64,000 nt of DNA. Origin: Candidatus Omnitrophota bacterium. GTDB lineage: Bacteria > Omnitrophota > Gorgyraeia > Gygaellales > Profunditerraquicolaceae. Shown here one piece after another: positions 1 to 64,000 of the stretch. Location: NCBI GenBank assembly GCA_028717245.1, contig JAQUOD010000001.1, positions 149,514-213,513 on the forward strand, read 5' to 3'. The translations under genes and the position numbers were made by a program. Every line of letters starts with the position of its first letter. Positions within the stretch are counted from its first letter, which is position 1. The notes beneath the pieces are model-generated. The model did not search any database and had not been told where the DNA came from. It was given only the letters and a program-made list of their open reading frames with translations.

Positions 1-276
1 TAACCCCAAAAATAAAACCAGGATTATATCTAAAGCCAAGGCGATAAGAATCCAGGCCTTCTTATTGAAAAAATTATCTATAACATAACCTATTACCGGT
101 TTTACCAGCCAGGCAAACATAGTAAAGCTGCTTAAGAACATTATTTTTTCGGGGCTAAACTTTAGGGTTTCTTTCAGATAATAGAATAAACCCTGGGAGG
201 GAAGGCCTTCTATGCCTTGCGTAAAGTAAACAGCGCTGCTTAATACAAAGGCCCAGAATAGCTTTTTATTCAGCAC
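1..276 (-). CDS. Partial CDS for an MFS-type membrane transporter. It carries the N-terminal part and continues beyond the window start. The likely start codon is GTG at 276. It is absent from the ORF track.
   Basis: Reverse-complement translation of 1-276 reads ...LNKKLFWAFVLSSAVYFTQGIEGLPSQGLFYYLKETLKFSPEKIMFLSSFTMFAWLVKPVIGYVIDNFFNKKAWILIALALDIILVLFLGL. It has no stop codon and shows hydrophobic transmembrane segments with an MFS-like GxLxYYLKE pattern. It lies directly downstream of secG on the same strand. Confidence 0.4.
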   Translation of the reverse strand, partial: MLNKKLFWAFVLSSAVYFTQGIEGLPSQGLFYYLKETLKFSPEKIMFLSSFTMFAWLVKPVIGYVIDNFFNKKAWILIALALDIILVLFLGL

Positions 277-281
277 TTGAT

Positions 282-665
282 TTATCGAGCTTTTGGAACT
301 TCGGGGGATGAAGCGGTAGCAGACTTTTCTGTCGGTTTAGGCAGCTCTTGCTGGGCCTGTTCTATAGGATTATTAACGGGGGCTGCCGCAGTTGCCGGTG
401 CTGGTGGGGCGGTTGGTTTTGCGTCCTGCATTAAAGACCGGCTCTGCCTTACGGATAAAACTGCTAGGCTTAAACAGGTGACAAAAAATACAGCGGATAA
501 TACAGTGGTGGTGCGGCTTAAGAAAGCATTGGTTTTTGTGCCAAACATGGATTCTACGCCGGAGAAACTCTCAGCCAGGCCTCCGCCGCGGCCTCTTTGA
601 ATTAAAATGATGGTGATTAATAAAGTACAGGCAACCACATGTATAGTAATGATTAAAAATGTCAT
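282..665 (-). CDS. secG: Preprotein translocase subunit SecG
   Basis: The N-terminus has the SecG signature LLITIILIQRGRGGGLAESFSG...FGTK. The C-terminal tail is Ala/Pro-rich and low-complexity. The tpiA-secG arrangement is common in bacteria. Confidence 0.8.
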   Translation of the reverse strand: MTFLIITIHVVACTLLITIILIQRGRGGGLAESFSGVESMFGTKTNAFLSRTTTVLSAVFFVTCLSLAVLSVRQSRSLMQDAKPTAPPAPATAAAPVNNPIEQAQQELPKPTEKSATASSPEVPKAR

Positions 666-1459
666 TTCACCACCTCGCTTGCTTTCAATACAATCTCAGC
701 AAAACTATCCACGGTCAGGCTCGCTCCGCCTACTAAGGCTCCGTCAATATCCGGTTGACGCATCAATTCTGTAATGTTTTCCGGCTTTACGCTTCCGCCG
801 TATTGTATCCTTAGGGCATCGGCAATTTCTTTATTATACATCTTACGCAACAAACCGCGAATATAAATTTGCGCCTCCTGGGCTTGGGCAGGTGTGGCAG
901 TCCTACCTGTGCCTATGGCCCAAACCGGCTCATAGGCAATCACTATTTTTGCCACCTCGCTATCACTTATATCTTTAAGGCCGTTATGAATATGGTCATC
1001 CAATACCTGAAAAGTCTTACCGTCTTCCCTTTCTTTAAGGGTTTCGCCTACGCAAACAATGGGCGTAAGGCCATGCTTTAAGGCGGCTTTTATCTTTTTA
1101 TTTACGGATTCATTGGTTTCGCCGAAATACTGCCGGCGTTCAGAGTGGCCGATAATCACAAACTTGCATCCTATATCTTTGAGCATTATTGGAGAAACCT
1201 CTCCGGTAAAAGCGCCCTCATCCTGCCAATGCATATTTTGGGCGCCCAAGTGAATATTAGAATCCAGGATTATTTCGGAAACTTCGCTTAAGGCAGCATA
1301 GGGCGGACAAATTACAATATCTACCCCCTGATCATTTAATTTAAAAAGCGCCCTCTTTAAGCCATTGGCTAGTTCTATGGCCTCAACGATGGTTTTATAC
1401 ATCTTCCAGTTTCCGGCAATAATAGTTTTTCTCATATTATTTATCCGTGAGGGCAGCAA
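662..1459 (-). CDS. tpiA: Triosephosphate isomerase
   Basis: Classic TIM motifs are present: IIAGNWKM, IGHSERR and AYEPVWAIGTG. The length is 265 aa. Its start overlaps the secG start by 4 nt. Confidence 0.95.
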   Translation of the reverse strand: MLPSRINNMRKTIIAGNWKMYKTIVEAIELANGLKRALFKLNDQGVDIVICPPYAALSEVSEIILDSNIHLGAQNMHWQDEGAFTGEVSPIMLKDIGCKFVIIGHSERRQYFGETNESVNKKIKAALKHGLTPIVCVGETLKEREDGKTFQVLDDHIHNGLKDISDSEVAKIVIAYEPVWAIGTGRTATPAQAQEAQIYIRGLLRKMYNKEIADALRIQYGGSVKPENITELMRQPDIDGALVGGASLTVDSFAEIVLKASEVVK

Positions 1460-2618
1460 TACCTGGTAGAATTTTTCCCTCTAAGAATTCCAAACTTGCC
1501 CCGCCGCCGGTGGAAATATGCGTCATTTTATCTTCCAGTTTAAACTTAGCCACAGCCGCAGCAGTATCTCCGCCGCCGATAATCGTGGTGGCTTTAAGGG
1601 TACTTAGAAACTTGGCAATCTCTTCTGTTCCATGGCTAAAAGCATCCATCTCGAATATACCCAAGGGCCCGTTCCAAACTATTGTCCCGGCTTCTTTGAG
1701 GCTCTCCTTAAAAAATGCTACTGTCTTTGGCCCGATATCTACCGCAATCTTGCCTTCAGGGATATCCTCGCCTACAATTTCTGATTTAGCCTGCGGGTCA
1801 ATATTATCTACCACTAAGTTATCTATGGGTAATAAAATTTCTTTTTTGAGATTTTTGGCCTGATCTAAAATATTTCTGGCTAAATCCAGCTTATCCTTCT
1901 CCAGTTTAGAATTGCCGATAGATTTTCCCTGCGCCTTCAAAAAGGTATAAGCCATGCCCCCGCCTATGATAATAGCGTCGGCCTTAGGAAGCAGGTTTTC
2001 AATCACGTCTATCTTATCTGAAACCTTTGCCCCTCCCAGGATAACCATAAAAGGCCTTTGCGGTTTTGCTACGGCATTTCCCAGGTACTCGATTTCTTTT
2101 TCTAAAAGAAACCCCGCTGCGGATTTAAGATAGTGCGTAACCCCTTCGGTAGAGGCGTGTGCGCGGTGGGCCGTGCCAAAGGCGTCATTGACAAAGATAT
2201 CGGCTAAATCCGCTAATTCTTTGGCGAAACCTGCGTCATTTGCTTCCTCTTCAGCGTGAAACCTTAAGTTTTCCAAAAGGACGACTTTTTCCGGCACCTG
2301 TGCAATTCTTTCTTTAATATTATCGCCTACACAATCATTCAGGAAAGCCACAGGCACACCTAATAACTCTTGAAGCCTCACAGCCGCCGGATTAAGGCTG
2401 TATTTAGCCACTACCTTACCATCAGGCCTGCCTAAATGGCTCATCAGAATAATCTTCCTGGCGCCTGCCTGCAATATGTATTTTAGCGTAGGTAACGTTG
2501 CCTTGATACGCGTATCATCAGTAATATTTAAAGCGGCATCCTGCGGCACGTTAAAATCCACGCGCACCAGGACAACCTTGTCTTTTAAGTCAAGATCCTT
2601 TAAGGTCATTTTATTCAT
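1437..2618 (-). CDS. pgk: Phosphoglycerate kinase
   Basis: PGK motifs are present: VRVDFNVP and a hinge/C-domain GGGDTAAA-like region. The length is 393 aa. Its 3' end overlaps tpiA. Confidence 0.95.
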   Translation of the reverse strand: MNKMTLKDLDLKDKVVLVRVDFNVPQDAALNITDDTRIKATLPTLKYILQAGARKIILMSHLGRPDGKVVAKYSLNPAAVRLQELLGVPVAFLNDCVGDNIKERIAQVPEKVVLLENLRFHAEEEANDAGFAKELADLADIFVNDAFGTAHRAHASTEGVTHYLKSAAGFLLEKEIEYLGNAVAKPQRPFMVILGGAKVSDKIDVIENLLPKADAIIIGGGMAYTFLKAQGKSIGNSKLEKDKLDLARNILDQAKNLKKEILLPIDNLVVDNIDPQAKSEIVGEDIPEGKIAVDIGPKTVAFFKESLKEAGTIVWNGPLGIFEMDAFSHGTEEIAKFLSTLKATTIIGGGDTAAAVAKFKLEDKMTHISTGGGASLEFLEGKILPGIAALTDK

Positions 2619-2675
2619 ATAACAGCTCCTTAATTTTAGAGTATTTAATATATATTAAATAACCGTATTTGTCAA
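2619..2675 (-). promoter_or_regulatory. Sigma70-type promoter plus Shine-Dalgarno site for the pgk-tpiA-secG operon
   Basis: The minus strand reads TTGACA (2670-2675), a 17-nt spacer, TATATT (2647-2652), then AAGGAG (2626-2631) 7 nt upstream of the pgk ATG (2616-2618). Confidence 0.55.
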
Positions 2676-2721
2676 CCCCGTTAGATAACTTTATTTTAAT
2701 ATAGCGGCTTATCTAACGGGG
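2676..2721 (-). terminator. Perfect 13-bp inverted repeat (CCCCGTTAGATAA / TTATCTAACGGGG) with a 20-nt loop. It spans the stop codon of the upstream CDS and abuts the pgk -35 element. It is a possible weak intrinsic terminator or insulator hairpin.
   Basis: The arms lie at 2676-2688 and 2709-2721 and are exactly complementary. The following tract is only moderately U-rich, so terminator strength is uncertain. Confidence 0.35.
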
Positions 2722-4960
2722 GCAATCTTTTAGAAAAAATTGCTAATAATAGCAAACTGCTCAATTTTAAGAATATGATTATCATACAAGCGCCGAATAA
2801 ACCTAAGACAGGTAAAAGTATGGCTGCGCCGACAATCCCGGCTAACCAGCCTCCCATGAGGTCAGAAAAATAAAGCAATCCCGAAGTAGAACCTACCTGT
2901 GTTTTATCTTTTAGATACATCTTATTAGCCAGCGGAAACTCAAGGCCCACGAGTAAGCCCGAAATAAAAAACATGATGATAAATAGCATTAATGAAAATT
3001 TCGTATAGTTAAAAAATCCGGTAATTATCCAGGCGCTAAGATAAGAGAATAGAACTATTGCGGCTTCTAACTTAATGAATAGGCTCAAGCTATCTTTAAT
3101 CTTCCCGATGTGAGATGTCATAAAAATACTTCCCAGGGTAATCCCGGCCATAAATATACCCGTAAGCAGGCCTATCTTATGGTAAAGGTAACCGTAAACT
3201 ACCTGAAAGGTGAATATAAGGGTTAGATTTATGAGCATACCAAAAAAACCGGTAGTAGCCATACTATAAGCAATATTTAATTTAGGCTTACGGCAAAATA
3301 TAAAAAATAACATCAAAGTTATCGCAAAAATTAACAGCAGGATAACTTTAAAATTTAAATTTCCCAAACTTTGTAGAATATATGCAAAAATCGGAGAAAA
3401 TTGTTTGTTCCAAAGGACTGAAATCTGAAATACCGCAAAAGGCATAAAATCCCGGTTGATTTTTCTGGTAGCGCCCATCAAGGAACGGATAAACCATTCC
3501 AGGTGTTCCTTATCTAATCTGTAATCAAGATACGCGGGTACCAGCATATCGGTTTTAATATTACCCCGCTTTATTCTTTGCGTGATTATTCTAGAATCTA
3601 TAGCCATGATATCAGTGGAATCGGACGCCAGAAACATATTATAATCTCCCGGAATAATGCGTATATAAGGGTATGCTTTTTTTAAGGCGTTTAATATGCA
3701 GGCATTAAGGTCTCGCAATTCGCTGCTTAGATAAGCTAAAGAGCCCGGCAGACAGAATACCAGGATTCCTCCGGCATTTAATCTTTTTTTAATCAGCCCG
3801 AAAAACTCCTGGGTGAAAAAACGGCCGGTTGATAAATCGGCGGGCCCGGATAAACCAATCAACACAATATCATAGCGATTAAAGGTATTCTTAACAAAGA
3901 ACCTGGCGTCTTGATTTATTACCTTTACCCTTTCATCTTGGAGCTCTCTTTTAGTCAAATCAGAGGGATATTTTTTCAGCATATCTATAATCAACGGGTC
4001 AAGCTCTGCATAATCAATTTTTATAACGGGGTGTTTCCGGATTTCGTTTATTAACCCGCCGGCGCCGGCGCTTAAAATAAGGACCTCCCTTGGCTGGGGA
4101 TGGAATAACAAAGGGATATTTCCGAAATCCTGCACAAAGGCGATATCCGGGTAGGGCGTAGTGATTATAGGCAGGCCGTTATAAAAAAAGGTATGCTGCT
4201 GTTCTTTTTTAACGACTACGACATTACCATAAACAGAATTACGGTAATCCAAAACATCCTGCGTATTCCATTGTTTTTTAATAGCGTAATCTTGTATTTT
4301 ATTTAAAGCGCCGCTTGAGGATAGATATATCATTAAGAAAATCAAGAATAAGACAACATATTTGAACATTTTTGGGATATTTTTAAAGAAGAGGAGGCAA
4401 AGAATAAGATTAAACACAGCTATAATAGTTACTGTCTGGAAAGAATTAAAATATGGTATGAAAAAATAAGTAACAGCTACGCCACCGATAATCGTGCCGA
4501 TTGTCTCTAAGGTATACGCTTTGCCTATAGAATGAGCTGATTCTTTTATATACGAAGAATATATCTTACAAGCGCAACTGAATAATGCGCCGTGGCAAAA
4601 ACCTACGGGCAACATTATCAAAAACGAAGAATAAAATATCATAGGTAACCCTATCGCTTCCCCAAAAGGAATTCCCAATATCGGCTTTAAGGTGCGTGAT
4701 AAATACACGGATAACCCCAGCATAGAGGCAAAGGCTATCTGCAGGATGATAAATACATTTATTTTATTTTTAGCCCTGTCAATAAATCCTCCGATAATAT
4801 AAACGCCGGCTGCTTCAGAAATAACCCAATTGGCTAAGATCACCCCTAAGGTCAGCTCATTACCATAGAAACTCACCAATAATTCCCGTAAAAGCGTAAT
4901 CTGCGCTACTATCCCGCTTAGCCCTACCACGATAATAGATAACGTAAGTATATAACTCAT
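2696..4960 (-). CDS. Polytopic membrane protein with an embedded spermidine-synthase-like (SpeE-fold aminopropyltransferase/methyltransferase) domain
   Basis: The central motifs are LILSAGAGGLINEI...IDYAELDP...VINQDARFFVK...YDIVLIGLSGPAD, a SpeE-like Rossmann region. Many predicted transmembrane helices flank it on both sides. The length is 754 aa. Confidence 0.6.
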   Translation of the reverse strand: MSYILTLSIIVVGLSGIVAQITLLRELLVSFYGNELTLGVILANWVISEAAGVYIIGGFIDRAKNKINVFIILQIAFASMLGLSVYLSRTLKPILGIPFGEAIGLPMIFYSSFLIMLPVGFCHGALFSCACKIYSSYIKESAHSIGKAYTLETIGTIIGGVAVTYFFIPYFNSFQTVTIIAVFNLILCLLFFKNIPKMFKYVVLFLIFLMIYLSSSGALNKIQDYAIKKQWNTQDVLDYRNSVYGNVVVVKKEQQHTFFYNGLPIITTPYPDIAFVQDFGNIPLLFHPQPREVLILSAGAGGLINEIRKHPVIKIDYAELDPLIIDMLKKYPSDLTKRELQDERVKVINQDARFFVKNTFNRYDIVLIGLSGPADLSTGRFFTQEFFGLIKKRLNAGGILVFCLPGSLAYLSSELRDLNACILNALKKAYPYIRIIPGDYNMFLASDSTDIMAIDSRIITQRIKRGNIKTDMLVPAYLDYRLDKEHLEWFIRSLMGATRKINRDFMPFAVFQISVLWNKQFSPIFAYILQSLGNLNFKVILLLIFAITLMLFFIFCRKPKLNIAYSMATTGFFGMLINLTLIFTFQVVYGYLYHKIGLLTGIFMAGITLGSIFMTSHIGKIKDSLSLFIKLEAAIVLFSYLSAWIITGFFNYTKFSLMLFIIMFFISGLLVGLEFPLANKMYLKDKTQVGSTSGLLYFSDLMGGWLAGIVGAAILLPVLGLFGACMIIIFLKLSSLLLLAIFSKRLPPLDKPLY

Positions 4961-5025
4961 AGGTTACTAAATAAAAAATGCGGCTTTTCGCCGCACATCA
5001 AACCGCTATCTACCATACAATACGG

Positions 5026-6273
5026 TTATCCTATCTTTGTGTCAGTTTCTAGCTTAATATTATTCATTGCCGCAGCCCCTAAGCCGAGCAGTATCCAGAA
5101 CAATAATCCTAAATCAAGGGAATAAAAAATTGTATCTACGGCCATCTGCACGGAATACCCCAGTAGCGCAGCAAGGCTGGCCAATAAAATATACCAGGAA
5201 AATGTTTTTTGCTGTTCAATCACTGTTTTAATCCCATTATAGAAAAATAATACTAAGATAGCCAAAAACGAAACGAGCCCTATTATCCCTATCTCCGAAA
5301 GTATCTGCAGATAACAATTGTGGGCGTAAGACGGCCCGTATTGATAACTCTCTACTACAAACCTCTTAAAATTAAACATGAATGTCCCTAACCCTAATCC
5401 TATCCAGGGGTTGTACATAAACATCTTCCATCCTGCCTGCCAGAAAATTTTTCTTTCTATACTGCCGACATCGCCTAAAAGGGTAATATCAAAAACGAGA
5501 AGAAAATTATTCAAGCGGTTTTTTATTAAAGTAGGGTAAAACGGCTGTGTTACAATTATAAAAAGGCCCAGGAGCAAAAGAAATATGCCCACAGGATAAA
5601 TCCAGACGCCGATGAATAGTGCCGAGGCCATAAAACCGAACCACGCCCCCCGGGAAACCGTCAATATCAAGCAGATAAAAAGCAGGGCAAATAATCCTGA
5701 TAGAAAAAACCTGGCTGTTTTAGCGCGGGATCTAGCAAAAAAAACAGTGATTAAAAATGGGATTATAGCGTTTAAATAACAACCAAAATCGTTAGGAGTA
5801 GGGAAGGTTGCATAGATTCTGTCTACAAAGATGGTAGGGCGGTGGCGTATAAAATCCTTGCGGGTGAAATTCTGATATATCCCGTCGATCCCCAGGACTG
5901 CTGAAGAAAAAAAGAAAATATAAATAAAATTCTTCAGTCTTTTTTCGTTATTCAGGGTATCCACAAGCACGAAAAAGAATAATATATCCTGAATAGTTTT
6001 ACCGAAGAACGTCCTGGTGCTTATCTTGGGATTGGAGCTGATAAAAATTGAAATAAAACAGATAGCTAAATACGTAAGAATGGCTAAATTAAGGGGAGTT
6101 ACAGAAATACCTTTGCGTTGGGTAATTTTTTTGACTATATAGCATAGAATAGCTAAAGTACTGAATACCTCAATTGCAGCCTTAGAAACAGGAAAAAGAA
6201 GAGCTATGGCATATAATGAGGATAAGGCTACTTTATCGCAAATATCAACTATTCTTGATTTTTCCCAAGTCAT
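5026..6273 (-). CDS. Polytopic membrane protein, O-antigen ligase/polymerase-like (Wzy_C-type)
   Basis: The protein is 415 aa with about 10-12 hydrophobic segments and a larger loop region. It sits beside an initiating phosphotransferase. The family assignment rests on architecture only. Confidence 0.4.
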   Translation of the reverse strand: MTWEKSRIVDICDKVALSSLYAIALLFPVSKAAIEVFSTLAILCYIVKKITQRKGISVTPLNLAILTYLAICFISIFISSNPKISTRTFFGKTIQDILFFFVLVDTLNNEKRLKNFIYIFFFSSAVLGIDGIYQNFTRKDFIRHRPTIFVDRIYATFPTPNDFGCYLNAIIPFLITVFFARSRAKTARFFLSGLFALLFICLILTVSRGAWFGFMASALFIGVWIYPVGIFLLLLGLFIIVTQPFYPTLIKNRLNNFLLVFDITLLGDVGSIERKIFWQAGWKMFMYNPWIGLGLGTFMFNFKRFVVESYQYGPSYAHNCYLQILSEIGIIGLVSFLAILVLFFYNGIKTVIEQQKTFSWYILLASLAALLGYSVQMAVDTIFYSLDLGLLFWILLGLGAAAMNNIKLETDTKIG

Positions 6274-8068
6274 CTATCATTTCCTCTTTATCCAAAAGCC
6301 CCCGTATCTTTCTATAATGGACCCCGCAGCCCTTGCAGATTTTGACTATGTCATAAAAAACGCCTGCGTCTACCGAGGGAATAGCAATAATAACTTCTTT
6401 GATATTTTCCGTTTCTACCAATTCTTTAATCTGCTCCCTCGTTCCTAAAACGGGCACCCCCTGTATTTTATAACCGAGCTTAGCAGGGTCATCGTCAATA
6501 AGCCCGATAGGGTTATAGTTTAAAGCATTATTTCTCTTTATTTCTCTAATGACCAGTTCGCCGGCATCTCCTGCCCCGAAAATTAATACGTTTTTCCCTT
6601 CTTTATGCACCACATGGCTGAATAATTCGCCCAAGACTCTGAACAATACCCTGTATCCGGAGGCTAAGAATAATAACAAGAGCCAATCTATGAAAAATAC
6701 TGCCCGGGAAAACTCCTGGAACCGGAATAAGAAGGTAAAGATAATAACGGAGAAGGCAGACCCTAAGGTAACGGCCTTAAATATCGTAATCAAATCAGAT
6801 ATGCTGATATATTTCCAGACTCCCCGATACAGGCCAAAGATATAAAAGACCGATATCTTTATTAAAATCAGCCACAACAAGGATTTTTCCACTAATCGCA
6901 GATTAGTGCTTAATAATGACCCTTCGAATCTTAAGAAATAGGCAAAATAATAAGCCAGGCAAATAAAGACCAAATCCAGCAATACCTCTAATATCCTGCG
7001 TTTATACAACAATATATTATTCAAAATAGTCTTATTGTTTTTGAGCTCCTGCCATTTCTTATGATCGATAAATTCACCGTTATAGGAAAATGTTTCCGAT
7101 AGAAAAACCCCGAAAAATAACAATATGACGATAGCCAGAAAGGCTATAATCGAAATAGCAAATATATCCAGTTTAGAATACGAAAGCGCGATTAATCCAA
7201 AGGCTATACTTATAATATATAATAAAAAAACTGTTTTCTTCGGGGATAACCCCAAGGCGACCAAACGGTGCGAGGTATGGTCTGTCCCTCCTTCAAAAAT
7301 CTTTTTCCCCTGTAATTTTCTGATAATCATCACGAATATAGTATCGAAGATGGGGACGCTTAAAATAAATACCGGAATAAGTATTGTGGCAAAAAGATGC
7401 GAGATGTTACGCGTTGTCCCGCTTATTGAAATGAACGCTAGGGAATATCCCAGAAACATACTGCCGGAATCGCCCATAAAAATTTTAGCCGGATTCAGAT
7501 TATAAGGCAAAAAACCTAGAGTTGCACCAGCTAAAACCAGGCCAAATACCCCTAATATATTACTCCCGAATATCAGCGAAGAGCAGAATATCATTAATGA
7601 AGATATGGCGGCTATCCCCGCAGCTAATCCATCAATATTATCTAAAAGATTGAACGAATTCGTAACCCCCACTATCCATATCAAGGTCAGGGGTATAATC
7701 AAAATTTCATTTATCGGTAATCCTATAGCGGCTCCAAAAAAAACAGCAATACAGGCAGCGATAATTTGTAGGAATAACTTAGTATAAGGCCTGATATGAT
7801 ATTTATCGTCAAGTAGCCCCACAACAAACAGGAAGGTCGCCCCGATAAATAATCCTAATGTATCTTTATTTATAATTCCCAGCGCAAAGGCAGAAATCAT
7901 AGAAGCAAGATATATGCTTATACCCCCGAGGATTGCGGTAGGATATTTGTGCCAGCGGTCTGAACGCGGTTGGACCACCAGGCCATTTTTAATAGCGATG
8001 TGGCGCACCGTTGGCGTAAGAACCAGGCTAAGAATAAAGGGTATGAGGAAAAGTGTAAGATATTGCAT
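6245..8068 (-). CDS. Polyprenyl-phosphate HexNAc-1-phosphate transferase (WecA/MraY family) fused to a C-terminal CoA-binding (CapD/PglF N-terminal-like) domain
   Basis: The N-terminal membrane domain carries the motif NSFNLLDNIDGLAAGIAAIS and DSGSMFLGY, typical of MraY/WecA. The C-terminus has VLIFGAGDAGELVIREIK...NPIGLIDDDPAKLG...VIIAIPS, a Rossmann-like CoA-binding domain of the kind found in PglF/WbaP-type proteins. Confidence 0.75.
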   Translation of the reverse strand: MQYLTLFLIPFILSLVLTPTVRHIAIKNGLVVQPRSDRWHKYPTAILGGISIYLASMISAFALGIINKDTLGLFIGATFLFVVGLLDDKYHIRPYTKLFLQIIAACIAVFFGAAIGLPINEILIIPLTLIWIVGVTNSFNLLDNIDGLAAGIAAISSLMIFCSSLIFGSNILGVFGLVLAGATLGFLPYNLNPAKIFMGDSGSMFLGYSLAFISISGTTRNISHLFATILIPVFILSVPIFDTIFVMIIRKLQGKKIFEGGTDHTSHRLVALGLSPKKTVFLLYIISIAFGLIALSYSKLDIFAISIIAFLAIVILLFFGVFLSETFSYNGEFIDHKKWQELKNNKTILNNILLYKRRILEVLLDLVFICLAYYFAYFLRFEGSLLSTNLRLVEKSLLWLILIKISVFYIFGLYRGVWKYISISDLITIFKAVTLGSAFSVIIFTFLFRFQEFSRAVFFIDWLLLLFLASGYRVLFRVLGELFSHVVHKEGKNVLIFGAGDAGELVIREIKRNNALNYNPIGLIDDDPAKLGYKIQGVPVLGTREQIKELVETENIKEVIIAIPSVDAGVFYDIVKICKGCGVHYRKIRGLLDKEEMIDDLGKIKNS

Positions 8069-8127
8069 ACTTTAAGCTTTAAAATCAGTGCGTTATACTT
8101 TTTGTCTATTATTATAACATAAAAGCC

Positions 8128-9615
8128 CTATTTTGCTTTCAATATTTTTTTAGCGATGGTGACTGCGATTTTAACAAAATGGATAAGATACTCTTCGGGT
8201 TGCGGTCCAATGATATTAAACTTAACGATTATTTTTGTCCTAAATTTAAACCAAAATCCCGTCCATTGTAAACCCGGTACCCGTTTGGCCATATTGGTGC
8301 TTTTTACTACATTAACGCTTTTCATCAACCATTTTGCATATTTGGCATCTATGAATGGTAAGCATGTTTTTTCGTCCCAGTCAAATCTTGCCCAGCTTTC
8401 AAGTGTCTGGGGGGCTTTAAATCCCATTTCAATACACTTATAATATAAAGGCGTACCTGGATATGGTGTATATACAGACGGCCCCAAAAAATTAGCCCTG
8501 GGGTATTGTTCGTATAATTTTAACATAACCTTATAGGTCTGGAGCAAATCTTCTTTAGTCTCTTCAGGAAAACCGGCCATAAAGTGATAGCTAACACCCA
8601 AGCCGTATTTTCTTAATTTTTCATTTACCCTGAAGACTTCATCCAATTTAATATCTTTGTGTATTAAGTCTAAAATTCTGGGTGATCCGCTTTCAATGCC
8701 AAAAGTTAAAACATTACAACCGCTTTTTTTTAATAAAGCTATGAAGGAATCTTCATATTTGGCAAAATAATCTATTCTGCAATCGGCATGCCAGGCAATC
8801 CTGATGCCTCTTCTGATGATCTCAGTACAAATGTCAACAACCCTTTTTCTATCTACGAATAAATTGTCCCCGACAAAATTAATGCCGTCTAAGGAGAATT
8901 TTTTGGCGAGATATTCAATCTGCTCAACTATGCTGAAAGCTGCAAGGCCTCTCCATTTGCATTGATTGACGTTAATATTATAGCAAAATCCACACCTGTG
9001 GGGACAACCTCTATCTGTATGCAAGTCAAAGATGCGTTTACAATTCGGGTGAGAACTGCGTTTAGCTCTAATATATGTCTCGCAATCCAATAAATGATAC
9101 GGTAGCGAAGAAACACTATTTAGGTCGATGAACCGATCCTTCGGATTAGAATAGATTTTGCCGTTTTCTTTCCACCAGACATTCGGGATATCTGAAAGAG
9201 TGCTACCGCGCCTTAAAGCGGTGACTATCTTTAAAAAAGATTCCTCTCCCTCGCCTCTGACTACAATATCAACCAGGTCATCCCTGACTGTTTCTTCCGG
9301 AAGTATGCTTGCATGCAGGCCTCCCCAGACTATCGGTATGCCAGATCTACCCTTGATAATTTTGGCAAATCTTAGCCCTCCTAAAATTTGATTACCCGTC
9401 ATTGATGAGATACCTACGCAAACAGTAGAATCATTAAGTTCCCTGTCTAGATCATCAAGCCAGTGAAGATTGGTTTCTTCGTCTATAATCTTAACCTTGT
9501 AATTATTTTTCAGCAAAATCTGGCAGATAAATAATAATCCCAAGGGGAGCCTCGGGCTTAATGACCTGGCTTCTCCTTTAGAAATCTTGGGCCGGAATAA
9601 AATTATATCTGCCAT
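8128..9615 (-). CDS. B12-binding domain radical SAM protein (class B radical SAM family), paralog 1 of 6
   Basis: An N-terminal cobalamin-binding-like Rossmann domain is followed by a radical SAM CxxxCxxC motif (GCPHRCGFC). The length is 495 aa. Confidence 0.8.
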   Translation of the reverse strand: MADIILFRPKISKGEARSLSPRLPLGLLFICQILLKNNYKVKIIDEETNLHWLDDLDRELNDSTVCVGISSMTGNQILGGLRFAKIIKGRSGIPIVWGGLHASILPEETVRDDLVDIVVRGEGEESFLKIVTALRRGSTLSDIPNVWWKENGKIYSNPKDRFIDLNSVSSLPYHLLDCETYIRAKRSSHPNCKRIFDLHTDRGCPHRCGFCYNINVNQCKWRGLAAFSIVEQIEYLAKKFSLDGINFVGDNLFVDRKRVVDICTEIIRRGIRIAWHADCRIDYFAKYEDSFIALLKKSGCNVLTFGIESGSPRILDLIHKDIKLDEVFRVNEKLRKYGLGVSYHFMAGFPEETKEDLLQTYKVMLKLYEQYPRANFLGPSVYTPYPGTPLYYKCIEMGFKAPQTLESWARFDWDEKTCLPFIDAKYAKWLMKSVNVVKSTNMAKRVPGLQWTGFWFKFRTKIIVKFNIIGPQPEEYLIHFVKIAVTIAKKILKAK

Positions 9616-9672
9616 TTTAATGATACTTTATAGCTAACCTATAATTATATAGGATGAGAGGTTTATCTTAGT

Positions 9673-10869
9673 TTAAGCGAATAGGCTATCGTATAAATTT
9701 TGCGTATCCCTTATTAATCTCTCTCTGGCAAATTTAGTTTTTACGAAATCCCTGGCGCGTATACCTATATCTCGCCTTAAGGCATGATCCTGCGATATAA
9801 ACGTTAGGGCGGCAGCAAAAGTAATGGGATCTGGCAGCTTAACCAGTATGCCCCTTTCCAAAACCCCAAAATTATCCTTAGAATTATCTGCAAGGTGGGC
9901 ATTATCTCCCAGTAAGTCTTTGACTCCGCCAGCATCTGTTGCCACAACCGTCTTCCCCGAAGCCATAGCCTCAATTAAAGATACGGGTGTTCCTTCATTT
10001 AAAGAAGTCAAAACAACAATATCAAGGCCGTTATAAACATTTACTAAATCTCTCTGCCAGCCCAAAAAGGCTACCCGGCTATTAACATTAAGCCTGCACG
10101 CGTAAGCTTCTAAATCTTTTTTTAATTCTCCGTCTCCGATAATCTTGAATTTTAGCTGCGTCATAGGATTACTGGCGATAACCAGGGCTATTGTCTCTAA
10201 AAATAACCGGTGATTCTTAATCGGCACAAGCCTGCCTACAATACCAATATTCGAAACAATATTATCCCTGATGGGTATCTCTAAAAATTTGTCTAATTCA
10301 AGACCTAAGGGAATAACTTCAATTTTATCTTTTCTGCAGATGTGCAGGGCAAGCAGTTCGTTTTTAACGGAATCGCTTACAGTTATAATCCTAGAGCTGA
10401 ATACGGCCAAGAACCGTTCGATAAAAATAAATACCCTGGTTTGAACTTTATTGAAATACCCTTCAAAGATATGCCCGTGAAAGGTATGGATAAATTTAAT
10501 TTGTTTCTTTTTTAAAAGATGAAGTAAATTATAGGATATCCCGGCTAATCTGCCGAGGGTACCGGCTTTAGCCGTATGCGTATGAATTATATCGGGCTGT
10601 TCGATTTTTATAATATTGTATATTTTCTTAAATGCCTGCAGATCGCAGAAAAAACTCAATTCCCTTTTTAATTCGGGGATAAAAATAAGCTTTATATGTT
10701 TCTGGGACGCGTAATAAGACATATCACCCTCATTTTTACTTACGCTGCCGTAAACGAGTAAAGAATCAAATTTCGTTTTATCCAAACCCTCTGTCAGAAT
10801 AACCGTATTGATAGCGGGGCCGCCGATATTAAGCCTGGCAATAATTCTCAATATTTTTATTCTTTTCAT
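9673..10869 (-). CDS. Glycosyltransferase, GT-B fold, family 4-like
   Basis: The C-terminal motif EGTPVSLIEAMASGKTVVATDAGG is typical of GT4/GT1 enzymes. The length is 398 aa. Confidence 0.8.
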   Translation of the reverse strand: MKRIKILRIIARLNIGGPAINTVILTEGLDKTKFDSLLVYGSVSKNEGDMSYYASQKHIKLIFIPELKRELSFFCDLQAFKKIYNIIKIEQPDIIHTHTAKAGTLGRLAGISYNLLHLLKKKQIKFIHTFHGHIFEGYFNKVQTRVFIFIERFLAVFSSRIITVSDSVKNELLALHICRKDKIEVIPLGLELDKFLEIPIRDNIVSNIGIVGRLVPIKNHRLFLETIALVIASNPMTQLKFKIIGDGELKKDLEAYACRLNVNSRVAFLGWQRDLVNVYNGLDIVVLTSLNEGTPVSLIEAMASGKTVVATDAGGVKDLLGDNAHLADNSKDNFGVLERGILVKLPDPITFAAALTFISQDHALRRDIGIRARDFVKTKFARERLIRDTQNLYDSLFA

Positions 10870-10902
10870 TTTATTCTATTAAGATAACCCGGGGAAGGAT
10901 TT

Positions 10903-11874
10903 TTATGCTGGGCTTTTATTTTTCAAGTAACTGACGATATCTTTAATTATCCCGGACAAGGCATACGTGGGTTTGAATCCTATCAATTTATTAATTTTGG
11001 TTATATCGGGAACTCTGCGTTGCATATCCTCAAAACCTTCCTCATAGGCTTTTTCATAAGGGATATATTCTATTTTTGAATTACTTTGAGTGATTTTGAT
11101 TATTTCCCTTGCTAACTGCTCAATGGTAACTTCTTCCTGGCTGCCGATATTGAATACTTCACCTATTGCTTTCGGTTCATTTATCAGTTTAGTCAGTGCC
11201 CTAACTGTGTCTTTAACGTGCAAGAAACACCTGGATTGGTTACCCATGCCATACACGGTAATGGGCTCGTTTTTTAATGCCTGCGAGATAAAACGCGGCA
11301 TAACCATACCATAAGCACCGGTCTGGCGGGGCCCGACAGTATTAAAAAGGCGCACTATGAACGCGGGCAACTTCTTTTCCCGCCAATAAATATACGCTAA
11401 CATTTCATCAACTGCCTTAGCTGTAGAATAGCTCCAGCGGGCCTTTAAAGGAGAACCTAAAATTCTATCGTCATTTTCCTTTAGCGGCCCGTTAACATTC
11501 TTGCCGTATATTTCAGAGGTAGAGGCAATCAGAATTTTTTTGCGATACCTAAGCGCTGCATCCAGCACAACCTCGCTCCCCTTAATATTAGTAGTCAATG
11601 ACTCCAGCGGCTTTTTTACTATTAAATCAACTCCGACTGCCGCAGCCAAATGAAAAACACAGTCTATTTTCTCGACTAATTTATCTACCAGATTCGCATC
11701 TAAAATATCCCCTTCGACAAATTCAAAAGTTCTATTCTTCAACAGGTGCTCGATGTTTTCGTATCTTCCAGTAGAAAGATTGTCTAAAGCAATAACCTCA
11801 TTGTTGCCGATAAGTAATGCTTCAGTTAAATGCGAACCGATAAATCCCGCGCCACCCGTGATCAATGCCTTCAT
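10903..11874 (-). CDS. NAD-dependent nucleotide-sugar epimerase/dehydratase (extended SDR)
   Basis: The sequence has TGGAGFIGSHL for NAD binding and a YSTAK catalytic YxxxK motif. The length is 323 aa. Confidence 0.8.
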   Translation of the reverse strand: MKALITGGAGFIGSHLTEALLIGNNEVIALDNLSTGRYENIEHLLKNRTFEFVEGDILDANLVDKLVEKIDCVFHLAAAVGVDLIVKKPLESLTTNIKGSEVVLDAALRYRKKILIASTSEIYGKNVNGPLKENDDRILGSPLKARWSYSTAKAVDEMLAYIYWREKKLPAFIVRLFNTVGPRQTGAYGMVMPRFISQALKNEPITVYGMGNQSRCFLHVKDTVRALTKLINEPKAIGEVFNIGSQEEVTIEQLAREIIKITQSNSKIEYIPYEKAYEEGFEDMQRRVPDITKINKLIGFKPTYALSGIIKDIVSYLKNKSPA

Positions 11875-12449
11875 TTTTCCTCCACATCCAATCGTTTATA
11901 ATGATTTATCAATTTCAAGAATAAACTTGTACTTGCCAGGGTTTTTGGCCCTACCTCACAAAATAATCCAGCCAATCCCGTAGACAATAACATACCTCTA
12001 ATAATCCAGCCCGTCAATACCATATCTTTATTAACTAATACAGAAAAAATGGTGTTTGTTAAAATAACGACAACCATAATGATGCTTGCTGTTTTTACGG
12101 GTGAAAGATACGCATTTCTTCTGACGGCGACCAACAGACCTATAGTTGCACTTGTGCTTTTATAATCCATGGTTCTTAATTGCCATGCCTTAAATAAATT
12201 CCGCAAGCATTTAGCAAATTCGCTATTATCCAAAATTACCATATTGCATTCTCTATCTAACTCAGTAATCTTTTCCCAAAGAATATATTTAAAACTTGCT
12301 ATTATTTTGGTCCAGAATGTATTGAACGATCTGTATATTCGGTTATTCTTATACGCCTTATACAGCCGTCGTTCAATAGAACAAAAGGCTTCTGATGTCT
12401 TCTTTAATACCGATATAAAAAGGCTATTCCTTATTATGATTGCTAACAT
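11871..12449 (-). CDS. Hypothetical protein with C-terminal hydrophobic segments
   Basis: The ORF is 192 aa and its start overlaps the upstream stop by 4 nt (ATGA). I recognise no family. Confidence 0.3.
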   Translation of the reverse strand: MLAIIIRNSLFISVLKKTSEAFCSIERRLYKAYKNNRIYRSFNTFWTKIIASFKYILWEKITELDRECNMVILDNSEFAKCLRNLFKAWQLRTMDYKSTSATIGLLVAVRRNAYLSPVKTASIIMVVVILTNTIFSVLVNKDMVLTGWIIRGMLLSTGLAGLFCEVGPKTLASTSLFLKLINHYKRLDVEEK

Positions 12450-12518
12450 TATTTTTTTATTAAAGCATGGGTTATTTTACACAGCCCAACATTAACAGAG
12501 CCAAAATTATTCCTGTGG

Positions 12519-13130
12519 CTATATTGGTATAGTTTTATATTTATAAAGATTAGTTTTAAAAAGAAACGCTGAGCCAAGTTTAATATCTTGATTATTATAA
12601 TATAAATCGGCGCCCCTAACCTCTACCTTAAGCTTAAGTCTTACAGCAATTTGTTTTAATTCCGGGTCTTTTATCCATATTTTTTTCAATTCTCCATATT
12701 CATCATTCCCTAAATTATAACTATATTTAAATGGTTCAGGCTTCCCAACTACAGCGATTATTTCTCCCAGCACTTCGCCTTTTGTGCCGATTTCTTTCTC
12801 TCCTGCCTTTACATATGGTAAAAGATATGCCGGGACTTCAATAAAATTGCAAAGAATTTCAACCTCTAAAGATTTCTTTGGTACATGTTGCGCCTGTAGT
12901 GATTCTTTATTCTGTATTTGCTGCGCTTGCGATGCTTGTTGTGCCTGTAGCGCTTGTTGTGCCTGTAGCGCTTGTTGTGCCTGTAGCGCTTGTTGTTCAA
13001 GCTGCTTTGAAGTAGATAACTTATAACCAAAATAAAAGATAGGGGTTAAGCTTAATAAGAAGCTAATCACCAAAAAATCAATTACATTAATTTTACCGAA
13101 CAATCTGCCTTTTTCATCTATCACCTTCAT
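12519..13130 (-). CDS. Membrane-anchored protein with an internal (QQALQA)n repeat, possibly DUF4330-like
   Basis: The N-terminus is MKVIDEKGRLFGKINVIDFLVISFLL (a transmembrane anchor). It is followed by a Gln/Ala/Leu repeat and a C-terminal globular region. The length is 203 aa. Confidence 0.4.
   Translation of the reverse strand: MKVIDEKGRLFGKINVIDFLVISFLLSLTPIFYFGYKLSTSKQLEQQALQAQQALQAQQALQAQQASQAQQIQNKESLQAQHVPKKSLEVEILCNFIEVPAYLLPYVKAGEKEIGTKGEVLGEIIAVVGKPEPFKYSYNLGNDEYGELKKIWIKDPELKQIAVRLKLKVEVRGADLYYNNQDIKLGSAFLFKTNLYKYKTIPI
12905..12996. repeat. Tandem repeat with an 18-bp unit (GCCTGTAGCGCTTGTTGT), about 3 perfect copies plus degenerate copies, encoding the (QQALQA)n tract
   Basis: Perfect copies lie at 12943-12960, 12961-12978 and 12979-12996. 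Degenerate copies lie upstream. Confidence 0.85.
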
Positions 13131-13702
13131 ACTACTCCTCCCTCTGGCTTTAACTGTTTATGTTGTGTTTTTTTAACCTCGCAAGGACTACCGCACGCAA
13201 CTACAGAATCCGGAATATCGCTCACTACCACACTGCCGGCTCCAATAACAGAATTGTCGCCGATATTTGCTCCGGGGCATATCACCGCATGCGCGCCAAT
13301 CCAAACATTAGAACCGATTTTTACCATCTTTGGTATATGCCCGACGAATATCCGCGGTAAACCATTTGTTGTTTCAACCGCATGATTTGAAGATCCTATA
13401 AACACATGCGGGCCGATTAACACATTATCGCCTATCTCAATGCCGCCTCGGCCATCAATAAAAGCGCCGCTATTAATGGCTAAGCAATTTCCTGCGGAAA
13501 TATTATAGGTATGAGTAAGGTATGCATTGGAAAAAATTATCGATTTTTTACCTATTTTCTTGAACAACATTTTGTAAAGCGCGCGCCTTAAAATCATACC
13601 TTCGTATCCAGGCCAGAAACGAAATAATAATCCAATATATTCTTCCATGACAAGGCGGACTATTTGCCTAAGAGTATGTCGTCTCAAAAAAGAAAGAAGC
13701 AT
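13127..13702 (-). CDS. Hexapeptide-repeat (LbH) acyl/acetyltransferase, sugar O-/N-acetyltransferase-like
   Basis: Repeated [LIV]GxxxxI hexapeptides are present: IGDNVLIGPHVFIG...IGSNVWIGAHAVICPGANIGDNSVIGAGSVV. The length is 191 aa. Confidence 0.8.
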   Translation of the reverse strand: MLLSFLRRHTLRQIVRLVMEEYIGLLFRFWPGYEGMILRRALYKMLFKKIGKKSIIFSNAYLTHTYNISAGNCLAINSGAFIDGRGGIEIGDNVLIGPHVFIGSSNHAVETTNGLPRIFVGHIPKMVKIGSNVWIGAHAVICPGANIGDNSVIGAGSVVVSDIPDSVVACGSPCEVKKTQHKQLKPEGGVV

Positions 13703-13707
13703 AAGTT

Positions 13708-15084
13708 TTAATCCAAGTCGTTAAAACCCCGCCAACTCGCCTTAAGAAAATAAAGCGTATCTTTAAAAAGCTTCATTTTCGACTTGCCGGCAATCCTGGC
13801 TTTATAATGAATAGGCATTTCGATGATTTTCATTTTCAACTTAGAAGCTCCGAATAGTAGATCAAAATCGCCCCACTTGCACCGGCCCATTTTAATATAC
13901 GGTATATAGCTTCTAAGAAGCGACTTTGTCCCGCAGAGTACGTCGGTATTTCTCTGCCCAATCATAATACTTAAAATAATACCGAATATTTTGTTTCCAA
14001 TAAATCTCAAAAAACTCATCGCGCCTTCTTCAATTGGATACACCATGCGGGTACCGTTTATAAACTCGGCCCTGCCTCTTGTGATTGGTTCAATAAATCT
14101 GTGTAGCTCGACCGGAGATACGGACATATCCGCATCTAATATAATTATCACATCCCCGCCACATTCTTTAAATCCTCTTTCTAAGGCAATCCCTTTTCCT
14201 TGATTAGGCTTATAGGATAATAGTTTTATCGTGTGGCCCGACGACCTTTTTAGCTGCTCCACTACTTTGGCTGTGCCATCGGTTGAACCATCATCGACAA
14301 CAATAATTTCGGTATTCGGCACTAACCGAGGAATCGACTCTATACACTCTTTAATATTTTCGACTTCATTAAAACAAGGCACCACAATAGAACAGGAAAG
14401 ATCTTTATACGCAATTTTCGGCTTTGCAACAATAAATTGTAAACTACACAAATTATTAATCCCGGGGACGCGGCTGAATATTTTATTCGCAAGATAAGAA
14501 AAAAAAGGGATATAAAAAGGCAATAACAACCTATAACCCGCTTCAATTATATCATAATCCAAAAGATTAAGCATATTTATGACATCGCGGTTAGTAACGA
14601 AATTCCTGATTTTATCGCTTTCTTTTAACCGCAGAATCTCTAAGAGCTTTATTATCGGTTGCCAAAGCGGATTTACCGTCGTAATGATTATTTTTGAATC
14701 TGGCTTAAGATAAAGCTTAAGGGTAGAAAATAAGTCAATTATATCATCGGAATAATCTAATAAGTTAGACAGAACTATATAGTCAAATTTATCGCAGCCC
14801 CTTAGTCCGGAAATGTCTGCCACTTGAAACATTAACTCGGCATGCTTTTCTTTAGCTAAACAGATCATCTCTTCGCTTATATCAATGCCAAACCCCCTGG
14901 TTGGCATAAGGGCACTCAACAAATCTCCGGTTGCGCAGCCTATTTCTAATATACCTTTGCCTTGCGGGATGATGGATGAATAAAATCTCTGAATCGTCCT
15001 ATGATAATAGGCATACCGTTTTCTGTGCTTATCATAGGAAGGCGCTATTTTATTAAAATATTCTTTAACAATTAATTTATTCAT
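13708..15084 (-). CDS. Bifunctional N-terminal class I SAM methyltransferase and C-terminal GT2 polyprenyl-phosphate glycosyltransferase (DPM1/ArnC-like)
   Basis: The N-terminal half has ILEIGCATGDL (SAM motif I). The C-terminal half has IVVPCFNEVENI...VVDDGSTDGT...ILDADMS, the GT-A DXD pattern typical of Dpm1/ArnC. Confidence 0.75.
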   Translation of the reverse strand: MNKLIVKEYFNKIAPSYDKHRKRYAYYHRTIQRFYSSIIPQGKGILEIGCATGDLLSALMPTRGFGIDISEEMICLAKEKHAELMFQVADISGLRGCDKFDYIVLSNLLDYSDDIIDLFSTLKLYLKPDSKIIITTVNPLWQPIIKLLEILRLKESDKIRNFVTNRDVINMLNLLDYDIIEAGYRLLLPFYIPFFSYLANKIFSRVPGINNLCSLQFIVAKPKIAYKDLSCSIVVPCFNEVENIKECIESIPRLVPNTEIIVVDDGSTDGTAKVVEQLKRSSGHTIKLLSYKPNQGKGIALERGFKECGGDVIIILDADMSVSPVELHRFIEPITRGRAEFINGTRMVYPIEEGAMSFLRFIGNKIFGIILSIMIGQRNTDVLCGTKSLLRSYIPYIKMGRCKWGDFDLLFGASKLKMKIIEMPIHYKARIAGKSKMKLFKDTLYFLKASWRGFNDLD

Positions 15085-15725
15085 GCCTCATTCCTAAATT
15101 TACCTACAAAGTATAATGCGTTATCTAACCCGAAGATTTTAGGGTACAAAATCGAACGTTCTAACGCTAATTTCTTTTTCGCATTCGTCAATATCTCCTT
15201 GTGCCCCGAAGGGTGTATCTCTTTATCATCATAACCCAATATCGCAAATAATGCTTTGCTTAGTTTATTTCGAATCGGAAAACCAATGATAGCACTACTG
15301 CCTTTTTTGAGAACGCGGCTAATTTCATTAACTGCCAGCTCTAAATCCTTTATATGTTCCAAAACGCTCTGGCAGACTACAAGATTAAAGGCCTTATCTT
15401 TAAATGGCATATTACGTATATCCCCAAAAAATAATTGAATATTTTTTACCCCGCACTCTTTCATTACCAGCCCAACTTTATCCACGTCATTATGTATATC
15501 AATACCGTACAGCATAGAACATCTGCCTGCCAAAGTAGGCAAAAGAGCCCCCGGGCCAAATCCAATTTCCAGGATATTATCGTATTTATTGTCTAAAAGG
15601 CCTCTTACCATTTCAAACCTATGCCTGTAAAATAGGCCGATTAAAGGATGATACAGATACTCAGTAAAATCGTTTAATTCCTTAGTCCTAAACTGTATCC
15701 TTTTTATTGCCGCGGGTAAATTCAT
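15081..15725 (-). CDS. Class I SAM-dependent methyltransferase
   Basis: The motif ILEIGFGPGAL is a SAM-binding glycine-rich motif I. The length is 214 aa. Confidence 0.7.
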   Translation of the reverse strand: MNLPAAIKRIQFRTKELNDFTEYLYHPLIGLFYRHRFEMVRGLLDNKYDNILEIGFGPGALLPTLAGRCSMLYGIDIHNDVDKVGLVMKECGVKNIQLFFGDIRNMPFKDKAFNLVVCQSVLEHIKDLELAVNEISRVLKKGSSAIIGFPIRNKLSKALFAILGYDDKEIHPSGHKEILTNAKKKLALERSILYPKIFGLDNALYFVGKFRNEA

Positions 15726-15773
15726 TTTATGGCATTACAGAGCATCTTTTTTTTAGTTTTAGTTATAGATATT

Positions 15774-16463
15774 TTATATCTTCTCTAACACCACGGTAGC
15801 CTTAAAGGCGCTTATATATTTCAAGAAAGCAAATTTATCTTCAATGCTTAAAAACAAATTAAGCAGTATACGGGGAATCATGCTGGGATAATTAAAACCG
15901 CCTGATAACGGATACACTAAAAAATCATGGATTTCTTGTCTTAAGATAGAAAACTCATTCGCGAATAAATCATTTTGTTTACGATTTTTAAAAAATATTC
16001 CTGTTACCATTCCATTTTGTTGTATATTTTCAAAATGAAATAGCCTTAAAACCAAATAGGAAATAATAGAAATATACATATCGATAATAATTACTCTGCC
16101 CCCCTGTTTTAGAATCCTCGATGCCTCTTTAAAAAAAACAGTCAAATCCTTTAAGTGGTGAAAAACGTCAATACACACAAGGTTAACAAAGGAATGGTCT
16201 CTGAATGGAAAAATAAGATTCGCATCAAACACTAAATCAACCCCCCTTACACCTATGATATCACTCGTAACGCAAGATGGAAAAAAGCGCTTAAAATCTC
16301 CGAATCCGCTTCCGATTTCCAGCGTTTTTCCTCCGGCATTAAGATTTTTCGCGATTTGCTTATACCACCTGTAATACACAAGCTGCAATACCTTTTTTTT
16401 CTCAAAAATTAACCTGCGTTGCCCGATATCTTTTTCGTCTATCTTAATAATCATTGAAAGCAA
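15774..16463 (-). CDS. Class I SAM-dependent methyltransferase
   Basis: The motif TLEIGSGFGDF is motif I. The length is 229 aa. Confidence 0.65.
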   Translation of the reverse strand: MLSMIIKIDEKDIGQRRLIFEKKKVLQLVYYRWYKQIAKNLNAGGKTLEIGSGFGDFKRFFPSCVTSDIIGVRGVDLVFDANLIFPFRDHSFVNLVCIDVFHHLKDLTVFFKEASRILKQGGRVIIIDMYISIISYLVLRLFHFENIQQNGMVTGIFFKNRKQNDLFANEFSILRQEIHDFLVYPLSGGFNYPSMIPRILLNLFLSIEDKFAFLKYISAFKATVVLEKI

Positions 16464-17713
16464 GCCCGTTTTTTAAAGTAAGTTCGAAGTTTTAGAAAAA
16501 CTGAGGCGATCCCAAAAGAAGCCAAAATGAGAATTAACGCTTCTACGCTCCAGCGATGCCTGCCTTCGGCGTAATAAAAACTTTGCAATATAGAAAGCGC
16601 AAATAAAAAAAATACTAATAATAGGACGAATTTTCTAAGAGGATATTTTATAAAAGCGAGCCAAAACCCGATTGAGGCAAAAATTATCATGATTGTATAA
16701 TACGCTTTATATAACCCTAGCCACCTGGATGGATACAGGATCCCGCTTTGTGGGGAAAACCACCAGAAATAGAATATCTTTTTTGAAGTTAGAATTAAAA
16801 ATTTTAAAGGATTTTCTTTGATAAAACCGATTGCGGTATCTTTAAATAAATCCATTTGCCCCATCTCATCAAGCGTATATAGCTTTTGTTTAAATTCCGC
16901 CGGGCTGGTTTCAAAAACTGCAGTTCCGTTAGGTAAATATAACGTTCCGGTGGCATGGGGATTGTTGCCAATCCAAAGGCCTTCCCACTGGTTAGTCTGA
17001 ATCAAAAAAAATTGCTTATACCTTAATAAATTTCTGATGGACCAAGGCAACAAGAATATTGCAACGATGCACACCGAATACAGCATTATCTTAAGGGTTT
17101 CCTTTCTGTTTTGTTGATAGTAATAAAACCATAGGAATATTACGGGAAGAAAGGCAAGAAGCGTAGGGCGTTCTAAAGCTCCTAACCCCAAACATACGCC
17201 CAATATAATTTTATTTTTTAAGGACGCCCTATTGTAATTCTTTATTACCATCCACACTATGGCGCTTATTAATAAGGCATACAGGCTAAGCGAATGTACC
17301 TTAAGGGTAGAATAGACTATCAACCCGGGATGCAATGCTACTAATAGCATTGAGAGCAACCCAACCTTTTTATCAAAAATAGTCTTGCCGATACAAAAAA
17401 TAATGTAGCACATTAAGACATTAAAGATTATCTGGAGCCAAATGATATATGCAATTTCGTGACCAAACAATAGGTATACTAACGCACAAAGGTAGGGAAA
17501 AAGCGGGGCAATGGCTGAATAGTGCGGCGCATTATACCGGGGCAAAAGAAAACCTTTACCCTGAATCAGGTTGGTTGCGATTTCTTCATATTCGTAGACT
17601 TCAATAGAATGATGATGCGCCCCCCAGATAAAGACTACGGCCCTGACTAATGTCGCAATGAATAGAATGCTGACTATTAGCACAAAAACCCGGTTTATTT
17701 TGATGCGGGCCAT
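16451..17713 (-). CDS. GT-C fold membrane glycosyltransferase (ArnT/PMT-like, GT39/GT83-type)
   Basis: The protein has more than 10 hydrophobic segments, short loops and an extended first loop, which fits ArnT/PMT_2 topology. I place the start at the internal ATG (17713) to avoid a 32-nt overlap with the upstream gene. It pairs with the ArnC-like GT2 at 13708-15084. Confidence 0.5.
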   Translation of the reverse strand: MARIKINRVFVLIVSILFIATLVRAVVFIWGAHHHSIEVYEYEEIATNLIQGKGFLLPRYNAPHYSAIAPLFPYLCALVYLLFGHEIAYIIWLQIIFNVLMCYIIFCIGKTIFDKKVGLLSMLLVALHPGLIVYSTLKVHSLSLYALLISAIVWMVIKNYNRASLKNKIILGVCLGLGALERPTLLAFLPVIFLWFYYYQQNRKETLKIMLYSVCIVAIFLLPWSIRNLLRYKQFFLIQTNQWEGLWIGNNPHATGTLYLPNGTAVFETSPAEFKQKLYTLDEMGQMDLFKDTAIGFIKENPLKFLILTSKKIFYFWWFSPQSGILYPSRWLGLYKAYYTIMIIFASIGFWLAFIKYPLRKFVLLLVFFLFALSILQSFYYAEGRHRWSVEALILILASFGIASVFLKLRTYFKKRACFQ

Positions 17714-17717
17714 CGTA

Positions 17718-19586
17718 TTAGAGACCTCCTTTCCACCAATAATACGCAATCGCTAAATACTCGTGGATTATGCCTTTTATTTGTTTTAAGTCTATCCTCT
17801 TCGATATTTTCTTTGCCGGGCTAATGTCATGGCTATAGAAGCGGCTCTTAATCGGAGTATAAATAACGGTTATGCCGGGGGCATTTTTTCTAATTACTAA
17901 AGCGGCTCTACGCATATGGTAAGGAGAACTAATCAATAATACTTTTTTCCAGTTTCTTTTTAACAGGATCTCTTCTACAAACTTAATATTTTCATAGGTG
18001 TTCGCTGAGTTTTCCTCTAAAACGATGGCCTCATTAGGCACGCCTAAACTTATAGCCAAAGATTTCATTAGCTGGGCCTCCTTAAACACATACCCGTATC
18101 CTGTAGAGAATATTAAATGGCCGGCGTAGCCTTCATTGTACAATTTTACTGCATAGTCAACCCTTTCTTCATAACCCTGCCCTGCCTTGCCGGATTCGCC
18201 CACCCCTCCCCCCAAAACAACAATCGCATCTGCCTTTTGAGGCTTATTTACTATTTTAAGCGGTTCGGCCAAATACCAAATAACAGGTGTATAAAATATT
18301 AACAACCATAGGGCAAGAAAAATAAATGCGGACCCAAGAAACCTTCTTCTTGCTGTCCTGTAAATACGTTTGAATATTTCCTGCCAATCGGAATAACCGG
18401 TTATTTCTTTTTTTCTGATAGCGCCTTCTATTAAATTGCTCATCTCTTCGATACGTTTATCCCAGCTATGCCCTTTCGCTAACCTTATCCTCTCGCTAAT
18501 CAAATTACTATCCCTCTCTTCCAAGGCATTATTGATTTTCTTTATGAATTCTTCCTTTGTCCTGGCAATTAACACGAGATTCCCGTTTTCTCGGTTGAAA
18601 GCCATGATTTCCGGTATGTCGGTAGAAACTACCGGTTTGCCAAAAGCGTGGTATTCATTTAACTTTGTGGGATAAACGGTATTAGTATATTCGCTTTTTA
18701 AATAGGGTATAATACAGACGTCGAACTCTTTAATATAACCGGGTAACAGATGGAAATCTTTCTGCCCCAAGAAAATGATATTCGGTATTCCCCTTAAAGA
18801 TGATACGTCTGTCTGTATGGGCCCTACTAAAACGAAAGACCAATCAGGGTTAGCCTTTGCTACATACATCAACAAATTAAAATTTATATGGCGATGTATG
18901 CCTCCGATATAACCGATTATCGGTTTTTTTATATTCTTTATATCTACATAATTATATCCCGCCGGTAATTCTTTTTCGCTGTTAAATATATTTATATTTA
19001 CGCCGAATGGAAAAACATAAACATTATTATTAAGGCTCCTGCATTTTTCTGCCAAAACAGGCCCCTGGACAAATACCAAATCACACATTTTGATCAACTC
19101 ATCTTCGGTTTTCTTTAAATTTTTAGGATTGTTTACTAATTTATAAAAGTCTGCTATGCAGTAATATACTAATAACTTCTTCTCTATACTATTTATAATA
19201 TCTAAGGCTATCCCCGTAGGCAGGAATGTCCATATAATAGGGGCGTGAAAATCTACTATATCCTTCCATTTTTTTAGCGGCTTAAGCAGCAGATGTTTAT
19301 TAATCCATCGCGCAAACAAAGAATATTGGAAAGGCAAGATAACCGGTGAAAATATATACAGATTTTCCATCTCATTCCTGAAACCCCTGGTACCCTTAAA
19401 CCAATTAATAATTCTTTTCCGTAAACGGGGGATATCCCTGAATTTGGGGCTTCTTACTCCTGTGTTTTCTATAAAGAGCACCTTATTACCGTTTTTAGTA
19501 AAAATAGACATTATTTCTTGATGACCTTGCCAGACAAAATCCCAATCTATGCTTGATATACAAATAATATTATGGTTTTTTAACAT
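17718..19586 (-). CDS. Fusion protein with an N-terminal GT4-like glycosyltransferase and a C-terminal DUF218 (YdcF/ElyC/SanA-like) domain
   Basis: The GT-B C-terminal motif is FGKPVVSTDIPEI. A transmembrane segment follows. The DUF218 core is ADAIVVLGGG...HLIFSTGYG...NTYEN...SSPYHMRRA. The length is 622 aa. Confidence 0.65.
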   Translation of the reverse strand: MLKNHNIICISSIDWDFVWQGHQEIMSIFTKNGNKVLFIENTGVRSPKFRDIPRLRKRIINWFKGTRGFRNEMENLYIFSPVILPFQYSLFARWINKHLLLKPLKKWKDIVDFHAPIIWTFLPTGIALDIINSIEKKLLVYYCIADFYKLVNNPKNLKKTEDELIKMCDLVFVQGPVLAEKCRSLNNNVYVFPFGVNINIFNSEKELPAGYNYVDIKNIKKPIIGYIGGIHRHINFNLLMYVAKANPDWSFVLVGPIQTDVSSLRGIPNIIFLGQKDFHLLPGYIKEFDVCIIPYLKSEYTNTVYPTKLNEYHAFGKPVVSTDIPEIMAFNRENGNLVLIARTKEEFIKKINNALEERDSNLISERIRLAKGHSWDKRIEEMSNLIEGAIRKKEITGYSDWQEIFKRIYRTARRRFLGSAFIFLALWLLIFYTPVIWYLAEPLKIVNKPQKADAIVVLGGGVGESGKAGQGYEERVDYAVKLYNEGYAGHLIFSTGYGYVFKEAQLMKSLAISLGVPNEAIVLEENSANTYENIKFVEEILLKRNWKKVLLISSPYHMRRAALVIRKNAPGITVIYTPIKSRFYSHDISPAKKISKRIDLKQIKGIIHEYLAIAYYWWKGGL

Positions 19587-21896
19587 TTATTCACCTTGCT
19601 TATAACCCCAGGCTACCCAACCCGCCGTAGCTTTAATCTTCGTTATTTGGATATTATAAAAATTAAATTCATCAAATATCCTATATAGCTCATCGCGGCT
19701 GAATCTGTGCTCTACCGGAGCGGAAAATCTATCGTAAATATCTCCCCTCAAAGAGAATAAGGAACGGCCGAAATTGAAGGGTATTTTTTCATAGAGCGTA
19801 TAAGTAATCCTGTATCTTTTAAAAAATCTAGCCGGATAGGAGAATATTATCACAAATACGGGGGATATCAAGCAGGAAAAAAGATAAAGTATACGCGGCG
19901 GAATCTTAAGGGTAAACTTGCGAATAATATTGATTAACTTAATGCCAAGGTATTTTATTAGATTTTGCGCATGGTCCTCATATAGATAGAGAAAACACGG
20001 GCTGCCTTTTTTCAATACCCTGCCTATTTCTAAAAAGGCCTTTTTATAATCAGGTATATGGTGCAGGACGCCAAAAGAATAAACAAAGTCGCAAACCCCG
20101 TTTCTTAAAGGAATGTCTACTGCGGACCCTTTTATAATATTAACGTTATTCAGCTTACGGCTAAGCTTCGCGGCAACGTAAACGCCATCACTGATATCCA
20201 TGCCAATAACATGCAACATAGGATTATTTTTGGCCATAGCGAATGCATCCCATCCGCATCCGCAACCAATTTCTAACCCGCATGAGCCTCTGGTTATTTT
20301 TTCCGGTATCGTTTCTTGCATGAAATCCAGATGGTATTTTTTTGGGGGCGGCATATTATCACAGGTTGACCATAAGAAACCATACCTGAAACCGGTGTCC
20401 TTGGTAATAACGCGGCTATCCTTTTTTGATTTTAGTTTATTTTGTAACTGTAATTTATACTTTATGAAATATTTGGGGTCATATATCAATTTCAGTAATA
20501 TTTTGTAAAACACCTTAAACGGATGTCTAATTAAATATCGCATCTGGATCATTAATCTCTGGCGCATGACAAGAGAATATAGTCCATCTGTAGAAAAATT
20601 TTCAGTTGAAAAACTTGGATAGTCTGCCTTAAGGTCTTTATAGTTAAATTCACTGGGAATTAATTTTTTCTCTTTGCATAATTCCAGTAACCGCGTCCCT
20701 GGCAAGGGGGTAGCAAAAAAGAAGTTAACATTATCTGCCTGGAGTTTTTTCGCAAGTTTAAAAGTATTATTAAGGTGTTCGCGCGTTTCTCCCGGTAACC
20801 CCACTACAAAAAAAACCGCTGTTTCTATCTTTAATTTCTCTGCCTTATTTATTATGGGCTTTACCTGAGAAAGCATCAGGGGTTTTTTGATTATATTTTT
20901 TAAAACATGCTCATCTCCGGATTCGATTCCGATGCTTATCCTATAACAACCGCTCTGCTTCATCAGTTCCAGCATTCCATCGTCTAACGTCTGAAGAGCC
21001 ACCCCGTTGGGTACGCTCCATAAGAGATTAAATCCCTGCCTTATCATTTCTTTAAATATGGATTCTGCCCGATTTTTATCGAGAGTGAGGTTGTCATCTT
21101 CAAAGAGAAGCTCTTTAACGCCGAATTTATGGAAAAGATAGCTTATTTCCGACACTACCTGTCCTGCCGACCTTTTTCTATAATTCCTTCCCCATAGGTT
21201 ATGGATAGAACAGAATATACATTCAAAGGGGCACCCACGAGAGGTAATCATGGGTAGAAAAGGTGTTTTTTTTGCCGGGCTGCCATGGGGATTGTTAATC
21301 CTGAAATATTCCTCTAAGGGGAATATTTCCCAGTAAGGAAACGGTAGGCTGTCTAGATTTTCCAGATAATTTATTCTTGGGTTAATCTTTACGGAATCGT
21401 TATACCTAAAGCCAATCCCTTCTATATCCCGGATAGACCTTTTATTCTGAAGATGCTCCAAGAGTACTTTCAGGGTTATCTCGCCTTCTCCGATAACTAT
21501 AAAATCTACATTTTCATCCCTTAGGACATCTGCGGGAACCGCAGAGCAGTGCGCCCCGCCTAAAATGGTCACAATCCTTTTATCTATTTCCTTAACTATT
21601 TTACATATCGCATGGACATTCTCTGATTGAGATGAAAATAAACAGGATATGCCCACGGCATCCGGAGAAAAGTCTTTTACTCTTTTACCGATATCTTCAA
21701 AGGATAATCCGTATCTTAAGCATTCCATATCCACGCTGGCTTCTTTCTCGTAACCTTCGGCTAATGCATCTAAAACCGCAACTTGATAAGCATCTTTTAA
21801 TACAGCAGCTAGATATGCAAGGCCAAGAGGCGGATGACATTTCTTGGCCTCAGTTTTAAAAATAGTAAAAGGCGGCTGAATTAATAATATTTTCAT
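19587..21896 (-). CDS. Fusion of a B12-binding radical SAM domain and a class I SAM methyltransferase with a C-terminal membrane segment (B12-rSAM paralog 2 of 6)
   Basis: The sequence has an N-terminal B12-like domain and the radical SAM motif GCPFECIFC. The class I motif GLEIGCGCGWDAF lies around aa 540. A hydrophobic helix sits near the C-terminus. The length is 769 aa. Confidence 0.8.
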   Translation of the reverse strand: MKILLIQPPFTIFKTEAKKCHPPLGLAYLAAVLKDAYQVAVLDALAEGYEKEASVDMECLRYGLSFEDIGKRVKDFSPDAVGISCLFSSQSENVHAICKIVKEIDKRIVTILGGAHCSAVPADVLRDENVDFIVIGEGEITLKVLLEHLQNKRSIRDIEGIGFRYNDSVKINPRINYLENLDSLPFPYWEIFPLEEYFRINNPHGSPAKKTPFLPMITSRGCPFECIFCSIHNLWGRNYRKRSAGQVVSEISYLFHKFGVKELLFEDDNLTLDKNRAESIFKEMIRQGFNLLWSVPNGVALQTLDDGMLELMKQSGCYRISIGIESGDEHVLKNIIKKPLMLSQVKPIINKAEKLKIETAVFFVVGLPGETREHLNNTFKLAKKLQADNVNFFFATPLPGTRLLELCKEKKLIPSEFNYKDLKADYPSFSTENFSTDGLYSLVMRQRLMIQMRYLIRHPFKVFYKILLKLIYDPKYFIKYKLQLQNKLKSKKDSRVITKDTGFRYGFLWSTCDNMPPPKKYHLDFMQETIPEKITRGSCGLEIGCGCGWDAFAMAKNNPMLHVIGMDISDGVYVAAKLSRKLNNVNIIKGSAVDIPLRNGVCDFVYSFGVLHHIPDYKKAFLEIGRVLKKGSPCFLYLYEDHAQNLIKYLGIKLINIIRKFTLKIPPRILYLFSCLISPVFVIIFSYPARFFKRYRITYTLYEKIPFNFGRSLFSLRGDIYDRFSAPVEHRFSRDELYRIFDEFNFYNIQITKIKATAGWVAWGYKQGE

Positions 21897-22816
21897 TATC
21901 TATACATAATACGTAATTTAAGTAATGCGGCTAAATACCCGATTACTGCTTTATAATTAAAAGGATATTCGCATATCGACTTCTTATACCATTCTTTACT
22001 TTCTTCAAAATTATTTTTATGATGGAATGCCCTTCCGGCAGCACACATAACCGAAGACCTGCGTTTTCTTATCCTCTCCAGAAGGTCTTTATCTTGATGG
22101 CCGAATTTGGAAAAATGCGAATCTAAAAGAGAAAGCATATTTAAGGCATTTACTTCTGTACTCCGTAAAAAAGCACCTGTTTCCGTCACCCTATAGTACC
22201 CCAATACATCGAGTATAAAATAGAACCGGAATCTCATAGCTAATCTCAACCAGTACTCGTAGTCTTCGATCGTAAAAAGATTCTTTTCTTCGCAAAACCT
22301 GAGGGCATCATCAAAAAAAATACTTCTGCGAATAACTACTGCGGAGGTATGCAAACAGTTACCGTCCAGTAAAAGCTTTTTGTACATCTGGTCTACATGC
22401 GGGCCGTAAGATGTGTATCTTAGGATTTTATTACCGTGTATTATAGCCTCATTATGACAAACTAAACCTACCTGCGGCATATCGTTTAATATCTGCCTGC
22501 ATTTATCCAGTTTATCCTTATGCCAAAAATCATCCCCGTCCAAAAGGGCTATATATCTGCCCTTAGATAGTGAAATTCCTTTATTCCTTGCGCATGCGGG
22601 CAGGCCGCTATTTTCCTGATAAAAATATTTAACCCTGCTATCGGGAAAGGATAATACGATTTCGTGAATATTATCGGTAGAACCGTCATCAAGCACTATT
22701 ATTTCAAAATCTTGATATGTCTGCTGTAAAACAGACTCTATGGCCATAGCGATGTATTTAGCATGATTGTATGCTACGATCACAACGCTAAATTCCGGAG
22801 TTTCTTTAGTTGCCAT
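21896..22816 (-). CDS. Glycosyltransferase family 2 (GT-A)
   Basis: The motifs FSVVIVAYNHAKYI...IIVLDDGSTD and LDGDDFW are present. The length is 306 aa. Confidence 0.8.
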   Translation of the reverse strand: MATKETPEFSVVIVAYNHAKYIAMAIESVLQQTYQDFEIIVLDDGSTDNIHEIVLSFPDSRVKYFYQENSGLPACARNKGISLSKGRYIALLDGDDFWHKDKLDKCRQILNDMPQVGLVCHNEAIIHGNKILRYTSYGPHVDQMYKKLLLDGNCLHTSAVVIRRSIFFDDALRFCEEKNLFTIEDYEYWLRLAMRFRFYFILDVLGYYRVTETGAFLRSTEVNALNMLSLLDSHFSKFGHQDKDLLERIRKRRSSVMCAAGRAFHHKNNFEESKEWYKKSICEYPFNYKAVIGYLAALLKLRIMYR

Positions 22817-23708
22817 CTCTTCTTAAACCCTTCATCCTGATAAGTCCATCCCTTAATCCTAAAGGAATAAATCCTAATTCTTTTTCTAATTTCAAAGTCA
22901 GATATGATGTGTTTTTGGGCCTGGGCGCTATATGGGGAAAAAAACTGCTATCTACCGGCCTGATTAAGTCTTTATCCAGGCCAAAAATATCTGCAATAAT
23001 TATCGCGTATTCGTAACGGTTGACTATATCTTTGCCTGCGATATGATAAATGCCATGCTTATCTTTATCTATAAGGGACAGGATAACGTCAGCGCAATGG
23101 TATGCCGAGAGAGGGTTCTCATACACATCATTTACCATATTCACCCTTTCTTTTTTATTCAGTTTGTCCAGAAGGAAAGTAACTAAATTTTTTCTCTCAT
23201 TAGGATTATTCCAGCCATACATCAATATCGGACGGACTATTATGTATTTATTAAAAGTTTCTCTTATTCTCTTCTCGCACTCTAATTTTATTCTCCCATA
23301 ATTATTTATAGGGTTAGGCTCATCTTCTTCTCTATAAGGGGCGTTTTCTCCGTCAAAGACTGCGTTGGTTGATACATATAATAACCGTGCACCAGTCTCT
23401 TTACATAATTCTATGATATTTTGAGTCCCGATAACATTAGAGCGATATGCCTCTTCGTAATGCTGCTGGCAAAAATCGACATCAGCTATGCCGGTAGTAT
23501 GAATAACAACTTCTATATTATTATTTTCATTAAATATTTTCTGCATAGCGTTTTTATCTTGAATATCAGAACAATAATACTTTAGATTTTTAGTGTTTGC
23601 CATCTTATATTTCCCCAGGTATATACCTGTTATATTATGAGAAAATACATTCATTTCTACGAGTGATTTACCTAATAAACCAGTTACGCCAGTTATTAAA
23701 ATATTCAT
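22806..23708 (-). CDS. SDR-family NAD(P)-dependent sugar reductase/epimerase (RmlD-like)
   Basis: The N-terminal motif ILITGVTGLLG is a Rossmann motif. The length is 300 aa, which is RmlD-sized. Confidence 0.6.
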   Translation of the reverse strand: MNILITGVTGLLGKSLVEMNVFSHNITGIYLGKYKMANTKNLKYYCSDIQDKNAMQKIFNENNNIEVVIHTTGIADVDFCQQHYEEAYRSNVIGTQNIIELCKETGARLLYVSTNAVFDGENAPYREEDEPNPINNYGRIKLECEKRIRETFNKYIIVRPILMYGWNNPNERKNLVTFLLDKLNKKERVNMVNDVYENPLSAYHCADVILSLIDKDKHGIYHIAGKDIVNRYEYAIIIADIFGLDKDLIRPVDSSFFPHIAPRPKNTSYLTLKLEKELGFIPLGLRDGLIRMKGLRRDGN

Positions 23709-25516
23709 TTTAAAAGAGATAACCAGGCCTCTTCCCTGGTTGGTTCAGTAATAATATCGCCTGCCGGAAACGAAATATCCCCGTTGAAATTTATCAAATC
23801 TAAGTCAATCTCTTGTTTCTCCGTTATTTTATACGGCTTAAGACCCAGATCTTCAAGAATATCCAAATCTATCAATTCAGTATCTATTTTATAAACAGGT
23901 ATCCCTTTATTTAAAGCTTCTAAGGCTGCGGTTGTTGAGGAGTAAACGACCACATCAATCTCTTTTAAAATTTCATCTAACGGGCTCAAATTAACTATTG
24001 CTGCCTTAGCCGCCTTTCTTATCGCCTTTCTTAATTTATTATTGAATAATTCTGGGCGGGGTTTAACATATAACTTAAAGCTATGATTTTTTGAAACCAC
24101 ATTTCCCAAGTAATAAATAAGTTCCAGGCTGCGGGAAAGAGGTACCTGTAAGATAAATAATACGTTCTTTTCTGATTGATTTCCTCTCTTGACAAAACCG
24201 TCTTTTTCCGTTTTCTTTGCATATCTAATTGAGCCGCCGTTTATTATTTTTGTTTCCTCAAAACCCGCCGAATTCAAAACCTTTTCATAATGGGAACTAT
24301 TTGTGATTATGTAGTCTGGACAGGGAGTAAATTTATATTCTTGCGGGCTTAAGAAATGGTTTATTTCCATTGAAGATAATGTTGAATGCTGGTAACCCGC
24401 GCTTACAATACTATGATTAGCATTCTGAATAGCCAGAAGAATCATTTTCTCCCAAGGCTGGTTCTCAAAGGGATAGGTAACAAGTTTAAGCTGCTTATTC
24501 TCGTTAAAATAATTTTTGTAAGCGTAATATAAACACAGCCTGACCCAAAAAGAAGTCGAAGCTGATTCCTGGAGATATTCTCTAAAGAATAATGTGCTGT
24601 AGTCAGTACTTTGTAAAATTTGCGCCCTTTTATCAGATGGCATAATGGGATGTGTGAAAATTGTTCTCAGCCAATCCCCTATCTTTAAATAAAAATTAGG
24701 CAAAAAATAATTTCCTTTCACCTTCAAGATTATATTTTCAAGAAGACCGGAAAAGTCAATCTGTGAGCCCATTATTACTTTATGACCTTTTTTTTCATAA
24801 ATATCCCCGATAAGCGCAAGTTTATAAATATCCCTGAAGGCGCCTTCTTTAAAAGAGCGCTTATCAAAAAAAGTAAATACCATTACTTCAGCAGCAGAAT
24901 CATTTATTGATTTAAGCCTTTTAAAGAATTTTATTTTCAGATATCCTTCAAACAAAAAAAGAATAATTTTACGCCACAAGAATAAAGCAGTAGCTAACCT
25001 GGCTTTTATCCGATAATAGATAATTGAAACTAACATCCTAAGACAGACCCCTTTTATAAGAACAGAATTTATCCCTGTTTTATGGACTCCTGTTTCCAAA
25101 AGCCGATGCAAATAGGGATCTTCAATTATCACCAATAATGGAATTGTACGTAAAGATTTATCAAGCGCCCAACCTTGTATCAGGTTAAAATAGCAGAACA
25201 AAAGAAAGAAATCGGTTTGAAACGGAGATTTAGAAGCGAGCCTCGCTGCCCACCAGCGCAAATCATCCTTATATTGCAGATTAATCTTAGCAATCCAATC
25301 TAAAAAAGGTTCCTTTAAATCACGCGATAATTTATATAATTCTTTGGCGTAGCAGTACCTTTTGGTTCTAGAAAATAGAGTTTCAATCTTCTGTTTGCGT
25401 TCAATGTCAATCCCAAAATAACACCATCTCCATTCAGCTCCAATGGGAAAATCTCTTGCGTAATTTATAATCTGCCCTGCAGAACCTATTACTATTTTTT
25501 TTGATGTATCATACAT
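23705..25516 (-). CDS. Orphan 603-aa protein with a TagB/TagF-like GT-B C-terminal donor-binding motif. It is a putative transferase for a CMP/CDP-activated donor.
   Basis: The C-terminal segment IDVVVYSSTTAALEALNKGIPVYKI resembles the D-x-[LI]-[IV]-T-D-Y-S-S...KP-[IV] signature of CDP-glycerol glycerophosphotransferases. It is paralogous in pattern to 53979-55856 and 55860-57695. Confidence 0.4.
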   Translation of the reverse strand: MYDTSKKIVIGSAGQIINYARDFPIGAEWRWCYFGIDIERKQKIETLFSRTKRYCYAKELYKLSRDLKEPFLDWIAKINLQYKDDLRWWAARLASKSPFQTDFFLLFCYFNLIQGWALDKSLRTIPLLVIIEDPYLHRLLETGVHKTGINSVLIKGVCLRMLVSIIYYRIKARLATALFLWRKIILFLFEGYLKIKFFKRLKSINDSAAEVMVFTFFDKRSFKEGAFRDIYKLALIGDIYEKKGHKVIMGSQIDFSGLLENIILKVKGNYFLPNFYLKIGDWLRTIFTHPIMPSDKRAQILQSTDYSTLFFREYLQESASTSFWVRLCLYYAYKNYFNENKQLKLVTYPFENQPWEKMILLAIQNANHSIVSAGYQHSTLSSMEINHFLSPQEYKFTPCPDYIITNSSHYEKVLNSAGFEETKIINGGSIRYAKKTEKDGFVKRGNQSEKNVLFILQVPLSRSLELIYYLGNVVSKNHSFKLYVKPRPELFNNKLRKAIRKAAKAAIVNLSPLDEILKEIDVVVYSSTTAALEALNKGIPVYKIDTELIDLDILEDLGLKPYKITEKQEIDLDLINFNGDISFPAGDIITEPTREEAWLSLLK

Positions 25517-25531
25517 ACTACAGTTTTTGGC

Positions 25532-26248
25532 TTATTTTTTTAAGTATTTTTTAATCCACTCTTCTGTTTTTTTAAAATCCTCTTCCTTATGGACATCACA
25601 ACATTCATCTATAATAAACGGTTTTATATTGTTACCCATAAAAGCCCAGGGCTGCTGGCCGTTTTTTGAAAATATTGTTTTTTTTACATTTAGTACCCAG
25701 AAATTATGACAGAGAAAATATGACGGTTCCAACTCTTGCCTGTTTGTAGATATCGTTTTATTCTTAAAATCAAAAAAAGGCTCCAAAAATCCCTTCTTAT
25801 TAATCCTTTTCGCCCTAAAAGGATGGCGATCTAAATCTAAACAAACAGGAACAACTGCAGAAACCGATTTATTTGTTAAGATTTCTTTAATACAAATATC
25901 TATCCATTCTGTCTTTATCACTGCGGAATTTGCCAAGAGCACAATTAAGATGTCCGGTTTAAGTTTATCTAGCCTTTCTATTTCTCTCAAGGCATGCCTT
26001 ATGGCTTCAACGTGTTTTGAATTGGGCCTCGCCAGATATTCCGGCCTTAATATTTTTTTATATCCTATCCTACCCACAATTTCCAAAATCTTCTCGCTGT
26101 CACTACTGGCATAAAAATAGGAAATATATTTTGAGCGCCTGGCTGCTCTAGCGGGATAGCTAACCAAAGGTTTATTAAAAAGGGGTAGAATATTTTTATC
26201 TGCCAAGGTACTGCTGGCTTTTCCTGTTAATAATGCTGTTATTTTCAT
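25532..26248 (-). CDS. Divergent cytidylyltransferase (CMP-ulosonate synthetase family, NeuA/KdsB-like)
   Basis: The N-terminus is ITALLTGKASSTLADKNILPLFNKPLVSY, which aligns with the IxARxxSxRxPxKNxxxxxGxPLI pattern of acylneuraminate cytidylyltransferases but is divergent. The length is 238 aa. Confidence 0.5.
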   Translation of the reverse strand: MKITALLTGKASSTLADKNILPLFNKPLVSYPARAARRSKYISYFYASSDSEKILEIVGRIGYKKILRPEYLARPNSKHVEAIRHALREIERLDKLKPDILIVLLANSAVIKTEWIDICIKEILTNKSVSAVVPVCLDLDRHPFRAKRINKKGFLEPFFDFKNKTISTNRQELEPSYFLCHNFWVLNVKKTIFSKNGQQPWAFMGNNIKPFIIDECCDVHKEEDFKKTEEWIKKYLKK

Positions 26249-26268
26249 CGCGGTCTCCTGATAAAACG

Positions 26269-26937
26269 CTAAATTTGGAGCTCCTTTTTAAAGAATAGAG
26301 AAATTAAGTCGCTGGCTATAGTCAGGTCTGTGATGTCTTTAATCTCCATAGAAGCCAGCATATCGATTTCGTATAAATACGGCCTTATGCCGAAGTAGTT
26401 TTTATATTTTATATATATATCCTTTCTGGCTATGAAACAACCGTTAGTAATTTTATAAACCGGTTTAAGAGAATTTCTGTTTACAACCTTAGTCATCTCG
26501 AAATTAAGGGCCTGGTTTTTAAAAATAATGTATTCCTGTAACCTGGAAACCGAAATGAGGCTGTCGTATCCTGAACCCAATTTTAAGAATTTCTTCAGCA
26601 TATTATTAAAATCAATTACGCTGACAAAAGGCGAAGTCACATGCGTCCAGATAATAATTTCTTTATCTATTTCCTTTACGCATTCGATAATAGCTTTTGA
26701 CATATCGATTTTATGCCTTTTGATTATATTAACACCATAGGCTTTAGCTATTTTCGCAATCTTAGACGAAGGGGTAGAGATAAAAATATTTTCTCCCCTG
26801 ATAAGGTTTTTCACCTGAGCAATCTTCCATTCCAATAAAGTTAAATCACCGAACCTGACTAAATCGCCGTCTTCGCTATACCTGTTTTTTTCTAAAGCCG
26901 GGATAACTACTGCTGCATTTTTATACATTTTAATCAC
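26269..26937 (-). CDS. Divergent cytidylyltransferase (CMP-ulosonate synthetase family-like)
   Basis: The sequence has AAVVIPALEKNRY...GDLTLLEWKI and an IIWTHVTSPF (QxTSP-like) motif. The length is 222 aa. Confidence 0.5.
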   Translation of the reverse strand: MIKMYKNAAVVIPALEKNRYSEDGDLVRFGDLTLLEWKIAQVKNLIRGENIFISTPSSKIAKIAKAYGVNIIKRHKIDMSKAIIECVKEIDKEIIIWTHVTSPFVSVIDFNNMLKKFLKLGSGYDSLISVSRLQEYIIFKNQALNFEMTKVVNRNSLKPVYKITNGCFIARKDIYIKYKNYFGIRPYLYEIDMLASMEIKDITDLTIASDLISLFFKKELQI

Positions 26938-27701
26938 AATCTCCTTTCCAACTGCGTAAGCCTGGCTATTTCTGCTTCTATAAACAGATCATTTATCTCT
27001 TTTTTCGAGAGTATATATAACTCTTCAAATTTTAAGGCCGCCCTTAAGGCATTGGGATTATTCAGTATTATCTGCGCGGGTAAAATTACTTTTCTCGTTT
27101 CGATCTTATCGAATAATCTAAGGATCTTCTTATGCTTCCTAAATATCTCCAGGCTCCTTGCGCTGATACCACCTCCGATGCATGCCTGTAAATTATAATG
27201 TTTGATCTTACGTCCGACATTTTCTAAAATATTAAGAATAAAATTAGTATCGGGATGAATATTTTCATCAAAATAAGACTCGCTTAAATCAGTCCGGCCT
27301 ATCGTAATACCGTCAATCTTATCCTTTGCGTATCCCAATATCTCATCAATTTGGTTTACGGCGCTTTTTGTTTCTATATTTAAAATTAGCTGCAGCTTTG
27401 TCTTTTTATAAATATTTTTAGATGCCTGGACAAATTTCCTGACCCCGAATTTGCTTTCTACCATAGGCGCGATCAAACCATCTACCCCGATATCCACTGA
27501 ATTTTTTATATCGGTTACCGCCTCCACTCCGCCGATTTTCAAGAATAATTTAACCCCTATCCTCGATGTCAATCTCCTTAACTTCACCGCATCCCTGAAT
27601 GAAGATCCTTCTGCTTCAAATTCCGCTTTAATTCCCTTAAGGCCGTATTGTTGTTTTAATTTTTCCAGCTGCTCAAATAATTTATTCTCCAGTCCGTACA
27701 T
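26934..27701 (-). CDS. HpcH/HpaI-family (class II, pyruvate-dependent) aldolase/lyase
   Basis: The motifs GVDGLIAPMVES, NIETKSAVNQIDEIL and DGITIGRTDLS match the conserved HpcH/HpaI/CitE blocks. The length is 255 aa. Confidence 0.65.
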   Translation of the reverse strand: MYGLENKLFEQLEKLKQQYGLKGIKAEFEAEGSSFRDAVKLRRLTSRIGVKLFLKIGGVEAVTDIKNSVDIGVDGLIAPMVESKFGVRKFVQASKNIYKKTKLQLILNIETKSAVNQIDEILGYAKDKIDGITIGRTDLSESYFDENIHPDTNFILNILENVGRKIKHYNLQACIGGGISARSLEIFRKHKKILRLFDKIETRKVILPAQIILNNPNALRAALKFEELYILSKKEINDLFIEAEIARLTQLERRL

Positions 27702-27702
27702 T

Positions 27703-28461
27703 TTAAGCTCCTAAGATTTTTTTTATTTTATAAATGGCTTCTTTTTCGCATTCCGAATTATTATCTGTTAACACGTATCCCCATCCAGCATGGATCCTTA
27801 CCAGACCCGTAATTCCGCCGCAAGAACATAAATGGTCTCTAGAGTCATCTATGATAAGGGACTTGCGCACCCGGTATTTATCTATTATAAATTTAACGAC
27901 CCCGCCCTTTGAATTGAACCTTTTGTAATATTTCCCGTCATATATATTATCGCTGGAAAAATTAACCTTATGGACTTTTAGCAGCTGTAAAACTGTATCC
28001 TTATCTTTTGTGGTGATAATAAAAAAAGGGGGCTTTGCCTCCTTAATTATTTCCGAAATCTTATATAAAAAATTATATGGGGTATTTAAAGAAAGCCAAA
28101 ATTTAGGGTATTTTACCCTGATATATCTTCTGGCTTTTAAAAAACGTTTTTCAAAAATCTGCTTTTCTAGAGAATCTATATTACAATGTAACCTAAAGTC
28201 CCGCGCAATATCAATGCTCCTATCTTCTGACTTTTTATCTATCGCTTTAAGTAAATCATAATAATCTGTGGCGCAATTGATAAGGAACCTGTATTTCTTG
28301 AAGATTTTAAAATGTTCGGATTCAAAGTTAATGCTACCGATAGAGCGTTTATTCGTAGTGGCAAGCGTACTTACGCAATAAGCCTCTTTTAGGGTATCGA
28401 AGAGTACTCCATCTAAGTCCAAAAAGATTGCCTTATCAATTACTTTGCTCTTATTTGCCAA
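27703..28461 (-). CDS. HAD-superfamily hydrolase (phosphatase-like)
   Basis: The N-terminal motif IFLDLDGVLFDT is HAD motif I (DxDGxL). The length is 252 aa. Confidence 0.6.
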   Translation of the reverse strand: MANKSKVIDKAIFLDLDGVLFDTLKEAYCVSTLATTNKRSIGSINFESEHFKIFKKYRFLINCATDYYDLLKAIDKKSEDRSIDIARDFRLHCNIDSLEKQIFEKRFLKARRYIRVKYPKFWLSLNTPYNFLYKISEIIKEAKPPFFIITTKDKDTVLQLLKVHKVNFSSDNIYDGKYYKRFNSKGGVVKFIIDKYRVRKSLIIDDSRDHLCSCGGITGLVRIHAGWGYVLTDNNSECEKEAIYKIKKILGA

Positions 28462-29520
28462 TTATCTTCTCCAGATTTTAATAAATGTTTGCCAAAATCG
28501 TTGCATATATGCTTTATTGCCGATGGTGACCCGAATATAGTCATTTAAAAAACCCTGTCTAAATCTGCCGTTTACCAGGATACCGTCCTTTGCCAGACTA
28601 TTTATAATCTCATCTACCCGCTTCCCGCACTTAATCAATATAAAGTTCGCATGCCCCCGGAGGTATTCTATTGCCTCTATGTCGAGTTTTTGTGCTAGAT
28701 ATTGTTTACCCTCATGCGCATCTTTAATTAAATCGTTAATAACGGCGGGGTTATCCAGCAGCTTTTGGCCAACTAATACCGCTAATCCATTTACGTCAAA
28801 AGTGGGCTTTACTTTTCTTAAATACTCTATTATTTTGTTTGATGCCGCGGCATAACCTAATCTTAGCGCAGCCATACCCAGTAGCTTAGAGAATGTCCTC
28901 AGCACAATAAGATTGGGATAAATTTTTACCTTTTCTATTACGGAATGAGGATAAAAATAAAAATATGCCTCATCCACCACTATAAGCACATCATTATTTG
29001 CTGCTTTTTTGATAATTTCAATTAAATCCCCTTTTTCTAAAACGCTTCCCGTAGGATTATTAGGGTTTACCACTACCGCAAGGCGTATGTCCCTGGAAAG
29101 CACATTCATGAATTCTTTAACGGGGAAAGACATATCGTTCTTATAATCTAATATTACGGGTTTAGCTTCAAACATCTGACAATATACCGGATACATGGCA
29201 AAGGTAGGATTGGTTAGTAAAACCCTGTCCCCCTTCGATACGTATGCATCAAAGATATATTTTATGGCTGCGTCTGAGCCATTTGTCAAACAGATATTTC
29301 CCGGTTTAAGGTTACTATGTTCGGCTACCTTCTTTTGCAGCAGCTTGTATTCAGGATAAGTAGATAGAGACCCAGGATCAACGCCGGAAAAAATCTTTTT
29401 TAAAAAAGTATCCGGCAGACCCGGAATTCCCTCGTTCATATCTAAATGCAAAAGTCCCTTGCGTCCTTCTTCTAATTTAGCCCTATATAGCCGCGCCAGA
29501 TGAAGCTTAGTTTTTATCAT
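28462..29520 (-). CDS. PLP-dependent aminotransferase class I/II (HisC/CobD-like)
   Basis: The motifs VVNPNNPTGSV and RTFSKLLGMAALRLGYAAA (PLP-lysine motif) are present. I move the start to the internal ATG at 29520 (MIKTKLHL...) because the track start at 29643 would overlap the upstream radical SAM gene by 137 nt. Confidence 0.8.
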   Translation of the reverse strand: MIKTKLHLARLYRAKLEEGRKGLLHLDMNEGIPGLPDTFLKKIFSGVDPGSLSTYPEYKLLQKKVAEHSNLKPGNICLTNGSDAAIKYIFDAYVSKGDRVLLTNPTFAMYPVYCQMFEAKPVILDYKNDMSFPVKEFMNVLSRDIRLAVVVNPNNPTGSVLEKGDLIEIIKKAANNDVLIVVDEAYFYFYPHSVIEKVKIYPNLIVLRTFSKLLGMAALRLGYAAASNKIIEYLRKVKPTFDVNGLAVLVGQKLLDNPAVINDLIKDAHEGKQYLAQKLDIEAIEYLRGHANFILIKCGKRVDEIINSLAKDGILVNGRFRQGFLNDYIRVTIGNKAYMQRFWQTFIKIWRR

Positions 29521-30484
29521 GGATTGGTTTTTTAATCTGCGCTGTCCGCCACGGACAACCATTGCAGGCTTTGACTTCATGAGAACGACCTTTATGATGT
29601 AATGCGCGTGCCTGATTGACCCTATCATCATGCCAAGAGTCATAAATGCTTCTAGTTTTTACATTTCCAATATCAAGCAGGTGCAGGTCATCATTATTAC
29701 AAGGCATAATCGTTCCATCCCATTCAATGGTCATACGTTGCCATAACTGAGGGCAGGCCCAGTTGTTGATTAAATCTTCTTTTCGATTTATGCTATCCTT
29801 GTAATCAACCGCAGCTACCTCATCACAGCGGTTTTTCCAAAAAGATTTGTAAGTTTCGAGGTCTAAATCAGAAAAATAAACAGTCTGAATTCTTATTCGA
29901 GGAAAATTCACCCCTCTTTTACGACGCAGGTCTAATAATGCGTCTATATTTTTTATAATGGTATTGAATTTTGCCCCGATCCTCTGCTTCTCAAAAATTT
30001 CAGGGTCTACCCCATCAATAGAAATTGAAATGCGGTCTAATCCGGCACCTATCATTTCTTCGCTCTTTTCTTTAGTCAGCAGCACGCCATTAGTATTAAA
30101 ATAAACATCTAAAATACCTTTTTTCTTTGCATAAGAAACCATCTTTGCTATTTCCTCGTGCAATAATGGTTCACCGCGATAACTTAATTTTATTGCCCAA
30201 AGCCTATTTTCCGAACCCTCGTCTATAATCCTTTTATATAAATCTATATCCATATCGCTTAGTTTGGTATTTTTAAGTAGATGCAACTTGTCGCAGAATG
30301 TGCATTTAATATTACAGCGATTGGTTATCTCAATATCCAAATGCATGGGGAAATCCCTAACGATAAAATTAGTGGGATATTCTACCCAACATCTACGGTA
30401 TTCTTTATACTCCCCTGACTGTTCTTCAGAAAAAGATGTGCCAGCGAGAGAATAAAAATTCGAGTTTGGTTTTATATAGGCCAT
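29507..30484 (-). CDS. Radical SAM protein with a C-terminal SPASM/twitch-type Cys-rich domain (BtrN/anSME-like)
   Basis: The N-terminal CxxxCxxC motif is NRCNIKCTFC. C-terminal cysteines lie at ...WACPQLW...MPCNND...CNGCPW. The length is 325 aa. Confidence 0.8.
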   Translation of the reverse strand: MAYIKPNSNFYSLAGTSFSEEQSGEYKEYRRCWVEYPTNFIVRDFPMHLDIEITNRCNIKCTFCDKLHLLKNTKLSDMDIDLYKRIIDEGSENRLWAIKLSYRGEPLLHEEIAKMVSYAKKKGILDVYFNTNGVLLTKEKSEEMIGAGLDRISISIDGVDPEIFEKQRIGAKFNTIIKNIDALLDLRRKRGVNFPRIRIQTVYFSDLDLETYKSFWKNRCDEVAAVDYKDSINRKEDLINNWACPQLWQRMTIEWDGTIMPCNNDDLHLLDIGNVKTRSIYDSWHDDRVNQARALHHKGRSHEVKACNGCPWRTAQIKKPIHDKN

Positions 30485-30516
30485 TTTATTTATATCTATT
30501 CATCATATAAAAAATT

Positions 30517-31965
30517 TTAACTACGTTTAGGCAGCATTATATTACCGCCCAATTTAGCTATCTTTCTAAATCTCCTGAAGAACGGCCCTAAAAATATATT
30601 ACGCTCCAACCTCTCATAGTTACTTATCCAAAGAACCCGCCTTGCTCTTAATAGGTCGATGTCTTTATAGACCAGATATTGAAATCTTTTGTATAATTTC
30701 ATAAGTTTGGCATTCTTAATAGTGGGTAAAGTAAGCCTTGACTGTCGCCTATCAAAAAATTTACATGGGTTATTCTTCCTTAATAAACCTTTCTCTCGGC
30801 AGTAATCCCCCAGCTCCGTACCTTCGTAAGGGCTAAATATATTTACTCCAGTTACCGTAGGATTCATTTTTCTATTAAAATTTATTGTCTCTAAAATAGT
30901 TTCCTCTGTTTCGTTAGGAACCCCGATAATATTTACTGACTGCGTCTCAAGACCCGCCTCTTTTGCCCACGTAAATACATTCTCCAATTGTGCCTTTGTA
31001 ATATCCCTTTTAAAAACAACATTCCTGATATAATCGTTAGCGGATTCTACGGCTAAGAAAATCCTATAGCATCCGGCATCTTTAAGCCTAAAAAGAATAT
31101 CTTTAGTGCAGACATCCGGCCTGATGTGACACATAAAGGAAAGTTTAAATCTTTTCTTGTAATTAGGTAAGAAATCATCTAGCCAATTTCTATTTAAGAT
31201 AAAAAGGTCATCGATAAAATATAGTTTGTCGAATGTATATTTGGTTTTTAGCACATCTATCTCTTCAAGGCTCTTTTCTACGCTATTATATCTTATAATA
31301 TTATTTTCTTCTCCGTAAACGCGCGCAATCGCATAATTAGAACAATAGGTACAATGAAAAGGGCATCCGCGGCTGGTCATTATTGTCGCCATGCTGTTAT
31401 TTTCGTTTATAATGGACTGGTAATCATAAATATCCCTGTCCGGAAAAGGCAAATCCTCGAGATTTTTAACCCTGGGCCTTAATTTGTTCTTTACTAATCT
31501 ATTTGTATCTACATAGCAAAAATTATCCGTATCCTGATAGCGGGCACCTGCCCGGACATTCGAAACGAAATCTACGAATGAAGACTCGCTCTCTCCTATA
31601 AAAAACCCGTCAAATAAGAAAGAAGAAAAAAGAGATTCAGGGAATATGGTCGGATGTACACCGCCGCATACAATAATACCTTTATGAATCCGCTTTATCA
31701 TTTTTGCCAATTCGCAAATAAATACAAACTGCGAAGAAACTGCCGAAAAACCGATAACTTTAGGCCTCTCCTCTAAAACAGCTTTTAATACCTTTTTATA
31801 ATCCTTTTTAGACCGAACAATAATCAGTTTTGGCTGAAAACCGCTATTCTTAAGAACGCTGGATAAATATCCTATTCCAAAACTATAAACATCAGAGTGA
31901 AACCCATTTATATTGGTGTAAACAAATAAAACATCCGCCCCCTTAGACACTTTCCTCTCTCCCAT
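30517..31965 (-). CDS. B12-binding domain radical SAM protein, paralog 3 of 6
   Basis: The sequence has an N-terminal B12-like domain and GCPFHCTYCSN. The length is 482 aa. Confidence 0.8.
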   Translation of the reverse strand: MGERKVSKGADVLFVYTNINGFHSDVYSFGIGYLSSVLKNSGFQPKLIIVRSKKDYKKVLKAVLEERPKVIGFSAVSSQFVFICELAKMIKRIHKGIIVCGGVHPTIFPESLFSSFLFDGFFIGESESSFVDFVSNVRAGARYQDTDNFCYVDTNRLVKNKLRPRVKNLEDLPFPDRDIYDYQSIINENNSMATIMTSRGCPFHCTYCSNYAIARVYGEENNIIRYNSVEKSLEEIDVLKTKYTFDKLYFIDDLFILNRNWLDDFLPNYKKRFKLSFMCHIRPDVCTKDILFRLKDAGCYRIFLAVESANDYIRNVVFKRDITKAQLENVFTWAKEAGLETQSVNIIGVPNETEETILETINFNRKMNPTVTGVNIFSPYEGTELGDYCREKGLLRKNNPCKFFDRRQSRLTLPTIKNAKLMKLYKRFQYLVYKDIDLLRARRVLWISNYERLERNIFLGPFFRRFRKIAKLGGNIMLPKRS

Positions 31966-31972
31966 AACGTCT

Positions 31973-33781
31973 TTAACTTATGTTACCTACTTCCTCTTGA
32001 TGTATAAATTTTCTAAAAATATCGGAATTTTGTAATAGCGCCTTAAAACTGCCCTGGTCAATAATCCTGCCGGCATGCATGACATAAATATGGTCGGCCT
32101 GCTCAAGGGTACTGGCGCGGTGCGCCACAAATATAACGGTTAAATCTTTCTTAAAATCCTTAAGCGCCGCATATAGCCTTGCCTCGGTATGGCCGTCTAA
32201 GGCAGAGGTAGCTTCATCAAGAATGAGGATCTGCGGGTCCCTGTATAAAGCCCTGGCTATGCCGATTCTCTGCCTCTGCCCTCCGGATAGTCTGATACCT
32301 TTTTCGCCTACCACGGTTTTAGTTGCCTGCGGTAAATCCTTAATTACAGACTCCAACTGCGCTATCTCAGTTGCCTGTTTAAGTTTCGCAAAATCAATCT
32401 TATCTGCGGCAATACCAAAGGCGATATTCGCCTCTATAGTATCGTCTATAAGAAAAATATGCTGCGGGACATAGCTTATATTTTTACGGTATTCCAGGAT
32501 ATTCCCCGGGTTGACTGCTGCACGGCCATAATACAAAGTGCCTTTTGCTGGAGTTAACAAGCCCATTACGACATCTATTAACGTACTCTTTCCTGCCCCT
32601 GTTTCGCCTGCAAAGGCAATAAATTTATGCTTTGGAATGATAAGGCTGAATTCCTTAAGAATAGGTAAAGCGGCTGTTTTATACTGGAAGGTGATATTTT
32701 CTAAACGGATATCCTCGGGCCCTTGTGGGAACTCCATATTAATAGAAACATCTTCGTTAATTCTCTCTTCGGCAGTATCTTCTTTTAAGATTTCATAAAC
32801 AATATCCAGGTTATAAGAATAATATTTAATGCTATTGTAATTATTGTAGATGTTCTGTACGCAGGGTAAGACCTTCAGTGCCGCCAATCCAAAAACCATC
32901 ATCATCGGGATTAAGTCTGCCGGATTTCTATGAAAATACGCACTTACCAACAGCATCATCAGTGTAAAGGCCAGTAAAACCATATCTAAAACATTGCGCG
33001 GCAAAGTGGAAATAACGTTAAATTTTACCTCGCTGTCAGATGCCGTCATAGATGCCCGGGCATATCTCTCTACAAAAAAGGGCTGTTTATTATATACCTT
33101 GATCTCTTTGACTGCCTGCAGGGACTCAAGCCCAAATTTAAACAGCTGTTCTGAGGCCTTCATTAACTGGAAAGAATAAACTACAATCCTTTTTCTAAGA
33201 AAAAGGTTTGTAGTTAGTAAGGTAAGTGTAAACATAAGCCCCAGGAATAACGTTAAGAATGGATACATAGCAAGGAGTAAGCAAGAAATTGCCAGGAGAA
33301 TAAAGGTGTCGGTAACCATTGATAAGAGGGCCAAGAGAAAATAACTGGAAAATTGGCTTACCGCGGTAGTTGCATTCTTAAATAATATTGCGCTGTTATT
33401 TTGCAAATGAAATGGGTATGGCCTGCTCAAATAAGAGGCCAGGACTTTGGTTGTCAAACGGATGAAAATATTTCCTGCCATCTTTTTTTGTATATACCGC
33501 ACAAAAATATTATATAGTGACTTAAAAACAAACAAACCAAAAGCAACGGCTATTAAAAAGGTAAGAAAAGTATTGTTATCTTTAGCCCCGGATAATTGAT
33601 AAAGCCGCAGGAGATTTTTCGAAGTCTGAATCTTATCCTGGTTCACGAATAGATGCATTATAGGCATGATAATACCGATACCGAATGATTCTAAAGCCGC
33701 AAGGAGTAATGTCCCGAAAAAAACAAATATTATTTTCTTCTTTTCTGATTTTGTAAGGATAAATCTGAGTTTATCTAACAT
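31973..33781 (-). CDS. ABC exporter with fused transmembrane and ATP-binding domains (MsbA-like flippase)
   Basis: Six N-terminal transmembrane helices are followed by Walker A GETGAGKST, the ABC signature LSGGQRQR and Walker B ILILDEATSALD. The length is 602 aa. Confidence 0.9.
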   Translation of the reverse strand: MLDKLRFILTKSEKKKIIFVFFGTLLLAALESFGIGIIMPIMHLFVNQDKIQTSKNLLRLYQLSGAKDNNTFLTFLIAVAFGLFVFKSLYNIFVRYIQKKMAGNIFIRLTTKVLASYLSRPYPFHLQNNSAILFKNATTAVSQFSSYFLLALLSMVTDTFILLAISCLLLAMYPFLTLFLGLMFTLTLLTTNLFLRKRIVVYSFQLMKASEQLFKFGLESLQAVKEIKVYNKQPFFVERYARASMTASDSEVKFNVISTLPRNVLDMVLLAFTLMMLLVSAYFHRNPADLIPMMMVFGLAALKVLPCVQNIYNNYNSIKYYSYNLDIVYEILKEDTAEERINEDVSINMEFPQGPEDIRLENITFQYKTAALPILKEFSLIIPKHKFIAFAGETGAGKSTLIDVVMGLLTPAKGTLYYGRAAVNPGNILEYRKNISYVPQHIFLIDDTIEANIAFGIAADKIDFAKLKQATEIAQLESVIKDLPQATKTVVGEKGIRLSGGQRQRIGIARALYRDPQILILDEATSALDGHTEARLYAALKDFKKDLTVIFVAHRASTLEQADHIYVMHAGRIIDQGSFKALLQNSDIFRKFIHQEEVGNIS

Positions 33782-34922
33782 GGCCTTTCTTATCGGCTAT
33801 TGGAAAAAGCAGTAGATGATTATATATATGTTGGATTTCTTCATAATGTTCAGAAGGGGGCGTGCCTGTAGAACTCACCAAATCATCCATTCTTATTTGG
33901 CATGCAGGAAATAATTTTCTATATAATAACCTTATTCCCCCATACATCCAACTAGTTATCCTAAAATGATTTAAAATATCTTTTATTTCGCATATTAAGA
34001 GCTTCTTTTTTGCAGATTTTATTCCTTTCATATAATTAGCTAAATAAATGGACATGGCATCATCAATCGCTGTCTTTAATTCTTCTATATCTAATGCATC
34101 CGATTGATATTTTTTACTTAGATGTATTAATAAGCCTTCCTTAAATTTAGAATATTTTTCCTTAAAACAACCTTTCTTAATAAAATCATTTAGCCAAAAG
34201 ACTTGCCTATTAGATTTTATATTGCCCCCCTTATCTCTGGCTGTATAAAACACATCTAAACATTTCATTTTTCCATAAATTAAAGTAAGCATAGATAGAA
34301 ATAACTCACCGAATACGGGATCGCTTGTGAATTCTTTTAATTCTTTAAAGATCGTTCTTAAAAAATCACTTCTGTGTACCCCATAGAAAGTAGGCACATA
34401 ATTCAACAAATGATAAATTAACCTTTCTTTTGGTTCAGAAAAGGTAACTGAGGAATGCTGAATTATACGCCCGCGATAAAAATGCTGTTTGTTTTCTTGG
34501 GCGTGTTTTAGCCAAAAGGCAAAACCTAAACCATATACAACTGTGAAATCATCGTTCTTCTTAAGAAAACTTATAGACTGTTCTATGCCTTGCGGGGTTA
34601 TAAAATCATCATCTGCGCATATTACGCAATATTCACTTTTTATATGGCATAATACACTGCATATTTTACTAAGCATGTTAATATCGGCCGGGTATTCATT
34701 AAGATATAATATGCCTAAGCCGGGAAATTGTTCTATAATTTTTTTATTTTGTTTTTTATTTTCACAGGAGCTAGAATCTGCGATTATTATTTTATATTTA
34801 TTACGATCTAAATATTCATTATAATAACTCAGTAGTCTTTTTAAGTAATAAGACCTGTTATAAGTAGGTATCACTATGGTACATCCACCGTTATCGTCTC
34901 TCTTTTTAATTTTCATTCTCAC
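33771..34922 (-). CDS. Glycosyltransferase family 2-like
   Basis: The N-terminal motif CTIVIPTYNRSYYLKRLL is a GT-A motif. An acidic DDD pattern lies around aa 105. The length is 383 aa. Confidence 0.65.
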   Translation of the reverse strand: MRMKIKKRDDNGGCTIVIPTYNRSYYLKRLLSYYNEYLDRNKYKIIIADSSSCENKKQNKKIIEQFPGLGILYLNEYPADINMLSKICSVLCHIKSEYCVICADDDFITPQGIEQSISFLKKNDDFTVVYGLGFAFWLKHAQENKQHFYRGRIIQHSSVTFSEPKERLIYHLLNYVPTFYGVHRSDFLRTIFKELKEFTSDPVFGELFLSMLTLIYGKMKCLDVFYTARDKGGNIKSNRQVFWLNDFIKKGCFKEKYSKFKEGLLIHLSKKYQSDALDIEELKTAIDDAMSIYLANYMKGIKSAKKKLLICEIKDILNHFRITSWMYGGIRLLYRKLFPACQIRMDDLVSSTGTPPSEHYEEIQHIYNHLLLFPIADKKGHVR

Positions 34923-36097
34923 TCGTTAATCTTATCGGAAGCCCTTATTTTATCCCTTAGTATTTCCTCGACTAAATACTCTGCAATACGTTTACTAAAA
35001 TCAGCGGTATAATGGCATGAATCTAAGTATTCATAGCCTTTAATTTGCAGTTTATGTAAATCTAGATATTTGAAAGAATTCAATATATCTGCTTGTAACA
35101 ATAATCGATAACCTTTACTAGCAGCCATATAATACGCCCTTTCTTCTTTTAGGGCCGCCTTGTCTAAAAATAAGTTTTTCTCTAGCGGATAATCGTATAC
35201 AGGAATCGGTTGAAGTACAAATATGCATTTAATATCGTACTGATTACATATTCCTTTAATGGCTCTCCAGTTAAATATCAATTCCTTACTAGCCTGTTCT
35301 ATTGATTTCTCATCGTATTGTAATAAATGATTACCGATTTTATGATTAACTCCTAATAATTTTGATAATTCACCTTTCCAGAAAATATACGGCTCAAATA
35401 CATATTTTTTAAATATTTTTTCATAAGTTAATAATCTTTTATTGCTTTCCTCGGGCCACCTTAGCGCAACTCGACAAAAATCATTCAACCCATCAATAAA
35501 AATTACGTAATCTGGAGTTCTGCCATGCATAATGAGTCTCTCAAGATACCTCTTTTCATATTTAGAATAACCAGAACAGATAGCGTAATTAAAAACATTA
35601 TATAAAAATCCTTTATCTTTTTTATTAAGCCCGTCTTGGACATATGAGGCGATAGTTTCATTATCGGGAAGCCTATATCCCCAAGTTGTAGAACCCCCAA
35701 AAATAAATATATTTTTCTGCTTCTTATCTTGTGAATATCCTCTTTGATTTGCGATTATCCTGTATCCTTCTTTTGAAACATTAACATACCTTGAACGATA
35801 AGATGCCTGGTATTCTCTTGTCGGTTCTATGGGGTATCCCTCTGAATCTTTCAGGATATCCTTAATTTCACCGATGCCTTTTCCTGGATAAACTCTTAAT
35901 AATTGTTGCTTGATACTATTATCCTGCTCTAAATTATTATCCTGAAATATTTTTATTATTTTTGCTTTTCCAGATTGAAAATAATTATAAGGTTTAATAA
36001 ATAAATTCATAAGTAAAATAAAAATCAGGAAGATAAAAATTACTGATCCTACAATATAAGAAGCCCATAAATAAAAACTTAATATTTTCTTTATCAT
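34919..36097 (-). CDS. Membrane-anchored SGNH/GDSL-like hydrolase (putative glycan O-acetylesterase/acyltransferase)
   Basis: There is an N-terminal transmembrane helix. SGNH-like blocks occur in the correct order: FIFGGSTTWG (block I), IDGLNDF (GxND) and LDSCHY (DxxH). The length is 392 aa. Confidence 0.5.
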   Translation of the reverse strand: MIKKILSFYLWASYIVGSVIFIFLIFILLMNLFIKPYNYFQSGKAKIIKIFQDNNLEQDNSIKQQLLRVYPGKGIGEIKDILKDSEGYPIEPTREYQASYRSRYVNVSKEGYRIIANQRGYSQDKKQKNIFIFGGSTTWGYRLPDNETIASYVQDGLNKKDKGFLYNVFNYAICSGYSKYEKRYLERLIMHGRTPDYVIFIDGLNDFCRVALRWPEESNKRLLTYEKIFKKYVFEPYIFWKGELSKLLGVNHKIGNHLLQYDEKSIEQASKELIFNWRAIKGICNQYDIKCIFVLQPIPVYDYPLEKNLFLDKAALKEERAYYMAASKGYRLLLQADILNSFKYLDLHKLQIKGYEYLDSCHYTADFSKRIAEYLVEEILRDKIRASDKINE

Positions 36098-36101
36098 AAA
36101 G

Positions 36102-36827
36102 CTATTTTATTCTTTTAAGATAACCGTTAGGGCTTGTTGATATATAAAGTTTATTAAAGTCTTTATCTATGATAAAGTCTCTATTTTTCTTTAAAAAATC
36201 AGATATGGCTTCCATCGGACCGTTTTTTCTGTAATTTTCGCCACAAACTCCACTCTTAACTAATGTGGATGTTATAGTATCAAAAACTACGATATACGAA
36301 CCTACATTAACAAACTGTTTGTATAATAATAATTCTTTTAATACGTGTTTTCTATGATGGTTTGAATCCAAACACACTATCGCCCTGGATTCTTTTTTAA
36401 CAAATACCCGTATTGCCTCCATCACCTCATCTGAAGTCGAATCTCCTTGAATAATTTTAATTCTCTTAAATAAAGGATGCGCCTCAATAACTTTTCTATT
36501 ATGTTTTCTAAAATCTATGTCAATACCTATAACTCTTCCTTTCCCCAAAAGCTCAAGCAAAGATGCATAAAAGATTAATCCGCCGCCATGGGCAATTCCT
36601 GTTTCGATAACGAAATCTGGTTTCGCTTTAAATATCAATTCCTGCATGAGCACCATATCAGCGGGAGTCTGGATAACAGGTATGCCAAACCATTCGACCT
36701 CATAATCAATTTTATTTTTAGTTGAGGCCTTAAGCCATTCTAACGCTGCTTTCCGCAGATATTTTTCGTCTTTATTCTCACATCTAGCAACATGTTTTCT
36801 TAAAGACAACATATCCCAATTAATCAT
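36102..36827 (-). CDS. CmcI/cephalosporin-hydroxylase-family class I methyltransferase (sugar O-methyltransferase-like)
   Basis: The motif PDFVIETGIAHGGGLIFYASLL...VIGIDID is typical of the CmcI/rhamnosyl-O-methyltransferase family. The length is 241 aa. Confidence 0.6.
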   Translation of the reverse strand: MINWDMLSLRKHVARCENKDEKYLRKAALEWLKASTKNKIDYEVEWFGIPVIQTPADMVLMQELIFKAKPDFVIETGIAHGGGLIFYASLLELLGKGRVIGIDIDFRKHNRKVIEAHPLFKRIKIIQGDSTSDEVMEAIRVFVKKESRAIVCLDSNHHRKHVLKELLLYKQFVNVGSYIVVFDTITSTLVKSGVCGENYRKNGPMEAISDFLKKNRDFIIDKDFNKLYISTSPNGYLKRIK

Positions 36828-38524
36828 TTGTGTAATAAGGTTTCCCCGCTTGTAGGGGATAAACTAATATGGTATTTTTCCAATAACACCCGCGAATCTT
36901 CCGACTCATCCGCTAATTTACATAACTTTTTAATGGCCCCCTTAGCTTCTCTTGCTTTCCTTTGCCCCTTCAGCGCCTGCCATAAACCCCATTGAGCAAA
37001 CAGATGATTAGGAAAATTTCTGAGTAGACCTCGAAAAGTCAGCTCTGCTTCTTCATATTTTTTCTCTTTTAAAAATTTATTATTAATAAAATTTATACGG
37101 ATATTAGCATCATACTGAATATCTTTTACCTGTTCAGGATTAAAATCGGGGGTCATAACTGAAGAACGGCCATATACATGGTCGCTCATATCTCCTGCTA
37201 AGTAGCCTTTTTCATTGGCTAAGTCGTACATCTCGCTACCTACCAAGGGTGTAAAAATCTTTACTTCTGACCAATCGATGTTTAAATCAACAGCAAATTG
37301 TACAGTATCACGCATCATCTCTATCGTCTCACCAATAAACCCCACAATATAAAATGCTCTAACGCTAATACCATGCTTCTTTAATAACCCGATTTTTTCT
37401 TTTACTAAATTCAGATCTAAATTCTTCTTTAAGATATGTTTTTGGATGTATTTATTTCCACTCTCAATAGCTATAGTACATGATTTCATGCCCGCCATTT
37501 TTAGATTTACGATTGACTCTTCATCTAATTTCCAGATAGCCAGGCCGTTTGGAAATTCTAAATTAAAACGGTCGCGATATTTTTCAAAAAGTGTCTTACA
37601 AAACTGAATTGTCCTGTTGGTTGAAAAATTAAACATATCGTCTTGAATGAGAAGATTATTTATATCATACTTATCAACAAGCCAATCTATATGATTGATT
37701 ATATATCCTATTGAATGGGCACGGATTCTTTTCCCATGTGTACCGTGGGCAGCACAAAAAGTGCAACTCATAGGGCAACCGCGAGTTGTAAAAATTGAGG
37801 CCGATCTCGCAGACTTTTTATTCGTTAAAGAACCTACTCTCTCGGCATCAATAGAATTACCAGTATAATCATCTACCTGGGGCAATAAATCCCATGCCGG
37901 CATGGGTAAACTATCCAAATCCTCAATAATAGCAGCTTTTTTATTTGGTTTATCGAGGCATATTAAATCAACAATATGAGGGTTATTGGCAACTTTCTGG
38001 TCTACGGTATGAGCTTTAATTACATTAAGCAACCAAACAAGCTCTTTCTCGGCTTCGCCTAATATAATATAATCGCAGATACCTGCTTTTAAAATATCGC
38101 GATACATAATTGTAGGATAACTCCCACCTAAAATAATTTTAGTATAAGGATAAATCTGTTTACACCTAATACACATTTTCTCTACGGTGCTCGAGGATAC
38201 ATTAAACAAGCCACTGATTCCTAAAATATCAATCTCGTTACTTTTTAAAACAGTGTCAAAATAGTCTTTAAAGAAATTTGATAAATCATTTTTTTTAAAA
38301 TAATTTTCCCCTCTGCATTTGTAAAATTCCCTATGAAGATCATATATCTGAACTTTATGACCCGCTTCTCTTAATGCACCTGCAAGATATAATATACCCA
38401 GAGGTGCGGCGGGCCTCCAATCTACGCTTTTAGTAAAATCGCAATAACCTTTCTTGATTTTATCAATCTCCTCTTCGAGTATTTTTATTGAAAAATTTGG
38501 TGATACAACCAATAAGATTTTCAT
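36824..38524 (-). CDS. B12-binding domain radical SAM protein with a C-terminal helical/TPR-like extension, paralog 4 of 6
   Basis: The radical SAM motif is GCPMSCTFCAAH. The length is 566 aa. Confidence 0.8.
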   Translation of the reverse strand: MKILLVVSPNFSIKILEEEIDKIKKGYCDFTKSVDWRPAAPLGILYLAGALREAGHKVQIYDLHREFYKCRGENYFKKNDLSNFFKDYFDTVLKSNEIDILGISGLFNVSSSTVEKMCIRCKQIYPYTKIILGGSYPTIMYRDILKAGICDYIILGEAEKELVWLLNVIKAHTVDQKVANNPHIVDLICLDKPNKKAAIIEDLDSLPMPAWDLLPQVDDYTGNSIDAERVGSLTNKKSARSASIFTTRGCPMSCTFCAAHGTHGKRIRAHSIGYIINHIDWLVDKYDINNLLIQDDMFNFSTNRTIQFCKTLFEKYRDRFNLEFPNGLAIWKLDEESIVNLKMAGMKSCTIAIESGNKYIQKHILKKNLDLNLVKEKIGLLKKHGISVRAFYIVGFIGETIEMMRDTVQFAVDLNIDWSEVKIFTPLVGSEMYDLANEKGYLAGDMSDHVYGRSSVMTPDFNPEQVKDIQYDANIRINFINNKFLKEKKYEEAELTFRGLLRNFPNHLFAQWGLWQALKGQRKAREAKGAIKKLCKLADESEDSRVLLEKYHISLSPTSGETLLHK

Positions 38525-38531
38525 CTGTGCT

Positions 38532-39392
38532 TTACCTATTGAAACAGCTATATAATTTAAGTTCCTTAGATAAAAGTTTTCCTTCTAAATACCTATCGAG
38601 CATACCTTTATTAATCAATTGATATATAATTTTTAAATGCGCGGGGGTAAATTCACCACGTAGAAATAATTTTCCTGTTATTGGTGAAATATACGGCTTT
38701 AATGGAATATTTCTTATTAGTGAATCAATCAATTTCAATGCAGGCTGGGCAGCTTGGATAACTGTTTTACAAAATATATCATGTATGGAATCCCCTTTCG
38801 CAAAGACTGTTTTTTGTTGATGATAAATAGCGCCATGATCTACTTGCTGGTCTATCTGGTGTAAAGTTATCCCTATATGGTTGGGATTTTGTAAATAGAG
38901 GGGCCAAAGGAGGGTATCTGAACTTCTGTAGTAAGGGGATAGACCTAGATGTAAATTAATAGCTATACAATCTGTTAAAGCATCCAATACCTTTTTTCCT
39001 ATCATCCCAATCCCAAAAGAAAAGGTTACGGAAGGCCAAACTTTATTTATAAATCTTACTGTTTTGTCAGAGCTTAATGTTTCTGAATTAACATATAAAA
39101 CGTCATTACAGTTATCTAAATGGAACACGTCTTCTTTATAATATTCTGACTCCACTTCATCTCTTGTTTTCAAATGCTTATTTATTAGTTCGATTGCCTC
39201 TTTATCCAATTTATTATTATCATCGTCATACTTTCCAATATAATCCCCCTTGGTAATTTCTTGTATAATTAAACTAGAATTTGGATATTTATCCAAAAGC
39301 TTATTCACAATATACTTATATCTCCTGTTGAGACCTGAAAATATTAGTAATTTTTTAGCTGTTTTTTTCATTTTAGAATCTTTATCATACAC
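38532..39392 (-). CDS. Formyltransferase-family protein (Fmt/ArnA-N-like, sugar N-formyltransferase candidate)
   Basis: The motifs INLHLGLSPYYRSS (NxHxSLLPxxRG-like) and GITLHQIDQQVDHGAI (GxTxHxxxxxxDxGxI-like) are present. The length is 286 aa. Confidence 0.55.
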   Translation of the reverse strand: MYDKDSKMKKTAKKLLIFSGLNRRYKYIVNKLLDKYPNSSLIIQEITKGDYIGKYDDDNNKLDKEAIELINKHLKTRDEVESEYYKEDVFHLDNCNDVLYVNSETLSSDKTVRFINKVWPSVTFSFGIGMIGKKVLDALTDCIAINLHLGLSPYYRSSDTLLWPLYLQNPNHIGITLHQIDQQVDHGAIYHQQKTVFAKGDSIHDIFCKTVIQAAQPALKLIDSLIRNIPLKPYISPITGKLFLRGEFTPAHLKIIYQLINKGMLDRYLEGKLLSKELKLYSCFNR

Positions 39393-39468
39393 TTTTGCTG
39401 CTGGGATAATAATTTCATCCTGGCGAAACCACTATGAATGTATCTTCATTATATTACCTATCCATATA

Positions 39469-40608
39469 TCATCTTTTATTTTTATCAAATTCAAGAATTG
39501 CGTCTATCACATACTGTATCTGGCGATCGGTTAACTCAACAAAGAAAGGTAACACCACATACTCCTGCCATATCCGCATAGCAATAGGGATTTGCACTTT
39601 GTAATTCTTATAAAGCGGATGCAGGGGTACTGGCATTGTATGAACACCCGTTGCTATGCCTTTGCGCTGCATAAAAATAATAAATTCGTCTCTTTTATTA
39701 ACCCGGACCATAAAGTCATAATAGGGGGTTGCTAAATCATACGGAAAGGCTGGTTTAACGCTGCTACAATCTTTGATGCCTTCTAAATACTGCTTAATAA
39801 TCTCTATCCTCCTATAATTCATATAATCCAGCTTCTTTAGCTGCGCCAAACCAATTGCAGCCGCGACATCATTCATATTGTATTTATATCCAAGGTCTTT
39901 AATTTCATAATACCAGTGATAGGCATCGGTTTTATCCTTATCCTGGACTTCTTTAAACCGCTGCCAAGTACCTGAACTCATACCGACCTGACGATTACCT
40001 CTGATTTTTTCTATCAATTCCTCGTTGTCCGAAGAAACCATTCCACCATCTCCGGTAGTCAGGCATTTTTTTTCTTCGAAACTAAAACAGTTTACATCTG
40101 CCCAGGTACCGAGCTTCTTACCCTTGTATTGACCTCCAGCGCAGTGTGCGCAGTCAGAAATAACTTTAAGATTGCGACTTCTGGCCCAAGGCATTAATTC
40201 ATCCATAGGAACGGGATGGCCTCCAAAATGTACAGGAATAATCGCTACACAATCATCGCTATATTTCCTTTTCATATCTTCAAGGTCCATCTGGAGGGTC
40301 TCTTCTTCAACATCTACAAATAGAGGTATAAGATTATTATAAAGAGCGGCATTTGCAGTCGAAATAAAGGTCATAGCGGGAACAAACACTTTTTTACCTT
40401 TGGGAAATTTATAAGCCCAGAGCGCTAAGTGTAACGCGGCCGTACCTGAATTTACGGCAACAGAAGCCCTGCAGCCAAGGTATTTACTCCAAGCTATTTC
40501 AAATTCTGCTACTTTAGGGCCATTACCCAACCACGCCCTCTTAAAAATATCTTTGATGTTCTGTAATTCTTGTCTGCCAACGTATGGTTTTACCAGTCTG
40601 ATTTTCAT
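39469..40608 (-). CDS. DegT/DnrJ/EryC1/StrS-family PLP sugar aminotransferase
   Basis: The motifs VISDCAHCAGGQYKGK and FSFEEKKCLTTGDGGM (PLP-lysine region) are present. The length is 379 aa. Confidence 0.9.
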   Translation of the reverse strand: MKIRLVKPYVGRQELQNIKDIFKRAWLGNGPKVAEFEIAWSKYLGCRASVAVNSGTAALHLALWAYKFPKGKKVFVPAMTFISTANAALYNNLIPLFVDVEEETLQMDLEDMKRKYSDDCVAIIPVHFGGHPVPMDELMPWARSRNLKVISDCAHCAGGQYKGKKLGTWADVNCFSFEEKKCLTTGDGGMVSSDNEELIEKIRGNRQVGMSSGTWQRFKEVQDKDKTDAYHWYYEIKDLGYKYNMNDVAAAIGLAQLKKLDYMNYRRIEIIKQYLEGIKDCSSVKPAFPYDLATPYYDFMVRVNKRDEFIIFMQRKGIATGVHTMPVPLHPLYKNYKVQIPIAMRIWQEYVVLPFFVELTDRQIQYVIDAILEFDKNKR

Positions 40609-40647
40609 AGTAACCTTATCTGTTTACTATATTAACTTATTGCATCT

Positions 40648-41211
40648 TTAGAGACTTATTGATCCATAGGTTTTAATAAATTCTTTAAAACTCTTTGCAG
40701 CTGTGTCTCTTTCGGATATAATATGGTTTCTATTTAAAGGCCAATCGATATCTAAATCCAGATCATTCCATTTAATAATACCTTGGCTTTCAGGATTATG
40801 GTAATTATCCATTTTATATAAAACAACGCAACGGTTAGTTAATGAACACATCCCGAGAGCAAAGCCCCGCGGAACATACAACATTTTCTTATTATCTGCT
40901 GAAAGAATTATGCCTTCCCATTCGCCAAAAGTAGAAGATTTTTTTCTTAAATCCACAAATACCTTAAACACTTTTCCCTGCACAACTCGAATAAGCTTGG
41001 TCTCTGAATACGGAGGAAATTGAAAATGCAGTCCTCTTATCGTACCTTTTTTCTTAGAATAAGAATGATTTTCCTGAACCCACTTTCGTTGTAACCCATA
41101 TTTCTTAAACACCTTTTCATCATATGTCCTCATAAAGAACCCCCGCCGGTCTTTTTGAGGTTCTAGTTCAATTTCAAACACTCCCTTGATTTCTTTTTCT
41201 TTTATCAACAT
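40648..41211 (-). CDS. RmlC-like cupin (nucleotide-sugar 3,5-epimerase or keto-isomerase)
   Basis: The motif GVFEIELEPQKDRRGFFMRTY...RGLHFQ is typical of dTDP-4-dehydrorhamnose 3,5-epimerase-like proteins. The length is 187 aa. Confidence 0.75.
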   Translation of the reverse strand: MLIKEKEIKGVFEIELEPQKDRRGFFMRTYDEKVFKKYGLQRKWVQENHSYSKKKGTIRGLHFQFPPYSETKLIRVVQGKVFKVFVDLRKKSSTFGEWEGIILSADNKKMLYVPRGFALGMCSLTNRCVVLYKMDNYHNPESQGIIKWNDLDLDIDWPLNRNHIISERDTAAKSFKEFIKTYGSISL

Positions 41212-41234
41212 ATTATTAGCTATTATCTTACAGA

Positions 41235-42215
41235 TTAATCATTAACATAAATTATCTTACTCCCTTGCGGTTCAAATGCAAAAGAGACTTCTTTTAAATT
41301 TGATAAAGCCTTTCGGACGTTATCCTGCTTATCTTCTTCGCAATAAAATAATAAGAAGCCGCCCCCACCAGAACCCAGAATTTTTCCACCCTCGGCTCCA
41401 GCATCTATCGCTTCTTCATAATAAGAATTTATTAAAGGATTTGTAATATTGCTTGCTAACTTTTTTTTAAGCCCCCATCCCTTATTTAAAATATTTCCGA
41501 ATTCCGAAAGGCGATTACTCTCCAATGCCGCTCGTAGTTCCTTAGACAACCCCACCATTTCCCTTAGGATATGGGAATTATTCTTAATATTTCTTTTCTG
41601 CTCTGTTAATACGCTATCCGACCGGCTATTAATAGCTGTATAGAATAAAAGTAAGTTTTTATTGAGCTCCACTTTTGTCTCATTTTTGAAAATAATCGGA
41701 TCTATAAATACGCTTTGATCAGTATTAAATTGTATATGATTAAAACCGCCATAGGCAGCAGCATACTGGTCCTGTTTTCCAATGGGATGGCCGAGAACAT
41801 CTATTTCAATCTCGCACGCCTCCCTAGCTAACGTCTCAGCAGATACATGCTCTCCCTTGTAAGCGTGAAGTGCATTCAAGGTCCCAACAGTCAGGCTACT
41901 CGATGCCCCTAAACCTGACCCCTCGTGAGCAGGTAACATATCGGACATATAAACAATATCTATACCCTTGGTAATTCCGACCAATCGTAAGGCCTCCCTC
42001 ACAAGGTTATGCTCAATTTTGTCTATATTATCGACGTACTCAATTTTTGAATAACCGACTCGAATACCATCATCAAATTTTTTATTTACTGTTATGTATA
42101 TATACTTATTTATGGCCGTACTCACTACGGCACCGGAATTCTGCTGATAATATTCCTTGAAGTCGGAGCCGCCTCCCACAAAACTCATTCTTAATGGCGT
42201 TCTAGAAATAATCAT
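41235..42215 (-). CDS. GHMP-family sugar kinase (HddA-like heptose-7-phosphate/sugar-1-kinase candidate)
   Basis: The GHMP ATP-binding motif PAHEGSGLGASSSLTVG is present. The length is 326 aa. Confidence 0.8.
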   Translation of the reverse strand: MIISRTPLRMSFVGGGSDFKEYYQQNSGAVVSTAINKYIYITVNKKFDDGIRVGYSKIEYVDNIDKIEHNLVREALRLVGITKGIDIVYMSDMLPAHEGSGLGASSSLTVGTLNALHAYKGEHVSAETLAREACEIEIDVLGHPIGKQDQYAAAYGGFNHIQFNTDQSVFIDPIIFKNETKVELNKNLLLFYTAINSRSDSVLTEQKRNIKNNSHILREMVGLSKELRAALESNRLSEFGNILNKGWGLKKKLASNITNPLINSYYEEAIDAGAEGGKILGSGGGGFLLFYCEEDKQDNVRKALSNLKEVSFAFEPQGSKIIYVND

Positions 42216-42227
42216 TTTAAGAATTAT

Positions 42228-43469
42228 TTAATTAACTTTTAATAAATATGGCTTTTTGGGAAAAGGGATCAAATAATCCCTCTTATATCCATTTAGCTGG
42301 CAATCTGCAATTATTTCATCTTTAAAATTCCAGGCTAATATAAATAGCAGATCGGGTTTGATTCTAAGCCCCTCCTCTATTGACAGTATCGGGATTGAAG
42401 AACCGGGGGAATAAAGCCCTTGTTTTAATCTATTGTTATCAATTATTGCTCGAATATCAGAATTTGTAAAACCGCAAAAGTTTAAATAAGTAGCGCTTCT
42501 CGCCGAAGCCCCGAAACCTACTATTGCTTTACCGCGAAATGCTTTTATTATCTTCCTCGATTCTTTTCTGTGCTTTTTGCATTTGTCTGCAAAGTTTTGC
42601 CAAGATTTTAATTTATTTACCGATAGTCTCTTTTCTTTATCCACCAACTGATTATATCTTAAACTCTTTTTCCGCTTATTCTTTGAGAAATACATCACAT
42701 AGGAACCGCCGCTGATAGGACTGAGGTCAATACGAAACGGAAATAAATTGAATTTATTAAGTAAATACTCCATAGTCTTAATTGAAAAATAACACAGGTG
42801 TTCATGGTATATTGAATCGTAATGTAAATCCTGCAGGATTTTTCCAGCGTAATGAAACTCAATAATGCCTATCCCGTCTTTTGCCAGACATCTGTGGATA
42901 CTGCGAATCACATCAGTAAGGTCGCTGACATGCGGAATAACATTCCTGGCAATAACTACTTTTGCTTCGCCGTAATTAGATTTTATTTGACCCGCCATCT
43001 TATGATCCCAATATCTATTTAGTGTTTCTATCCCGGACTTTTTAGATAACCCGGCAATATTTTTTGCGGGCTCAATCCCTAATACCCTATATCCTCCTTT
43101 TACAAAAGGCTTAAGAAAAGTGCCATCGTTAGAGGCAATCTCTACAATTAGCTCCTCTGGTTTAGCTTTTGTTAACCCAATTGTTCTTTTATAAAAAGTT
43201 TCTGCGTACTTTTGGGTTGTTTCAGATATTCCGGTAACCCAAACATAATTATTAAACAAAATTTCCTTCTTCAGTGTTTCTTTTAATTGAACCAATGAAC
43301 AGTTTGGACAAAAAACTAATGTTAAAGGATATCTCCTTTCTAAATCGCTAATCCTTTTTTTAAATGAATTAGCCAAGGGTTGATTACCCAAAAAAAGCAA
43401 AGGAACAATATCTTTAGACCCGCAAATCCTACAATTCTTAATCCGCTTGTATTCTTTATCTAGAGCCAT
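42228..43469 (-). CDS. NDP-sugar C-methyltransferase-like class I SAM methyltransferase with an N-terminal zinc-ribbon and a C-terminal C-methyltransferase domain
   Basis: The N-terminus is CRICGSKDIV...CPNCSLVQ (4-Cys). A central class I domain follows. The 413-aa length and architecture match TylC3/EvaC-type sugar C-methyltransferases. Confidence 0.65.
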   Translation of the reverse strand: MALDKEYKRIKNCRICGSKDIVPLLFLGNQPLANSFKKRISDLERRYPLTLVFCPNCSLVQLKETLKKEILFNNYVWVTGISETTQKYAETFYKRTIGLTKAKPEELIVEIASNDGTFLKPFVKGGYRVLGIEPAKNIAGLSKKSGIETLNRYWDHKMAGQIKSNYGEAKVVIARNVIPHVSDLTDVIRSIHRCLAKDGIGIIEFHYAGKILQDLHYDSIYHEHLCYFSIKTMEYLLNKFNLFPFRIDLSPISGGSYVMYFSKNKRKKSLRYNQLVDKEKRLSVNKLKSWQNFADKCKKHRKESRKIIKAFRGKAIVGFGASARSATYLNFCGFTNSDIRAIIDNNRLKQGLYSPGSSIPILSIEEGLRIKPDLLFILAWNFKDEIIADCQLNGYKRDYLIPFPKKPYLLKVN

Positions 43470-44499
43470 TTAACCAGTTTAAATTCTTATCTATCTTTTT
43501 TTCTCTAAGAAGATATTCCATCTGCTTAAGCCTATTACAGGCTTTTCCTCTGAATTGCTGCTCGCTAAAATTATTTTTCTTAAAAAACTCAATGAGCTCC
43601 TTGCCTCCTTTATCTAAATCGCATTCTGGATAAAAATATTCGCCTAAGACATTAAATATTTTCTTAAAACTTATTTTATAAGTTCGCGCATCCGTTCCGT
43701 GCTCACCGGTGAATACCAGGGTACTACCGGGAACAACCTGTTGCGCTGCCTCAGCGAGCTGACGGATAGTAAAGTTGCCGTTCTTAATCCCGATATTAAA
43801 GGACTCGCCTGAGATTAAATGCTGGGGTGCCCTTAACCCAGCGATGAATGCCTGTGACGCATCCCTTACGTGAATGACAGGCCGCCAAGGGGTCCCGTCA
43901 CTTTTAATTTCAATTTTACCCGTAGTATATGCGCAGGCAACCAGGTTATTGAATACGATATCGCAACGAAACCTGGGGCTAGGGCCAAATACAGTAGAAG
44001 GGCGCATGCAAACTACCGTAAAATCACTGGAATTCAAATTTTTTAATTCACATTCGGCATCCCATTTGGTTCTGGCATAAGCAGTTAAAGGGTTCTTCGT
44101 ACTTTTATCCTCATCTAACTCTTCATCCGTATTAGAGATACCATACATACTCTGAGATGAAGCATAGACAAACCTTTTAATGCCTGCTTTTTTTGCGTAA
44201 TTAGCTAATTTCATTGTCCCTTTAAAATTTATCTCTTCTGTCAGGTACGGATCCAACTGGCCCAGGGGGTCATTAGAAAGTGCTGCTAAATGGATTATCG
44301 CATCTATCCCATCTAAATCTTCAGTGCTTACATCCCGGATATCCTTTTTTTTCTGTTTTATCGGCTGATGCAATGCGCAGATTTCAGAGCCGGCATAATA
44401 ATCCGTATCATATCCGGTAACGTTATATCCAAGCCCCAATAGCATTTCTGTTAATACTGCTCCGATATAGCCCCTATTACCGGTTACCAAGATATTCAT
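43456..44499 (-). CDS. NAD-dependent nucleotide-sugar epimerase/dehydratase (extended SDR)
   Basis: The sequence has ILVTGNRGYIGAVL and the YARTK YxxxK motif. The length is 347 aa. Confidence 0.8.
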   Translation of the reverse strand: MNILVTGNRGYIGAVLTEMLLGLGYNVTGYDTDYYAGSEICALHQPIKQKKKDIRDVSTEDLDGIDAIIHLAALSNDPLGQLDPYLTEEINFKGTMKLANYAKKAGIKRFVYASSQSMYGISNTDEELDEDKSTKNPLTAYARTKWDAECELKNLNSSDFTVVCMRPSTVFGPSPRFRCDIVFNNLVACAYTTGKIEIKSDGTPWRPVIHVRDASQAFIAGLRAPQHLISGESFNIGIKNGNFTIRQLAEAAQQVVPGSTLVFTGEHGTDARTYKISFKKIFNVLGEYFYPECDLDKGGKELIEFFKKNNFSEQQFRGKACNRLKQMEYLLREKKIDKNLNWLNGSR

Positions 44500-44508
44500 C
44501 TACAAGCT

Positions 44509-44516
44509 CCCCCCCC
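44509..44516. repeat. Homopolymeric C8/G8 tract. It lies on the minus strand in the Shine-Dalgarno position of the CDS at 43456-44499.
   Basis: The minus-strand read is ...AATGGGGGGGGAGCTTGTAG-ATG. G8 is unusual in sequence of about 35% GC. Confidence 0.85.
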
Positions 44517-44531
44517 ATTAGAAACATTATT

Positions 44532-45077
44532 TTATTTATAGTCTTTTGCTATAGCTATTTTTTCAACTACAGCAGTCAACCAGATATTATGAACCGACTC
44601 TACGATATTATAAACCTTACTATCAACCCAGAAATTAATATCCCCCATCTTTCTCAAGGGATTATCGGCATTAAACCCGGATAAGGTAATCAGGTTAGCT
44701 CCCAGTTTTTTAGCTTTCTGCGCCGCATTAATAATATTCTGGGATTCTCCGCTGCTACTTATCAAAATTACGGCGTCGTCCTTATCCGCGTAACATTCAA
44801 TAGCCCGCTCCAGCCATTTCTCGTACCCATAATCATTGGCAAAACAAGTAATCAAATCCGCCTCATTAAAGTTTACTGAACGCACCTTGGCATTTTTAGT
44901 CAAATCAACGGATATGTGGCTGGCTATCGCTGCGCTCGCCCCGTTACCGGATATTATTACTTTCTTTCCTCTTTTATTTACGCTTAATATTAAATCAACG
45001 GTCTTATTTAAAAGCCCGGTATCTACACTATTTAATCCCTGGTTAATTTGATTAAAATAATCCTTAAAAAAGTCCAT
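44532..45077 (-). CDS. SIS-domain sugar-phosphate isomerase (GmhA-like sedoheptulose-7-phosphate isomerase)
   Basis: The motifs VIISGNGASAAIASHISVDL and ILISSSGESQNIINAA are typical of GmhA. I place the start at the internal ATG (45077) to avoid an 83-nt overlap. Confidence 0.75.
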   Translation of the reverse strand: MDFFKDYFNQINQGLNSVDTGLLNKTVDLILSVNKRGKKVIISGNGASAAIASHISVDLTKNAKVRSVNFNEADLITCFANDYGYEKWLERAIECYADKDDAVILISSSGESQNIINAAQKAKKLGANLITLSGFNADNPLRKMGDINFWVDSKVYNIVESVHNIWLTAVVEKIAIAKDYK

Positions 45078-45081
45078 CTGC

Positions 45082-45837
45082 TCACCGTCCTTTAAAATAA
45101 TTATTGGGAATAGACTCAAAGCCTCTTTCGGCAACTGCCGATTCAAAATTTTTAAGGCTATCAAGATTAGTAATATAGTAGTATTGTTTATCGGTAAGAT
45201 AGGCCGTAAGCTGCTTTTTTAAAATCAGCCGGGGAAGGATATGCTCTTCAAAGGATATATTTTCATTTATGCCAAGGTTTAAAATATTTTTATTCACAAT
45301 AAAATAACCGATATCAACACCATTGAGGCCGCTGGATTTTCTGCTCTTATTATAAGCCCTGACAAGTTTATCTTTTCCTACGCTGATATTATTTTCATAA
45401 CCGTATTCTCCGGTTCCTCTTTTATTGGTAAATACGGTTGTCAGGACTTTGGTCTTTTTTTCATCGTATAAATTCAACATCTGCTTCAATTCCATCGGCC
45501 AATAATTATCACCGTAAAGAAGTAAAAAATAATTATCCAATAAGCGGCGGGCGTTCAATAGCCTCCTGCCGGTCTGGTCTTCGGCTCTTCCGGGAAAACA
45601 TTCGATTTCTATTCCTTCATGGGCCAATTTCTCGTATCTTTTAATAATAGCCTCTCCCTTATAACCCGTTAATATCAAAATATGCTTAATCCCGGCCTGG
45701 ATTACGGAATTAATCAGGTAATCCAAAAACGGGGCTCCATTAACAGCAACTAAAGGCTTGGGGATTTCATCCGTTAACGGCCTTAATCTTTCTCCTCTGC
45801 CGCCGGCTAATACAACAGCTTGATTTAACTTAATCAT
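45082..45837 (-). CDS. Sugar-1-phosphate nucleotidyltransferase (HddC/GmhD-like)
   Basis: The motif AVVLAGGRGERLRPLTDEIPKPLV is the G-loop of NTP-transferases. I place the start at the internal ATG (45837). Confidence 0.75.
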   Translation of the reverse strand: MIKLNQAVVLAGGRGERLRPLTDEIPKPLVAVNGAPFLDYLINSVIQAGIKHILILTGYKGEAIIKRYEKLAHEGIEIECFPGRAEDQTGRRLLNARRLLDNYFLLLYGDNYWPMELKQMLNLYDEKKTKVLTTVFTNKRGTGEYGYENNISVGKDKLVRAYNKSRKSSGLNGVDIGYFIVNKNILNLGINENISFEEHILPRLILKKQLTAYLTDKQYYYITNLDSLKNFESAVAERGFESIPNNYFKGR

Positions 45838-46531
45838 ATCCCTTAAAAAATTCTGCCAGCTTAAGATGAAAATTATCATCAATGTCTATGGACCTTTCTT
45901 TAGGCATTACATAAGCAAAGGTCTTGTTTCCCATAAACCCTTTTTGGCGTATTATATAATCACAAAAACCCACATAAACTGCTCCATTAAGCCGATAAAA
46001 TAACGGTAATTCCTGCCTATTCTTATTTCTAGCCTTGGGATTAATAAAGCCTTTCATGCATCCATTCTTTGGTAATGTATTTGTCCAGTTTAGAGGGTAA
46101 TCTATTCCGCATACCGAAACTATGGCTTTTGCGTTCTTTGAAAAAAGAAACCTTATCGCTCCATCGATATCTTTGGTTGACCTTAAGGGAGATGTCGGCT
46201 GCAACAGAATAAGCAAGTCATAAACTTTCTGGCCATTCTTTTTTAACCATTTCAATGTATGTAGAATATAATCAATGGCTTTGCTGTTATCTACTGCGAA
46301 CTTTCCGGGCCTGAAGAACGGCACCTCGGCTCCGTATTTTTTAGAGATATCAGCTATTTCTTTATCTTCAGTTGAAACAATAATTCTATCTATGTATTTG
46401 CTTTTTCTTGCTTCTTCTATCGTCCACGCAATCAAGGGCTTTCCGGATAGAGGTTTTATATTTTTTCGCAAAACCCCCTTACTTGCGCCTCTAGCAGGAA
46501 TTAAAGCCAATATTTTCTTTCCTTTATACAT
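45830..46531 (-). CDS. Acylneuraminate cytidylyltransferase-family CMP-sugar synthetase (NeuA/LegF-like)
   Basis: The motifs ILALIPARGASKGVLRKNIKPLSGKPLI and LQPTSPLR are present. The length is 233 aa. Confidence 0.8.
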   Translation of the reverse strand: MYKGKKILALIPARGASKGVLRKNIKPLSGKPLIAWTIEEARKSKYIDRIIVSTEDKEIADISKKYGAEVPFFRPGKFAVDNSKAIDYILHTLKWLKKNGQKVYDLLILLQPTSPLRSTKDIDGAIRFLFSKNAKAIVSVCGIDYPLNWTNTLPKNGCMKGFINPKARNKNRQELPLFYRLNGAVYVGFCDYIIRQKGFMGNKTFAYVMPKERSIDIDDNFHLKLAEFFKGYD

Positions 46532-46545
46532 TTGCCTAAAATTTC

Positions 46546-47625
46546 CTATTCTATAATTTTTAACTTCTCAATTGCCTTTTTATATTCTTCCCAATGCCCG
46601 ATATCGATATATTCGCTTTCGTTGACCGGATAAGTTATAACCTTCTTATTATTTTCAATTAAAGTTTTTATTAAATCAGTCATATCAAAATATGAATTTT
46701 TAGGAATAAACCGCAGGGATTCTTTATTTAATATATAAACTCCCGTATTAATCGTGAAGGTATACTCCGGTTTCTCAATGGTTTCCGTAACCTCTCCCCC
46801 CTCTTTAAATCTTATCACGCCATATGGGACCTTATAATGTTGTATGGAGGATAAGATTGTCAGTAGCGCTTTTTGTTCTTTATGCAAATTCAATACTTCT
46901 TCGAAGTTCGCTTCAACGATTACATCACAATTTGAAAGAATAAAATTATCGCAGATCTTTCCTTCCATAAGTTTCAGGCTGGCTGCGGTCCCCGAATATT
47001 CGCTGTCCCAGACATAATGCACGGCATAATCTTTTTCTATGCTGTCAAAATACGATTCTATCATTTTGCCTTTATAATTTAAGGTCAGGTAATATTCATT
47101 AATCCCACTCCTGCGGAATTTATCTATGATAATCTCAATAATCGGTTTCTCGCCGATAGGAATCAGGGCCTTAGGGAAAATATTGCTAAACGGCTCCAGC
47201 CGCGTACCCTTGCCTCCGGCCATAATCACTGCGGGGACGCTGACTTTACCGATATTGAAAAGCCCCTGGCTGCCGTCAGAGAACGCCTTATCCCAGGTTA
47301 TAAAATCTATTACCCGCTCTGCCTTATCTGTTATCGGGATAAGATCTATTTTATTTTTGATGAACATTTCCCTCGCTTCTTCTATGGAGAAGGCATCTTG
47401 ATTTATAAATATCGGCTTCTTATTATAGATATCCCTGATATTTCCTTCCAGGCTTTTGCCCTTTAATATATACCGCCTGATATCACCATCGGTGATTGTG
47501 CCCAGCAGCTTGTCTTTCTTGTCTACTACCGACAGGACTTTCGTTGCAGTCTTATCTAATTTCTTTAAGGCATCTTTTATAGACTCATCCTCTTGGATTA
47601 AGATATTTTTCGTTAACATACGCAT
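46546..47625 (-). CDS. CBS-pair domain fused to a sugar-1-phosphate nucleotidyltransferase (PtmE-like)
   Basis: An N-terminal tandem CBS region (...GTITDGDIRR...) is followed by the NTP-transferase G-loop VIMAGGKGTRLEPFSNIFPKALIPI. The length is 359 aa. Confidence 0.7.
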   Translation of the reverse strand: MRMLTKNILIQEDESIKDALKKLDKTATKVLSVVDKKDKLLGTITDGDIRRYILKGKSLEGNIRDIYNKKPIFINQDAFSIEEAREMFIKNKIDLIPITDKAERVIDFITWDKAFSDGSQGLFNIGKVSVPAVIMAGGKGTRLEPFSNIFPKALIPIGEKPIIEIIIDKFRRSGINEYYLTLNYKGKMIESYFDSIEKDYAVHYVWDSEYSGTAASLKLMEGKICDNFILSNCDVIVEANFEEVLNLHKEQKALLTILSSIQHYKVPYGVIRFKEGGEVTETIEKPEYTFTINTGVYILNKESLRFIPKNSYFDMTDLIKTLIENNKKVITYPVNESEYIDIGHWEEYKKAIEKLKIIE

Positions 47626-47633
47626 CTCCTCTA

Positions 47634-49022
47634 TTAAAGGTGCCGAAAGCCCCTAAAATTAACGTCTCTGTCTATATGCAGTTTCCTATTTTGCTCCATT
47701 GCCTCGCTAAGTTTCTTTTGGAAATAAAACTCTAATAACCTGTTATTCGCCTCATATAAACAGCGGTAAAATTCATCGTCGCTCATATCCGTAAAATTTA
47801 CCGCTAATAAGTCCGTATTGAGATGCTTATTTTCGTAAAAATCTTCGCAGTCCTTAATCAGGCCTTTTTCAATGGCATAATAATAGAGGGGGCTGCCCGG
47901 ATAAGGCGTTACCGGACGGATAGTCCGCATTTGAGCCCCGTCGCTATATTTCAATAAAAATTCAACTCCCTTTTTTAAGGTTTCCTGATTATCGCCGATA
48001 TTACCAAAAATTATATTTAAGCCTGGGCTTATCCCGGATTTTAGCGTAGCCTCAACCCCCCTGATTATCTGGTCAGTCGTCAATCCCTTATGCATATTCT
48101 TTAAAACATCATTATCCATCGCTTCGATACCATAGTTTATGAATACGCACCCGGCTCTTTTCATTAAATTCAGCACTTCGGGTGTGGCATAATTTAACCT
48201 GCCGTTACAAGACCACTTTACTCCCACATTATCCCTTATGAAATCTTCGCATAAGCGCATTGTCCTTTCTTTAGAGGACATGAGCAGTTCGTCGGAAAAC
48301 GCAATATAAGTTATGCCGTACATTCTTTTTAAAAACATGATTTCATCAATAATGCCTTTGCTGCTGCGCGACCTGAATCCCGTATCCATGCGGTAACAAA
48401 ATGTGCATTTAAAAGTGCATCCCCTGCCGGATAGTACAGATATAACAAAATCCGTTCTGGAGGCATTGGGCATTCTCGCCAAACGGTAATAATCCATGGG
48501 AAAAAGCTCATAGGCCGGAAAGGGTATTTTATCTATATCTTCTATCAGGGGCCTCCTCTCATTAATCACCGCCTTATCCCCGTCTAAATACGCTATCCCC
48601 TTAATCTTGGATAAAGACTGTTGATGCCTAACTGCATCAAGCAACTCCACAACGGTTATTTCTCCCTCGCCGATAACAACGGCATCCGCCTTGGTTTTCT
48701 TAAGGTAAAATTCCGGCTCAGGCGAGGGGCCGTGGCCGCCGATAATGTAAAATGGCCGGTTTACCGAGTTGTTTATTGCCTGCGAAAGGCCTAAAAGTTT
48801 CCTATACTGGTAATATCCGCCTACAATACCCAAGCCGATGATATCAAATTTATTCTGGTCCAAGTATTCGGTAAGGTGGCTGTCCGGATAATGGAATTTA
48901 TCCTGGTTGTATATTTTAACTTCGTGCCCTTCTTTTATGAGTACCGCGGCAATATAAGCTAAGCCTTGCGGCAGCCTATGCATATATGAATCGTCATCGT
49001 AAGCTACTAATAATACTTTCAT
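47634..49022 (-). CDS. B12-binding domain radical SAM protein, paralog 5 of 6. It is a close paralog of 57716-59098.
   Basis: The radical SAM motif is GCTFKCTFCYR. The N- and C-termini are alignable by eye with 57716-59098 (MKVLLVAYDDDS.../...NFRGFRHL versus MKILFVLYDNES.../...SFRGTRH). Confidence 0.8.
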   Translation of the reverse strand: MKVLLVAYDDDSYMHRLPQGLAYIAAVLIKEGHEVKIYNQDKFHYPDSHLTEYLDQNKFDIIGLGIVGGYYQYRKLLGLSQAINNSVNRPFYIIGGHGPSPEPEFYLKKTKADAVVIGEGEITVVELLDAVRHQQSLSKIKGIAYLDGDKAVINERRPLIEDIDKIPFPAYELFPMDYYRLARMPNASRTDFVISVLSGRGCTFKCTFCYRMDTGFRSRSSKGIIDEIMFLKRMYGITYIAFSDELLMSSKERTMRLCEDFIRDNVGVKWSCNGRLNYATPEVLNLMKRAGCVFINYGIEAMDNDVLKNMHKGLTTDQIIRGVEATLKSGISPGLNIIFGNIGDNQETLKKGVEFLLKYSDGAQMRTIRPVTPYPGSPLYYYAIEKGLIKDCEDFYENKHLNTDLLAVNFTDMSDDEFYRCLYEANNRLLEFYFQKKLSEAMEQNRKLHIDRDVNFRGFRHL

Positions 49023-50206
49023 AACCCTTGCCTCTCTTTATTTTTAACAGGGATATCGTAAAACTCTTTCTTGATGATATTTTTCAGGCCGTAATTCTTA
49101 AGGATCTTCTTAATCCTAGGTGCTGTTTTTCCGTCGCCATAGGGATTAGCAACTCCCCTAAGCATACTTTGGAATTTTCTGCTGTATAACTTCCTTATGG
49201 CATTAGTTATCTCTTTTTTTATGGGCCGACAATCTATGATACTTTTGGCCTTAATTCTGCCTTTCTGCCTATCCCCTATATTTATGGTCCCGATTTTAAA
49301 ACTGGGGGCCTCTATGATACCGCTTGAGGAATTACCCACTATGGCATCGACAAATTGCATTGTGGATAGATACAGGCGTTGCCCCATTGAGGTAAATGCA
49401 ACAGCCTTAGAGGAATTCTTTGCTACATATTCATCAATCAGCTTATTAATTATTCTTCCATCCATATCAGCATTTGCCTTAGTAAAGATAAGGGCTGTCT
49501 CCCTCAATTCATCCAAAGATTGAAGCAAACTACGAAATTGTGCTCCTGAAGTATTATTTTCCAGAGTAACCGGATGATAAGTAATTAATAAATTATGTTT
49601 ATTAAATTTAAAATGCAGTTCTTGTTCTATCGCCTTTTTTGACAAAAGCCTCAGTTTTTTTAGATTATCTAATCCCAGTGCCCCTACCTTAAAGACCCTC
49701 ACAGGGTATTCGCCCAATTGGATAACCCTTCTTCTATATTCTTCGGCAGAAGTAAAATGTAAATGGCTCATTTTGGTTATCGCATGCCTGAATGCCTCAT
49801 CAATGACGCCGAATGTCGCTTCTCCGCCATGAATATGGGCAATAGGGATTCTCAATACCAGAGCTGCAACCGCAGCAGAAAAGGCCTCAAACCTATCCCC
49901 AACAATAACGATTATATCCGGCCCTAAGGCCTTAAATGCCTTAGAAAAACTGATCAGCCCTGCCCCCACGGCCCTGCTCAATCCGAATGGGGTATCAGAA
50001 TTAAGCGAAATACCTACTTTTTTATCTATCTTAAAACCGTCCTTTTCGATTTCTTTATAGGTTGATCCGAACTCTGGCAATAAATGCATGCCGGAAACAA
50101 CAAGCTGCAGCTTTAAGGCAGGATCGTTCTTTATAACAATTAGTAAAGGCCTTAAAATACCGTATTCTGCCCTTGTTCCGGTAAAAACGCAGATTTTTCT
50201 TTTCAT
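49019..50206 (-). CDS. UDP/GDP-N-acetylhexosamine 2-epimerase (hydrolysing), NeuC/LegG-like
   Basis: The N-terminal motif ICVFTGTRAEYGILRPL and the overall 395-aa length match NeuC-family enzymes. Confidence 0.85.
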   Translation of the reverse strand: MKRKICVFTGTRAEYGILRPLLIVIKNDPALKLQLVVSGMHLLPEFGSTYKEIEKDGFKIDKKVGISLNSDTPFGLSRAVGAGLISFSKAFKALGPDIIVIVGDRFEAFSAAVAALVLRIPIAHIHGGEATFGVIDEAFRHAITKMSHLHFTSAEEYRRRVIQLGEYPVRVFKVGALGLDNLKKLRLLSKKAIEQELHFKFNKHNLLITYHPVTLENNTSGAQFRSLLQSLDELRETALIFTKANADMDGRIINKLIDEYVAKNSSKAVAFTSMGQRLYLSTMQFVDAIVGNSSSGIIEAPSFKIGTINIGDRQKGRIKAKSIIDCRPIKKEITNAIRKLYSRKFQSMLRGVANPYGDGKTAPRIKKILKNYGLKNIIKKEFYDIPVKNKERQGL

Positions 50207-51207
50207 AATTCTATTAATGAATCCTTTTTAAAAAAAAATTTTGCCATCCTGCCGATTACATCATCCCATTTCATCGGATTTAAACCAGAGGCAGGCCTTT
50301 TAGTTGTAATATTAGCTGCAGTAAAATATTCTCCCTTACTGATATTTCTTGCTGCGACTATGCTTTTACGGGCTATTATTTTATTCTTGCGTTCTGAGCA
50401 AGATGCTTTTTTGATTCCGTTACCAAGGGCCTTTTCTATATTTCTTATCCCATTTATCATTGCCTTAAGTTCTTTCGGTTCCAAAGATGCCTTATGGTCA
50501 GGACCTTTCATATTTCTATCCAGGGTAAAATGTTTCTCTATCACAAATGCGCCCAGGGCTACTGCGGCTATAGGAACCTCAATACCGATAGTATGGTCGG
50601 AATAGCCTACCCTAACCTTAAAAGCCTCTTTTATCGTGAGCATAGCGCGTAGATTGGCATCTTCAAAGGGAGTCGGATATTCGGTATTACAATGGAGTAA
50701 TGTTATTTTTTCTTTTGCCGTCCCCGCCTCAGTAAGCACATCCAGCGCGTTTTTTATCTCGCGTAGGTCCGACATACCGGTTGAAAGTATAATTTTTTTC
50801 TTCAATCTCCCGATCTTTCTCAAATATGGAAGATTGGTAATTTCCCCCGAGGGGATCTTAAACATATTAATACCGAGCTTATCCAATAGTTCAATGCTTT
50901 CTAAATCAAAAGGTGATGATAAAAATATAATCTTTTTTCTTTTACAGTAATGCATAAGCTCTTTATGGGCATCGAACGTTAATTCTAATTTCTTTATCAT
51001 TTCAAATTGAGATTCTTCCTTATCAGTGGTTTTCTTTTGGTATTCAGCCTTAGGGGCAAGCTTGGTCAGTAATCTATCGGCTTTAAATGTCTGGAATTTT
51101 ACCGCATCGGCCCCTGCTTCTACAGCTATATCAATCATTCTTTTAGCTGTTTTAATGCTCCCGTTATGGTTTACGCCTGCCTCTGCAATAATAAAAGTTT
51201 TACCCAT
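50203..51207 (-). CDS. NeuB-family nonulosonic acid synthase (LegI/NeuB-like) with a C-terminal SAF domain
   Basis: The N-terminus is FIIAEAGVNHNGSIKTAKRMIDIAVEAGADAVKFQTF. The length is 334 aa. Confidence 0.9.
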   Translation of the reverse strand: MGKTFIIAEAGVNHNGSIKTAKRMIDIAVEAGADAVKFQTFKADRLLTKLAPKAEYQKKTTDKEESQFEMIKKLELTFDAHKELMHYCKRKKIIFLSSPFDLESIELLDKLGINMFKIPSGEITNLPYLRKIGRLKKKIILSTGMSDLREIKNALDVLTEAGTAKEKITLLHCNTEYPTPFEDANLRAMLTIKEAFKVRVGYSDHTIGIEVPIAAVALGAFVIEKHFTLDRNMKGPDHKASLEPKELKAMINGIRNIEKALGNGIKKASCSERKNKIIARKSIVAARNISKGEYFTAANITTKRPASGLNPMKWDDVIGRMAKFFFKKDSLIEL

Positions 51208-51215
51208 AATAAGTC

Positions 51216-51875
51216 TTATCTATTAGCATTATATTCAAACTTATGGCCATACAATTCTATGTACGCCCCGGGCATACCAGGATAGGCAGTCGCCTTTACG
51301 CGTTTTTTTATCTCTTCCTGCGGCATAGCCGCTTCTATTCGGCATAATTCCTCTAATTCTGAGCGAGTATAGGGCTTCCTCTTCCATGTTTCGTTAGAAA
51401 AAGGAATGATATTTTTAGTGAGAATAGAGTCCATAATTTCATAAAATAAAGTGTACATACATTCGTAACTTTTTATACTTAGGGTATATACGGAATCATT
51501 TCTTAACATTGAGAATCTTTTAACCGCGATTATTTTACCGCTATCGACATTCTTTTCCATTAAATGGGCGGTAATGCCGTAATACTTTTCTTGATTGTAT
51601 ATGGCAAAATTAAAACAGCCTATACCCGGATACTCTGGCGGGCCAGGATGAAAGTTTATACTCCATAATGCTGTTTTATTTAAAATTTGCTCCGGAATTA
51701 GCCACGGAGACAAATAAGAGATTAATATATCCTGAGAGCCGTTGAGCGCCTCTAGAGGAATAGATTCTCCTCTTTCCCCTTCATAGATAGCTACAGTATC
51801 AAAGTTTTTCTTTAAGTATTCTTTCACTTCATTAACTGTGGGTTTATCCGGTTTAGTAAACAGAGCGATTTTCAT
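51216..51875 (-). CDS. Formyltransferase-family protein (putative sugar N-formyltransferase)
   Basis: The motifs SINFHPGPPEYPG and GITAHLMEKNVDSGKI match the formyl_trans_N core blocks. The length is 219 aa. Confidence 0.55.
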   Translation of the reverse strand: MKIALFTKPDKPTVNEVKEYLKKNFDTVAIYEGERGESIPLEALNGSQDILISYLSPWLIPEQILNKTALWSINFHPGPPEYPGIGCFNFAIYNQEKYYGITAHLMEKNVDSGKIIAVKRFSMLRNDSVYTLSIKSYECMYTLFYEIMDSILTKNIIPFSNETWKRKPYTRSELEELCRIEAAMPQEEIKKRVKATAYPGMPGAYIELYGHKFEYNANR

Positions 51876-51882
51876 ATTAATA

Positions 51883-52974
51883 TTAAAGCGATTCTTTTAT
51901 AATCTTACATATATAGCGTATATCGTTTTCAGAATTTAGCGTCGAACTCGGCAAGCATAAGCCTTTTTCGTAAATATAGCGAGAATTATCGTAACGTCCT
52001 TGTCTATATTTTTTATATGGAGGGAACTCTGTCACGGGCATAAAGATCCTACGCGTGGGAATTCCCTTTACACTTAATTTTCTCCTTAATATTACTATGT
52101 CAACTTTATCACCGAAAGTAATGCAGGTGAGCCAAGAAGAGCTATCTGCCCCCTCGTACTCGTCTTGAAAACGGATATTTCTGATTCCCTTCATTTCATT
52201 TCGGTAAATAGCCTTAAATCTCTTTTTCTTGGCAAGGAACCCATTCAATCTCTTTAATTGCGCCAGGCCTAAAACCGCTTCTATATTAGTCATTCTGTAA
52301 TTGAAGCCGACTTCAGGATAGAAATACCCCCTTGACTCATCCCGAGCTTGGTTTACTAAAAACTTTATGTGTCCTAATCTCTTTTTGCTATTCCCCACTA
52401 CCATACCGCCGCCACCCGTAGTTATTATTTTATTTCCGTTAAAGCTAAAACAACCCAAATCTCCATATGTCCCTGTATATTTTCCTTTATATTTTGCCCC
52501 GAGGCTCTCGGTAGCATCTTCTATCACATAAATATTGTATTTGCGTGCGATTTTCATTATTTCATCCATATTACAGGGATTACCGTAAAAATGGACAGGT
52601 ATTATTGCTCTGGTCTTTTTGGTTATTTTTTTTTCAATCTTTTCAGGAGATATGTTCCAGGTTCTTATATCCACATCTACAAAAACCGGCTTTGCCCCTA
52701 CATATATAACAGGGTTTACTGTAGCGATGAAGGTCAGATTCGGAACAATTACTTCGTCTCCTTTACCTATCCTAAGCTCATATAAGGCGATATGCAGGGC
52801 AGCTGTACCGCTCTGCGTTGAAACGGCTTTTTTTGTCTCCAAATATTTAGCAAATTTTTCTTCAAATTCTGAAACATAAGGCCCGTATGTGGAAATGAAT
52901 CCTTTATCAATAGTTGTATTAATATAATTTTTCTCCAAGCGGCCAATATTAGGGGCGTCTAGTTCAATAAACAC
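51883..52974 (-). CDS. DegT/DnrJ/EryC1/StrS-family PLP sugar aminotransferase (LegC/PseC-like)
   Basis: The sequence has the FSFNGNKIITTGGGGM lysine region. The length is 363 aa. Confidence 0.9.
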   Translation of the reverse strand: MFIELDAPNIGRLEKNYINTTIDKGFISTYGPYVSEFEEKFAKYLETKKAVSTQSGTAALHIALYELRIGKGDEVIVPNLTFIATVNPVIYVGAKPVFVDVDIRTWNISPEKIEKKITKKTRAIIPVHFYGNPCNMDEIMKIARKYNIYVIEDATESLGAKYKGKYTGTYGDLGCFSFNGNKIITTGGGGMVVGNSKKRLGHIKFLVNQARDESRGYFYPEVGFNYRMTNIEAVLGLAQLKRLNGFLAKKKRFKAIYRNEMKGIRNIRFQDEYEGADSSSWLTCITFGDKVDIVILRRKLSVKGIPTRRIFMPVTEFPPYKKYRQGRYDNSRYIYEKGLCLPSSTLNSENDIRYICKIIKESL

Positions 52975-53966
52975 TCTTTCTCTCCTAAGTCTGGCGAAGT
53001 ATTGTAGTACTTTTTATCCTCGGGGTTATTAATTAGGCCTGACTTCAATAAATTAAGAACTTCCTTTACTCCGTCTACAACTGTGAATTCCTTTCTAATG
53101 TTTAATAACCTTCGAAGCTTTGAAAAATCTACCTTATAATCCCTTAAATCATACCCACTTTTAACTAATTCTATTTTAGTTTCCGGCATAAATGTTTTAA
53201 CAATTTGGGCGATCTGTATCTTCTGATAATTCTCTTCATTGAAACCCAGGTTAAAAACATTATTCTTGACCCTTTCAAAATCTTTAACCATTTGGATAAT
53301 TATCTTGGCGGCATCAACCACATGAATATAGGGCCTTTGACTGTAAGGAAGAAAAATATCCAAATATTTCTTGGTGTGGGCATTCATCGTGAAATCATTT
53401 ACGGTCAAATCAAACCTCATTCTTGGCGAATAACCATATACGGTAGAAAGCCGGCAGATAACCCAATCTAAATTTTTAACCTTATCCAATAAATGCCTCT
53501 CCACTCCTACCTTTGTTTCTGCATATAAAGAAAGGGGCTTTAAGGGCGATTCCTCGTTTGCCATGCCTTGCGAGACTCCGTAGTTAGAACAGGTTGATAA
53601 AAATATGATGCCGGTAGCTTCTGATTTCTGAATTTTTTCTATTAACCGTATAGACATATCATAATTAATAAGGCGAGTTAATACGGGAAATTTTTTGCTC
53701 GCAGGGTCCCCCACTACTGCAGCTGCGTGGATAATAATATCTATGTCCTTTAAGAATCCATCCAGCAATTCCTCCCTGCATAAATCCTCTCTTATAAATT
53801 CATAATTAGGATTATGGGAATACTCTAAAGGAACTTCCTTATCAAACCAAAGATGGTCAACTACCCTTACTTTAAAATTATTACGCAGGGATAAATCTGC
53901 AATTACTGAGCCGATATATCCGGCTCCGCCAGTTATTAAGATCCTTTTTTTTAGATTTGTCCCCAT
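52959..53966 (-). CDS. NAD-dependent nucleotide-sugar 4,6-dehydratase/epimerase (LegB-like candidate)
   Basis: The sequence has ILITGGAGYIGSVI and the YAETK YxxxK motif. The length is 335 aa. Confidence 0.75.
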   Translation of the reverse strand: MGTNLKKRILITGGAGYIGSVIADLSLRNNFKVRVVDHLWFDKEVPLEYSHNPNYEFIREDLCREELLDGFLKDIDIIIHAAAVVGDPASKKFPVLTRLINYDMSIRLIEKIQKSEATGIIFLSTCSNYGVSQGMANEESPLKPLSLYAETKVGVERHLLDKVKNLDWVICRLSTVYGYSPRMRFDLTVNDFTMNAHTKKYLDIFLPYSQRPYIHVVDAAKIIIQMVKDFERVKNNVFNLGFNEENYQKIQIAQIVKTFMPETKIELVKSGYDLRDYKVDFSKLRRLLNIRKEFTVVDGVKEVLNLLKSGLINNPEDKKYYNTSPDLGEKECLLN

Positions 53967-53978
53967 TATTCGTATTTT

Positions 53979-55856
53979 TTAATTAACCTGATGCGCCGTT
54001 TGACTTGATAATGTTAATTCGTACAGATTATTTCTCAATCTTTCCAGGGCCTTATCATCATCAAAGGCATCGTATTCTCTTATTTCTTTCTCACTGATGA
54101 CATCTCGGCAAGTAAATCTTCCGTTTAAAATATCATTCAATTGCTTAAACAGAAGGTCTTTATCCTCAAATACAAATATGTTTTCATATTTCTTGGCGAA
54201 GGGATGGCATTTATTGCCTGTATTATCAAAATAAAGGGCGTTTTTACCGCATATCAATGCTACTGTTGACGGGCTGTTTAATCCCATACTTACACATACA
54301 TCCGAAACAGCCAAAGCTTCCTCAAAACCAAATTCTAAAGGGTTCAAATAGAAAAAGTTAGTGCAACTTGTCAAGCCATCATATATTTTTCTATATTCAG
54401 CAGCTCTCTCCCCCAGATATCTTAAGACTATTTGTTTATCAACTTTTGGTTTTAACAAAACATTGATACCCTTATTATTTCTACAGAACTCTTTTATTAT
54501 TTCCAGATATCTAAGAAAAAAACTGCTGGTAAGATGCAAGCTATCGTCAAAAGAATTATCAAAAAATGTCACTATTTTCCCCCCATTCTTGATATTAAGT
54601 TTTTGAGAAATAATTTTTTCTTTATTACCAATCGCCTGATTAAATTCCTGCTTAAATATGCATCCAATATTAATCTTGGTATCTATAAAAGTATACGCCG
54701 AGTGAAAATCATAATGTATGTCGCTCCAGGTAAAATAAATATTATGCGCGCAGAAGGCATAGCTGTATCCTTTAAAAGCGGTTAAATCGCTCCAGTTGAA
54801 AATAGTATTTTTTGCGCCATATTTGTTTAGAATAATTGTTGTTACATTATCATCGTAGTTTATTGATGAAATATTGTATTTTATCCTGTATGAATTCATT
54901 AATACTTCAATGGGAAAACACCTTTTATGGAATAAAAATATATAATAGAATAGGTATGATTTTTTGTTTAAGAGCAATCGTAAGTAAGTTGCTAAAGGTA
55001 GTAAAAAATAGAAGGACAAAATATCAAAAATATTTTTGTTGATATTAATCCTTAATTCCGGCACAGAAACAGTATCAAAACCTCTTTTATTTGCTTCTTT
55101 AAAAAAATTATCAACTCGGTCTTGGTATCGGTTATTAAATTCCAATATTAACAAATCGCTTTTCTTAAATTTAATATTATCTACCACGATATCATCCCTT
55201 AGTGTCTTTTGGTAGAACCCTGATGCAGCTTCTTTGGATATTTTATAGTCCTTTATACTTTTGTTAAAAACCACCCCCCTTCTAATGAATTCTATAAATA
55301 ACCATCCGTAATATAAGCATAGAAAAAACGGTTCCCACAAAAGAAATACATGCTTTATCTTATATTTAACTCCGTATTTTGCTTCCATGTATCCAAGCAT
55401 AAAATCATTAATAGGGTTTTTACTGATCAGTATAGCTCTCTCTTTTAAACCAGATAACCTCACTGAATGCAAACTCTTTAATAAGATAAACACATGGTTT
55501 GAAATTTCCCTCTTTATATATGCTTCAAATTTGTCTGTATTAAGAATTCTATTGTAATAGCTAATGACTTTATTATCATTTCCAATTATTTTATTGTAAA
55601 AATTATTAGTTAAATCCACTGTTTCCGCGTGAATTTCATATATTAAACCCTCATAATCTTCTAAACATGTTTTATATTCTTTAACTGATTTTTTAACATA
55701 TCCCCTGACAAAAGGAATAAGGTTTATGCACGGGGGTATTTGAGAACCGATTATTGTCAAGCAATGATTCCTGATCCAGCACCATAAAATAATATTCAAA
55801 TTTTCAAACTCGTTTCTTCCGAATAAAGCGATATAATTTTTTCTAATGCTTAGCAT
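53979..55856 (-). CDS. Orphan 625-aa protein with a TagB/TagF-like GT-B C-terminal motif. It is a paralog-like relative of 23705-25516 and 55860-57695.
   Basis: The C-terminal segment is SDVCVSMGLNSPSTVALICGKNALYF (D-x-h-h-[ST]-x-x-x-S-[ST]...GK-x-h). Confidence 0.4.
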   Translation of the reverse strand: MLSIRKNYIALFGRNEFENLNIILWCWIRNHCLTIIGSQIPPCINLIPFVRGYVKKSVKEYKTCLEDYEGLIYEIHAETVDLTNNFYNKIIGNDNKVISYYNRILNTDKFEAYIKREISNHVFILLKSLHSVRLSGLKERAILISKNPINDFMLGYMEAKYGVKYKIKHVFLLWEPFFLCLYYGWLFIEFIRRGVVFNKSIKDYKISKEAASGFYQKTLRDDIVVDNIKFKKSDLLILEFNNRYQDRVDNFFKEANKRGFDTVSVPELRININKNIFDILSFYFLLPLATYLRLLLNKKSYLFYYIFLFHKRCFPIEVLMNSYRIKYNISSINYDDNVTTIILNKYGAKNTIFNWSDLTAFKGYSYAFCAHNIYFTWSDIHYDFHSAYTFIDTKINIGCIFKQEFNQAIGNKEKIISQKLNIKNGGKIVTFFDNSFDDSLHLTSSFFLRYLEIIKEFCRNNKGINVLLKPKVDKQIVLRYLGERAAEYRKIYDGLTSCTNFFYLNPLEFGFEEALAVSDVCVSMGLNSPSTVALICGKNALYFDNTGNKCHPFAKKYENIFVFEDKDLLFKQLNDILNGRFTCRDVISEKEIREYDAFDDDKALERLRNNLYELTLSSQTAHQVN

Positions 55857-55859
55857 AAA

Positions 55860-57695
55860 TTACTTCCCATTATGCTGAAAAACGCAGCATTCTAACTTAG
55901 AATACAAAGAACTATCTGACAATTTAATATCTACTTGATATTGTTTACCATCGGACTCCAGAAAATCTTTAATAAGCGGCTTAATATCATTAAATTCTTG
56001 GAATGTAGTGAGGCTTTTACCAAAGAATTCTCTGGCGCCTTTCCTAATGGAAAGGCCTTCCCTAACAAAAGCTAATACCGGAATCTTATTTACTGCTGCC
56101 TGGTAAAAGGAAGAGCTTGGATTGTCGGTTAAAAACATATCGCAATTTTTCAAATTTGTTAATAAGGAATCCATCCTAGCAGAAACATTTGTAAACTTTC
56201 TGGTTGTAATATATTTATAAATTGGGCTTATATTCCCGCTATTTAATGTCGGCAGGCCTTTCCAGATAAAATCATAATCGGTTAACGTAGACAGAAAATC
56301 TATCAATTGTAATTGAAATCTGTAATACCATGTGGATGTATATTCAGCCCCGTCCAGCCTGTTTATTGTTTCCTGAAAAAAGCCCGGCGCATAAAGTATT
56401 CTTTTCTTCCTTTTATTAATAGATTTACGCCTTATCCGCGATAACTTTAACCAATCAACATTAATCATAATTTTGGTCTGATACCCCCTACGCTTAGTTA
56501 CCATTTCAAAATATTCTTTCCCTTCATCGTCATTGGCGAAAAAAATATCTGCAAAACGAAGCTCTGTTATATCCCACATTAAATTTGCGAAAACATTACC
56601 TCCATGGCAGCCGGAGACATTTGTAATACTAGCACTGTTTTTCCCCAGATGCACCAGGGCCTCGTTTACCGTTAAGTTATTCAGGTAAGGATAAATAATA
56701 TACTTAAGATTAACTTTTTCTGTAAAAGACAAAAGGGTATCATAAAATGCGGTTAACTTAGGAATATAACTCTCAAAAAGATAATCTATGCGCGGTTTAA
56801 TCAGGTTTTTAAAATCGATACCGCAGAGTTCTTTCCAGGTGTCAAAAATAAAGTCTGAAATCATACTTTTCTCACGTGGCGGATTAAAAGTCTTATTTAT
56901 CAAAAAATCTATTTCTATCTTTGCGCTTGGTGAATACCTATAAATCTTTTCATCTTCCTTTTTTATAAAAACATTCCAACCGTTTTTATAGAAATCCTTA
57001 ATCCACAGCCTTACCCCATAATCAGTCCCTATAAAAAGAACTGATTTGTTGGCATGGATTTTTGACCTGCCATTTAGCTTGCATTTAATTCCGGTCAATA
57101 AACTATCTATTGCAAAGCGTAACTGCCGCACAATAACCTTAGTTTTTCCAGAACAAGGCACTCTTTTCCTCAATCCGGGAGAAGGCAATAGATGATTAAT
57201 AATTTTTATATCCTTATTTTTACAAATAACCGGCAATACATGATAAAATACTGAATTATCTACCATATAAATCCTATCATCAATATATTCTTTAAAATTA
57301 TAGCCATAATATACTATTGACTTACAAGAAAATTTATCGAGTATTTTCTCTATAAGTTTTGTATAAATATAAATGGGGTCAAGCAGCAACCTTAAATTAT
57401 AGAAAAGAAGATCGCCTATTTCTAAATTTCTAGCTTTAACCTCGGCTATTTCTTTAAAAACCCTATTTAATTCTTGAGAAATTAACAACTCTGTATTAAA
57501 TAATTTCTCCGACATCCGATAGAAAACGGTTAATTCTGATTCAGACAGGCAATCTTCAAGAATTAGGTAGGATATATTTCTCCTACCTAATTCAAAACAT
57601 ACATCAGGATTTAAAGCTACTATTTTTAAGCCGCCCGCCATGAGGTCCCTATCAAACCTCTCAGCAAAAATAAGCGTAGTAGTATTATTTACCAT
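55860..57695 (-). CDS. Orphan 611-aa protein with a TagB/TagF-like GT-B C-terminal motif
   Basis: The C-terminal segment CDMFLTDNPSSSFYQAAVNKIPVLAF closely matches the DxLITDYSS...KP[IV] signature of CDP-glycerol glycerophosphotransferases. Confidence 0.45.
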   Translation of the reverse strand: MVNNTTTLIFAERFDRDLMAGGLKIVALNPDVCFELGRRNISYLILEDCLSESELTVFYRMSEKLFNTELLISQELNRVFKEIAEVKARNLEIGDLLFYNLRLLLDPIYIYTKLIEKILDKFSCKSIVYYGYNFKEYIDDRIYMVDNSVFYHVLPVICKNKDIKIINHLLPSPGLRKRVPCSGKTKVIVRQLRFAIDSLLTGIKCKLNGRSKIHANKSVLFIGTDYGVRLWIKDFYKNGWNVFIKKEDEKIYRYSPSAKIEIDFLINKTFNPPREKSMISDFIFDTWKELCGIDFKNLIKPRIDYLFESYIPKLTAFYDTLLSFTEKVNLKYIIYPYLNNLTVNEALVHLGKNSASITNVSGCHGGNVFANLMWDITELRFADIFFANDDEGKEYFEMVTKRRGYQTKIMINVDWLKLSRIRRKSINKRKKRILYAPGFFQETINRLDGAEYTSTWYYRFQLQLIDFLSTLTDYDFIWKGLPTLNSGNISPIYKYITTRKFTNVSARMDSLLTNLKNCDMFLTDNPSSSFYQAAVNKIPVLAFVREGLSIRKGAREFFGKSLTTFQEFNDIKPLIKDFLESDGKQYQVDIKLSDSSLYSKLECCVFQHNGK

Positions 57696-57715
57696 CGTCT
57701 TTAAAAGTTTAAATT

Positions 57716-59098
57716 TTAATGGCGTGTTCCTCTAAAGGAATAATCATTTTCATAATAGACTCTTCGGAAATCTTCTATACATTTATCTTCCATGTAGTCG
57801 TAATAGGACGTTATTATTTTTTTATTAGCCTCAAACATTAAATCGGTAAATTCATCGTCCGGGATTTCGGTGAAATTCACTGTTAATAGCTCTAAATTTT
57901 TATGTTTGCGATAAAAATCTTCCGGCCCCTTCAGCAGCCCTTTTTTAATGGCTAAATCGTAAAGAGGAGACCCCGGATACGGCGTTACCGGCCTGATTGT
58001 CCTGAGCTGTCCATAATCATTATATTTATGAAGAAAATCCAATGACCTCTTTAGCGTTTTTTGATTATCGCCAATATTCCCGAATATTATATTGAATAAA
58101 GGCCGGATTCCTCTCTCAAGAGTAAGCCTTATTCCATTCTCTATATCAATGGTAGTTAGTTCTTTATTCATCTTTCTTAAGGCATCGTCGTCGAATTGCT
58201 CAATACCATAATCAATAGCAACGCACCCGCTACGCTTCATTATGTCTAATACTTTAGCATTGGCTTTATTTAGCCTGCCTGTACAGAAATAATTAATATT
58301 AAGATTATTTTTTAAAAATTTTCCACAGATATCAAAGATTCTTTTTTCATTTAGCATAAAGAGTTCATCAAAGAACCATACGTAATTTATATTATAATCC
58401 CGTTTATATTTTTTAACCTCTTCAACTATATTATCCGAGGAACGAAGCCTTATGTCTTTTTCCAACCGATAGCAAAAATTACAATGATAGACACATCCTC
58501 TCTGCGCACTAACGCTTATACCCCGATCCAACGGCGAAGTAAAATACGTCGATTTAATGTAGAATTCCATAGGCAGCGAATCCAAATAAGGCGAAGGAAT
58601 TGAATCTAGATCCATAATAGGCTTTTCCCTGGGATTAACGATAACCCTATCGCCGTCACGAAAGGCAATCCCATTAACGTTTGATAAATTTTCGTTATTA
58701 TCAAGCGCCTTAATAATATTTAAAAACGGTATTTCTCCTTCTCCCATAACAACAGCATCTGCTCCGCAATATCTTATAAAATATTCCGGGACAGGAGAAG
58801 GCCCGTGTCCCCCTAAAACTATAAATGGTTTCTTTTTTAAACTCGTTATTGCATCGCAGATCTTCTTTATCTTTATGTGTTGAAAATACCCCGCAACGAA
58901 ACCCATAGCAACAACATCAAAGTGATTTCTCTTCAAGTATTCATGAAGATGGTCCTCATTATAATGGTAGACATCCTGGCAATAATAGGTTGTCTCTCTG
59001 TATCCGTGTTCCCTTAAATAAGCTGCAACATAGGTAATCCCGATGGGTAAGATATTATCCCTGCTTTCGTTATCATATAAAACGAATAAAATTTTCAT
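57716..59098 (-). CDS. B12-binding domain radical SAM protein, paralog 6 of 6
   Basis: The radical SAM motif is GCVYHCNFCYR. The length is 460 aa. Confidence 0.8.
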   Translation of the reverse strand: MKILFVLYDNESRDNILPIGITYVAAYLREHGYRETTYYCQDVYHYNEDHLHEYLKRNHFDVVAMGFVAGYFQHIKIKKICDAITSLKKKPFIVLGGHGPSPVPEYFIRYCGADAVVMGEGEIPFLNIIKALDNNENLSNVNGIAFRDGDRVIVNPREKPIMDLDSIPSPYLDSLPMEFYIKSTYFTSPLDRGISVSAQRGCVYHCNFCYRLEKDIRLRSSDNIVEEVKKYKRDYNINYVWFFDELFMLNEKRIFDICGKFLKNNLNINYFCTGRLNKANAKVLDIMKRSGCVAIDYGIEQFDDDALRKMNKELTTIDIENGIRLTLERGIRPLFNIIFGNIGDNQKTLKRSLDFLHKYNDYGQLRTIRPVTPYPGSPLYDLAIKKGLLKGPEDFYRKHKNLELLTVNFTEIPDDEFTDLMFEANKKIITSYYDYMEDKCIEDFRRVYYENDYSFRGTRH

Positions 59099-60384
59099 CT
59101 GTATTTCCTTTCTAATAAAGTTATGATTTTTTCTATGCCTATTGCAATATCCCGCATATCGGATTTACGATGAGGCATTCTGACATATTCGTTTATCATC
59201 ATCTGTTCAAAGTGCAGTTTTTCCGCATTAGGGCAAGTGCCTTTAAAATAATTTGTCTTTATATTCTTATTTTCTAAGGCGCTCCAGGGGTAACCATTTT
59301 TGAATGCCTTCTTTTGCCGATATAAAGGCTGCAAATAGAGCGGCTTTGTATATCCCGCAGAGAACTTAACCCCTTCAGCATTCATCAAATCAATTATTTT
59401 CTCCCTTTTTACATTGTATTTTTCCGATAGATAACGCAAAGGATAAACATAATATGTACTATAACAATTCTTTCTTTCTTTCGGAGTAATAAAACAATCA
59501 AATTTATTAAGGTTGCAATTTAAATATTCAACTAACCCTAGTCTTATTTTATTGAAATTATTTAACTTTTTTAATTGCTCAATACCAATGGCCGCCTGTA
59601 ATTCTGTTAGCCTAAAATTAAAACCGACTATATTAACTATATTCTTGTAACCGGCGTTATCAACTACGGCTTCTCCATGATTTCTTATTAATGCTAACCG
59701 GTAAGCGAGTTCCCGATTGTTCGTTACACAAACTCCACCCTCCCCTGTCTGTATTGTTTTATTTACATTTAAACTAAAAATACCAATATCTCCAAAAGTT
59801 CCTACATATTGCTCTCTATATTTTGCTCCATGCGCCTGAGCGCAGTCTTCAATGATTTTTAAATTATGTTTTTTTGCTATTTTAAGAATCCCAGACATAT
59901 CTGCGGGAATGCCGAATTGATGCACAACTAATATCGCTTTTGTCCTAGGTGTTATTTTTTCTTCGATGGATTCCGGCTTTAAGCAACCTGTGTCTAACTC
60001 AACATCCGCAAAAATCGGGATTGCTCCATAAATCAATGCACAGGCTGCGCAGGCAGACATTGTATAAGGCGAAACGATAACCTCATCCCCGTATCCTAAC
60101 TCAAGTGCCCCAATTGCCGCATAAAGCCCGGAAGTTGCGCTATTCATGGAAATAGCATACTTTATGCCATAGTATTCTGCCCATATTTTCTCTAGCCTAC
60201 GAACCCATGGTCCCCCCCAAAAACTAAAAGGCGGGTCGGGTTTATAGGACCCTTCAAATAAAGAAAACTGTCCCCTTTTAAGCACTTTTAATACAGCGCG
60301 CCTCTCCTCTTTGCCTGTAGTAATATTACCAAGCCAGGGCTTTGTGCGAACCGGCCTACCACTATTGATAGCTAATTTTGCCAT
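59095..60384 (-). CDS. DegT/DnrJ/EryC1/StrS-family PLP sugar aminotransferase
   Basis: The sequence has the FSLNVNKTIQTGEGGV lysine region. The length is 429 aa. Confidence 0.9.
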   Translation of the reverse strand: MAKLAINSGRPVRTKPWLGNITTGKEERRAVLKVLKRGQFSLFEGSYKPDPPFSFWGGPWVRRLEKIWAEYYGIKYAISMNSATSGLYAAIGALELGYGDEVIVSPYTMSACAACALIYGAIPIFADVELDTGCLKPESIEEKITPRTKAILVVHQFGIPADMSGILKIAKKHNLKIIEDCAQAHGAKYREQYVGTFGDIGIFSLNVNKTIQTGEGGVCVTNNRELAYRLALIRNHGEAVVDNAGYKNIVNIVGFNFRLTELQAAIGIEQLKKLNNFNKIRLGLVEYLNCNLNKFDCFITPKERKNCYSTYYVYPLRYLSEKYNVKREKIIDLMNAEGVKFSAGYTKPLYLQPLYRQKKAFKNGYPWSALENKNIKTNYFKGTCPNAEKLHFEQMMINEYVRMPHRKSDMRDIAIGIEKIITLLERKYR

Positions 60385-61367
60385 TTCAATGCCCTATCTC
60401 TTATTTCCCATAAAGACACCATTGTTTTACTTACTTCTTCGATTCCAATTTCGGACAATATAGCTGCGTCATTATCCGCAAGATAATCTATAATCTTATT
60501 AAATAAATTCCTAAGGGGAGATTCGCTCTTTAACATGGTGATTTTATTAATATTTCTTAATTCTTTTTCGCCTGAGTTGTTTATTAAAACTTTATCTATA
60601 AAAATATTTTCCCCGAAATCCATAATTCTTATTCGGCCGGATTCAAGCCTCATTTCTATCTCATATAGCTGATAATATTCTTCTGGAAAACTTTCCATAA
60701 AAATTTTTGCATCTGGATAATCCAGGGATATCAACTTGGCATCCACACAGAAATCATTTCCTCTACCCTTAGCGCCGATTTCAGCTGAAATCACCCTGAA
60801 TTCTGAACCTGTAATCATGCGTAAGGTATCCAAAATATGTACCCCGTTATTTAATAAACCGCCGTAATATATGGCGCGGATTGACAGCATCTTCCCAAAA
60901 TCGCCTCTTTTTATTATTTCTCTTACTCTTTGCAACCCGCGATGGAACCGGTAGGTGTGGTTAACAATAAGTTTAGTGCAAGTGTCTGCCAACATTTTTT
61001 TAATCTTAATTAATTCTGCTTTATTTAAGCATATTGGCTTTTCCACAAGAAGGATTCGCGGACGATTAGTATGCTGCAAAATTTTTTTTGCTAAAGTAAA
61101 ATGAGTGCGGTTTGGGGTACACAGTAAAATTATGTCTAACTTCTTGTTATCTAAAAGCTCATCCACATTTACATATTTATCTTTTATGCCCCACGTCCTG
61201 CAGAATTTATTCAGTTTTTTAATATCTTTATCGCATGCTGCTTCTAAATCTATATTCTTATTCTTTCTGCATACCTTAGCATGAGTGAAAGCGCCATCTT
61301 TATTATGGGGGGCATCAAACAAACCTGCTATTTTTCCTGTTCCTATAATAGCGGCTTTATATTTCAT
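60372..61367 (-). CDS. Gfo/Idh/MocA-family NAD(P)-dependent oxidoreductase
   Basis: The sequence has the KAAIIGTGKIAGLF N-terminal Rossmann motif and the NHTYRFH region. I favour the internal ATG start at 61367. Confidence 0.7.
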   Translation of the reverse strand: MKYKAAIIGTGKIAGLFDAPHNKDGAFTHAKVCRKNKNIDLEAACDKDIKKLNKFCRTWGIKDKYVNVDELLDNKKLDIILLCTPNRTHFTLAKKILQHTNRPRILLVEKPICLNKAELIKIKKMLADTCTKLIVNHTYRFHRGLQRVREIIKRGDFGKMLSIRAIYYGGLLNNGVHILDTLRMITGSEFRVISAEIGAKGRGNDFCVDAKLISLDYPDAKIFMESFPEEYYQLYEIEMRLESGRIRIMDFGENIFIDKVLINNSGEKELRNINKITMLKSESPLRNLFNKIIDYLADNDAAILSEIGIEEVSKTMVSLWEIRDRALKWQN

Positions 61368-62130
61368 CTTTACGATATTGCTTCCAGCGTCGGTAAATAT
61401 TCTTATTTGTTGCAATCAACTCGGGATGTTTCTGTAAAAATTTAATTACATCGTGAATTGTAAAATTTGGACTAACCGGGTATAAGTTCTCAATGACGGC
61501 CTTGATAATTATAAAATCTTCCTTTGTATCCAACTCAATCGCTATATCTGGACAGTATAATTGGGGCGGGGCCTCAATATTATGAAGACGGTAACGCTTA
61601 GGGTGCTGCCTGATATATAATGTCCCGTGTTCTCTCACATCGGGGGAAACTGCTCTTTCTGAAGCATCCTCTAAAGTACTTGTTGAATAAACCTCGACCT
61701 CTGCGCCGGAAGGAAAAGTGGTCTTTAAATCATTACTTACAAAATCATATTTATCCATATTTTCAATATAAAACTTAATCATATTATCGATAATTTCCGG
61801 GTCAACAAGCGGCCCGTCACCGAATATTTCTACGCCTATATCTGCATCATAAGTTTTTAATGCATTGAGTATCCTATCCAGAACATCCTCCTCGCTTCCC
61901 CTGAAACAGGCTACTCCTATTTTTTGACAATAGGCTTCAATGACATTGTTCTCGGGATTCAAGGAGGTGGCAACGACTATCTCATCAATTAATTCGGACA
62001 TCATTACTCTTTCTACTAAATACCCCAATATAGGTTTTCCTATAATATCTATCATAACTTTACCGGGGAGTCTCTCTGAATTCATTCTTACACAAATAAC
62101 AGCAACTATCTTAAGACCCTTATCTTTCAT
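61357..62130 (-). CDS. Cytidylyltransferase, SpsF/PseF-like (CMP-nonulosonate synthetase candidate)
   Basis: The motif LKIVAVICVRMNSERLPGKVMIDIIGKPIL is a CTP-transferase G-loop. The length is 257 aa. Confidence 0.7.
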   Translation of the reverse strand: MKDKGLKIVAVICVRMNSERLPGKVMIDIIGKPILGYLVERVMMSELIDEIVVATSLNPENNVIEAYCQKIGVACFRGSEEDVLDRILNALKTYDADIGVEIFGDGPLVDPEIIDNMIKFYIENMDKYDFVSNDLKTTFPSGAEVEVYSTSTLEDASERAVSPDVREHGTLYIRQHPKRYRLHNIEAPPQLYCPDIAIELDTKEDFIIIKAVIENLYPVSPNFTIHDVIKFLQKHPELIATNKNIYRRWKQYRKDEI

Positions 62131-63218
62131 TTTGCGATAATTAAATCTACAATGTTTTGCAGAATATCATCTCTAACAAAAGGAAATCGTTTAATAACTT
62201 TGCGCTCGTTTTTCAACTCCCCGGAAATATTTTCCTTTAACCAATCATAAAGGTTATTTTTATCATAAATACTTTTTATAATATTAAGGCGGACTGCAGT
62301 ACATAACTGTGGCCCTATGAGATGAGGTTGATAAGACACAACTAAGCATCCTAAAATAGCTGCTTCTAATAACGCCATTGAACGCATGCCGACTACCAAG
62401 TCGCTATGCCAAAGCAACGATAATAAATCCGCTTTTAAAATGGTAAGCCACCCTACAACTCCGTCGCCTAATGGCGCTAATTCGCCCCTTTGGTAGCTAG
62501 GGTGCAATTTTTCTATAACTGTGCAACTTTTTCCGATTTTCCTTAAAGCATCAAAAATATCTTGCCTAACAGTATGTTCGGTGTATCCGATGAATTGTCC
62601 CAGCAGACCCGATTCGCCTGGACTTGAGCTATAATCGACACTATGGGTTTCATGTAAAAAAGCAATTATCGGTTTAGGTTTATCTTGAATAAAATCCGGC
62701 GGGGCTGGCGGAGTGGTTAAAAATTTCTCGGCATCAAATGTAAAAATAGACAGGGACGGGTTTCCAGTTATAAATAAACGGTCTAACGGAATCCCTTCAG
62801 CGGCAGCTTCATTTCGGGCTTTTTCATCTTGGCAACAAATAATATCCGGTAAATAAGAAAGCTCACCATCCTCTTTTTGGAATCTAAAATAATAATTAAA
62901 CCATTCATCTAAAATAACAATGCTTCTAATCCCAAGTTTCCTGGCCGCTATGATTAAAAGACGTTCCGGGCTATGATAACGCGTAGTACCACACACTATA
63001 GCTATTGGGGAGATTTCTTTTAGAAGATTAACTGCTGCCGCTTCAGAATTGATATCCTTGGATTCTATAACTTTAATGCCTCGGGTATCAAATAACGTTA
63101 GCATCTCTTCTGATGTAGCTAGCAAAGGGATAAAACCTTTATTTTGTATATATAATAACAGAGGAGATAAGTTCCTTGCTCCTCCAACATCCGTAGCACA
63201 AAATAATAGCTTTTTCAT
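62127..63218 (-). CDS. PseG/SpsG-like GT-B (MurG-like) protein, a candidate nucleotide-sugar hydrolase
   Basis: The N-terminal Gly-rich motif is LLFCATDVGGARNL. The two-Rossmann architecture, 363-aa length and position between a cytidylyltransferase and a NeuB-like synthase match the spsE-F-G/pseI-F-G arrangement. Confidence 0.5.
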   Translation of the reverse strand: MKKLLFCATDVGGARNLSPLLLYIQNKGFIPLLATSEEMLTLFDTRGIKVIESKDINSEAAAVNLLKEISPIAIVCGTTRYHSPERLLIIAARKLGIRSIVILDEWFNYYFRFQKEDGELSYLPDIICCQDEKARNEAAAEGIPLDRLFITGNPSLSIFTFDAEKFLTTPPAPPDFIQDKPKPIIAFLHETHSVDYSSSPGESGLLGQFIGYTEHTVRQDIFDALRKIGKSCTVIEKLHPSYQRGELAPLGDGVVGWLTILKADLLSLLWHSDLVVGMRSMALLEAAILGCLVVSYQPHLIGPQLCTAVRLNIIKSIYDKNNLYDWLKENISGELKNERKVIKRFPFVRDDILQNIVDLIIAK

Positions 63219-63241
63219 TTCAGCCTTACCATATTCAATTC

Positions 63242-64000
63242 TTATATAAATCTGTTTCTCACAAATTCTTTTATCTCTTCTTCGCTTCTCCTGGGAACTT
63301 TATTTTCGTCACCTAATAACTGTTGTGTTATCGTAATGTTACTAATTAAACTTTTTAACTCACTTGGGGTAACTGAAAGTATATGGTCAGTGCCATCTTT
63401 ACATGCCTTATCGAAAGTAAAATGTTTCTCAATTACTCTTGCGCCTAATGCCACGGCAATAAGACATGCGAGTTCACCGATTGTATGGTCAGAATAACCT
63501 ATTTCATATTCTGGAAATTCCTTTTGCAGCGTCCTTACCGCGGATACATTTGCCTCCATATCTTTGCAGGGATATTGAGTTACGCAATGCAAAATATAGC
63601 ATTTCCTTACTTTATTTAAATGAGAAAGAGATTTCTTTATTTCCGTAATATTCGCCATACCCGTGGATAAAAATACGGTATCGGCATGCTCATTTACGTA
63701 ATCAAGCAAAGAAAGATTAAGCATCATTCCTGAAGCAATCTTTATCTCCTTAAGCCCTAACCCCTCGCAAAGAAACCTGGCTCTTTCCAGGCTAAAGGGG
63801 GAACTTAAGAATTTAACTCTGCACATCTGGGCGTATTCCTTCAGCGAAAAATGCGCTTCATCTGAAATATGCACCCTTTTAAACCAGCCGTATTCCGGGT
63901 CGTCTTTACTGAAGTTTTCCGGCTTATAGGACTGGAATTTTACATAATCCGCTCCGGCGGAAGCCGCTTCTTTAATCATCCTTTTGGCCAATCCTATATC
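63242..64000 (-). CDS. NeuB-family nonulosonic acid synthase (PseI/SpsE-like). It is partial, with the N-terminus beyond the window end.
   Basis: The ORF stays open to position 64000 (...DIGLAKRMIKEAASAGADYVKFQ...). It has the conserved NeuB core and the YSDHTIG metal/substrate motif. Confidence 0.85.
   Translation of the reverse strand, partial: DIGLAKRMIKEAASAGADYVKFQSYKPENFSKDDPEYGWFKRVHISDEAHFSLKEYAQMCRVKFLSSPFSLERARFLCEGLGLKEIKIASGMMLNLSLLDYVNEHADTVFLSTGMANITEIKKSLSHLNKVRKCYILHCVTQYPCKDMEANVSAVRTLQKEFPEYEIGYSDHTIGELACLIAVALGARVIEKHFTFDKACKDGTDHILSVTPSELKSLISNITITQQLLGDENKVPRRSEEEIKEFVRNRFI

Follow-up and report, generated by a model that had tools for sequence, protein, structure and literature searches.

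Three predicted GT-B-fold proteins beside CMP-sugar-acid modules of a Candidatus Omnitrophota surface-glycan locus are candidate transferases for activated ulosonic acids

Enzymes that attach legionaminic, pseudaminic (Leg, Pse) or similar acids to glycans are scarce and are wanted both for glyco-engineering and for an understanding of bacterial surfaces. Besides Maf, the known ones are KpsS1 (GT118), genetically defined enzymes of T. forsythia and a few others (PMC5420450, PMC7439481, PMC12887879). The T. forsythia proteins Tanf_01245 and TFUB4_00887 are TagB/GT-B-like, carry an HP motif and are encoded beside Pse/Leg genes, and knock-out and complementation demonstrated that a lipid-assembled O-glycan does not receive its terminal NulO without them (PMC5420450). 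One new CAZy family after another has come from divergent GT-B-like ulosonate transferases, namely GT99, GT107, GT118 and GT140 (PMC12887879). The modified GT-B beta-Kdo/Pse transferases comprise KpsC/KpsS (GT107, PF05159 Capsule_synth), WbbB (GT99), KpsS1 and KrkA (GT140), and the retaining Kdo transferases use a catalytic Asp nucleophile and a Glu base. TagF, TarL and TagB are membrane-associated GT-B enzymes with cytidine-nucleotide donors, but they move a phospho-alditol and not a sugar. Bacterial sialyltransferases show D/E-D/E-G and HP motifs (Freiberger 2007, cited in PMC5420450). In Herbaspirillum, LIC12162-type and 'surface carbohydrate biosynthesis' genes adjoin neuABC (PMC6679464).

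We analysed a stretch of 64,000 nucleotides (the window) from the MAG of an uncultured Candidatus Omnitrophota bacterium, the source of a surface-glycan locus of more than 60 kb encoded on one strand. An initial annotation had claimed three coding sequences of about 600 aa, here termed A, B and C, with a common C-terminal block and each beside a module that makes a CMP-activated product. The three open reading frames were confirmed at exactly the coordinates in Table 1, the block was found at residues ~518-543 of each protein, and a module with a KdsB/NeuA-type cytidylyltransferase adjoins each gene. A, B and C are real genes, since full-length homologs are conserved (50 of A, 55 of B and, from an exhaustive HMM search, 988 cluster representatives of C).

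Table 1. Coordinates of the features discussed, counted from the first nucleotide of the window.
Feature	Coordinates	Strand	Description
A	23705-25516	minus	603 aa, predicted GT-B-fold protein, distant relative of NCBIfam TIGR04326 (LIC13510-type 'surface carbohydrate biosynthesis protein')
B	53979-55856	minus	625 aa, predicted GT-B fold, PFTS_polysacc (Pfam PF27878; weak TIGR04417); head of Leg-like module
C	55860-57695	minus	611 aa, LIC12162 superfamily (PF27859/TIGR04331-like clade); end of upstream NulO module
Fourth GT-B-like protein	62127-63218	minus	363 aa, A-family related; between NeuB and cytidylyltransferase
Aldolase module upstream of A	25532-28461	minus	
CTP_transf_3 cytidylyltransferases	25532-26248, 26269-26937	minus	aldolase module
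HpcH/HpaI-type aldolase	26934-27701	minus	aldolase module
Weakly HAD-like protein	27703-28461	minus	aldolase module
Leg-like NulO module downstream of B	45830-53966	minus	dehydratase, LegC-family aminotransferase, formyltransferase, NeuB-type synthase, NeuC-type hydrolysing 2-epimerase, B12-radical SAM, CBS-nucleotidyltransferase, PseF/NeuA-type cytidylyltransferase
Upstream NulO module ending at C	57716-63991	minus	NeuB-type synthase (cut by window end), 363-aa GT-B, KdsB-like cytidylyltransferase, GFO oxidoreductase, PseC-like aminotransferase, B12-radical SAM
Fused ABC exporter (ABC_membrane + ABC_tran)	31973-33781	minus	candidate flippase/exporter for lipid-linked glycan
Wzy_C-family ligase/polymerase	5026-6273	minus	
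WecA/MraY-type initiating phosphoglycosyltransferase	6245-8068	minus	
Heptose-like module	40648-45882		non-CMP sugar genes

The Leg-like module is complete in the window without B or C; its NeuB (517 bits) and NeuC (486 bits) both score above their cutoffs, and its LegC reaches 413 bits for a cutoff of 420. The module ending at C had been labelled Pse-like, and support for this label is weak, since PseI gives the synthase a lower score than NeuB does. All cytidylyltransferases near A, B and C are of the CTP_transf_3 (KdsB/NeuA/PseF) type. In addition to the heptose-like module, the non-CMP sugar genes of the window include RmlC/RmlD-type genes and an Arn-like GT2/PMT_2 part. The presence of the Wzy_C-family and WecA/MraY-type genes implies that the glycan is built on a polyprenyl-phosphate carrier.

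The view of A, B and C as orphans with no recognisable family did not hold. By profile comparison, A is a homolog of TIGR04326 that lies below the NCBI membership threshold, with 76 bits (E = 1.9e-21) for a curated cutoff of 250 and residues 311-542 alone aligned. B belongs to PF27878, which is carried by a database protein 100% identical to it over the full length (P0051) and by all 55 B homologs; its match to TIGR04417 (19.3 bits, E = 4e-4, residues 294-560) does not reach the cutoff of 100 bits. Relatives of C belong to PF27859/TIGR04331, and C was placed in PF27859 through full-length homology to carriers rather than by direct PF27859 scoring: the carrier P0107, 33% identical to C, aligns with 98% of the query at E = 4e-81, and the C-family HMM finds the PF27859 proteins of two further loci, L005 (E = 3e-33) and L026 (E = 9e-6). 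P0107 also matches TIGR04331, 'LIC12162 family transferase' (46 bits, E = 4e-12), a family matched by 21 of 78 C relatives (best E = 3e-12), and C itself gave no TIGR04331 match at E<=0.1 (cutoff 225 bits). PF27859 is also carried by the partners of B in other genomes. A Pfam scan of A, B and C yielded a sub-threshold DUF6716 match for A as its sole match. Because the scores fall below the curated cutoffs, we regard A, B and C as divergent clades of the TIGR04326, TIGR04417/PF27878 and TIGR04331/PF27859 families, with which they share a length of ~600 aa and the glycan-locus context. Literature searches found no experimental work on the TIGR04326-like, PFTS_polysacc and LIC12162-like families; their names occurred in full text in one incidental mention with no characterisation, and none was found for the pairing of HpcH with a cytidylyltransferase or for NulO in Omnitrophota. 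Membership in these uncharacterised families does not by itself fix the mechanism.

The three proteins had also been described as paralogous, which could not be demonstrated. Pairwise BLASTP of A, B and C gave no significant alignment and left the blocks unaligned, and among the three each family HMM matched solely its own member in the window. In profile-profile comparison with hhalign, A and C proved to be remotely homologous, but solely across ~275 C-terminal columns (E = 2e-12 to 3e-13; 277 columns for the family profiles at E = 2e-12). For B the links were weak, at E = 3.5e-4 over 159 columns with A and E = 0.02 over 235 columns with C; the window's other GT-B proteins, compared as controls, gave E = 0.018-0.67. 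The N-terminal ~290 residues are family-specific in all three. Compositional bias as the origin of the shared block was rejected for A and C, since their E value of 2e-12 was obtained under compositional scoring, and the block of B may still owe something to it.

AF2 models of A (pLDDT 90.5, pTM 0.91) and B (pLDDT 89.5, pTM 0.90) predict a GT-B fold with two Rossmann-like domains, of which the C-terminal one is nucleotide-binding, and the homology of C to A extends this prediction to C. As had been anticipated, the fold is superimposable on TagF/TarL, but it is no closer to them than to generic GT-B enzymes or UDP-GlcNAc 2-epimerases. TagF, TarL, TagB and the TagF-like capsule polymerases Cps3D and Bcs3 are among the best structural matches of models A and B, with the longest alignments; for A, the scores of TarL are equalled by those of hydrolysing or non-hydrolysing UDP-GlcNAc 2-epimerases. 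Foldseek against the PDB returned generic GT-B matches only for A (TM 0.35-0.57) and was discarded as a discriminator for this protein, as it did not separate TagF-like, epimerase and GT1/GT4 enzymes.

The TagB/TagF sequence signature proposed for the C-terminal block was undetectable. Pfam PF04464 (Glyphos_transf) gave no match to A, B or C at E<=1, none to 48 A-family and 78 C-family members at E<=0.1, and thus none in any of the three families. This result argues against a role of A, B and C as TagF/TarL-like phosphotransferases or polymerases, which would draw on CDP- or CMP-linked donors for making phosphodiester polymers or adding a phospho-substituent, with no ketosidic bond formed. In favour of such a role, the C-family motif D.PST..YEA..G.P is one that we take to resemble the DYSS...kP of TagF-type enzymes (PF04464). 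However, TagF-type systems have a CDP-alditol supply, whereas the CTP_transf_3 enzymes adjoining A, B and C make CMP-ulosonates; a search for TagD/TarI/TarJ-type supply gave no TagD-type match among the 50 window ORFs scanned and no TagD/TarI-type enzyme in the annotated part of the window, and the partners conserved across loci are NeuB or aldolase modules. We consider a phosphotransferase role quite improbable.

Near-invariant motifs of the A family are GYQH, K-x-H-P and T..EA..G.P, and the conserved motifs of the C family are QHG, WKG and D.PST..YEA..G.P. Searched against the PDB, the A-family profile matches KpsC Kdo transferases best, which align on K-x-H-P and EA..G.PV over ~70-140 residues at a sub-threshold E of 0.1; the B-family profile matched nothing in the PDB and the C-family profile noise only. 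In A, B and C we identified no counterpart of the catalytic Asp and Glu that the retaining Kdo transferases use, and the HP His of the Kdo/Pse transferases is lacking in B, which has Lys there, and in C, in whose family it is not conserved. The window copies themselves deviate: in A, R487 replaces the K-x-H-P His that is present in all 47 aligned homologs, and in C a Gln takes the place of the conserved YEA Glu. Because of these substitutions, the activity of the window copies of A and C is not assured. As for other described NulO transferases, A, B and C do not combine the D/E-D/E-G and HP motifs with a family HMM match as GT38, GT52 and GT80 sialyltransferases do, and they gave no Pfam match to Maf flagellin NulO glycosyltransferases, with no flagellar genes among the annotated window ORFs. 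The family model of the T. forsythia Pse/Leg transferases (NF046086, BFO_1060 family) matched none of the three at E<=0.1 and one of 78 C-family members weakly (E = 7e-4); the logic proposed below for A, B and C would, by analogy, be the same as theirs. Hydrophobic helices are borderline in A (148-188) and B (170-188 and 279-297) and absent in C. True transmembrane anchoring was therefore rejected; judged from sequence, the three proteins may be membrane-associated.

To place these proteins in a wider context, the neighbourhoods of their homologs were compared, and the association with CMP-sugar-acid modules holds in the loci of other genomes. In all five other loci the A homologs come after CTP_transf_3, together with an aldolase in four (HpcH in three, HMGL-like in one) and a phosphatase (HAD or IMPase) in four. 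L001 contains an unannotated 393-aa ORF at a position matching that of an A-related protein in L008, and its kinship to the A family is not established. In the B-family loci, a LIC12162-like gene of ~620 aa lies upstream in 7/7, and all five Pfam-annotated (Omnitrophota-type) loci have at least two NeuB genes; the LIC12162-like and PFTS genes are paired and flanked by two NeuB-based modules. With a 12-sequence subset of the C alignment as query, NeuB was found within 10 kb of C-clade genes in seven of nine informative loci, from Dehalococcoidales, an Omnitrophota SAG and an unclassified bacterial MAG.

These neighbourhoods bear on a plainer explanation, that A, B and C are ordinary GT-B enzymes for UDP-, GDP- or dTDP-sugars (heptose, 6-deoxyhexose or aminosugars) and lie near NulO genes because they share a large operon. 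Several non-CMP sugars are made in the window and only about five conventional glycosyltransferase genes are recognisable there, the top Foldseek matches of A are GT1/GT4 enzymes, and some C-family members match Glyco_trans_1_2 and Glyco_transf_4 weakly. Against this, the adjacency NeuB - LIC12162-like - PFTS - LegB recurs across phyla while the other glycan genes differ, and A-type genes always occur with CTP_transf_3 and usually with an aldolase and a phosphatase. Ordinary GT-B enzymes are a very unlikely explanation.

The initial annotation matched three pathways with three transferases, a correspondence broken by a fourth related GT-B protein that had been missed, the 363-aa protein of the upstream NulO module. 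It is related to the A family by hhalign (E = 1.8e-8 over 211 columns) and by the A-family HMM (E = 2e-9), and keeps K-L-H-P and the LEA helix; it has no family match at Pfam E<=0.001 or NCBIfam E<=0.1 and a weak Epimerase_2 match at E = 0.0039. It may be the PseG/NeuC-like hydrolase of its module or a fourth transferase. The homology of this protein to the A family, its PseG position and its Epimerase_2 match support the reading that A above all, and perhaps B and C, are biosynthetic GT-B NDP-sugar hydrolases or 2-epimerases like NeuC, LegG or PseG, which would supply the aldolase or NeuB-type synthase with the free sugar to be condensed with pyruvate or PEP. Consistent with that reading, a canonical Epimerase_2 or Glyco_tran_28_C gene lies within 10 kb in 0/5 other A-type loci, and in L006 early Leg genes of PtmE/LegB/LegC/PglD type stand beside HpcH and A with neither NeuB nor NeuC in view. 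However, A, B and C match neither Epimerase_2 nor Glyco_tran_28_C, unlike NeuC/LegG/WecB and PseG, and no A-family member matches Epimerase_2; weak matches go instead to KpsC/KpsS (Capsule_synth), DUF6716 'putative glycosyltransferase', polysialyltransferase and GT1/GT4. The three proteins also exceed such hydrolases by ~250 residues and have an additional N-terminal region that is strongly conserved, and hydrophobic or basic N-terminal helices suggest membrane association. In the A-type loci, SIS isomerase and HAD/IMPase phosphatase genes are compatible with a sugar-phosphate route of the Kdo kind, for which no NDP-sugar hydrolase is required, and the A-related protein of L008, an A-type locus, has ~390 aa and is possibly the hydrolase. 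For B and C, canonical NeuC/PseG-type enzymes coexist with them and the hydrolase roles are already taken, both in the window and in L024, where Glyco_tran_28_C (PseG-type) and Epimerase_2 (NeuC-type) proteins fill them. Because these canonical hydrolases are there, the LIC12162-like and PFTS proteins are surplus GT-B enzymes in L024, and being surplus to sugar synthesis they are favoured as transferases. A hydrolase or epimerase function, chiefly of A, is unlikely.

On balance, the best reading of the locus, and a somewhat probable one, is that A, B and C serve as transferases of (non)ulosonic acids activated with CMP. The earlier proposal of new nonulosonate or ulosonate transferases stands in its CMP-module context; the donor and the reaction are deduced from that context, and Pse/Leg transferases of this type are known already. 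Starting from the observed genes, families, GT-B fold, conserved motifs and conserved neighbourhoods, we infer the donor, the acceptor, a one-enzyme-per-module assignment and the topology as follows. A, B and C would act as glycosyltransferases at the cytoplasmic membrane face. Their C-terminal Rossmann domain, in which the block forms a beta-strand and the 'T/S..EA..G.P' helix after a K-x-H-P-type strand, would accommodate the CMP moiety of the CMP-activated 3-deoxy-2-ulosonic acid that the neighbouring module makes, and a polyprenyl-linked oligosaccharide acceptor would dock on the family-specific N-terminal ~300 residues, which have hydrophobic or basic helices in A and B. A would work with the HpcH-aldolase module, B with the Leg-like module and C with the NeuB module upstream. 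The ABC exporter would carry the completed glycan out and the Wzy_C protein would ligate it.

What emerges is, with good support, an annotation hypothesis for known uncharacterised families and not a new kind of system. More tentatively, the TIGR04326-like, PFTS and LIC12162-like proteins could be three new glycosyltransferase families for legionaminic-, pseudaminic- and other ulosonic-acid donors, a toolkit that Omnitrophota, Dehalococcoidales and some archaea would have in common. The A-type proteins would then serve a pathway independent of NeuB: its HpcH-type class II aldolase, phosphatase and KdsB-like cytidylyltransferase would make an undescribed CMP-activated ulosonic acid. The NeuB - LIC12162-like - PFTS - LegB arrangement provides a concrete enzyme-donor pairing. 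If the proposal is true, three candidate CAZy families become testable, and a functional annotation would be gained for hundreds of glycan loci, environmental ones and some associated with pathogens, including those of Leptospira and Herbaspirillum.

A glycan biosynthesis locus with a GC content of about 37% fills the window, with all of its genes on the minus strand. The initial annotation had singled out three ORFs of about 600 aa that carry a common C-terminal block, here called A, B and C; their coordinates proved exact and the block lies at about residues 518-543 of each protein. Proteins 100% identical to B and to C are already held in public collections (the copy of B is annotated as a hypothetical protein on a 375-kb contig of a 'Candidatus Omnitrophica bacterium' MAG), and the exact A protein sequence also occurs on three public contigs. 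Full-length homologs numbered 50 for A and 55 for B, and a profile search with C returned 988 cluster representatives at E<=1e-3. Since full-length homologs exist for all three, A, B and C are real, conserved genes.

Features of the glycan locus discussed in the text
Feature	Position	Strand	Description
754-aa protein	2696-4960	-	spermine/spermidine synthase domain; at end of glycan locus, adjoins Wzy_C-family gene
B12-binding radical SAM genes (six)	8128-9615, 19587-21896, 30517-31965, 36824-38524, 47634-49022, 57716-59098	-	19587-21896 fused to class I methyltransferase
Arn-like set downstream of A	16451-23708	-	RmlD-type reductase, ArnC-like GT2, GT4-DUF218 fusion, PMT_2 (ArnT-like GT-C)
A	23705-25516	-	603 aa
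Aldolase module upstream of A	25532-28461	-	two CTP_transf_3 cytidylyltransferases (KdsB/PseF-like), HpcH/HpaI aldolase, weakly HAD-like protein
Aminotransferase ORF	28462-29643	-	class I/II
Radical SAM/SPASM gene	29507-30484	-	
Formyl_trans_N proteins	38532-39392, 51216-51875	-	
Sugar module	40648-45882	-	RmlC-type 3,5-epimerase, GHMP kinase, C-methyltransferase (Methyltransf_13/14), SDR epimerase, SIS isomerase, nucleotidyltransferase
Leg-type set, complete, downstream of B		-	dehydratase, LegC, formyltransferase, NeuB-type synthase, NeuC-type hydrolysing epimerase, PtmE-like nucleotidyltransferase, PseF/NeuA-type cytidylyltransferase
B	53979-55856	-	625 aa
C	55860-57695	-	611 aa
Fourth GT-B ORF	62127-63218	-	363 aa; between NeuB-type synthase and cytidylyltransferase

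The three proteins had been regarded as orphans, but each can be tied to named families (TIGR04326 for A, PF27878/TIGR04417 for B and PF27859/TIGR04331 for C). A matched the NCBIfam model TIGR04326 ('surface carbohydrate biosynthesis protein', LIC13510 type) at E 1.9e-21 with a score well under the cutoff. PF27878 (PFTS_polysacc) is borne by the identical database copy of B and by all 55 B homologs, and B itself matches TIGR04417 weakly. A 33%-identical homolog of C carries PF27859 (LIC12162) and matches TIGR04331 'LIC12162 family transferase', as do 21 of 78 C relatives. The Pfam scan of A, B and C was empty because PF27859 and PF27878 were absent from the set scanned. A full-text literature search on the family names yielded no experimental characterisation and one incidental mention, of a Herbaspirillum LPS island in which sialic-acid genes are followed by those for a 'surface carbohydrate biosynthesis protein' and a 'Lic12162 family transferase' (PMC6679464). 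All three are GT-B-fold proteins, divergent within families that are known but uncharacterised.

Pairwise BLASTP among A, B and C gave no significant alignment; the sole marginal match (E 0.004) covered a hydrophobic helix at about 160-210 in A and B and left the C-terminal blocks unaligned. When the family HMMs were run on the window, each matched, among the three, its own member only. In profile-profile comparisons the A and C families were homologous over about 275 C-terminal columns (probability 97.7-98%, E 2e-12 to 3e-13), with the two blocks superimposed. The B profile, to which two Dehalococcoidales B-homologs were added, aligned with A at E 3.5e-4 over 159 columns and with C at E 0.02 over 235 columns, the blocks being aligned in both cases. 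Other GT-B proteins of the window (GT4, NeuC-type epimerase, GT4-DUF218) were used as controls and gave E 0.018-0.67 over short stretches. Set against these control values, the profile E-values indicate that the A-C link is real remote homology, that the B-A link modestly exceeds the generic GT-B background and that the B-C link is not separable from it by E-value. The N-terminal 290 or so residues could not be aligned between the three families. To call the ORFs three paralogs was therefore an overstatement. The common block corresponds to a beta-strand plus helix within the C-terminal Rossmann domain, general to GT-B enzymes.

The A family is near-invariant at PFENQPWEK, GYQH, K-x-H-P and T..EA..G.P, the C family has an invariant His in QHG followed by FIWKG and D.PST..YEA..G.P, and the B family has LLKPK and SDVCV.MG.NSPST.ALICGKNALYFDNTGN..HPF. 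All three families align on the Lys of K-x-H-P; B has a Lys in place of the motif's His, and the C family does not conserve that position. Of the 47 columns conserved at 90% or more in its family, A matches 46, the sole exception being this His: residue 487 is Arg (codon CGC, 24055-24057, one transition away from CAC), and the His is kept in all 47 aligned A homologs, including the 77%-identical P0001. A with Arg487 may be a functional variant or an inactive copy; arginine is also able to contact phosphate. In C, three of the 13 columns highly conserved in its family are changed (W72I, D77N, E532Q); E532Q affects the Glu in the conserved 'YEA' helix, which belongs to the nucleotide-binding domain.

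Foldseek searches with the A model returned generic GT1, GT4, TagF and epimerase matches (E about 1e-6 to 1e-5, TM per target 0.35-0.57). These matches are of GT-B type and uphold the proposed GT-B/TagF-like fold, with a resemblance at superfamily level. The proposed TagB/TagF signature was not recovered, as the TagB/TagF Pfam model matches none of the members of the three families, even at E 0.1. The closest leads from sequence comparison are the KpsC Kdo transferases, with which the A-family profile aligned on K-x-H-P and EA..G.PV at E 0.1; weak matches of family members to DUF6716 'putative glycosyltransferase', Capsule_synth and GT1/GT4 models; and the BFO_1060 family, weakly matched by one C relative. 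BFO_1060 is the FDC 92A2 strain counterpart of Tanf_01245 (PMC5420450).

The sugar-acid modules described beside the three ORFs were found, namely the aldolase module at A, the Leg-type set at B (LegC 413 bits, NeuB-type synthase 517 bits, NeuC-type hydrolysing epimerase 486 bits) and a second NeuB module upstream of C. The product of the last is uncertain, and its 'Pse-like' label is weak since the synthase scores higher as NeuB than as PseI. Within the Leg-like module, a Formyl_trans_N protein (51216-51875) occupies the place expected for an N-acetyltransferase (PglD/LegH type, as in the related locus L005), which hints at an N-formylated legionaminic-acid-like product.

At A-family loci in other genomes, CTP_transf_3 lies upstream in five of five (L001, L002, L006, L007 and L008), accompanied by an HpcH aldolase in three, an HMGL-like aldolase in one and a HAD or IMPase phosphatase in four (none called in L006). 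SIS and 2-hydroxyacid dehydrogenase genes are often present, DegT and GT2 genes follow directly, and A-type modules in related loci also contain GFO oxidoreductase and methyltransferases. NeuB is not in view at any of the five. The A-type module looks like a pathway that makes a CMP-activated 3-deoxy-2-ulosonic acid with neither NeuB nor KdsA, and literature searches found no description of such a route.

A LIC12162-superfamily gene of about 620 aa lies upstream at all seven B-family loci and is adjacent in the window, L005, L024 and L026; in the window and in L005 it is immediately preceded by a B12-radical SAM gene. Two or three NeuB genes occur in each Omnitrophota-type B-family locus with Pfam annotation (n=5). 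L024 has a canonical PseG-type gene in its first module and a NeuC-type gene in its second, so the LIC12162-like and PFTS genes are surplus to sugar synthesis. NeuB is found within 10 kb of C-clade genes in seven of nine loci with usable flanks. The close relatives of C (L009-L022; 23-31% identity, full length) come mostly from Dehalococcoidales MAGs, and L009 and L015 from this order retain a B-type gene downstream. Further hosts are Cloacimonadota, an Omnitrophota SAG and two archaeal MAGs (Thermoplasmata and Methanobacteriota), so the family spans the bacteria-archaea boundary.

The 363-aa ORF, absent from the initial annotation, had no Pfam match at E<=0.001 and no NCBIfam match at E<=0.1. 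The ORF shows homology to the A family over the latter's C-terminal two-thirds (hhalign E 1.8e-8; A-family HMM E 2e-9), retains K-L-H-P and the LEA helix, and joins A, B and C as the fourth member of one GT-B group. It also matches Epimerase_2 weakly (E 0.004) and occupies the position expected for a PseG/NeuC-like hydrolase. A function as a NeuC/PseG-like hydrolase or epimerase is the main rival to transferase activity, above all for A; however, the A family lacks an Epimerase_2 sequence signal, A has some 250 additional conserved residues, a Kdo-like route is suggested by the SIS and phosphatase genes, and the A-type locus L008 encodes another small protein related to A. The type of neighbouring cytidylyltransferase and the recurrent synteny make TagF-like phosphotransfer and ordinary NDP-sugar transfer less likely.

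Elsewhere in the window, a WecA-type initiating transferase, a Wzy_C ligase/polymerase, an ABC exporter, GT2 and GT4 enzymes and a PMT_2 GT-C together imply glycan assembly on a polyprenyl carrier. The Arn-like set points to a polyprenyl-phosphate-sugar branch acting on the periplasmic side; it recurs in the same order in L002 (11920-21923) with DegT, AsnB and a formyltransferase-deacetylase fusion (ArnA_N/ArnD-like). The abundance of radical SAM genes suggests extensive C-methylation or other radical chemistry on sugars, and the sugar module resembles NDP-heptose or 6-deoxyheptose pathways, C-methylation step included. The mechanically called aminotransferase and SPASM ORFs overlap by 137 bases, and the downstream gene of the pair probably starts at a later codon.

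In T. forsythia, TagB/GT-B-like proteins with an HP motif encoded beside Pse/Leg genes are required for addition of nonulosonic acid (PMC5420450), a precedent for our reading of A, B and C. The analogous candidate SpsB of B. subtilis is not required (PMC7439481), which calls for caution. Deeply divergent GT-B-like ulosonate transferases have repeatedly given rise to new CAZy families (GT99, GT107, GT118 and GT140; PMC12887879). The initial annotation is confirmed in part, and its transferase interpretation is supported in part, by the GT-B fold and the recurrent CMP-module context; a TagB/TagF signature, paralogy and orphan status were not upheld. The best-supported reading, which we favour by a little over even chances, is a candidate role of A, B and C as CMP-(non)ulosonate transferases. 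They would be membrane-associated GT-B transferases, with a C-terminal domain for the CMP part of the ulosonic acid from the neighbouring module and a family-specific N-terminal part for a lipid-linked acceptor; C would serve the upstream NeuB module, B the Leg-like module and A the aldolase module.

What the first reader, a model, noticed from the sequence alone, without database searches (positions are those of the whole stretch)
25532..30484. Non-canonical third CMP-activation module of an HpcH-family aldolase, a HAD phosphatase, a SPASM radical SAM protein, a HisC-like aminotransferase and two divergent cytidylyltransferases
No NeuB/KdsA-type synthase is present in this module. Instead, a class II pyruvate aldolase (HpcH/HpaI motifs GVDGLIAPMVES, NIETKSAV) sits with a HAD phosphatase and two NeuA/KdsB-family cytidylyltransferases. 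This suggests an alternative, aldolase-based route to a 2-keto-3-deoxy (ulosonic) acid that is then CMP-activated. The overlapping SPASM radical SAM and class I/II aminotransferase pair resembles the BtrN-dehydrogenase/transaminase logic of oxidise-then-aminate used in aminoglycoside pathways. The module could therefore make an amino-ulosonic acid by a previously undescribed pathway. An alternative reading is an amino-alcohol or phospho-alcohol decoration that is CMP/CDP-activated and added by the adjacent TagF-like transferase at 23705-25516.
Basis: inference. Interest (0 to 1): 0.75.

Follow-up and report, generated by a model that had tools for sequence, protein, structure and literature searches.

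The report
Aldolase-based CMP-sugar-acid gene cassette
Six adjacent genes in a cell-surface sugar locus of an uncultured Omnitrophota bacterium contain a widespread, unstudied four-gene cassette that most likely builds an acidic sugar with a pyruvate aldolase in place of the usual synthase and then attaches CMP to it.

Summary
Six tightly packed minus-strand ORFs at 25532-30484 encode a radical SAM protein, a HisC-like aminotransferase, a HAD-type hydrolase, an HpcH-like TIM-barrel protein and two CTP_transf_3 (NeuA/KdsB-family) proteins. No NeuB/KdsA synthase is among them.

- **Core unit.** It is a conserved cassette, [HAD]-HpcH-like-CT1-second cytidylyltransferase, seen in 56 loci from several phyla.
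- **CT1.** In all 41 testable loci it lies directly after the HpcH-like gene. It has lost the canonical CTP-binding and Mg-binding residues.
- **HpcH-like protein.** It keeps the Mg-binding Glu/Asp pair but is equally distant from HpaI aldolases, CitE lyases and pyruvate kinase.
- **Phosphorylated product.** More distant relatives sit beside unrelated phosphatases or a cyclising AroB-like phospholyase. These lie in clusters that match the published pyruvate aldolase to ThDP ligase scheme for acyl-branched sugars.
- **Tailoring genes.** The radical SAM protein has four extra cysteines with BtrN-like spacing. It and the aminotransferase occur only in some lineages.
- **Neighbouring 'TagF-like' gene.** It is a generic GT-B protein with only faint hints of KpsC/KpsS.

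Nothing was shown biochemically, and the sugar is unknown. Best reading: a new variant of the KDO/sialic-acid type of pathway.

The parts
29507..30484 (-). Radical SAM enzyme with one twitch-like auxiliary Fe-S site; an accessory tailoring gene
   Evidence: The CxxxCxxC motif is at C57/C61/C64. Pfam gives Radical_SAM 74.8 bits and SPASM 46.8 bits. There are only four further cysteines, C244, C262, C307 and C310, and all four are conserved in orthologues. The best PDB sequence hits are BtrN and MoaA at about 45 bits, covering the core region only. Orthologues lie next to the cassette in L010, L096, L100, L105 and L107.
28462..29520 (-). HisC-like class I/II aminotransferase; an accessory tailoring gene (the longest ORF runs to 29643, the true start is probably M42)
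   Evidence: Aminotran_1_2 scores 141.6 bits. NCBIfam hisC scores 256.8, below its cut-off of 276.55. The best PDB hits are histidinol-phosphate aminotransferases at 122.7 bits. The PLP lysine is present in TFSK. The start is set by orthologues in L007, L087 and L089, which also lie directly upstream of the HAD gene.
27703..28461 (-). Divergent HAD-superfamily hydrolase; the inferred phosphatase of the cassette
   Evidence: Motif I is FLDLDGVLFD, motif II is ITTKDK and motif IV is IIDDS. Pfam Hydrolase scores 17.6, below its cut-off of 26.4. An orthologue sits directly upstream of the HpcH-like gene in 20 of 35 testable cassette loci.
26934..27701 (-). HpcH-like TIM-barrel protein of the pyruvate/PEP-binding superfamily; the inferred pyruvate aldolase that makes a 3-deoxy-2-ulosonate phosphate
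26269..26937 (-). CT1: degenerate NeuA/KdsB-fold paralogue, always paired with the HpcH-like gene; role unknown
   Evidence: CTP_transf_3 scores 39.0 bits. The P-loop reads IPA(L/Q)(E/D)xN..GDL, so the canonical Arg and Lys are lost. The DxD motif is replaced by E-I-K. CT1 lies directly downstream of the HpcH-like gene in 41 of 41 testable loci. All homologues are standalone proteins of about 220 aa and are unnamed.
25532..26248 (-). CT2: NeuA-like cytidylyltransferase; the inferred CMP-activating enzyme
   Evidence: CTP_transf_3 scores 41.3 bits. PseF scores 57.5, below its cut-off of 205.7. The best PDB hit is V. cholerae CMP-NeuAc synthetase 6ifd, E 5e-14, over residues 4-233. It keeps a P-loop Lys, the K-N pair and the NRQEL..Y motif. 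The DxD motif reads D-V-H.
23705..25516 (-). TIGR04326-family GT-B protein; candidate transferase for the activated product (outside the finding's coordinates)
   Evidence: NCBIfam TIGR04326 scores 76.1, below its cut-off of 250. The AF2 model has pLDDT 89.8. Foldseek finds only generic GT-B folds, with TagF first appearing at rank 30. Homologues accompany the cassette in L087, L089, L010, L024, L029, L105 and L107. Family members give sub-threshold hits to DUF6716, Capsule_synth and polyST. The near-invariant K-x-H-P motif reads K-P-R-P here.
30517..31965 (-). B12-binding radical SAM enzyme, 32 nt upstream in the same gene run; a recurrent neighbour of this cassette type
   Evidence: B12-binding scores 58.7 bits and Radical_SAM 72.3 bits. 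B12 radical SAM genes flank the cassette in L007, L010, L087, L089, L096, L102, L105 and L107.

Best explanation
The segment carries a conserved, uncharacterised cassette plus tailoring genes found only in some lineages. Together they most likely make a CMP-activated 3-deoxy-2-ulosonic (keto-deoxy) sugar acid by a route analogous to the KDO, KDN and sialic-acid pathways but without homology to their synthase step.

Proposed steps, all inferred and none demonstrated:
1. The HpcH-like Mg-dependent TIM-barrel enzyme (26934-27701) forms the enolate of pyruvate (possibly from PEP) and adds it to a phosphorylated aldose. The product is a 3-deoxy-2-ulosonate omega-phosphate.
2. The HAD hydrolase (27703-28461) removes the phosphate, which makes the condensation irreversible.
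3. In this lineage the twitch-type radical SAM enzyme (29507-30484) oxidises a side-chain hydroxyl to a carbonyl, and the HisC-like aminotransferase (28462-29520) converts it to an amine. The result would be an amino-ulosonic acid. The order of this step relative to step 2 is unknown.
4. CT2 (25532-26248), which is NeuA-like, couples the anomeric hydroxyl to CMP using CTP.
5. CT1 (26269-26937) is probably not a canonical cytidylyltransferase. It may be a sugar-binding or CMP-sugar-binding partner of the aldolase or of CT2.
6. The GT-B protein at 23705-25516 is the candidate transferase.

The identity of the sugar (chain length, stereochemistry) is not determined.
For: **Cassette conservation**
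- The HAD-HpcH-like-CT-CT arrangement occurs in Sulfurospirillum multivorans and Aliarcobacter butzleri surface-polysaccharide loci. It also occurs in Omnitrophota, Planctomycetota, Nitrospinota, Pelagibacteraceae, Bacteriovoracaceae and Helicobacter genomes and in marine metagenomes.
- Across 56 CT1-bearing loci, the HpcH-like gene is directly upstream in 41 of 41 testable cases. HAD lies two genes upstream in 20 of 35. A second cytidylyltransferase lies within two genes in 29 of 33.

**Enzyme family**
- The model is confident (pLDDT 91.2).
- Its nearest structures all bind pyruvate, oxaloacetate or PEP through Mg.
- The Glu/Asp metal pair is retained and is invariant in 120 family members.

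**Evidence that the product carries a phosphate**
- In more distant family members (32-41% identity) the adjacent gene varies. It is one of three unrelated HAD families, or an SDR plus an AroB-related cyclising sugar-phosphate phospholyase (TIGR04425, 404.7 bits against a cut-off of 400). An IMPase-family gene lies two genes upstream in two Treponemataceae loci.

**Precedent for aldolase chemistry in glycan building**
- Those distant relatives lie in RfbF/RfbG/RfbH plus ThDP-enzyme clusters. These match the published scheme in which a pyruvate aldolase supplies a gamma-hydroxy alpha-keto acid to a YerE-like ThDP ligase. In that work the M. marinum gene MMAR_2331, of the aldolase/citrate lyase family, is needed for caryophyllose (PMC9306805; PMC5706390).
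- A distant homologue on the Ilyobacter polytropus megaplasmid sits among organic-acid catabolism genes, with no CoA-related genes nearby.

**CMP activation**
- CT2 aligns end to end with a solved CMP-NeuAc synthetase and keeps the sugar-binding RQ..Y motif.
- Every second cytidylyltransferase tested best matches PseF and then KdsB.

**Tailoring**
- The aminotransferase lies next to HAD in four genomes.
- The radical SAM protein recurs with the cassette and is paired with either an aminotransferase or a classical SDR. That pattern fits a keto intermediate.
- Because cassettes with and without the aminotransferase both end in cytidylyltransferases, the amine is probably not introduced at C2.
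Against: - No activity, substrate or product is known for any member of this HpcH-like family, for CT1 or for CT2.
- The TIM-barrel protein is no closer to aldolases than to pyruvate kinase or CitE lyases. Its Pfam match covers only residues 49-142. The essential HpaI Arg70 seems to be a Lys (K55), and His45 could not be aligned.
- The family has an unusual invariant K-x-E-x-E-x-E strand, which could signal different chemistry.
- CT1 lacks the catalytic residues. CT2 has D-V-H instead of DxD and lacks the QPTSP motif. So it is not certain that either one is an active CMP-transferase.
- HAD is missing from 15 of 35 cassettes.
- Some close relatives in spirochaetes have no glycan genes nearby.
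- I could not check whether MMAR_2331 belongs to this same subfamily.
- HisC-type enzymes normally act on 2-oxo acids or on ketones next to a phosphate ester, so amination at C2 remains possible.
- The whole 64 kb window is one dense minus-strand glycan locus. Adjacency alone is therefore weak evidence for the accessory genes.
Confidence: 0.5

Rival explanations
1. The aldolase-like enzyme makes a gamma-hydroxy alpha-keto acid (phosphate). The HisC-like aminotransferase converts it at C2 into a gamma-hydroxy alpha-amino acid. This non-sugar acid is attached as a substituent, for example amide-linked or phospho-linked, to a sugar made elsewhere in the locus. The CT-fold proteins act on a different substrate.
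For: HisC-family enzymes are 2-oxo-acid or phospho-ketone aminotransferases. The aminotransferase lies directly next to HAD and the HpcH-like gene in four genomes. Aldolase-derived alpha-keto acids are known glycan building blocks (PMC9306805).
Against: Most cassettes have no aminotransferase, yet they still carry the pair of cytidylyltransferases directly after the aldolase-like gene. This ties the aldolase product itself to CT-fold proteins. No amide ligase or ATP-grasp gene lies next to the cassette. PF02348 enzymes need the 2-keto (anomeric) centre, which transamination at C2 would remove.
Confidence: 0.13
2. The HpcH-like enzyme acts on a sugar that is already nucleotide-activated. It adds a three-carbon pyruvate unit to a keto or aldehyde group of a CMP-linked or CDP-linked sugar. 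CT1 is a degenerate nucleotide-sugar-binding partner that presents this substrate.
For: Distant relatives are embedded in CDP-3,6-dideoxyhexose clusters. CT1 keeps the sugar-side and cytidine-side residues (TSPF, R74, R154, TNG) but has lost the triphosphate-binding ones. It is always paired with the HpcH-like gene. An extended nucleotide-sugar-type SDR often lies between CT1 and CT2 in other loci.
Against: The recurrent phosphatases and the cyclising phospholyase next to the aldolase-like gene point to a phosphomonoester intermediate, not a nucleotide sugar. In the published scheme for the CDP-sugar clusters, the aldolase acts on free pyruvate and an aldehyde before ThDP ligation.
Confidence: 0.15
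3. The module makes a CMP-activated or CDP-activated amino-alcohol, phospho-alcohol or phosphonate decoration, which a TagF-like phosphotransferase adds to the glycan.
For: HisC-like enzymes act on phospho-ketones. From memory, Cj1437 in Campylobacter converts DHAP to serinol phosphate. A HAD phosphatase is present. The neighbouring B12 radical SAM protein has weak similarity to P-methyltransferases, PhpK family at 108.8 bits against a cut-off of 600. TagF does appear among the fold hits of the neighbouring GT-B protein.
Against: Both nucleotidyltransferases are of the NeuA/KdsB type, which makes CMP-ulosonates. They are not the IspD, TagD or LicC types that make CDP-alcohols or CMP-phosphonates. 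No PEP mutase is present. The TIM-barrel protein lacks the ICL/PEP-mutase family signature, and those folds are not among its top hits. No family member hits Glyphos_transf; the faint hits are to Kdo-transferase and polysialyltransferase families. TagF ranks only 30th, with TM-score of 0.27.
Confidence: 0.08
4. The six genes do not form one pathway. The core cassette is a unit, but the radical SAM protein and the aminotransferase serve another sugar of this very large glycan locus and are neighbours by chance.
For: All of the roughly 56 ORFs of at least 150 aa in the window lie on the minus strand and are tightly packed. The locus also encodes legionaminic-type, heptose and rhamnose pathway genes and several B12 radical SAM enzymes. 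The radical SAM protein is near the cassette in only 5 of 56 loci and the HisC-like aminotransferase in only 2, not counting the window itself or loci missed or set aside as duplicates.
Against: The aminotransferase to HAD junction is conserved in the window, L007, L087 and L089. The order radical SAM, partner gene, HAD recurs in Nitrospinota-type loci. The aminotransferase start overlaps the radical SAM stop, and HAD starts at the base after the aminotransferase stop.
Confidence: 0.1

Closest known systems
KDO pathway (KdsA synthase, KdsC HAD phosphatase, KdsB CMP-KDO synthetase) and the KDN/Neu5Ac-9-phosphate pathways
   Same: The three-step logic is the same: condense a C3 2-oxo-acid unit with an aldose phosphate, remove the phosphate with a HAD enzyme, and activate with CMP using a PF02348 enzyme. 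The gene set HAD plus C-C-forming TIM barrel plus NeuA/KdsB-type transferase mirrors it.
   Different: The condensing enzyme is not homologous to KdsA or NeuB. It belongs to the pyruvate kinase/HpcH/CitE superfamily and would probably use pyruvate, not PEP. There is an extra, always-present, catalytically degenerate cytidylyltransferase paralogue. None of the proteins reaches any curated equivalog cut-off.
Class II (metal-dependent) pyruvate aldolases HpaI/HpcH, YfaU and GarL
   Different: Identity is only 14-22%. The Pfam match is partial. Arg70 is apparently replaced by Lys55. The first barrel strand seems to be replaced by an N-terminal helix. There is a family-specific invariant KAEFEAEG strand and an ETRK motif. 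The protein is equally similar to pyruvate kinase and CitE/CLYBL. The setting is biosynthetic glycan loci, not aromatic-acid or sugar-acid catabolism.
Aldolase plus YerE-like ThDP ligase route to acyl-branched sugars (erwiniose, caryophyllose, gastriose; PMC9306805)
   Same: A pyruvate aldolase makes a hydroxylated alpha-keto acid as a glycan building block. Relatives of the window protein at 32-41% identity sit in exactly this kind of cluster, with RfbF, RfbG, RfbH, a ThDP enzyme and a reductase.
   Different: In the window and its close relatives there is no ThDP enzyme and no CDP-hexose pathway next to the aldolase-like gene. Two CT-fold genes follow instead. The keto acid would therefore be CMP-activated as a sugar in its own right and not decarboxylated onto another sugar. 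The published aldolases are ErwI (BphI-like), MygI, whose family is not stated in the passages I read, and MMAR_2331. I could not test whether MMAR_2331 is in this subfamily.
BtrN and its aminotransferase partner in 2-deoxystreptamine biosynthesis; KdnB and KdnA in Kdo8N biosynthesis
   Same: Both pairs oxidise a hydroxyl and then transaminate the carbonyl. The window radical SAM protein has CxxxCxxC plus four cysteines, C244-x17-C262-x44-C307-x2-C310. This resembles the single auxiliary cluster of BtrN as I recall it. BtrN is the joint top PDB sequence hit.
   Different: Similarity to BtrN is limited to the radical SAM core (45 bits, residues 49-153) and equals the similarity to MoaA. The aminotransferase is HisC-type, not DegT-type. 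KdnB is an iron alcohol dehydrogenase, not a radical SAM enzyme (from memory). The substrate is unknown.

Membership tests
HpcH/HpaI class II pyruvate aldolase (PF03328) | Pfam domain score above the gathering cut-off | tested here: met
   48.6 bits against a cut-off of 25, but only residues 49-142 match profile positions 59-157 of 221.
HpcH/HpaI class II pyruvate aldolase (PF03328) | Divalent-metal ligands Glu149 and Asp175 (E. coli HpaI numbering) | tested here: met
   E110 and D138 align to them by phmmer against AbHpaI and YfaU. Both residues are invariant in 120 family members.
HpcH/HpaI class II pyruvate aldolase (PF03328) | Catalytic Arg70 and His45 | tested here: inconclusive
   The N-terminal half did not align. 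By spacing from the aligned helix, the invariant K55 at the end of strand 52-55 takes the place of Arg70. No His equivalent could be identified.
HpcH/HpaI class II pyruvate aldolase (PF03328) | Closer to aldolases than to other branches of the superfamily | tested here: not met
HpcH/HpaI class II pyruvate aldolase (PF03328) | Pyruvate-dependent aldol activity | not testable with these tools
   Needs an enzyme assay.
CMP-ulosonate synthetases (PF02348: NeuA, KdsB, PseF) | Pfam domain score above the gathering cut-off | tested here: met
   CT1 scores 39.0 bits and CT2 41.3 bits against a cut-off of 22.6.
CMP-ulosonate synthetases (PF02348: NeuA, KdsB, PseF) | P-loop Arg and Lys that bind the CTP phosphates, and the Mg-binding DxD motif (roles recalled from N. 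meningitidis NeuA) | tested here: not met
   This row is for CT1 (26269-26937). The Arg is replaced by L/Q, K-N by G-D, and D-I-D by E-I-K. The changes are consistent across the 18 aligned family members.
CMP-ulosonate synthetases (PF02348: NeuA, KdsB, PseF) | The same catalytic motifs, in CT2 (25532-26248) | tested here: inconclusive
   The Arg is replaced by Lys. The K-N pair and the RQ..Y motif are kept. The first Asp is kept, but the second is His (D-V-H). QPTSP reads LANSA.
CMP-ulosonate synthetases (PF02348: NeuA, KdsB, PseF) | Curated equivalog score (PseF, KdsB) | tested here: not met
   CT2 scores 57.5 for PseF against a cut-off of 205.7. CT1 scores 26.9 for KdsB against a cut-off of 255.
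HAD-superfamily phosphatase | Motifs I (DxD), II (S/T) and IV (DD), and a Pfam score above the cut-off | tested here: inconclusive
   DLDGV, TTKDK and IIDDS are present. Pfam Hydrolase scores 17.6, below its cut-off of 26.4. The only PDB hit has E 0.11.
SPASM or twitch radical SAM enzymes (BtrN-like dehydrogenases) | CxxxCxxC motif plus auxiliary-cluster cysteines | tested here: met
   C57, C61 and C64 form the core motif. C244, C262, C307 and C310 are conserved in seven orthologues. The Pfam SPASM domain scores 46.8 bits.
SPASM or twitch radical SAM enzymes (BtrN-like dehydrogenases) | Full seven-cysteine SPASM motif (two auxiliary clusters) | tested here: not met
   Only four cysteines lie downstream of the core, and there are none after CxxC. 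This is a truncated, twitch-like domain.
SPASM or twitch radical SAM enzymes (BtrN-like dehydrogenases) | Alcohol dehydrogenase activity on a sugar or cyclitol | not testable with these tools
   The BtrN hit is 45 bits over the generic core and ties with MoaA.
Histidinol-phosphate aminotransferase (HisC, TIGR01141) | Equivalog cut-off score | tested here: not met
   256.8 bits, below the cut-off of 276.55. It is a HisC-like paralogue in a glycan operon, not the housekeeping HisC.
TagF-like CDP-glycerol glycerophosphotransferases (PF04464) | Glyphos_transf domain, or TagF as the closest fold | tested here: not met
   This row is for 23705-25516. None of 32 family members gives a PF04464 hit, even at E of 1 or less. 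TagF first appears at Foldseek rank 30, with TM-score of 0.27.
CMP-sugar GT-B transferases (KpsC/KpsS Kdo transferases, bacterial sialyltransferases) | Domain hit, and the His-Pro motif (the motif is recalled from memory) | tested here: inconclusive
   Capsule_synth matches 3 of 32 members (best E 0.0032) and polyST matches 1 of 32 (E 0.071). All are below threshold. The family has a near-invariant K-x-H-P motif, but the window copy reads K-P-R-P. TagF-like enzymes may carry a similar motif.

The most novel reading that the evidence does not exclude
A widespread, undescribed route to CMP-activated keto-deoxy sugar acids is present in SAR11-type marine bacteria, Nitrospinota, Campylobacterota, Omnitrophota and others. 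A new family of Mg-dependent pyruvate-enolate TIM-barrel enzymes replaces the PEP-dependent NeuB/KdsA synthases. It works with an obligatory, catalytically degenerate cytidylyltransferase paralogue whose role is new. In this window the product is further converted by a twitch radical SAM dehydrogenase and a HisC-type aminotransferase into an amino-ulosonic acid not yet known from any glycan.
Probability: 0.35. Interest if true: 0.78.

Novelty: new variant of a known kind. Interest (0 to 1): 0.62.

Why it matters
Keto-deoxy sugar acids such as KDO, sialic, legionaminic and pseudaminic acids shape how bacterial surfaces are recognised by hosts and phages. Genome surveys predict them by searching for NeuB/KdsA-type synthases. 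If this cassette makes a CMP-activated ulosonic acid with an unrelated aldolase, such surveys miss a whole class of acidic surface sugars. The organisms affected include abundant marine bacteria and the emerging pathogen Aliarcobacter butzleri.

The cassette would also add a new biosynthetic enzyme family to the biocatalysis toolbox of pyruvate aldolases. It poses a clear question about the role of a conserved 'dead' cytidylyltransferase. The hypothesis can be tested directly, because cultivable carriers exist and the four proteins are small and predicted to be well folded.

Tried and rejected
1. **Phosphonate reading (PEP-mutase-like enzyme plus CMP-phosphonate).** Rejected. ICL/PEP-mutase folds are not among the top fold hits. 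The transferases are the NeuA/KdsB type. The similarity of the B12 radical SAM enzymes to P-methyltransferases is far below cut-off.
2. **TagF-like identity of 23705-25516.** Not supported.
3. **DegT-type aminotransferase as a cassette member.** It appeared in 12 of 56 loci. Locus maps show that it belongs to neighbouring nucleotide-sugar pathways and has no fixed position.
4. **RmlD-like SDR (22806-23708) as a cassette member.** It follows CT2 in L087 and L089. However, it scores 185.9 for RmlD and the window has an RmlC gene, so it may simply be rhamnose biosynthesis. Left open.
5. **Fusion (Rosetta-stone) evidence.** None found. HpcH-like homologues are all 255-268 aa and CT1 homologues 202-228 aa.
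6. **Literature.** Five keyword searches for this gene combination found nothing relevant. The only useful papers came from the caryophyllose lead.
7. **Phage and plasmid collections.** No phage hit. Only three distant plasmid hits.
8. **Residue-level mapping of HpaI Arg70 and His45.** Failed.
9. **Subfamily check of MMAR_2331.** I could not obtain its sequence, so I could not test whether the genetically characterised aldolase belongs to this subfamily.

Full report
**1. What is in the sequence**

Positions 25532-30484 hold six minus-strand ORFs. Pfam and NCBIfam classify them as follows:

| Coordinates | Assignment | Key scores |
|---|---|---|
| 29507-30484 | Radical SAM with SPASM-type C-terminus | Radical_SAM 74.8, SPASM 46.8 bits |
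| 28462-29643 | Class I/II aminotransferase, closest to HisC | 141.6 bits; hisC 256.8 vs cut-off 276.55 |
| 27703-28461 | Divergent HAD hydrolase | Hydrolase 17.6 vs cut-off 26.4; motifs DLDGV, TTKDK, IIDDS |
| 26934-27701 | HpcH_HpaI protein | 48.6 bits, residues 49-142 only |
| 26269-26937 | CTP_transf_3 (CT1) | 39.0 bits |
| 25532-26248 | CTP_transf_3 (CT2) | 41.3 bits |

None of the six has a NeuB or KdsA domain. Orthologues place the aminotransferase start at M42, position 29520, which overlaps the radical SAM stop by 14 nt. HAD starts at the base after the aminotransferase stop. The HpcH-like gene starts 1 nt after HAD ends. CT1 overlaps or abuts the HpcH-like gene. CT2 follows after 20 nt, and a 603-aa gene follows 15 nt later.

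The window is from a Candidatus Omnitrophica MAG, since the HpcH-like protein is 100% identical to P0001. All ORFs of at least 150 aa in the 64 kb lie on the minus strand. The locus also carries a canonical legionaminic-type module with its own synthase and cytidylyltransferase at 45830-53966: NeuB 516.6 bits, NeuC 486.3 bits, a LegC-like protein at 413.4 bits and a PseF-like protein at 155.6 bits. Heptose genes, an RmlC gene and four B12 radical SAM genes are present too.

**2. The core is a conserved cassette**

The HpcH-like protein has 1772 database homologues. It is 55-60% identical to proteins of Sulfurospirillum multivorans and Aliarcobacter species. In those genomes it sits in O-antigen-type loci, in the order 239-aa protein (an orthologue of the window HAD), HpcH-like, CT, CT. 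No radical SAM protein or HisC-like gene is adjacent there.

A scan of species-representative genomes found at least 535 relatives. A metagenome scan seeded with CT1 found 58 more loci. Over 56 non-redundant CT1-bearing loci:
- The HpcH-like gene is directly upstream of CT1 in 41 of 41 cases where the sequence allows a test.
- The HAD orthologue lies two genes upstream in 20 of 35.
- A second CT-fold gene lies within two genes downstream in 29 of 33. Sixteen are of the window's CT2 type and 13 are a canonical type.

Four architectures recur:
1. HAD-HpcH-CT1-canonical CT.
2. [HAD]-HpcH-CT1-extended SDR-CT2.
3. Twitch radical SAM-classical SDR-HAD-HpcH-CT1-CT2-TIGR04326-family protein-B12 radical SAM. 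This is the Nitrospinota type.
4. HisC-like aminotransferase-HAD-HpcH-CT1-CT2-RmlD-like SDR-GT2. This is the Omnitrophota and Planctomycetota type (L007, L087, L089).

The window combines types 3 and 4. So the radical SAM protein and the aminotransferase are accessories found only in some lineages, and the four genes between them are the core unit.

**3. The TIM-barrel protein**

- The AlphaFold model is confident, with pLDDT 91.2.
- Foldseek ranks HpaI-type class II aldolases first, at E about 1e-9 and TM-score about 0.6. CLYBL and pyruvate kinase follow.
- Sequence alignments place E110 and D138 on the HpaI metal ligands E149 and D175. The N-terminal half did not align. By spacing, invariant K55 takes the place of Arg70.
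- Across 120 non-identical family members, the invariant or near-invariant residues (at least 99%) include K25, E27, E29, E31, K55, E82, E110, R136, D138, E201, R203 and K204.

I conclude that this is a distinct family of the pyruvate/PEP-binding superfamily. It very probably stabilises a pyruvate enolate on a divalent metal. It is not shown to be an aldolase.

**4. Context evidence for the chemistry**

Family members at 32-41% identity occur in Melainabacteria, Elusimicrobiota, gut Campylobacter MAGs, Chlorobiaceae and others. They lie in a very regular cluster:
- glucose-1-phosphate cytidylyltransferase, 400 bits;
- CDP-glucose 4,6-dehydratase, 478 bits;
- RfbH/E1, 672 bits;
- an SDR;
- the HpcH-like gene;
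- a ThDP enzyme resembling acetolactate synthase;
- GT2 and a GtrA-like gene.

Between the HpcH-like gene and the ThDP gene lies one of several alternatives. It is a HAD from one of three unrelated families, or an SDR plus an AroB-related cyclising sugar-phosphate phospholyase (TIGR04425, 404.7 bits against a cut-off of 400). Two Treponemataceae loci have an IMPase-family gene two genes upstream of the HpcH-like gene. Different phosphate-removing enzymes in the same position argue that the product carries a phosphate ester.

This cluster type matches a published scheme. In it a pyruvate aldolase supplies a gamma-hydroxy alpha-keto acid, which a YerE-like ThDP enzyme joins to CDP-3,6-dideoxy-4-ketohexose. 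The products are erwiniose, caryophyllose and gastriose. The M. marinum gene MMAR_2331, of the aldolase/citrate lyase family, is required for caryophyllose (PMC9306805; PMC5706390). I could not check whether MMAR_2331 belongs to this subfamily.

A still more distant homologue on the Ilyobacter polytropus megaplasmid sits among aconitase, isopropylmalate-dehydrogenase-like and hydroxy-acid genes. That again points to free-acid chemistry.

**5. The two CT-fold proteins differ**

CT2 aligns over residues 4-233 with V. cholerae CMP-NeuAc synthetase, E 5e-14. It keeps a basic P-loop residue, the K-N pair and the RQ..Y sugar motif. The DxD motif reads D-V-H, and QPTSP is changed.

CT1 has systematically lost the canonical residues in all 18 aligned homologues. 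The P-loop is IPA(L/Q)(E/D)xN..GDL, and the DxD position reads E-I-K. TSPF, R74, R154 and TNG are kept. All CT1 homologues are standalone and unnamed. The residue roles are taken from my memory of NeuA structures.

CT1 is therefore unlikely to be a normal cytidylyltransferase. Its fixed pairing with the HpcH-like gene suggests a partner or presenting role. In other cassettes the second CT is a canonical type with IPVRxGSxR..K and DID. All second CTs tested best match PseF and then KdsB, far below cut-off.

**6. Tailoring genes and the neighbour**

The radical SAM protein has CxxxCxxC plus exactly four more cysteines, C244, C262, C307 and C310. All are conserved in orthologues. This is a truncated, twitch-like domain, not a full SPASM domain. 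The spacing resembles BtrN as I recall it. BtrN is the joint best PDB sequence hit, but only over the generic core and level with MoaA.

The partner gene of the radical SAM protein is the HisC-like aminotransferase here and a classical SDR in Nitrospinota-type loci. That pattern fits a keto intermediate that is either aminated or reduced. Cassettes with and without the aminotransferase both end in CT genes, so the amine is probably not placed at C2.

The 603-aa neighbour at 23705-25516 belongs to the TIGR04326 family, at 76 bits against a cut-off of 250. Homologues accompany the cassette in at least seven other loci. Its model (pLDDT 89.8) matches only generic GT-B folds, and TagF first appears at rank 30. 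Family members give sub-threshold hits to DUF6716, Capsule_synth (KpsC/KpsS) and a polysialyltransferase family. None hits Glyphos_transf. 'TagF-like' is not supported. A CMP-sugar transferase is possible but unproven.

**7. Most likely mechanism**

My confidence is about 0.5. All steps are inferred:
1. Pyruvate (or PEP) plus a phosphorylated aldose gives a 3-deoxy-2-ulosonate phosphate, made by the HpcH-like enzyme.
2. HAD removes the phosphate.
3. In this lineage, the radical SAM enzyme and the aminotransferase introduce a side-chain amine.
4. CT2 makes the CMP-sugar. CT1 assists in an unknown way.
5. The GT-B protein transfers the sugar.

The sugar itself is unknown. The AroB-like alternative in relatives hints at a DAHP-like seven-carbon acid, but that is speculation. 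The rival explanations are listed separately.

**8. Comparison with known systems and novelty**

The logic matches the KDO, KDN and Neu5Ac-9-phosphate pathways. The condensing enzyme is unrelated to KdsA and NeuB, a degenerate CT paralogue is obligatory, and no component reaches a curated family cut-off. Five keyword searches of the literature found no description of this gene combination.

I rate it a new variant of a known kind. It is interesting because it is widespread and testable, but it rests wholly on inference.

Noticed in passing
L040, L046, L058, L067, L077 and about 40 other loci (for example L067:5865-15715): Melainabacteria, Elusimicrobiota, gut Campylobacter MAGs, Chlorobiaceae and others carry a regular cluster: RfbF-RfbG-RfbH-SDR-HpcH-like-(HAD, or SDR plus AroB-related cyclising phospholyase TIGR04425)-ThDP enzyme-GT2-GtrA. 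It matches the published aldolase/YerE scheme for acyl-branched sugars such as caryophyllose. This suggests such sugars are far more widespread than the few known cases. The AroB-like variant might build a carbocyclic side chain.
   Followed up: partly
window 24053-24064: The TIGR04326-family protein has K-P-R-P (Arg codon cgc at 24056-24058) where 31 of 32 aligned family members have the near-invariant K-x-H-P motif. This is a single-base difference from His (cac). It could be a real variant, a loss of function or an assembly error.
   Followed up: partly
window 19587-21896, 30517-31965, 36824-38524, 47634-49022: One glycan locus holds four B12-binding radical SAM genes, and one of them is fused to a SAM methyltransferase domain. 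B12 radical SAM genes also flank the cassette in many related loci. This hints at extensive radical C-methylation or other radical tailoring of surface sugars.
   Followed up: no
window 45830-53966: A complete legionaminic-acid-type nonulosonic acid module is present: an SDR, a LegC-like aminotransferase, NeuB, NeuC, a PtmE-like nucleotidyltransferase and a PseF-like cytidylyltransferase. A B12 radical SAM gene (47634-49022) is inserted between NeuC and the nucleotidyltransferase.
   Followed up: partly
L001:12107-18530 (Sulfurospirillum multivorans CP042966): A block of anti-phage defence genes sits inside the O-antigen locus directly after the cassette. It includes ThsB-TIR, Macro, DarT, ThsA-Macro, an SMC-like ATPase and an HNH protein.
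   Followed up: no
L116 (metagenome contig PJEL010001833.1): One contig carries a full cassette (HAD-HpcH-CT1-CT-SDR). A few genes downstream it has a second HpcH-like paralogue, followed directly by a CT2-type gene with no CT1. This is an exception to the usual pairing that may help separate the roles of CT1 and CT2.
   Followed up: no
L148:9001-9774 (Ilyobacter polytropus pILYOP01): A 33% identical homologue lies in an organic-acid catabolism cluster with aconitase, two isocitrate/isopropylmalate dehydrogenase-family genes, PrpF, a 2-hydroxyacid dehydrogenase and a 2-hydroxycarboxylate transporter. The family therefore also has non-glycan, free-acid lyase or aldolase members.
   Followed up: partly
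L008, L009, L011, L016, L018, L023, L026, L028: Spirochaete members (Treponemataceae, Brevinematales) are 46-58% identical to the window protein. They have no cytidylyltransferase, HAD or glycan genes nearby; their neighbours include aspartyl-tRNA synthetase, a sensor kinase and DUF434/DUF5616. Their role is unexplained and does not fit the cassette model.
   Followed up: no

Follow-up and report, generated by a model that had tools for sequence, protein, structure and literature searches.

A putative operon for a C-methylated amino-heptose in a Candidatus Omnitrophota metagenome-assembled genome

INTRODUCTION

In the capsular GDP-heptose route of Campylobacter jejuni, the GmhA, HddA, GmhB and HddC steps are followed by the C4-dehydrogenase Cj1427, the C3/C5-epimerase Cj1430 and the C4-reductase Cj1428; Cj1427 is reported to work by a ping-pong mechanism in which alpha-ketoglutarate is converted to L-2-hydroxyglutarate (PMC10680097). 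The L-heptosamine of septacidin is made with the oxidase SepI, the C5-epimerase SepJ, the C3-epimerase SepA and the 4'-aminotransferase SepG (PMC9978623). [quoted passage not shown] Several actinomycete pathways (TylC3/MtmC of mycarose, TcaB9 and KijD1 of nitrosugars, EvaC) start from dTDP-glucose via RmlA and RmlB and lead to 6-deoxy or 2,6-dideoxy hexoses.

The locus described here resembles the C. jejuni system in its predicted four-step heptose activation with a GHMP kinase, C4 oxidation keeping the C6 hydroxyl, cupin epimerase and C4-processing enzyme, and also in its short-chain dehydrogenase/reductase (SDR), 32% identical to the structure (6VO6) that we take to be Cj1427. Unlike the C. 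jejuni system, its core enzymes fall under the curated HddA, GmhA and HddC cut-offs, it has no GmhB and its nucleotide may not be GDP. The C. jejuni repertoire in PMC10680097 has no C-methyltransferase, aminotransferase or formyltransferase, whereas all three types are predicted here. With septacidin the locus would share C4 oxidation, epimerization and transamination of a heptose to a 4-amino-4-deoxy-heptose, but that route has no C-methylation and belongs to actinomycete secondary metabolism rather than to a surface-glycan locus. Common to the actinomycete dTDP pathways are a C-methyltransferase with zinc ribbon, SAM and C-terminal domains (E values of 1e-46 to 2e-62) and its association with an RmlC-type epimerase and a DegT enzyme around a 4-keto group, although the module has no RmlA or RmlB, an SDR devoid of dehydratase residues and a heptose core. 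In contrast to the HldE-type route, activation here goes through a GHMP kinase (the alpha route) and an HddC-like transferase, with CDP no more than a hint; we know of no tailoring of CDP- or UDP-beta-heptoses. Our literature search found no description of this tailoring combination on a heptose, so that the novelty would lie in the combination, each enzyme type being familiar.

RESULTS AND DISCUSSION

Organization of the locus

The window, that is, the whole stretch of 64,000 nt that was analyzed, comes from a Candidatus Omnitrophota MAG. It contains seven contiguous minus-strand ORFs, in which no gap or overlap exceeds 39 nt, and the Pfam domains of all seven agree with the families that a previous sequence-only reading had named. 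The same arrangement was found in an NCBI MAG contig and in an independent Logan assembly, indicating that it is not an assembly artifact. The genes and their downstream neighbors are as follows:

45082..45837, minus strand: sugar-1-phosphate nucleotidyltransferase (NTP-transferase), HddC-like, unfused and without GmhB domain (PF00483, E 2e-21)
44532..45077, minus strand: SIS sugar-phosphate isomerase, GmhA-like (SIS_2, E 3e-14)
43456..44499, minus strand: extended SDR, predicted NDP-heptose C4-dehydrogenase, Cj1427-like (Pfam Epimerase, E 2e-44)
42228..43469, minus strand: SAM-dependent sugar C-methyltransferase of the TylC3/TcaB9/MtmC type (Methyltransf_13, 5e-19; Methyltransf_23; Methyltransf_14, 3e-35)
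41235..42215, minus strand: GHMP kinase, HddA/WcbL-like, predicted heptose-7-phosphate anomeric kinase (GHMP_kinases_N and GHMP_kinases_C)
40648..41211, minus strand: RmlC-type cupin, predicted C3/C5 (or C5) epimerase of an NDP-4-keto sugar (dTDP_sugar_isom, E 1e-63)
39469..40608, minus strand: PLP-dependent DegT sugar aminotransferase, predicted to act at C4 (PF01041 DegT_DnrJ_EryC1, E 9e-93)
38532..39392, minus strand: formyltransferase-like protein, predicted N-formyl/N-acyl transferase for an amino sugar (PF00551, 29.5 bits)
36824..38524, minus strand: cobalamin-binding radical-SAM enzyme, candidate extra methyltransferase (B12-binding and Radical_SAM)
36102..36827, minus strand: CmcI/rhamnosyl-O-methyltransferase-like protein, candidate heptose O-methyltransferase (PF04989, E 2e-70)
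31973..36097, minus strand: GDSL-like protein, GT2 glycosyltransferase and ABC exporter (Pfam)

The mechanical ORF of the NTP-transferase runs to 45882, with a probable start at M16 ('MIKLNQAVVLAGG', position 45837) that matches its homologues and the upper limit set by the sequence-only reading. That of the SIS protein runs to 45164, and its likely start at 45077 gives 181 aa, as in public assemblies. The genes are interleaved and translationally coupled, with a 14-nt overlap between those of the SDR and C-methyltransferase and the kinase gene placed between those of the C-methyltransferase and RmlC. No promoter or terminator signals above chance level were found across the operon. Most likely, the seven genes and their downstream neighbors form one co-transcribed pathway for an activated, tailored heptose.

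Proposed pathway

We favor, with some confidence, a pathway in which the operon would make an NDP-heptose and then oxidize, C-methylate, epimerize, aminate and probably formylate it. What we observed directly are the protein families, their catalytic motifs and the co-occurrence of the genes. The GmhA-like isomerase would convert sedoheptulose-7-phosphate to glycero-manno-heptose-7-phosphate, the HddA-like kinase would phosphorylate C1, a phosphatase encoded outside the window would take off the 7-phosphate and the HddC-like transferase would yield the NDP-heptose. The Cj1427-like SDR would then oxidize C4 with no 6-deoxygenation, the TylC3/TcaB9-type enzyme would C-methylate beside the ketone, most likely at C3, the RmlC-type cupin would epimerize C5 (also C3 if acting before methylation) and the DegT enzyme would transaminate C4. 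The VioF-like enzyme would probably N-formylate the amine, and more methyl groups may come from the B12-radical-SAM and CmcI-like methyltransferases, which are co-conserved. The predicted product is an NDP-4-formamido-4-deoxy-3-C-methyl-heptose derivative, to be used by the neighboring GT2 for a surface glycan; to our knowledge, no known glycan structure matches this sugar. All substrates, the step order, the stereochemistry and the nucleotide are inferred from computational evidence.

The probable heptose core

The kinase matched heptose-7-phosphate kinases of the PDB (3K85, 1e-45; WcbL 4USK, 1e-38; C. jejuni 4N3O, 3e-37) much better than fucokinase (1e-13) or galactokinase (3e-10). For the NTP-transferase, the best PDB match was 6JQ8 (1.4e-13), the HddC of the Yersinia pseudotuberculosis 6-deoxy-manno-heptose pathway, compared to 4e-6 for RmlA, and the top 13 PDB matches of the SIS protein were all GmhA phosphoheptose isomerases (best, C. 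jejuni 1TK9, 2.4e-16). The three proteins are closer to HddA/WcbL, HddC and GmhA, respectively, than to other solved proteins; hence, the clustering with hexose-specific clades that the sequence-only reading had named as evidence against a heptose was not what we found.

All three are nevertheless far under the equivalog cut-offs (157 bits against 600 on NF049969 HddA, 81 against 209 on TIGR00441 gmhA and 75 against 300 on NCBIfam HddC), so that the starting sugar could differ. The trio might then be a sister family acting on the phosphate of some other ketose, whether a hexulose, an octulose or a further heptulose isomer, and the sugar would not be a glycero-manno-heptose. The unusual conservation of the kinase family, with 45 to 87% identity in at least 599 genome loci of bacteria and archaea, points to a distinct clade and would fit this alternative, as would several module architectures with no GmhB within 8 to 10 kb on each side. 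We regard it as distinctly improbable, because the nearest solved proteins of the trio are heptose enzymes (for the kinase and the SIS protein, by a wide margin), a phosphatase with what is presumably the GmhB signature is fused or adjacent to many family members, and the SDR is closest to the putative Cj1427 structure.

Gene neighborhoods also point to the heptose. Relatives of the kinase, from many bacterial and archaeal phyla, usually adjoin GmhA-like, NTP-transferase and GmhB genes: of 52 kinase-family genome loci that are 15 kb or longer, NTP-transferase homologues were present in 35, SIS homologues in 33 and GmhB-type domains in 30, the last being fused to the NTP-transferase in 19 cases. 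The fused HAD domain, found for example in loci L003, L005, L014, L018, L091 and L094, contains DRDGVIN, TNQ, CPH...CxCRKPxPGM and GDDxxD, which we take to be the GmhB signature, and reached 175 bits with NF006506, a GmhB model whose cut-off is 178. The association of the kinase, GmhA-like protein and NTP-transferase (often GmhB fused) across phyla supports a genuine heptose route. A profile built from 45 GmhB domains detected no GmhB encoded in the window. The ORF at 27703-28461, which the sequence-only reading had called a HAD phosphatase and offered as a possible source of the GmhB step, is present but makes an unconvincing candidate for this role, with an E value of 0.12 against that profile, a place in a different sub-cluster and 17.6 bits on PF00702 (cut-off, 26.4).

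The SDR as a predicted C4-dehydrogenase

The best PDB match of the SDR was 6VO6/6VO8 (1.1e-31), deposited under a generic name and presumably the GDP-heptose C4-dehydrogenase Cj1427. The protein keeps S115 and Y141-x3-K145 and has no dehydratase Asp/Glu (or Asp/Lys) acid/base pair, and 'SSQSMYG' replaces the 'TTDKVY'/'SSDKAY' of CDP-glucose dehydratases. The absent pair and the closest structure indicate that it is not a 4,6-dehydratase; of the dehydratase/epimerase assignment made previously, only the SDR Epimerase family stands. The enzyme is probably of the C4-dehydrogenase type, without 6-deoxygenation, and the C6 hydroxyl would be retained. Its orthologues (42 to 75% identity) occur in heptose modules, and in L091 one adjoins an L-2-hydroxyglutarate-oxidase-like gene (264 bits), a further likeness to C. 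jejuni that fits the ping-pong mechanism of Cj1427.

C-methyltransferase, cupin and aminotransferase

The C-methyltransferase has the N-terminal zinc ribbon expected from the sequence-only reading (C13, C16, C54 and C57, with Methyltransf_13), and its solved relatives (MtmC 4RV9, 1.8e-62; TcaB9 3NDI, 1e-50; 5T64, 'Sugar 3-C-methyl transferase', 1e-46) all act on dTDP sugars and were all deposited as 3-C-methyltransferases. The cupin, with H62, K72, Y132 and D169 intact, passes the RmlC equivalog cut-off (TIGR01221, 198 bits against 155.75) and is of the RmlC lineage (5e-46), unlike the Cj1430/DdahB lineage of C. jejuni GDP-heptose epimerases (1e-19 to 5e-14). Its orthologues in heptose and CDP-glucose clusters scored 195 to 304 bits, compared to 134 to 142 for RmlCs of rmlBDAC-like gene sets. 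The DegT enzyme was closest to ArnB (1MDO, 2e-53), and its K181 aligns with the Lys of the ArnB 'SFHAIK' motif. In three heptose modules that differ in gene order, L090 (85% identity), L094 (79%) and L091 (74%), an orthologue comes after the cupin, L094 having the full set of GmhB fusion, C-methyltransferase, CmcI and B12-radical-SAM.

Related modules, all from uncultured organisms, carry these tailoring genes in varied orders. In Thermoplasmata (L003/L004) the order is kinase, SIS, SDR, NTP-transferase/GmhB, C-methyltransferase, RmlC and SDR, Fusobacteriaceae (L005) have the same set minus the C-methyltransferase, and L010-L014 are modules with tailoring genes from Omnitrophota, Acidobacteria and Dehalococcoidales. 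Promethearchaeota L106, as well as L104 and L105, show NTP-transferase, SIS, SDR, C-methyltransferase, cupin, SDR, kinase and CmcI. C-methyltransferase orthologues were found in L003, L010-L012, L014, L089, L090, L094 and L104-L106. RmlA and RmlB were absent near L003-L005, L010-L014 and L104-L106, and the recurrence of SDR, C-methyltransferase, cupin and aminotransferase orthologues in such heptose modules of unrelated taxa makes it most likely that these enzymes tailor a heptose, as had been proposed. A cassette appears to have been exchanged in the window, where RmlC, DegT, formyltransferase and B12-radical-SAM stand in place of a cupin and 4-reductase pair.

The RmlC equivalog score of the cupin, nearest to dTDP RmlCs, and the dTDP-sugar relatives of the C-methyltransferase would also suit two unrelated, interleaved pathways, namely, a plain NDP-heptose core (SIS, kinase, NTP-transferase and perhaps SDR) and a C-methyltransferase/RmlC/DegT set acting on a 4-keto-6-deoxyhexose linked to dTDP or CDP, the genes for its synthase and 4,6-dehydratase lying elsewhere. 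Distant RmlC-DegT pairs do occur in CDP-glucose clusters (L095 and L099), and the window has an RmlD-like gene, 17 kb away, and a dehydratase-type SDR at 10903-11874 ('STSEIYG'). However, it has no RmlA/RfbF-type transferase, and SDR323 (176 bits against 365) and the RmlD-like protein (186 against 224) are below cut-off. Moreover, in L003-L006, L014, L090, L091, L094 and L104-L106 the NTP-transferase and C4-oxidizing SDR of the heptose module are the sole ones beside the C-methyltransferase, cupin and DegT genes. Together with the coupled gene layout, this makes two pathways unlikely.

For the single heptose pathway, the nucleotide would be GDP by analogy, but context hints at CDP. RmlC-DegT pairs with 52 to 62% DegT identity, the nearest non-heptose relatives, follow a glucose-1-phosphate cytidylyltransferase and a CDP-glucose 4,6-dehydratase in L095 and L099, and the closest non-heptose relative of the SDR (L096) also sits behind CDP-glucose genes including such a cytidylyltransferase. 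Such a likeness to CDP-glucose (RfbF/RfbG) clusters suggests a CDP handle; of the 'GDP-heptose-type' label given earlier, the heptose part agrees with the nearest solved enzymes, GDP being a candidate nucleotide.

Downstream genes

The seven genes reported earlier stand, but the pathway probably continues past the aminotransferase, where the sequence-only reading had ended it (39469), to about 36102, taking in the formyltransferase, B12-radical-SAM and CmcI-like methyltransferase genes. The formyltransferase-like protein passes the PF00551 cut-off (26.1 bits), and its best PDB match was VioF (4YFV, 1.9e-8), presumably a 4-amino-sugar enzyme, followed by other sugar N-formyltransferases. The catalytic residues are intact, N146-x-H148 and D185 aligning with VioF, and an orthologue (480 bits) lies close to DegT in L089.

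The VioF match bears on whether a heptose pathway might run with other chemistry (the SDR as an epimerase, methylation at C5 as in NovU or DegT action at C3), giving a different branched amino heptose. Among its solved relatives, the DegT enzyme matches proteins acting at C4 (ArnB and perosamine synthase) and at C3 (QdtB) with similar E values, the C-methyltransferase sequence has no regiochemical marker for C3 or C5 methylation, the amination site is likewise not marked in the sequence, and the short cupins of L104 and L105 are FdtA-like by Pfam, that of L106 having only a weak dTDP_sugar_isom match. We consider such chemistry quite unlikely, since the window has no 3,4-ketoisomerase or 2,3-dehydratase for a keto shift, VioF points to a 4-amino sugar and the solved C-methyltransferase relatives are all 3-C enzymes.

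The B12-radical-SAM enzyme reached the cut-off of none of the NCBIfam models and is co-conserved with the module (1,027 bits in L090 and 777 in L094; between kinase and CmcI in L106), making it a candidate further methyltransferase of this sugar. CmcI-like homologues are located in or beside heptose/C-methyltransferase modules L011, L012, L089, L090, L094 and L104-L106, and the protein is a candidate O-methyltransferase of the heptose. The GDSL-like, GT2 and ABC exporter genes, probably for transfer and export, keep their order in the sister locus L090 (585, 271 and 928 bits, respectively).

Gene content and layout of the locus

The window holds a single glycan locus of about 55 genes on the minus strand (about 37% G+C), with the housekeeping genes secG, tpiA, and pgk at its downstream end. 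All seven genes that the sequence-only reading had assembled into a nucleotide-heptose module with deoxysugar-style tailoring were found, with the Pfam families it had stated. They are listed here together with the genes that follow downstream:

45082-45837 (probable start; the ORF extends to 45882), minus strand, NTP-transferase (HddC-like)
44532-45077, minus strand, SIS protein (GmhA-like)
43456-44499, minus strand, SDR
42228-43469, minus strand, C-methyltransferase (C-MT) with a four-Cys zinc ribbon
41235-42215, minus strand, GHMP kinase
40648-41211, minus strand, RmlC-type cupin
39469-40608, minus strand, DegT aminotransferase
38532-39392, formyltransferase-like protein, downstream of the range first described
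36824-38524, B12-radical-SAM gene, co-conserved with the module
36102-36827, CmcI-like methyltransferase, co-conserved with the module

This gene order was found both in an NCBI MAG contig and in an independent Logan assembly, and database entries for proteins identical to the kinase and the C-MT come from Candidatus Omnitrophica/Omnitrophota MAGs. Neighboring genes of the seven-gene set overlap by up to 14 nt or lie at most 39 nt apart, and a scan of positions 33000 to 48000 detected promoter-like sites (57 versus 58 expected) and terminator-like sites (13 versus 9.7 ± 2.8 expected) at chance level. Both observations fit one transcript that includes the upstream nonulosonic-acid genes. The pathway probably extends downstream beyond the seven genes.

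Kinase, SIS protein, and NTP-transferase

The three putative core proteins scored far below the equivalog cut-offs of the curated NCBIfam/TIGRFAM models (the cut-offs used here unless Pfam is named). The GHMP kinase reached 157.4 bits on HddA (NF049969; cut-off of 600), the SIS protein 81.3 bits on GmhA (TIGR00441; cut-off of 209.45), and the NTP-transferase 75.1 bits on HddC (NF049965; cut-off of 300), so that the trio is a sister family outside these equivalogs. Among solved structures, the best matches of the kinase were heptose-7-phosphate kinases (3K85, 1.3e-45; WcbL of B. pseudomallei, 1e-38; C. jejuni, 3e-37). The comparison with fucokinase (1e-13) and galactokinase (3e-10), which the sequence-only reading had proposed as a check on its assignment, left HddA as the nearest family by far. 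The 13 best PDB matches of the SIS protein were all GmhA. For the NTP-transferase, likewise proposed for comparison with RmlA, the best full-length PDB match was a Yersinia pseudotuberculosis protein of the 6-deoxy-manno-heptose pathway (1.4e-13), which we take to be HddC; RmlA was more distant (4e-6).

The heptose reading of the core is decided by the genomic context of the kinase family. Its members share 45 to 87% identity and occur in at least 599 genome loci of many phyla, bacterial as well as archaeal; 80 of these loci were inspected. Among the 52 annotated loci of at least 15 kb with this kinase, a homologue of the NTP-transferase was present in 35, one of the SIS protein in 33, and a GmhB-type phosphatase domain in 30, fused to the NTP-transferase in 19. 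The fused domain scored 175 bits on a GmhB equivalog (cut-off of 178) and has the motifs of the GmhB signature. The joint presence of an isomerase, an anomeric kinase, a 7-phosphatase, and a nucleotidyltransferase points to the four-step NDP-heptose route, and we consider it highly likely that the core trio belongs to a heptose pathway.

No GmhB was detected in the window, either by phmmer (E value of ≤1e-3) or with a 45-domain GmhB profile, whose best match was the HAD protein at 27703-28461 (E value of 0.12, 6.4 bits). The proposal that this protein supplies the GmhB step was abandoned, as it reached only 17.6 bits on PF00702, under the Pfam cut-off, and had no NCBIfam match. It lies in a seemingly unrelated sub-cluster (25532-29643) with a HisC/CobD-like aminotransferase (hisC, 257 bits; cut-off of 277), an HpcH/HpaI aldolase-like protein, and two CTP_transf_3 cytidylyltransferases, which probably makes a separate CMP- or CDP-activated decoration. 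Comparison loci from other genomes with an unfused NTP-transferase (L010, L011, L090, and L104 to L106) had no GmhB-type phosphatase within 8 to 10 kb. Removal of the 7-phosphate must come from elsewhere or be dealt with differently. The loci with the unfused architecture include an archaeal (Promethearchaeota) contig.

In many relatives, the NTP-transferase/GmhB protein has three domains, the C-terminal one being a P-loop domain of the PRK/uridine-kinase family (L003:11639-13465, L094:6434-8245, and also L060, L087, L069, and L047); in L091, the P-loop domain is a separate gene (L091:5696-6325). This domain scored 54 bits on uridine kinase (cut-off of 180) and is absent from the window.

Predicted functions of the tailoring enzymes

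The SDR, described as a dehydratase/epimerase in the sequence-only reading, is an extended SDR with the catalytic residues Ser115 and Tyr141-x3-Lys145 that lacks the acid/base pair for 4,6-dehydration, and a role as 4,6-dehydratase was rejected on this ground. From these residues, its product should be a 4-keto sugar that retains the C6-OH. The corresponding motif is SSQSMYG in the window, NTNSGYG in 6VO6, and TTDKVY or SSDKAY in the CDP-glucose 4,6-dehydratases of related loci. Its best solved relative, 6VO6/6VO8 (1.1e-31), leads by ten orders of magnitude at an identity of just 32%; this protein is probably Cj1427, which in C. jejuni is the C4-dehydrogenase for GDP-heptose, and the depositor's name agrees with the Cj1427 annotation. 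An AlphaFold model of the SDR from the single sequence was unusable (mean pLDDT of 43).

Cj1427 regenerates its bound NAD+ by conversion of alpha-ketoglutarate to L-2-hydroxyglutarate in a ping-pong mechanism (PMC10680097). In the heptose module of L091, the SIS and SDR genes flank the gene of an FAD enzyme (L091:2314-3447) that scored 264 bits on L-2-hydroxyglutarate oxidase (cut-off of 299) and has homologues in L065, L088, and, weakly, L070. Since Cj1427 makes L-2-hydroxyglutarate, such a neighbor of an SDR orthologue fits its mechanism, and the FAD enzyme would serve to recycle the L-2-hydroxyglutarate that a Cj1427-type dehydrogenase forms. We found no literature description of an L-2-hydroxyglutarate-oxidase-like gene inside a heptose module.

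The C-MT has the three-part architecture of TylC3/TcaB9, with PF08421 (68.6 bits), PF13489 (52.4 bits), and PF08484 (121.7 bits) all exceeding their cut-offs and zinc-ribbon cysteines at C13, C16, C54, and C57. Full-length matches were MtmC (1.8e-62), TcaB9 (1e-50), and a structure with the deposited name sugar 3-C-methyl transferase, 5T64 (1e-46). Going by the names under which these relatives were deposited and by the overlap of its gene with that of the putatively C4-oxidizing SDR, we infer that it methylates C3 of an NDP-4-keto sugar. The cupin passes the RmlC model TIGR01221 (198.3 bits; cut-off of 155.75), has the catalytic residues H62, K72, Y132, and D169, and matches dTDP RmlCs at 5e-46 versus 1e-19 to 5e-14 for the C. 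jejuni GDP-heptose epimerases.

The DegT protein, a predicted aminotransferase, has the full-length fold (PF01041 over residues 11 to 371, E value of 9e-93). Its nearest solved relative is ArnB (2e-53), and K181 aligns with the lysine of the ArnB Schiff-base motif SFHAIK; a ColD-type 3-dehydratase, with a histidine at this position, was thereby rejected. The formyltransferase-like protein is barely over the Pfam cut-off of PF00551 (29.5 versus 26.1 bits), and its N-terminal 110 residues had no match. Its N146, H148, and D185 align with the Asn-His-Asp triad of its best match, VioF (4YFV, 1.9e-8), a 4-amino-sugar N-formyltransferase, and an orthologue lies close to DegT in L089. Directly after the DegT orthologue, L090 (7058-8299) and L089 (5649-6899) also carry a second, divergent TylC3-like methyltransferase (148 to 178 bits to the window C-MT), which is absent from the window.

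Tailoring genes inside heptose modules

Orthologues of the SDR (350 to 612 bits), C-MT (351 to 706 bits), and cupin (195 to 304 bits) were found inside heptose modules of other genomes. In Thermoplasmata (L003/L004), the order is KIN-SIS-SDR-NTP/GmhB-CMT-RmlC-SDR (KIN, GHMP kinase; NTP, NTP-transferase; CMT, C-methyltransferase); a Fusobacteriaceae module (L005) has no C-MT, and further modules with tailoring orthologues occur in Omnitrophota, Acidobacteria, and Dehalococcoidales (L010 to L014). Three sampled contexts of the closest C-MT homologues (L104 to L106), one of them a Promethearchaeota MAG, all read NTP-SIS-SDR-CMT-cupin-SDR(~300 aa)-KIN-CmcI. Neither RmlA nor RmlB was found in any of these loci. 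DegT orthologues follow the cupin in heptose modules of three different gene orders: in the sister locus L090/L092 (85% identity), in L094 (79%; KIN-SIS-SDR-NTP/GmhB/P-loop-CMT-cupin-DegT-CmcI-B12rSAM, the last being a cobalamin-binding radical-SAM enzyme), and in L091 (74%; without C-MT). The GDSL-like, GT2, and ABC-exporter genes have the same order in L090 as in the window. From this synteny, the tailoring enzymes probably act on a heptose.

Judging from the orthologous gene orders, the arrangement in the window looks as if a cassette had been swapped in the widespread NTP-SIS-SDR-CMT-cupin-reductase-KIN-CmcI module. Cupin and reductase would have been lost as a pair, and RmlC-DegT-formyltransferase-B12rSAM inserted between kinase and CmcI, turning the final 4-reduction into a 4-amination. 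We lean towards a single pathway overall; its exact product, which might be NDP-4-formamido-4-deoxy-3-C-methyl-heptose, is a more tentative proposal.

The alternative of two separate pathways in the window appears quite improbable. The window has no RmlA/RfbF-type transferase, its other NTP-transferase being of the CBS-domain type from the nonulosonate pathway, and no RmlA or RmlB equivalog was found in it. The dehydratase-type SDR at 10903-11874 scored 176 bits (cut-off of 365) and the RmlD-like gene at 22806-23708 scored 186 bits (cut-off of 224), and a complete dTDP-rhamnose pathway was rejected on these grounds. The RmlCs of the rmlBDAC-like gene sets in L050 and L064 scored 134 to 142 bits versus 195 to 304 bits for the orthologues in heptose and CDP-glucose clusters, and fell outside the clade of the window cupin in a rough neighbor-joining tree; a genomic association of this cupin with RmlA, RmlB, and RmlD was not found.

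Carrier nucleotide

Model scores of the NTP-transferase did not discriminate between HddC (75 bits), glucose-1-phosphate cytidylyltransferase (70 bits), and mannose-1-phosphate guanylyltransferase (87 bits). GDP would be the carrier by analogy. More distant RmlC-DegT pairs (DegT 52 to 62% identical) follow a glucose-1-phosphate cytidylyltransferase that passes its equivalog cut-off, in L099 also a CDP-glucose 4,6-dehydratase (493 bits; cut-off of 278), and in L096 an SDR of the window's type (42% identity). In trees, the proteins from CDP contexts were sister to, or intermixed with, those of heptose modules. Sugar-nucleotide enzymes that move to another sugar often stay with the same nucleotide, so that CDP-heptose, hinted at by this context, is a serious possibility. 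CDP- and UDP-heptoses are known solely as beta-anomers from HldE-type enzymes (PMC11573728).

Relation to described heptose pathways

As listed in PMC10680097, the C. jejuni repertoire comprises a dehydrogenase, a dehydratase, epimerases, a C3-dehydratase, reductases, and mutases, with no methyltransferase and no aminotransferase. The sole heptosamine pathway that we found in the literature is that of septacidin, which works post-attachment (PMC9978623). Apart from this amination, the heptose tailoring that we found described consists of oxidation, epimerization, deoxygenation, and reduction, all on GDP-heptose, from C. jejuni and a handful of further pathogens; full-text searches returned nothing relevant on an NDP-heptose C-methyltransferase or aminotransferase, on 3-C-methyl-heptose, or on other heptosamines. 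The predicted chemistry is ordinary, the scaffold unusual, and the module widespread among uncultured lineages, on a basis that is computational throughout.

A broader picture, which we think unlikely to hold in full, is that the NDP-heptose pathways of this kind form an unrecognized family that has been transferred widely and occurs in uncultured Omnitrophota, Chloroflexota, Acidobacteria, Thermoplasmata, and Promethearchaeota. It would use CDP as the carrier, where the known GHMP-kinase (alpha) route uses GDP, and perhaps handle the 7-phosphate differently where the NTP-transferase is unfused. TylC3-type C-methylation would perhaps be followed by further methylation by B12-radical-SAM enzymes. 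Within this family, the window would represent a less common branch, in which transamination and N-formylation replace the final 4-reduction and give a branched heptosamine for which we found no described biosynthesis. 

Should the single pathway favored above be real, C-methylation, amination, and N-formylation would join the chemistry of nucleotide-activated heptoses. Exchange of cassettes would then have recruited enzymes of the deoxysugar tool kit (TylC3-type, RmlC-type, and DegT) to a scaffold of seven carbons, and a heptose module of high conservation would be moving between bacteria and archaea. The enzymes would be candidates for chemo-enzymatic synthesis of new heptoses. CDP- and UDP-heptoses were recently found to act as innate-immune agonists, a finding on which the question of the carrier bears.

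Other features of the locus

Two nonulosonic-acid gene sets are present. The first (45830-53966), complete and of the legionaminic/neuraminic type, encodes an SDR, a LegC-like aminotransferase (413 bits; cut-off of 420), a formyltransferase-like protein, NeuB (517 bits; cut-off of 400), NeuC (486 bits; cut-off of 236), a B12-radical-SAM enzyme, a CBS-domain NTP-transferase, and a PseF-like CMP-transferase; the formyltransferase-like and B12-radical-SAM genes are unusual in such an operon. The second, partial set (59095-63991) contains DegT, GFO/IDH/MocA, CTP_transf_3, and NeuB genes and is interrupted by the window end. Cobalamin-binding radical-SAM enzymes are encoded six times in the locus, once as a fusion with a class I methyltransferase, and a SPASM radical-SAM enzyme is encoded once (8128-9615, 19587-21896, 29507-30484, 30517-31965, 36824-38524, 47634-49022, and 57716-59098), an abundance that suggests extensive sugar methylation at unactivated positions.

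Four large ORFs had no significant Pfam family (53979-55856, 55860-57695, 23705-25516, and 62127-63218, of 625, 611, 603, and 363 aa, respectively) and may be novel glycosyltransferases or polymerases. Towards the downstream end lie the genes for a fusion of a GT4-family initiating transferase with a CoA_binding_3/PglD_N-like domain (6245-8068), for a Wzy_C O-antigen-ligase-like protein (5026-6273), and for a protein of 754 aa that contains a spermine-synthase domain (2696-4960), followed by pgk, tpiA, and secG.
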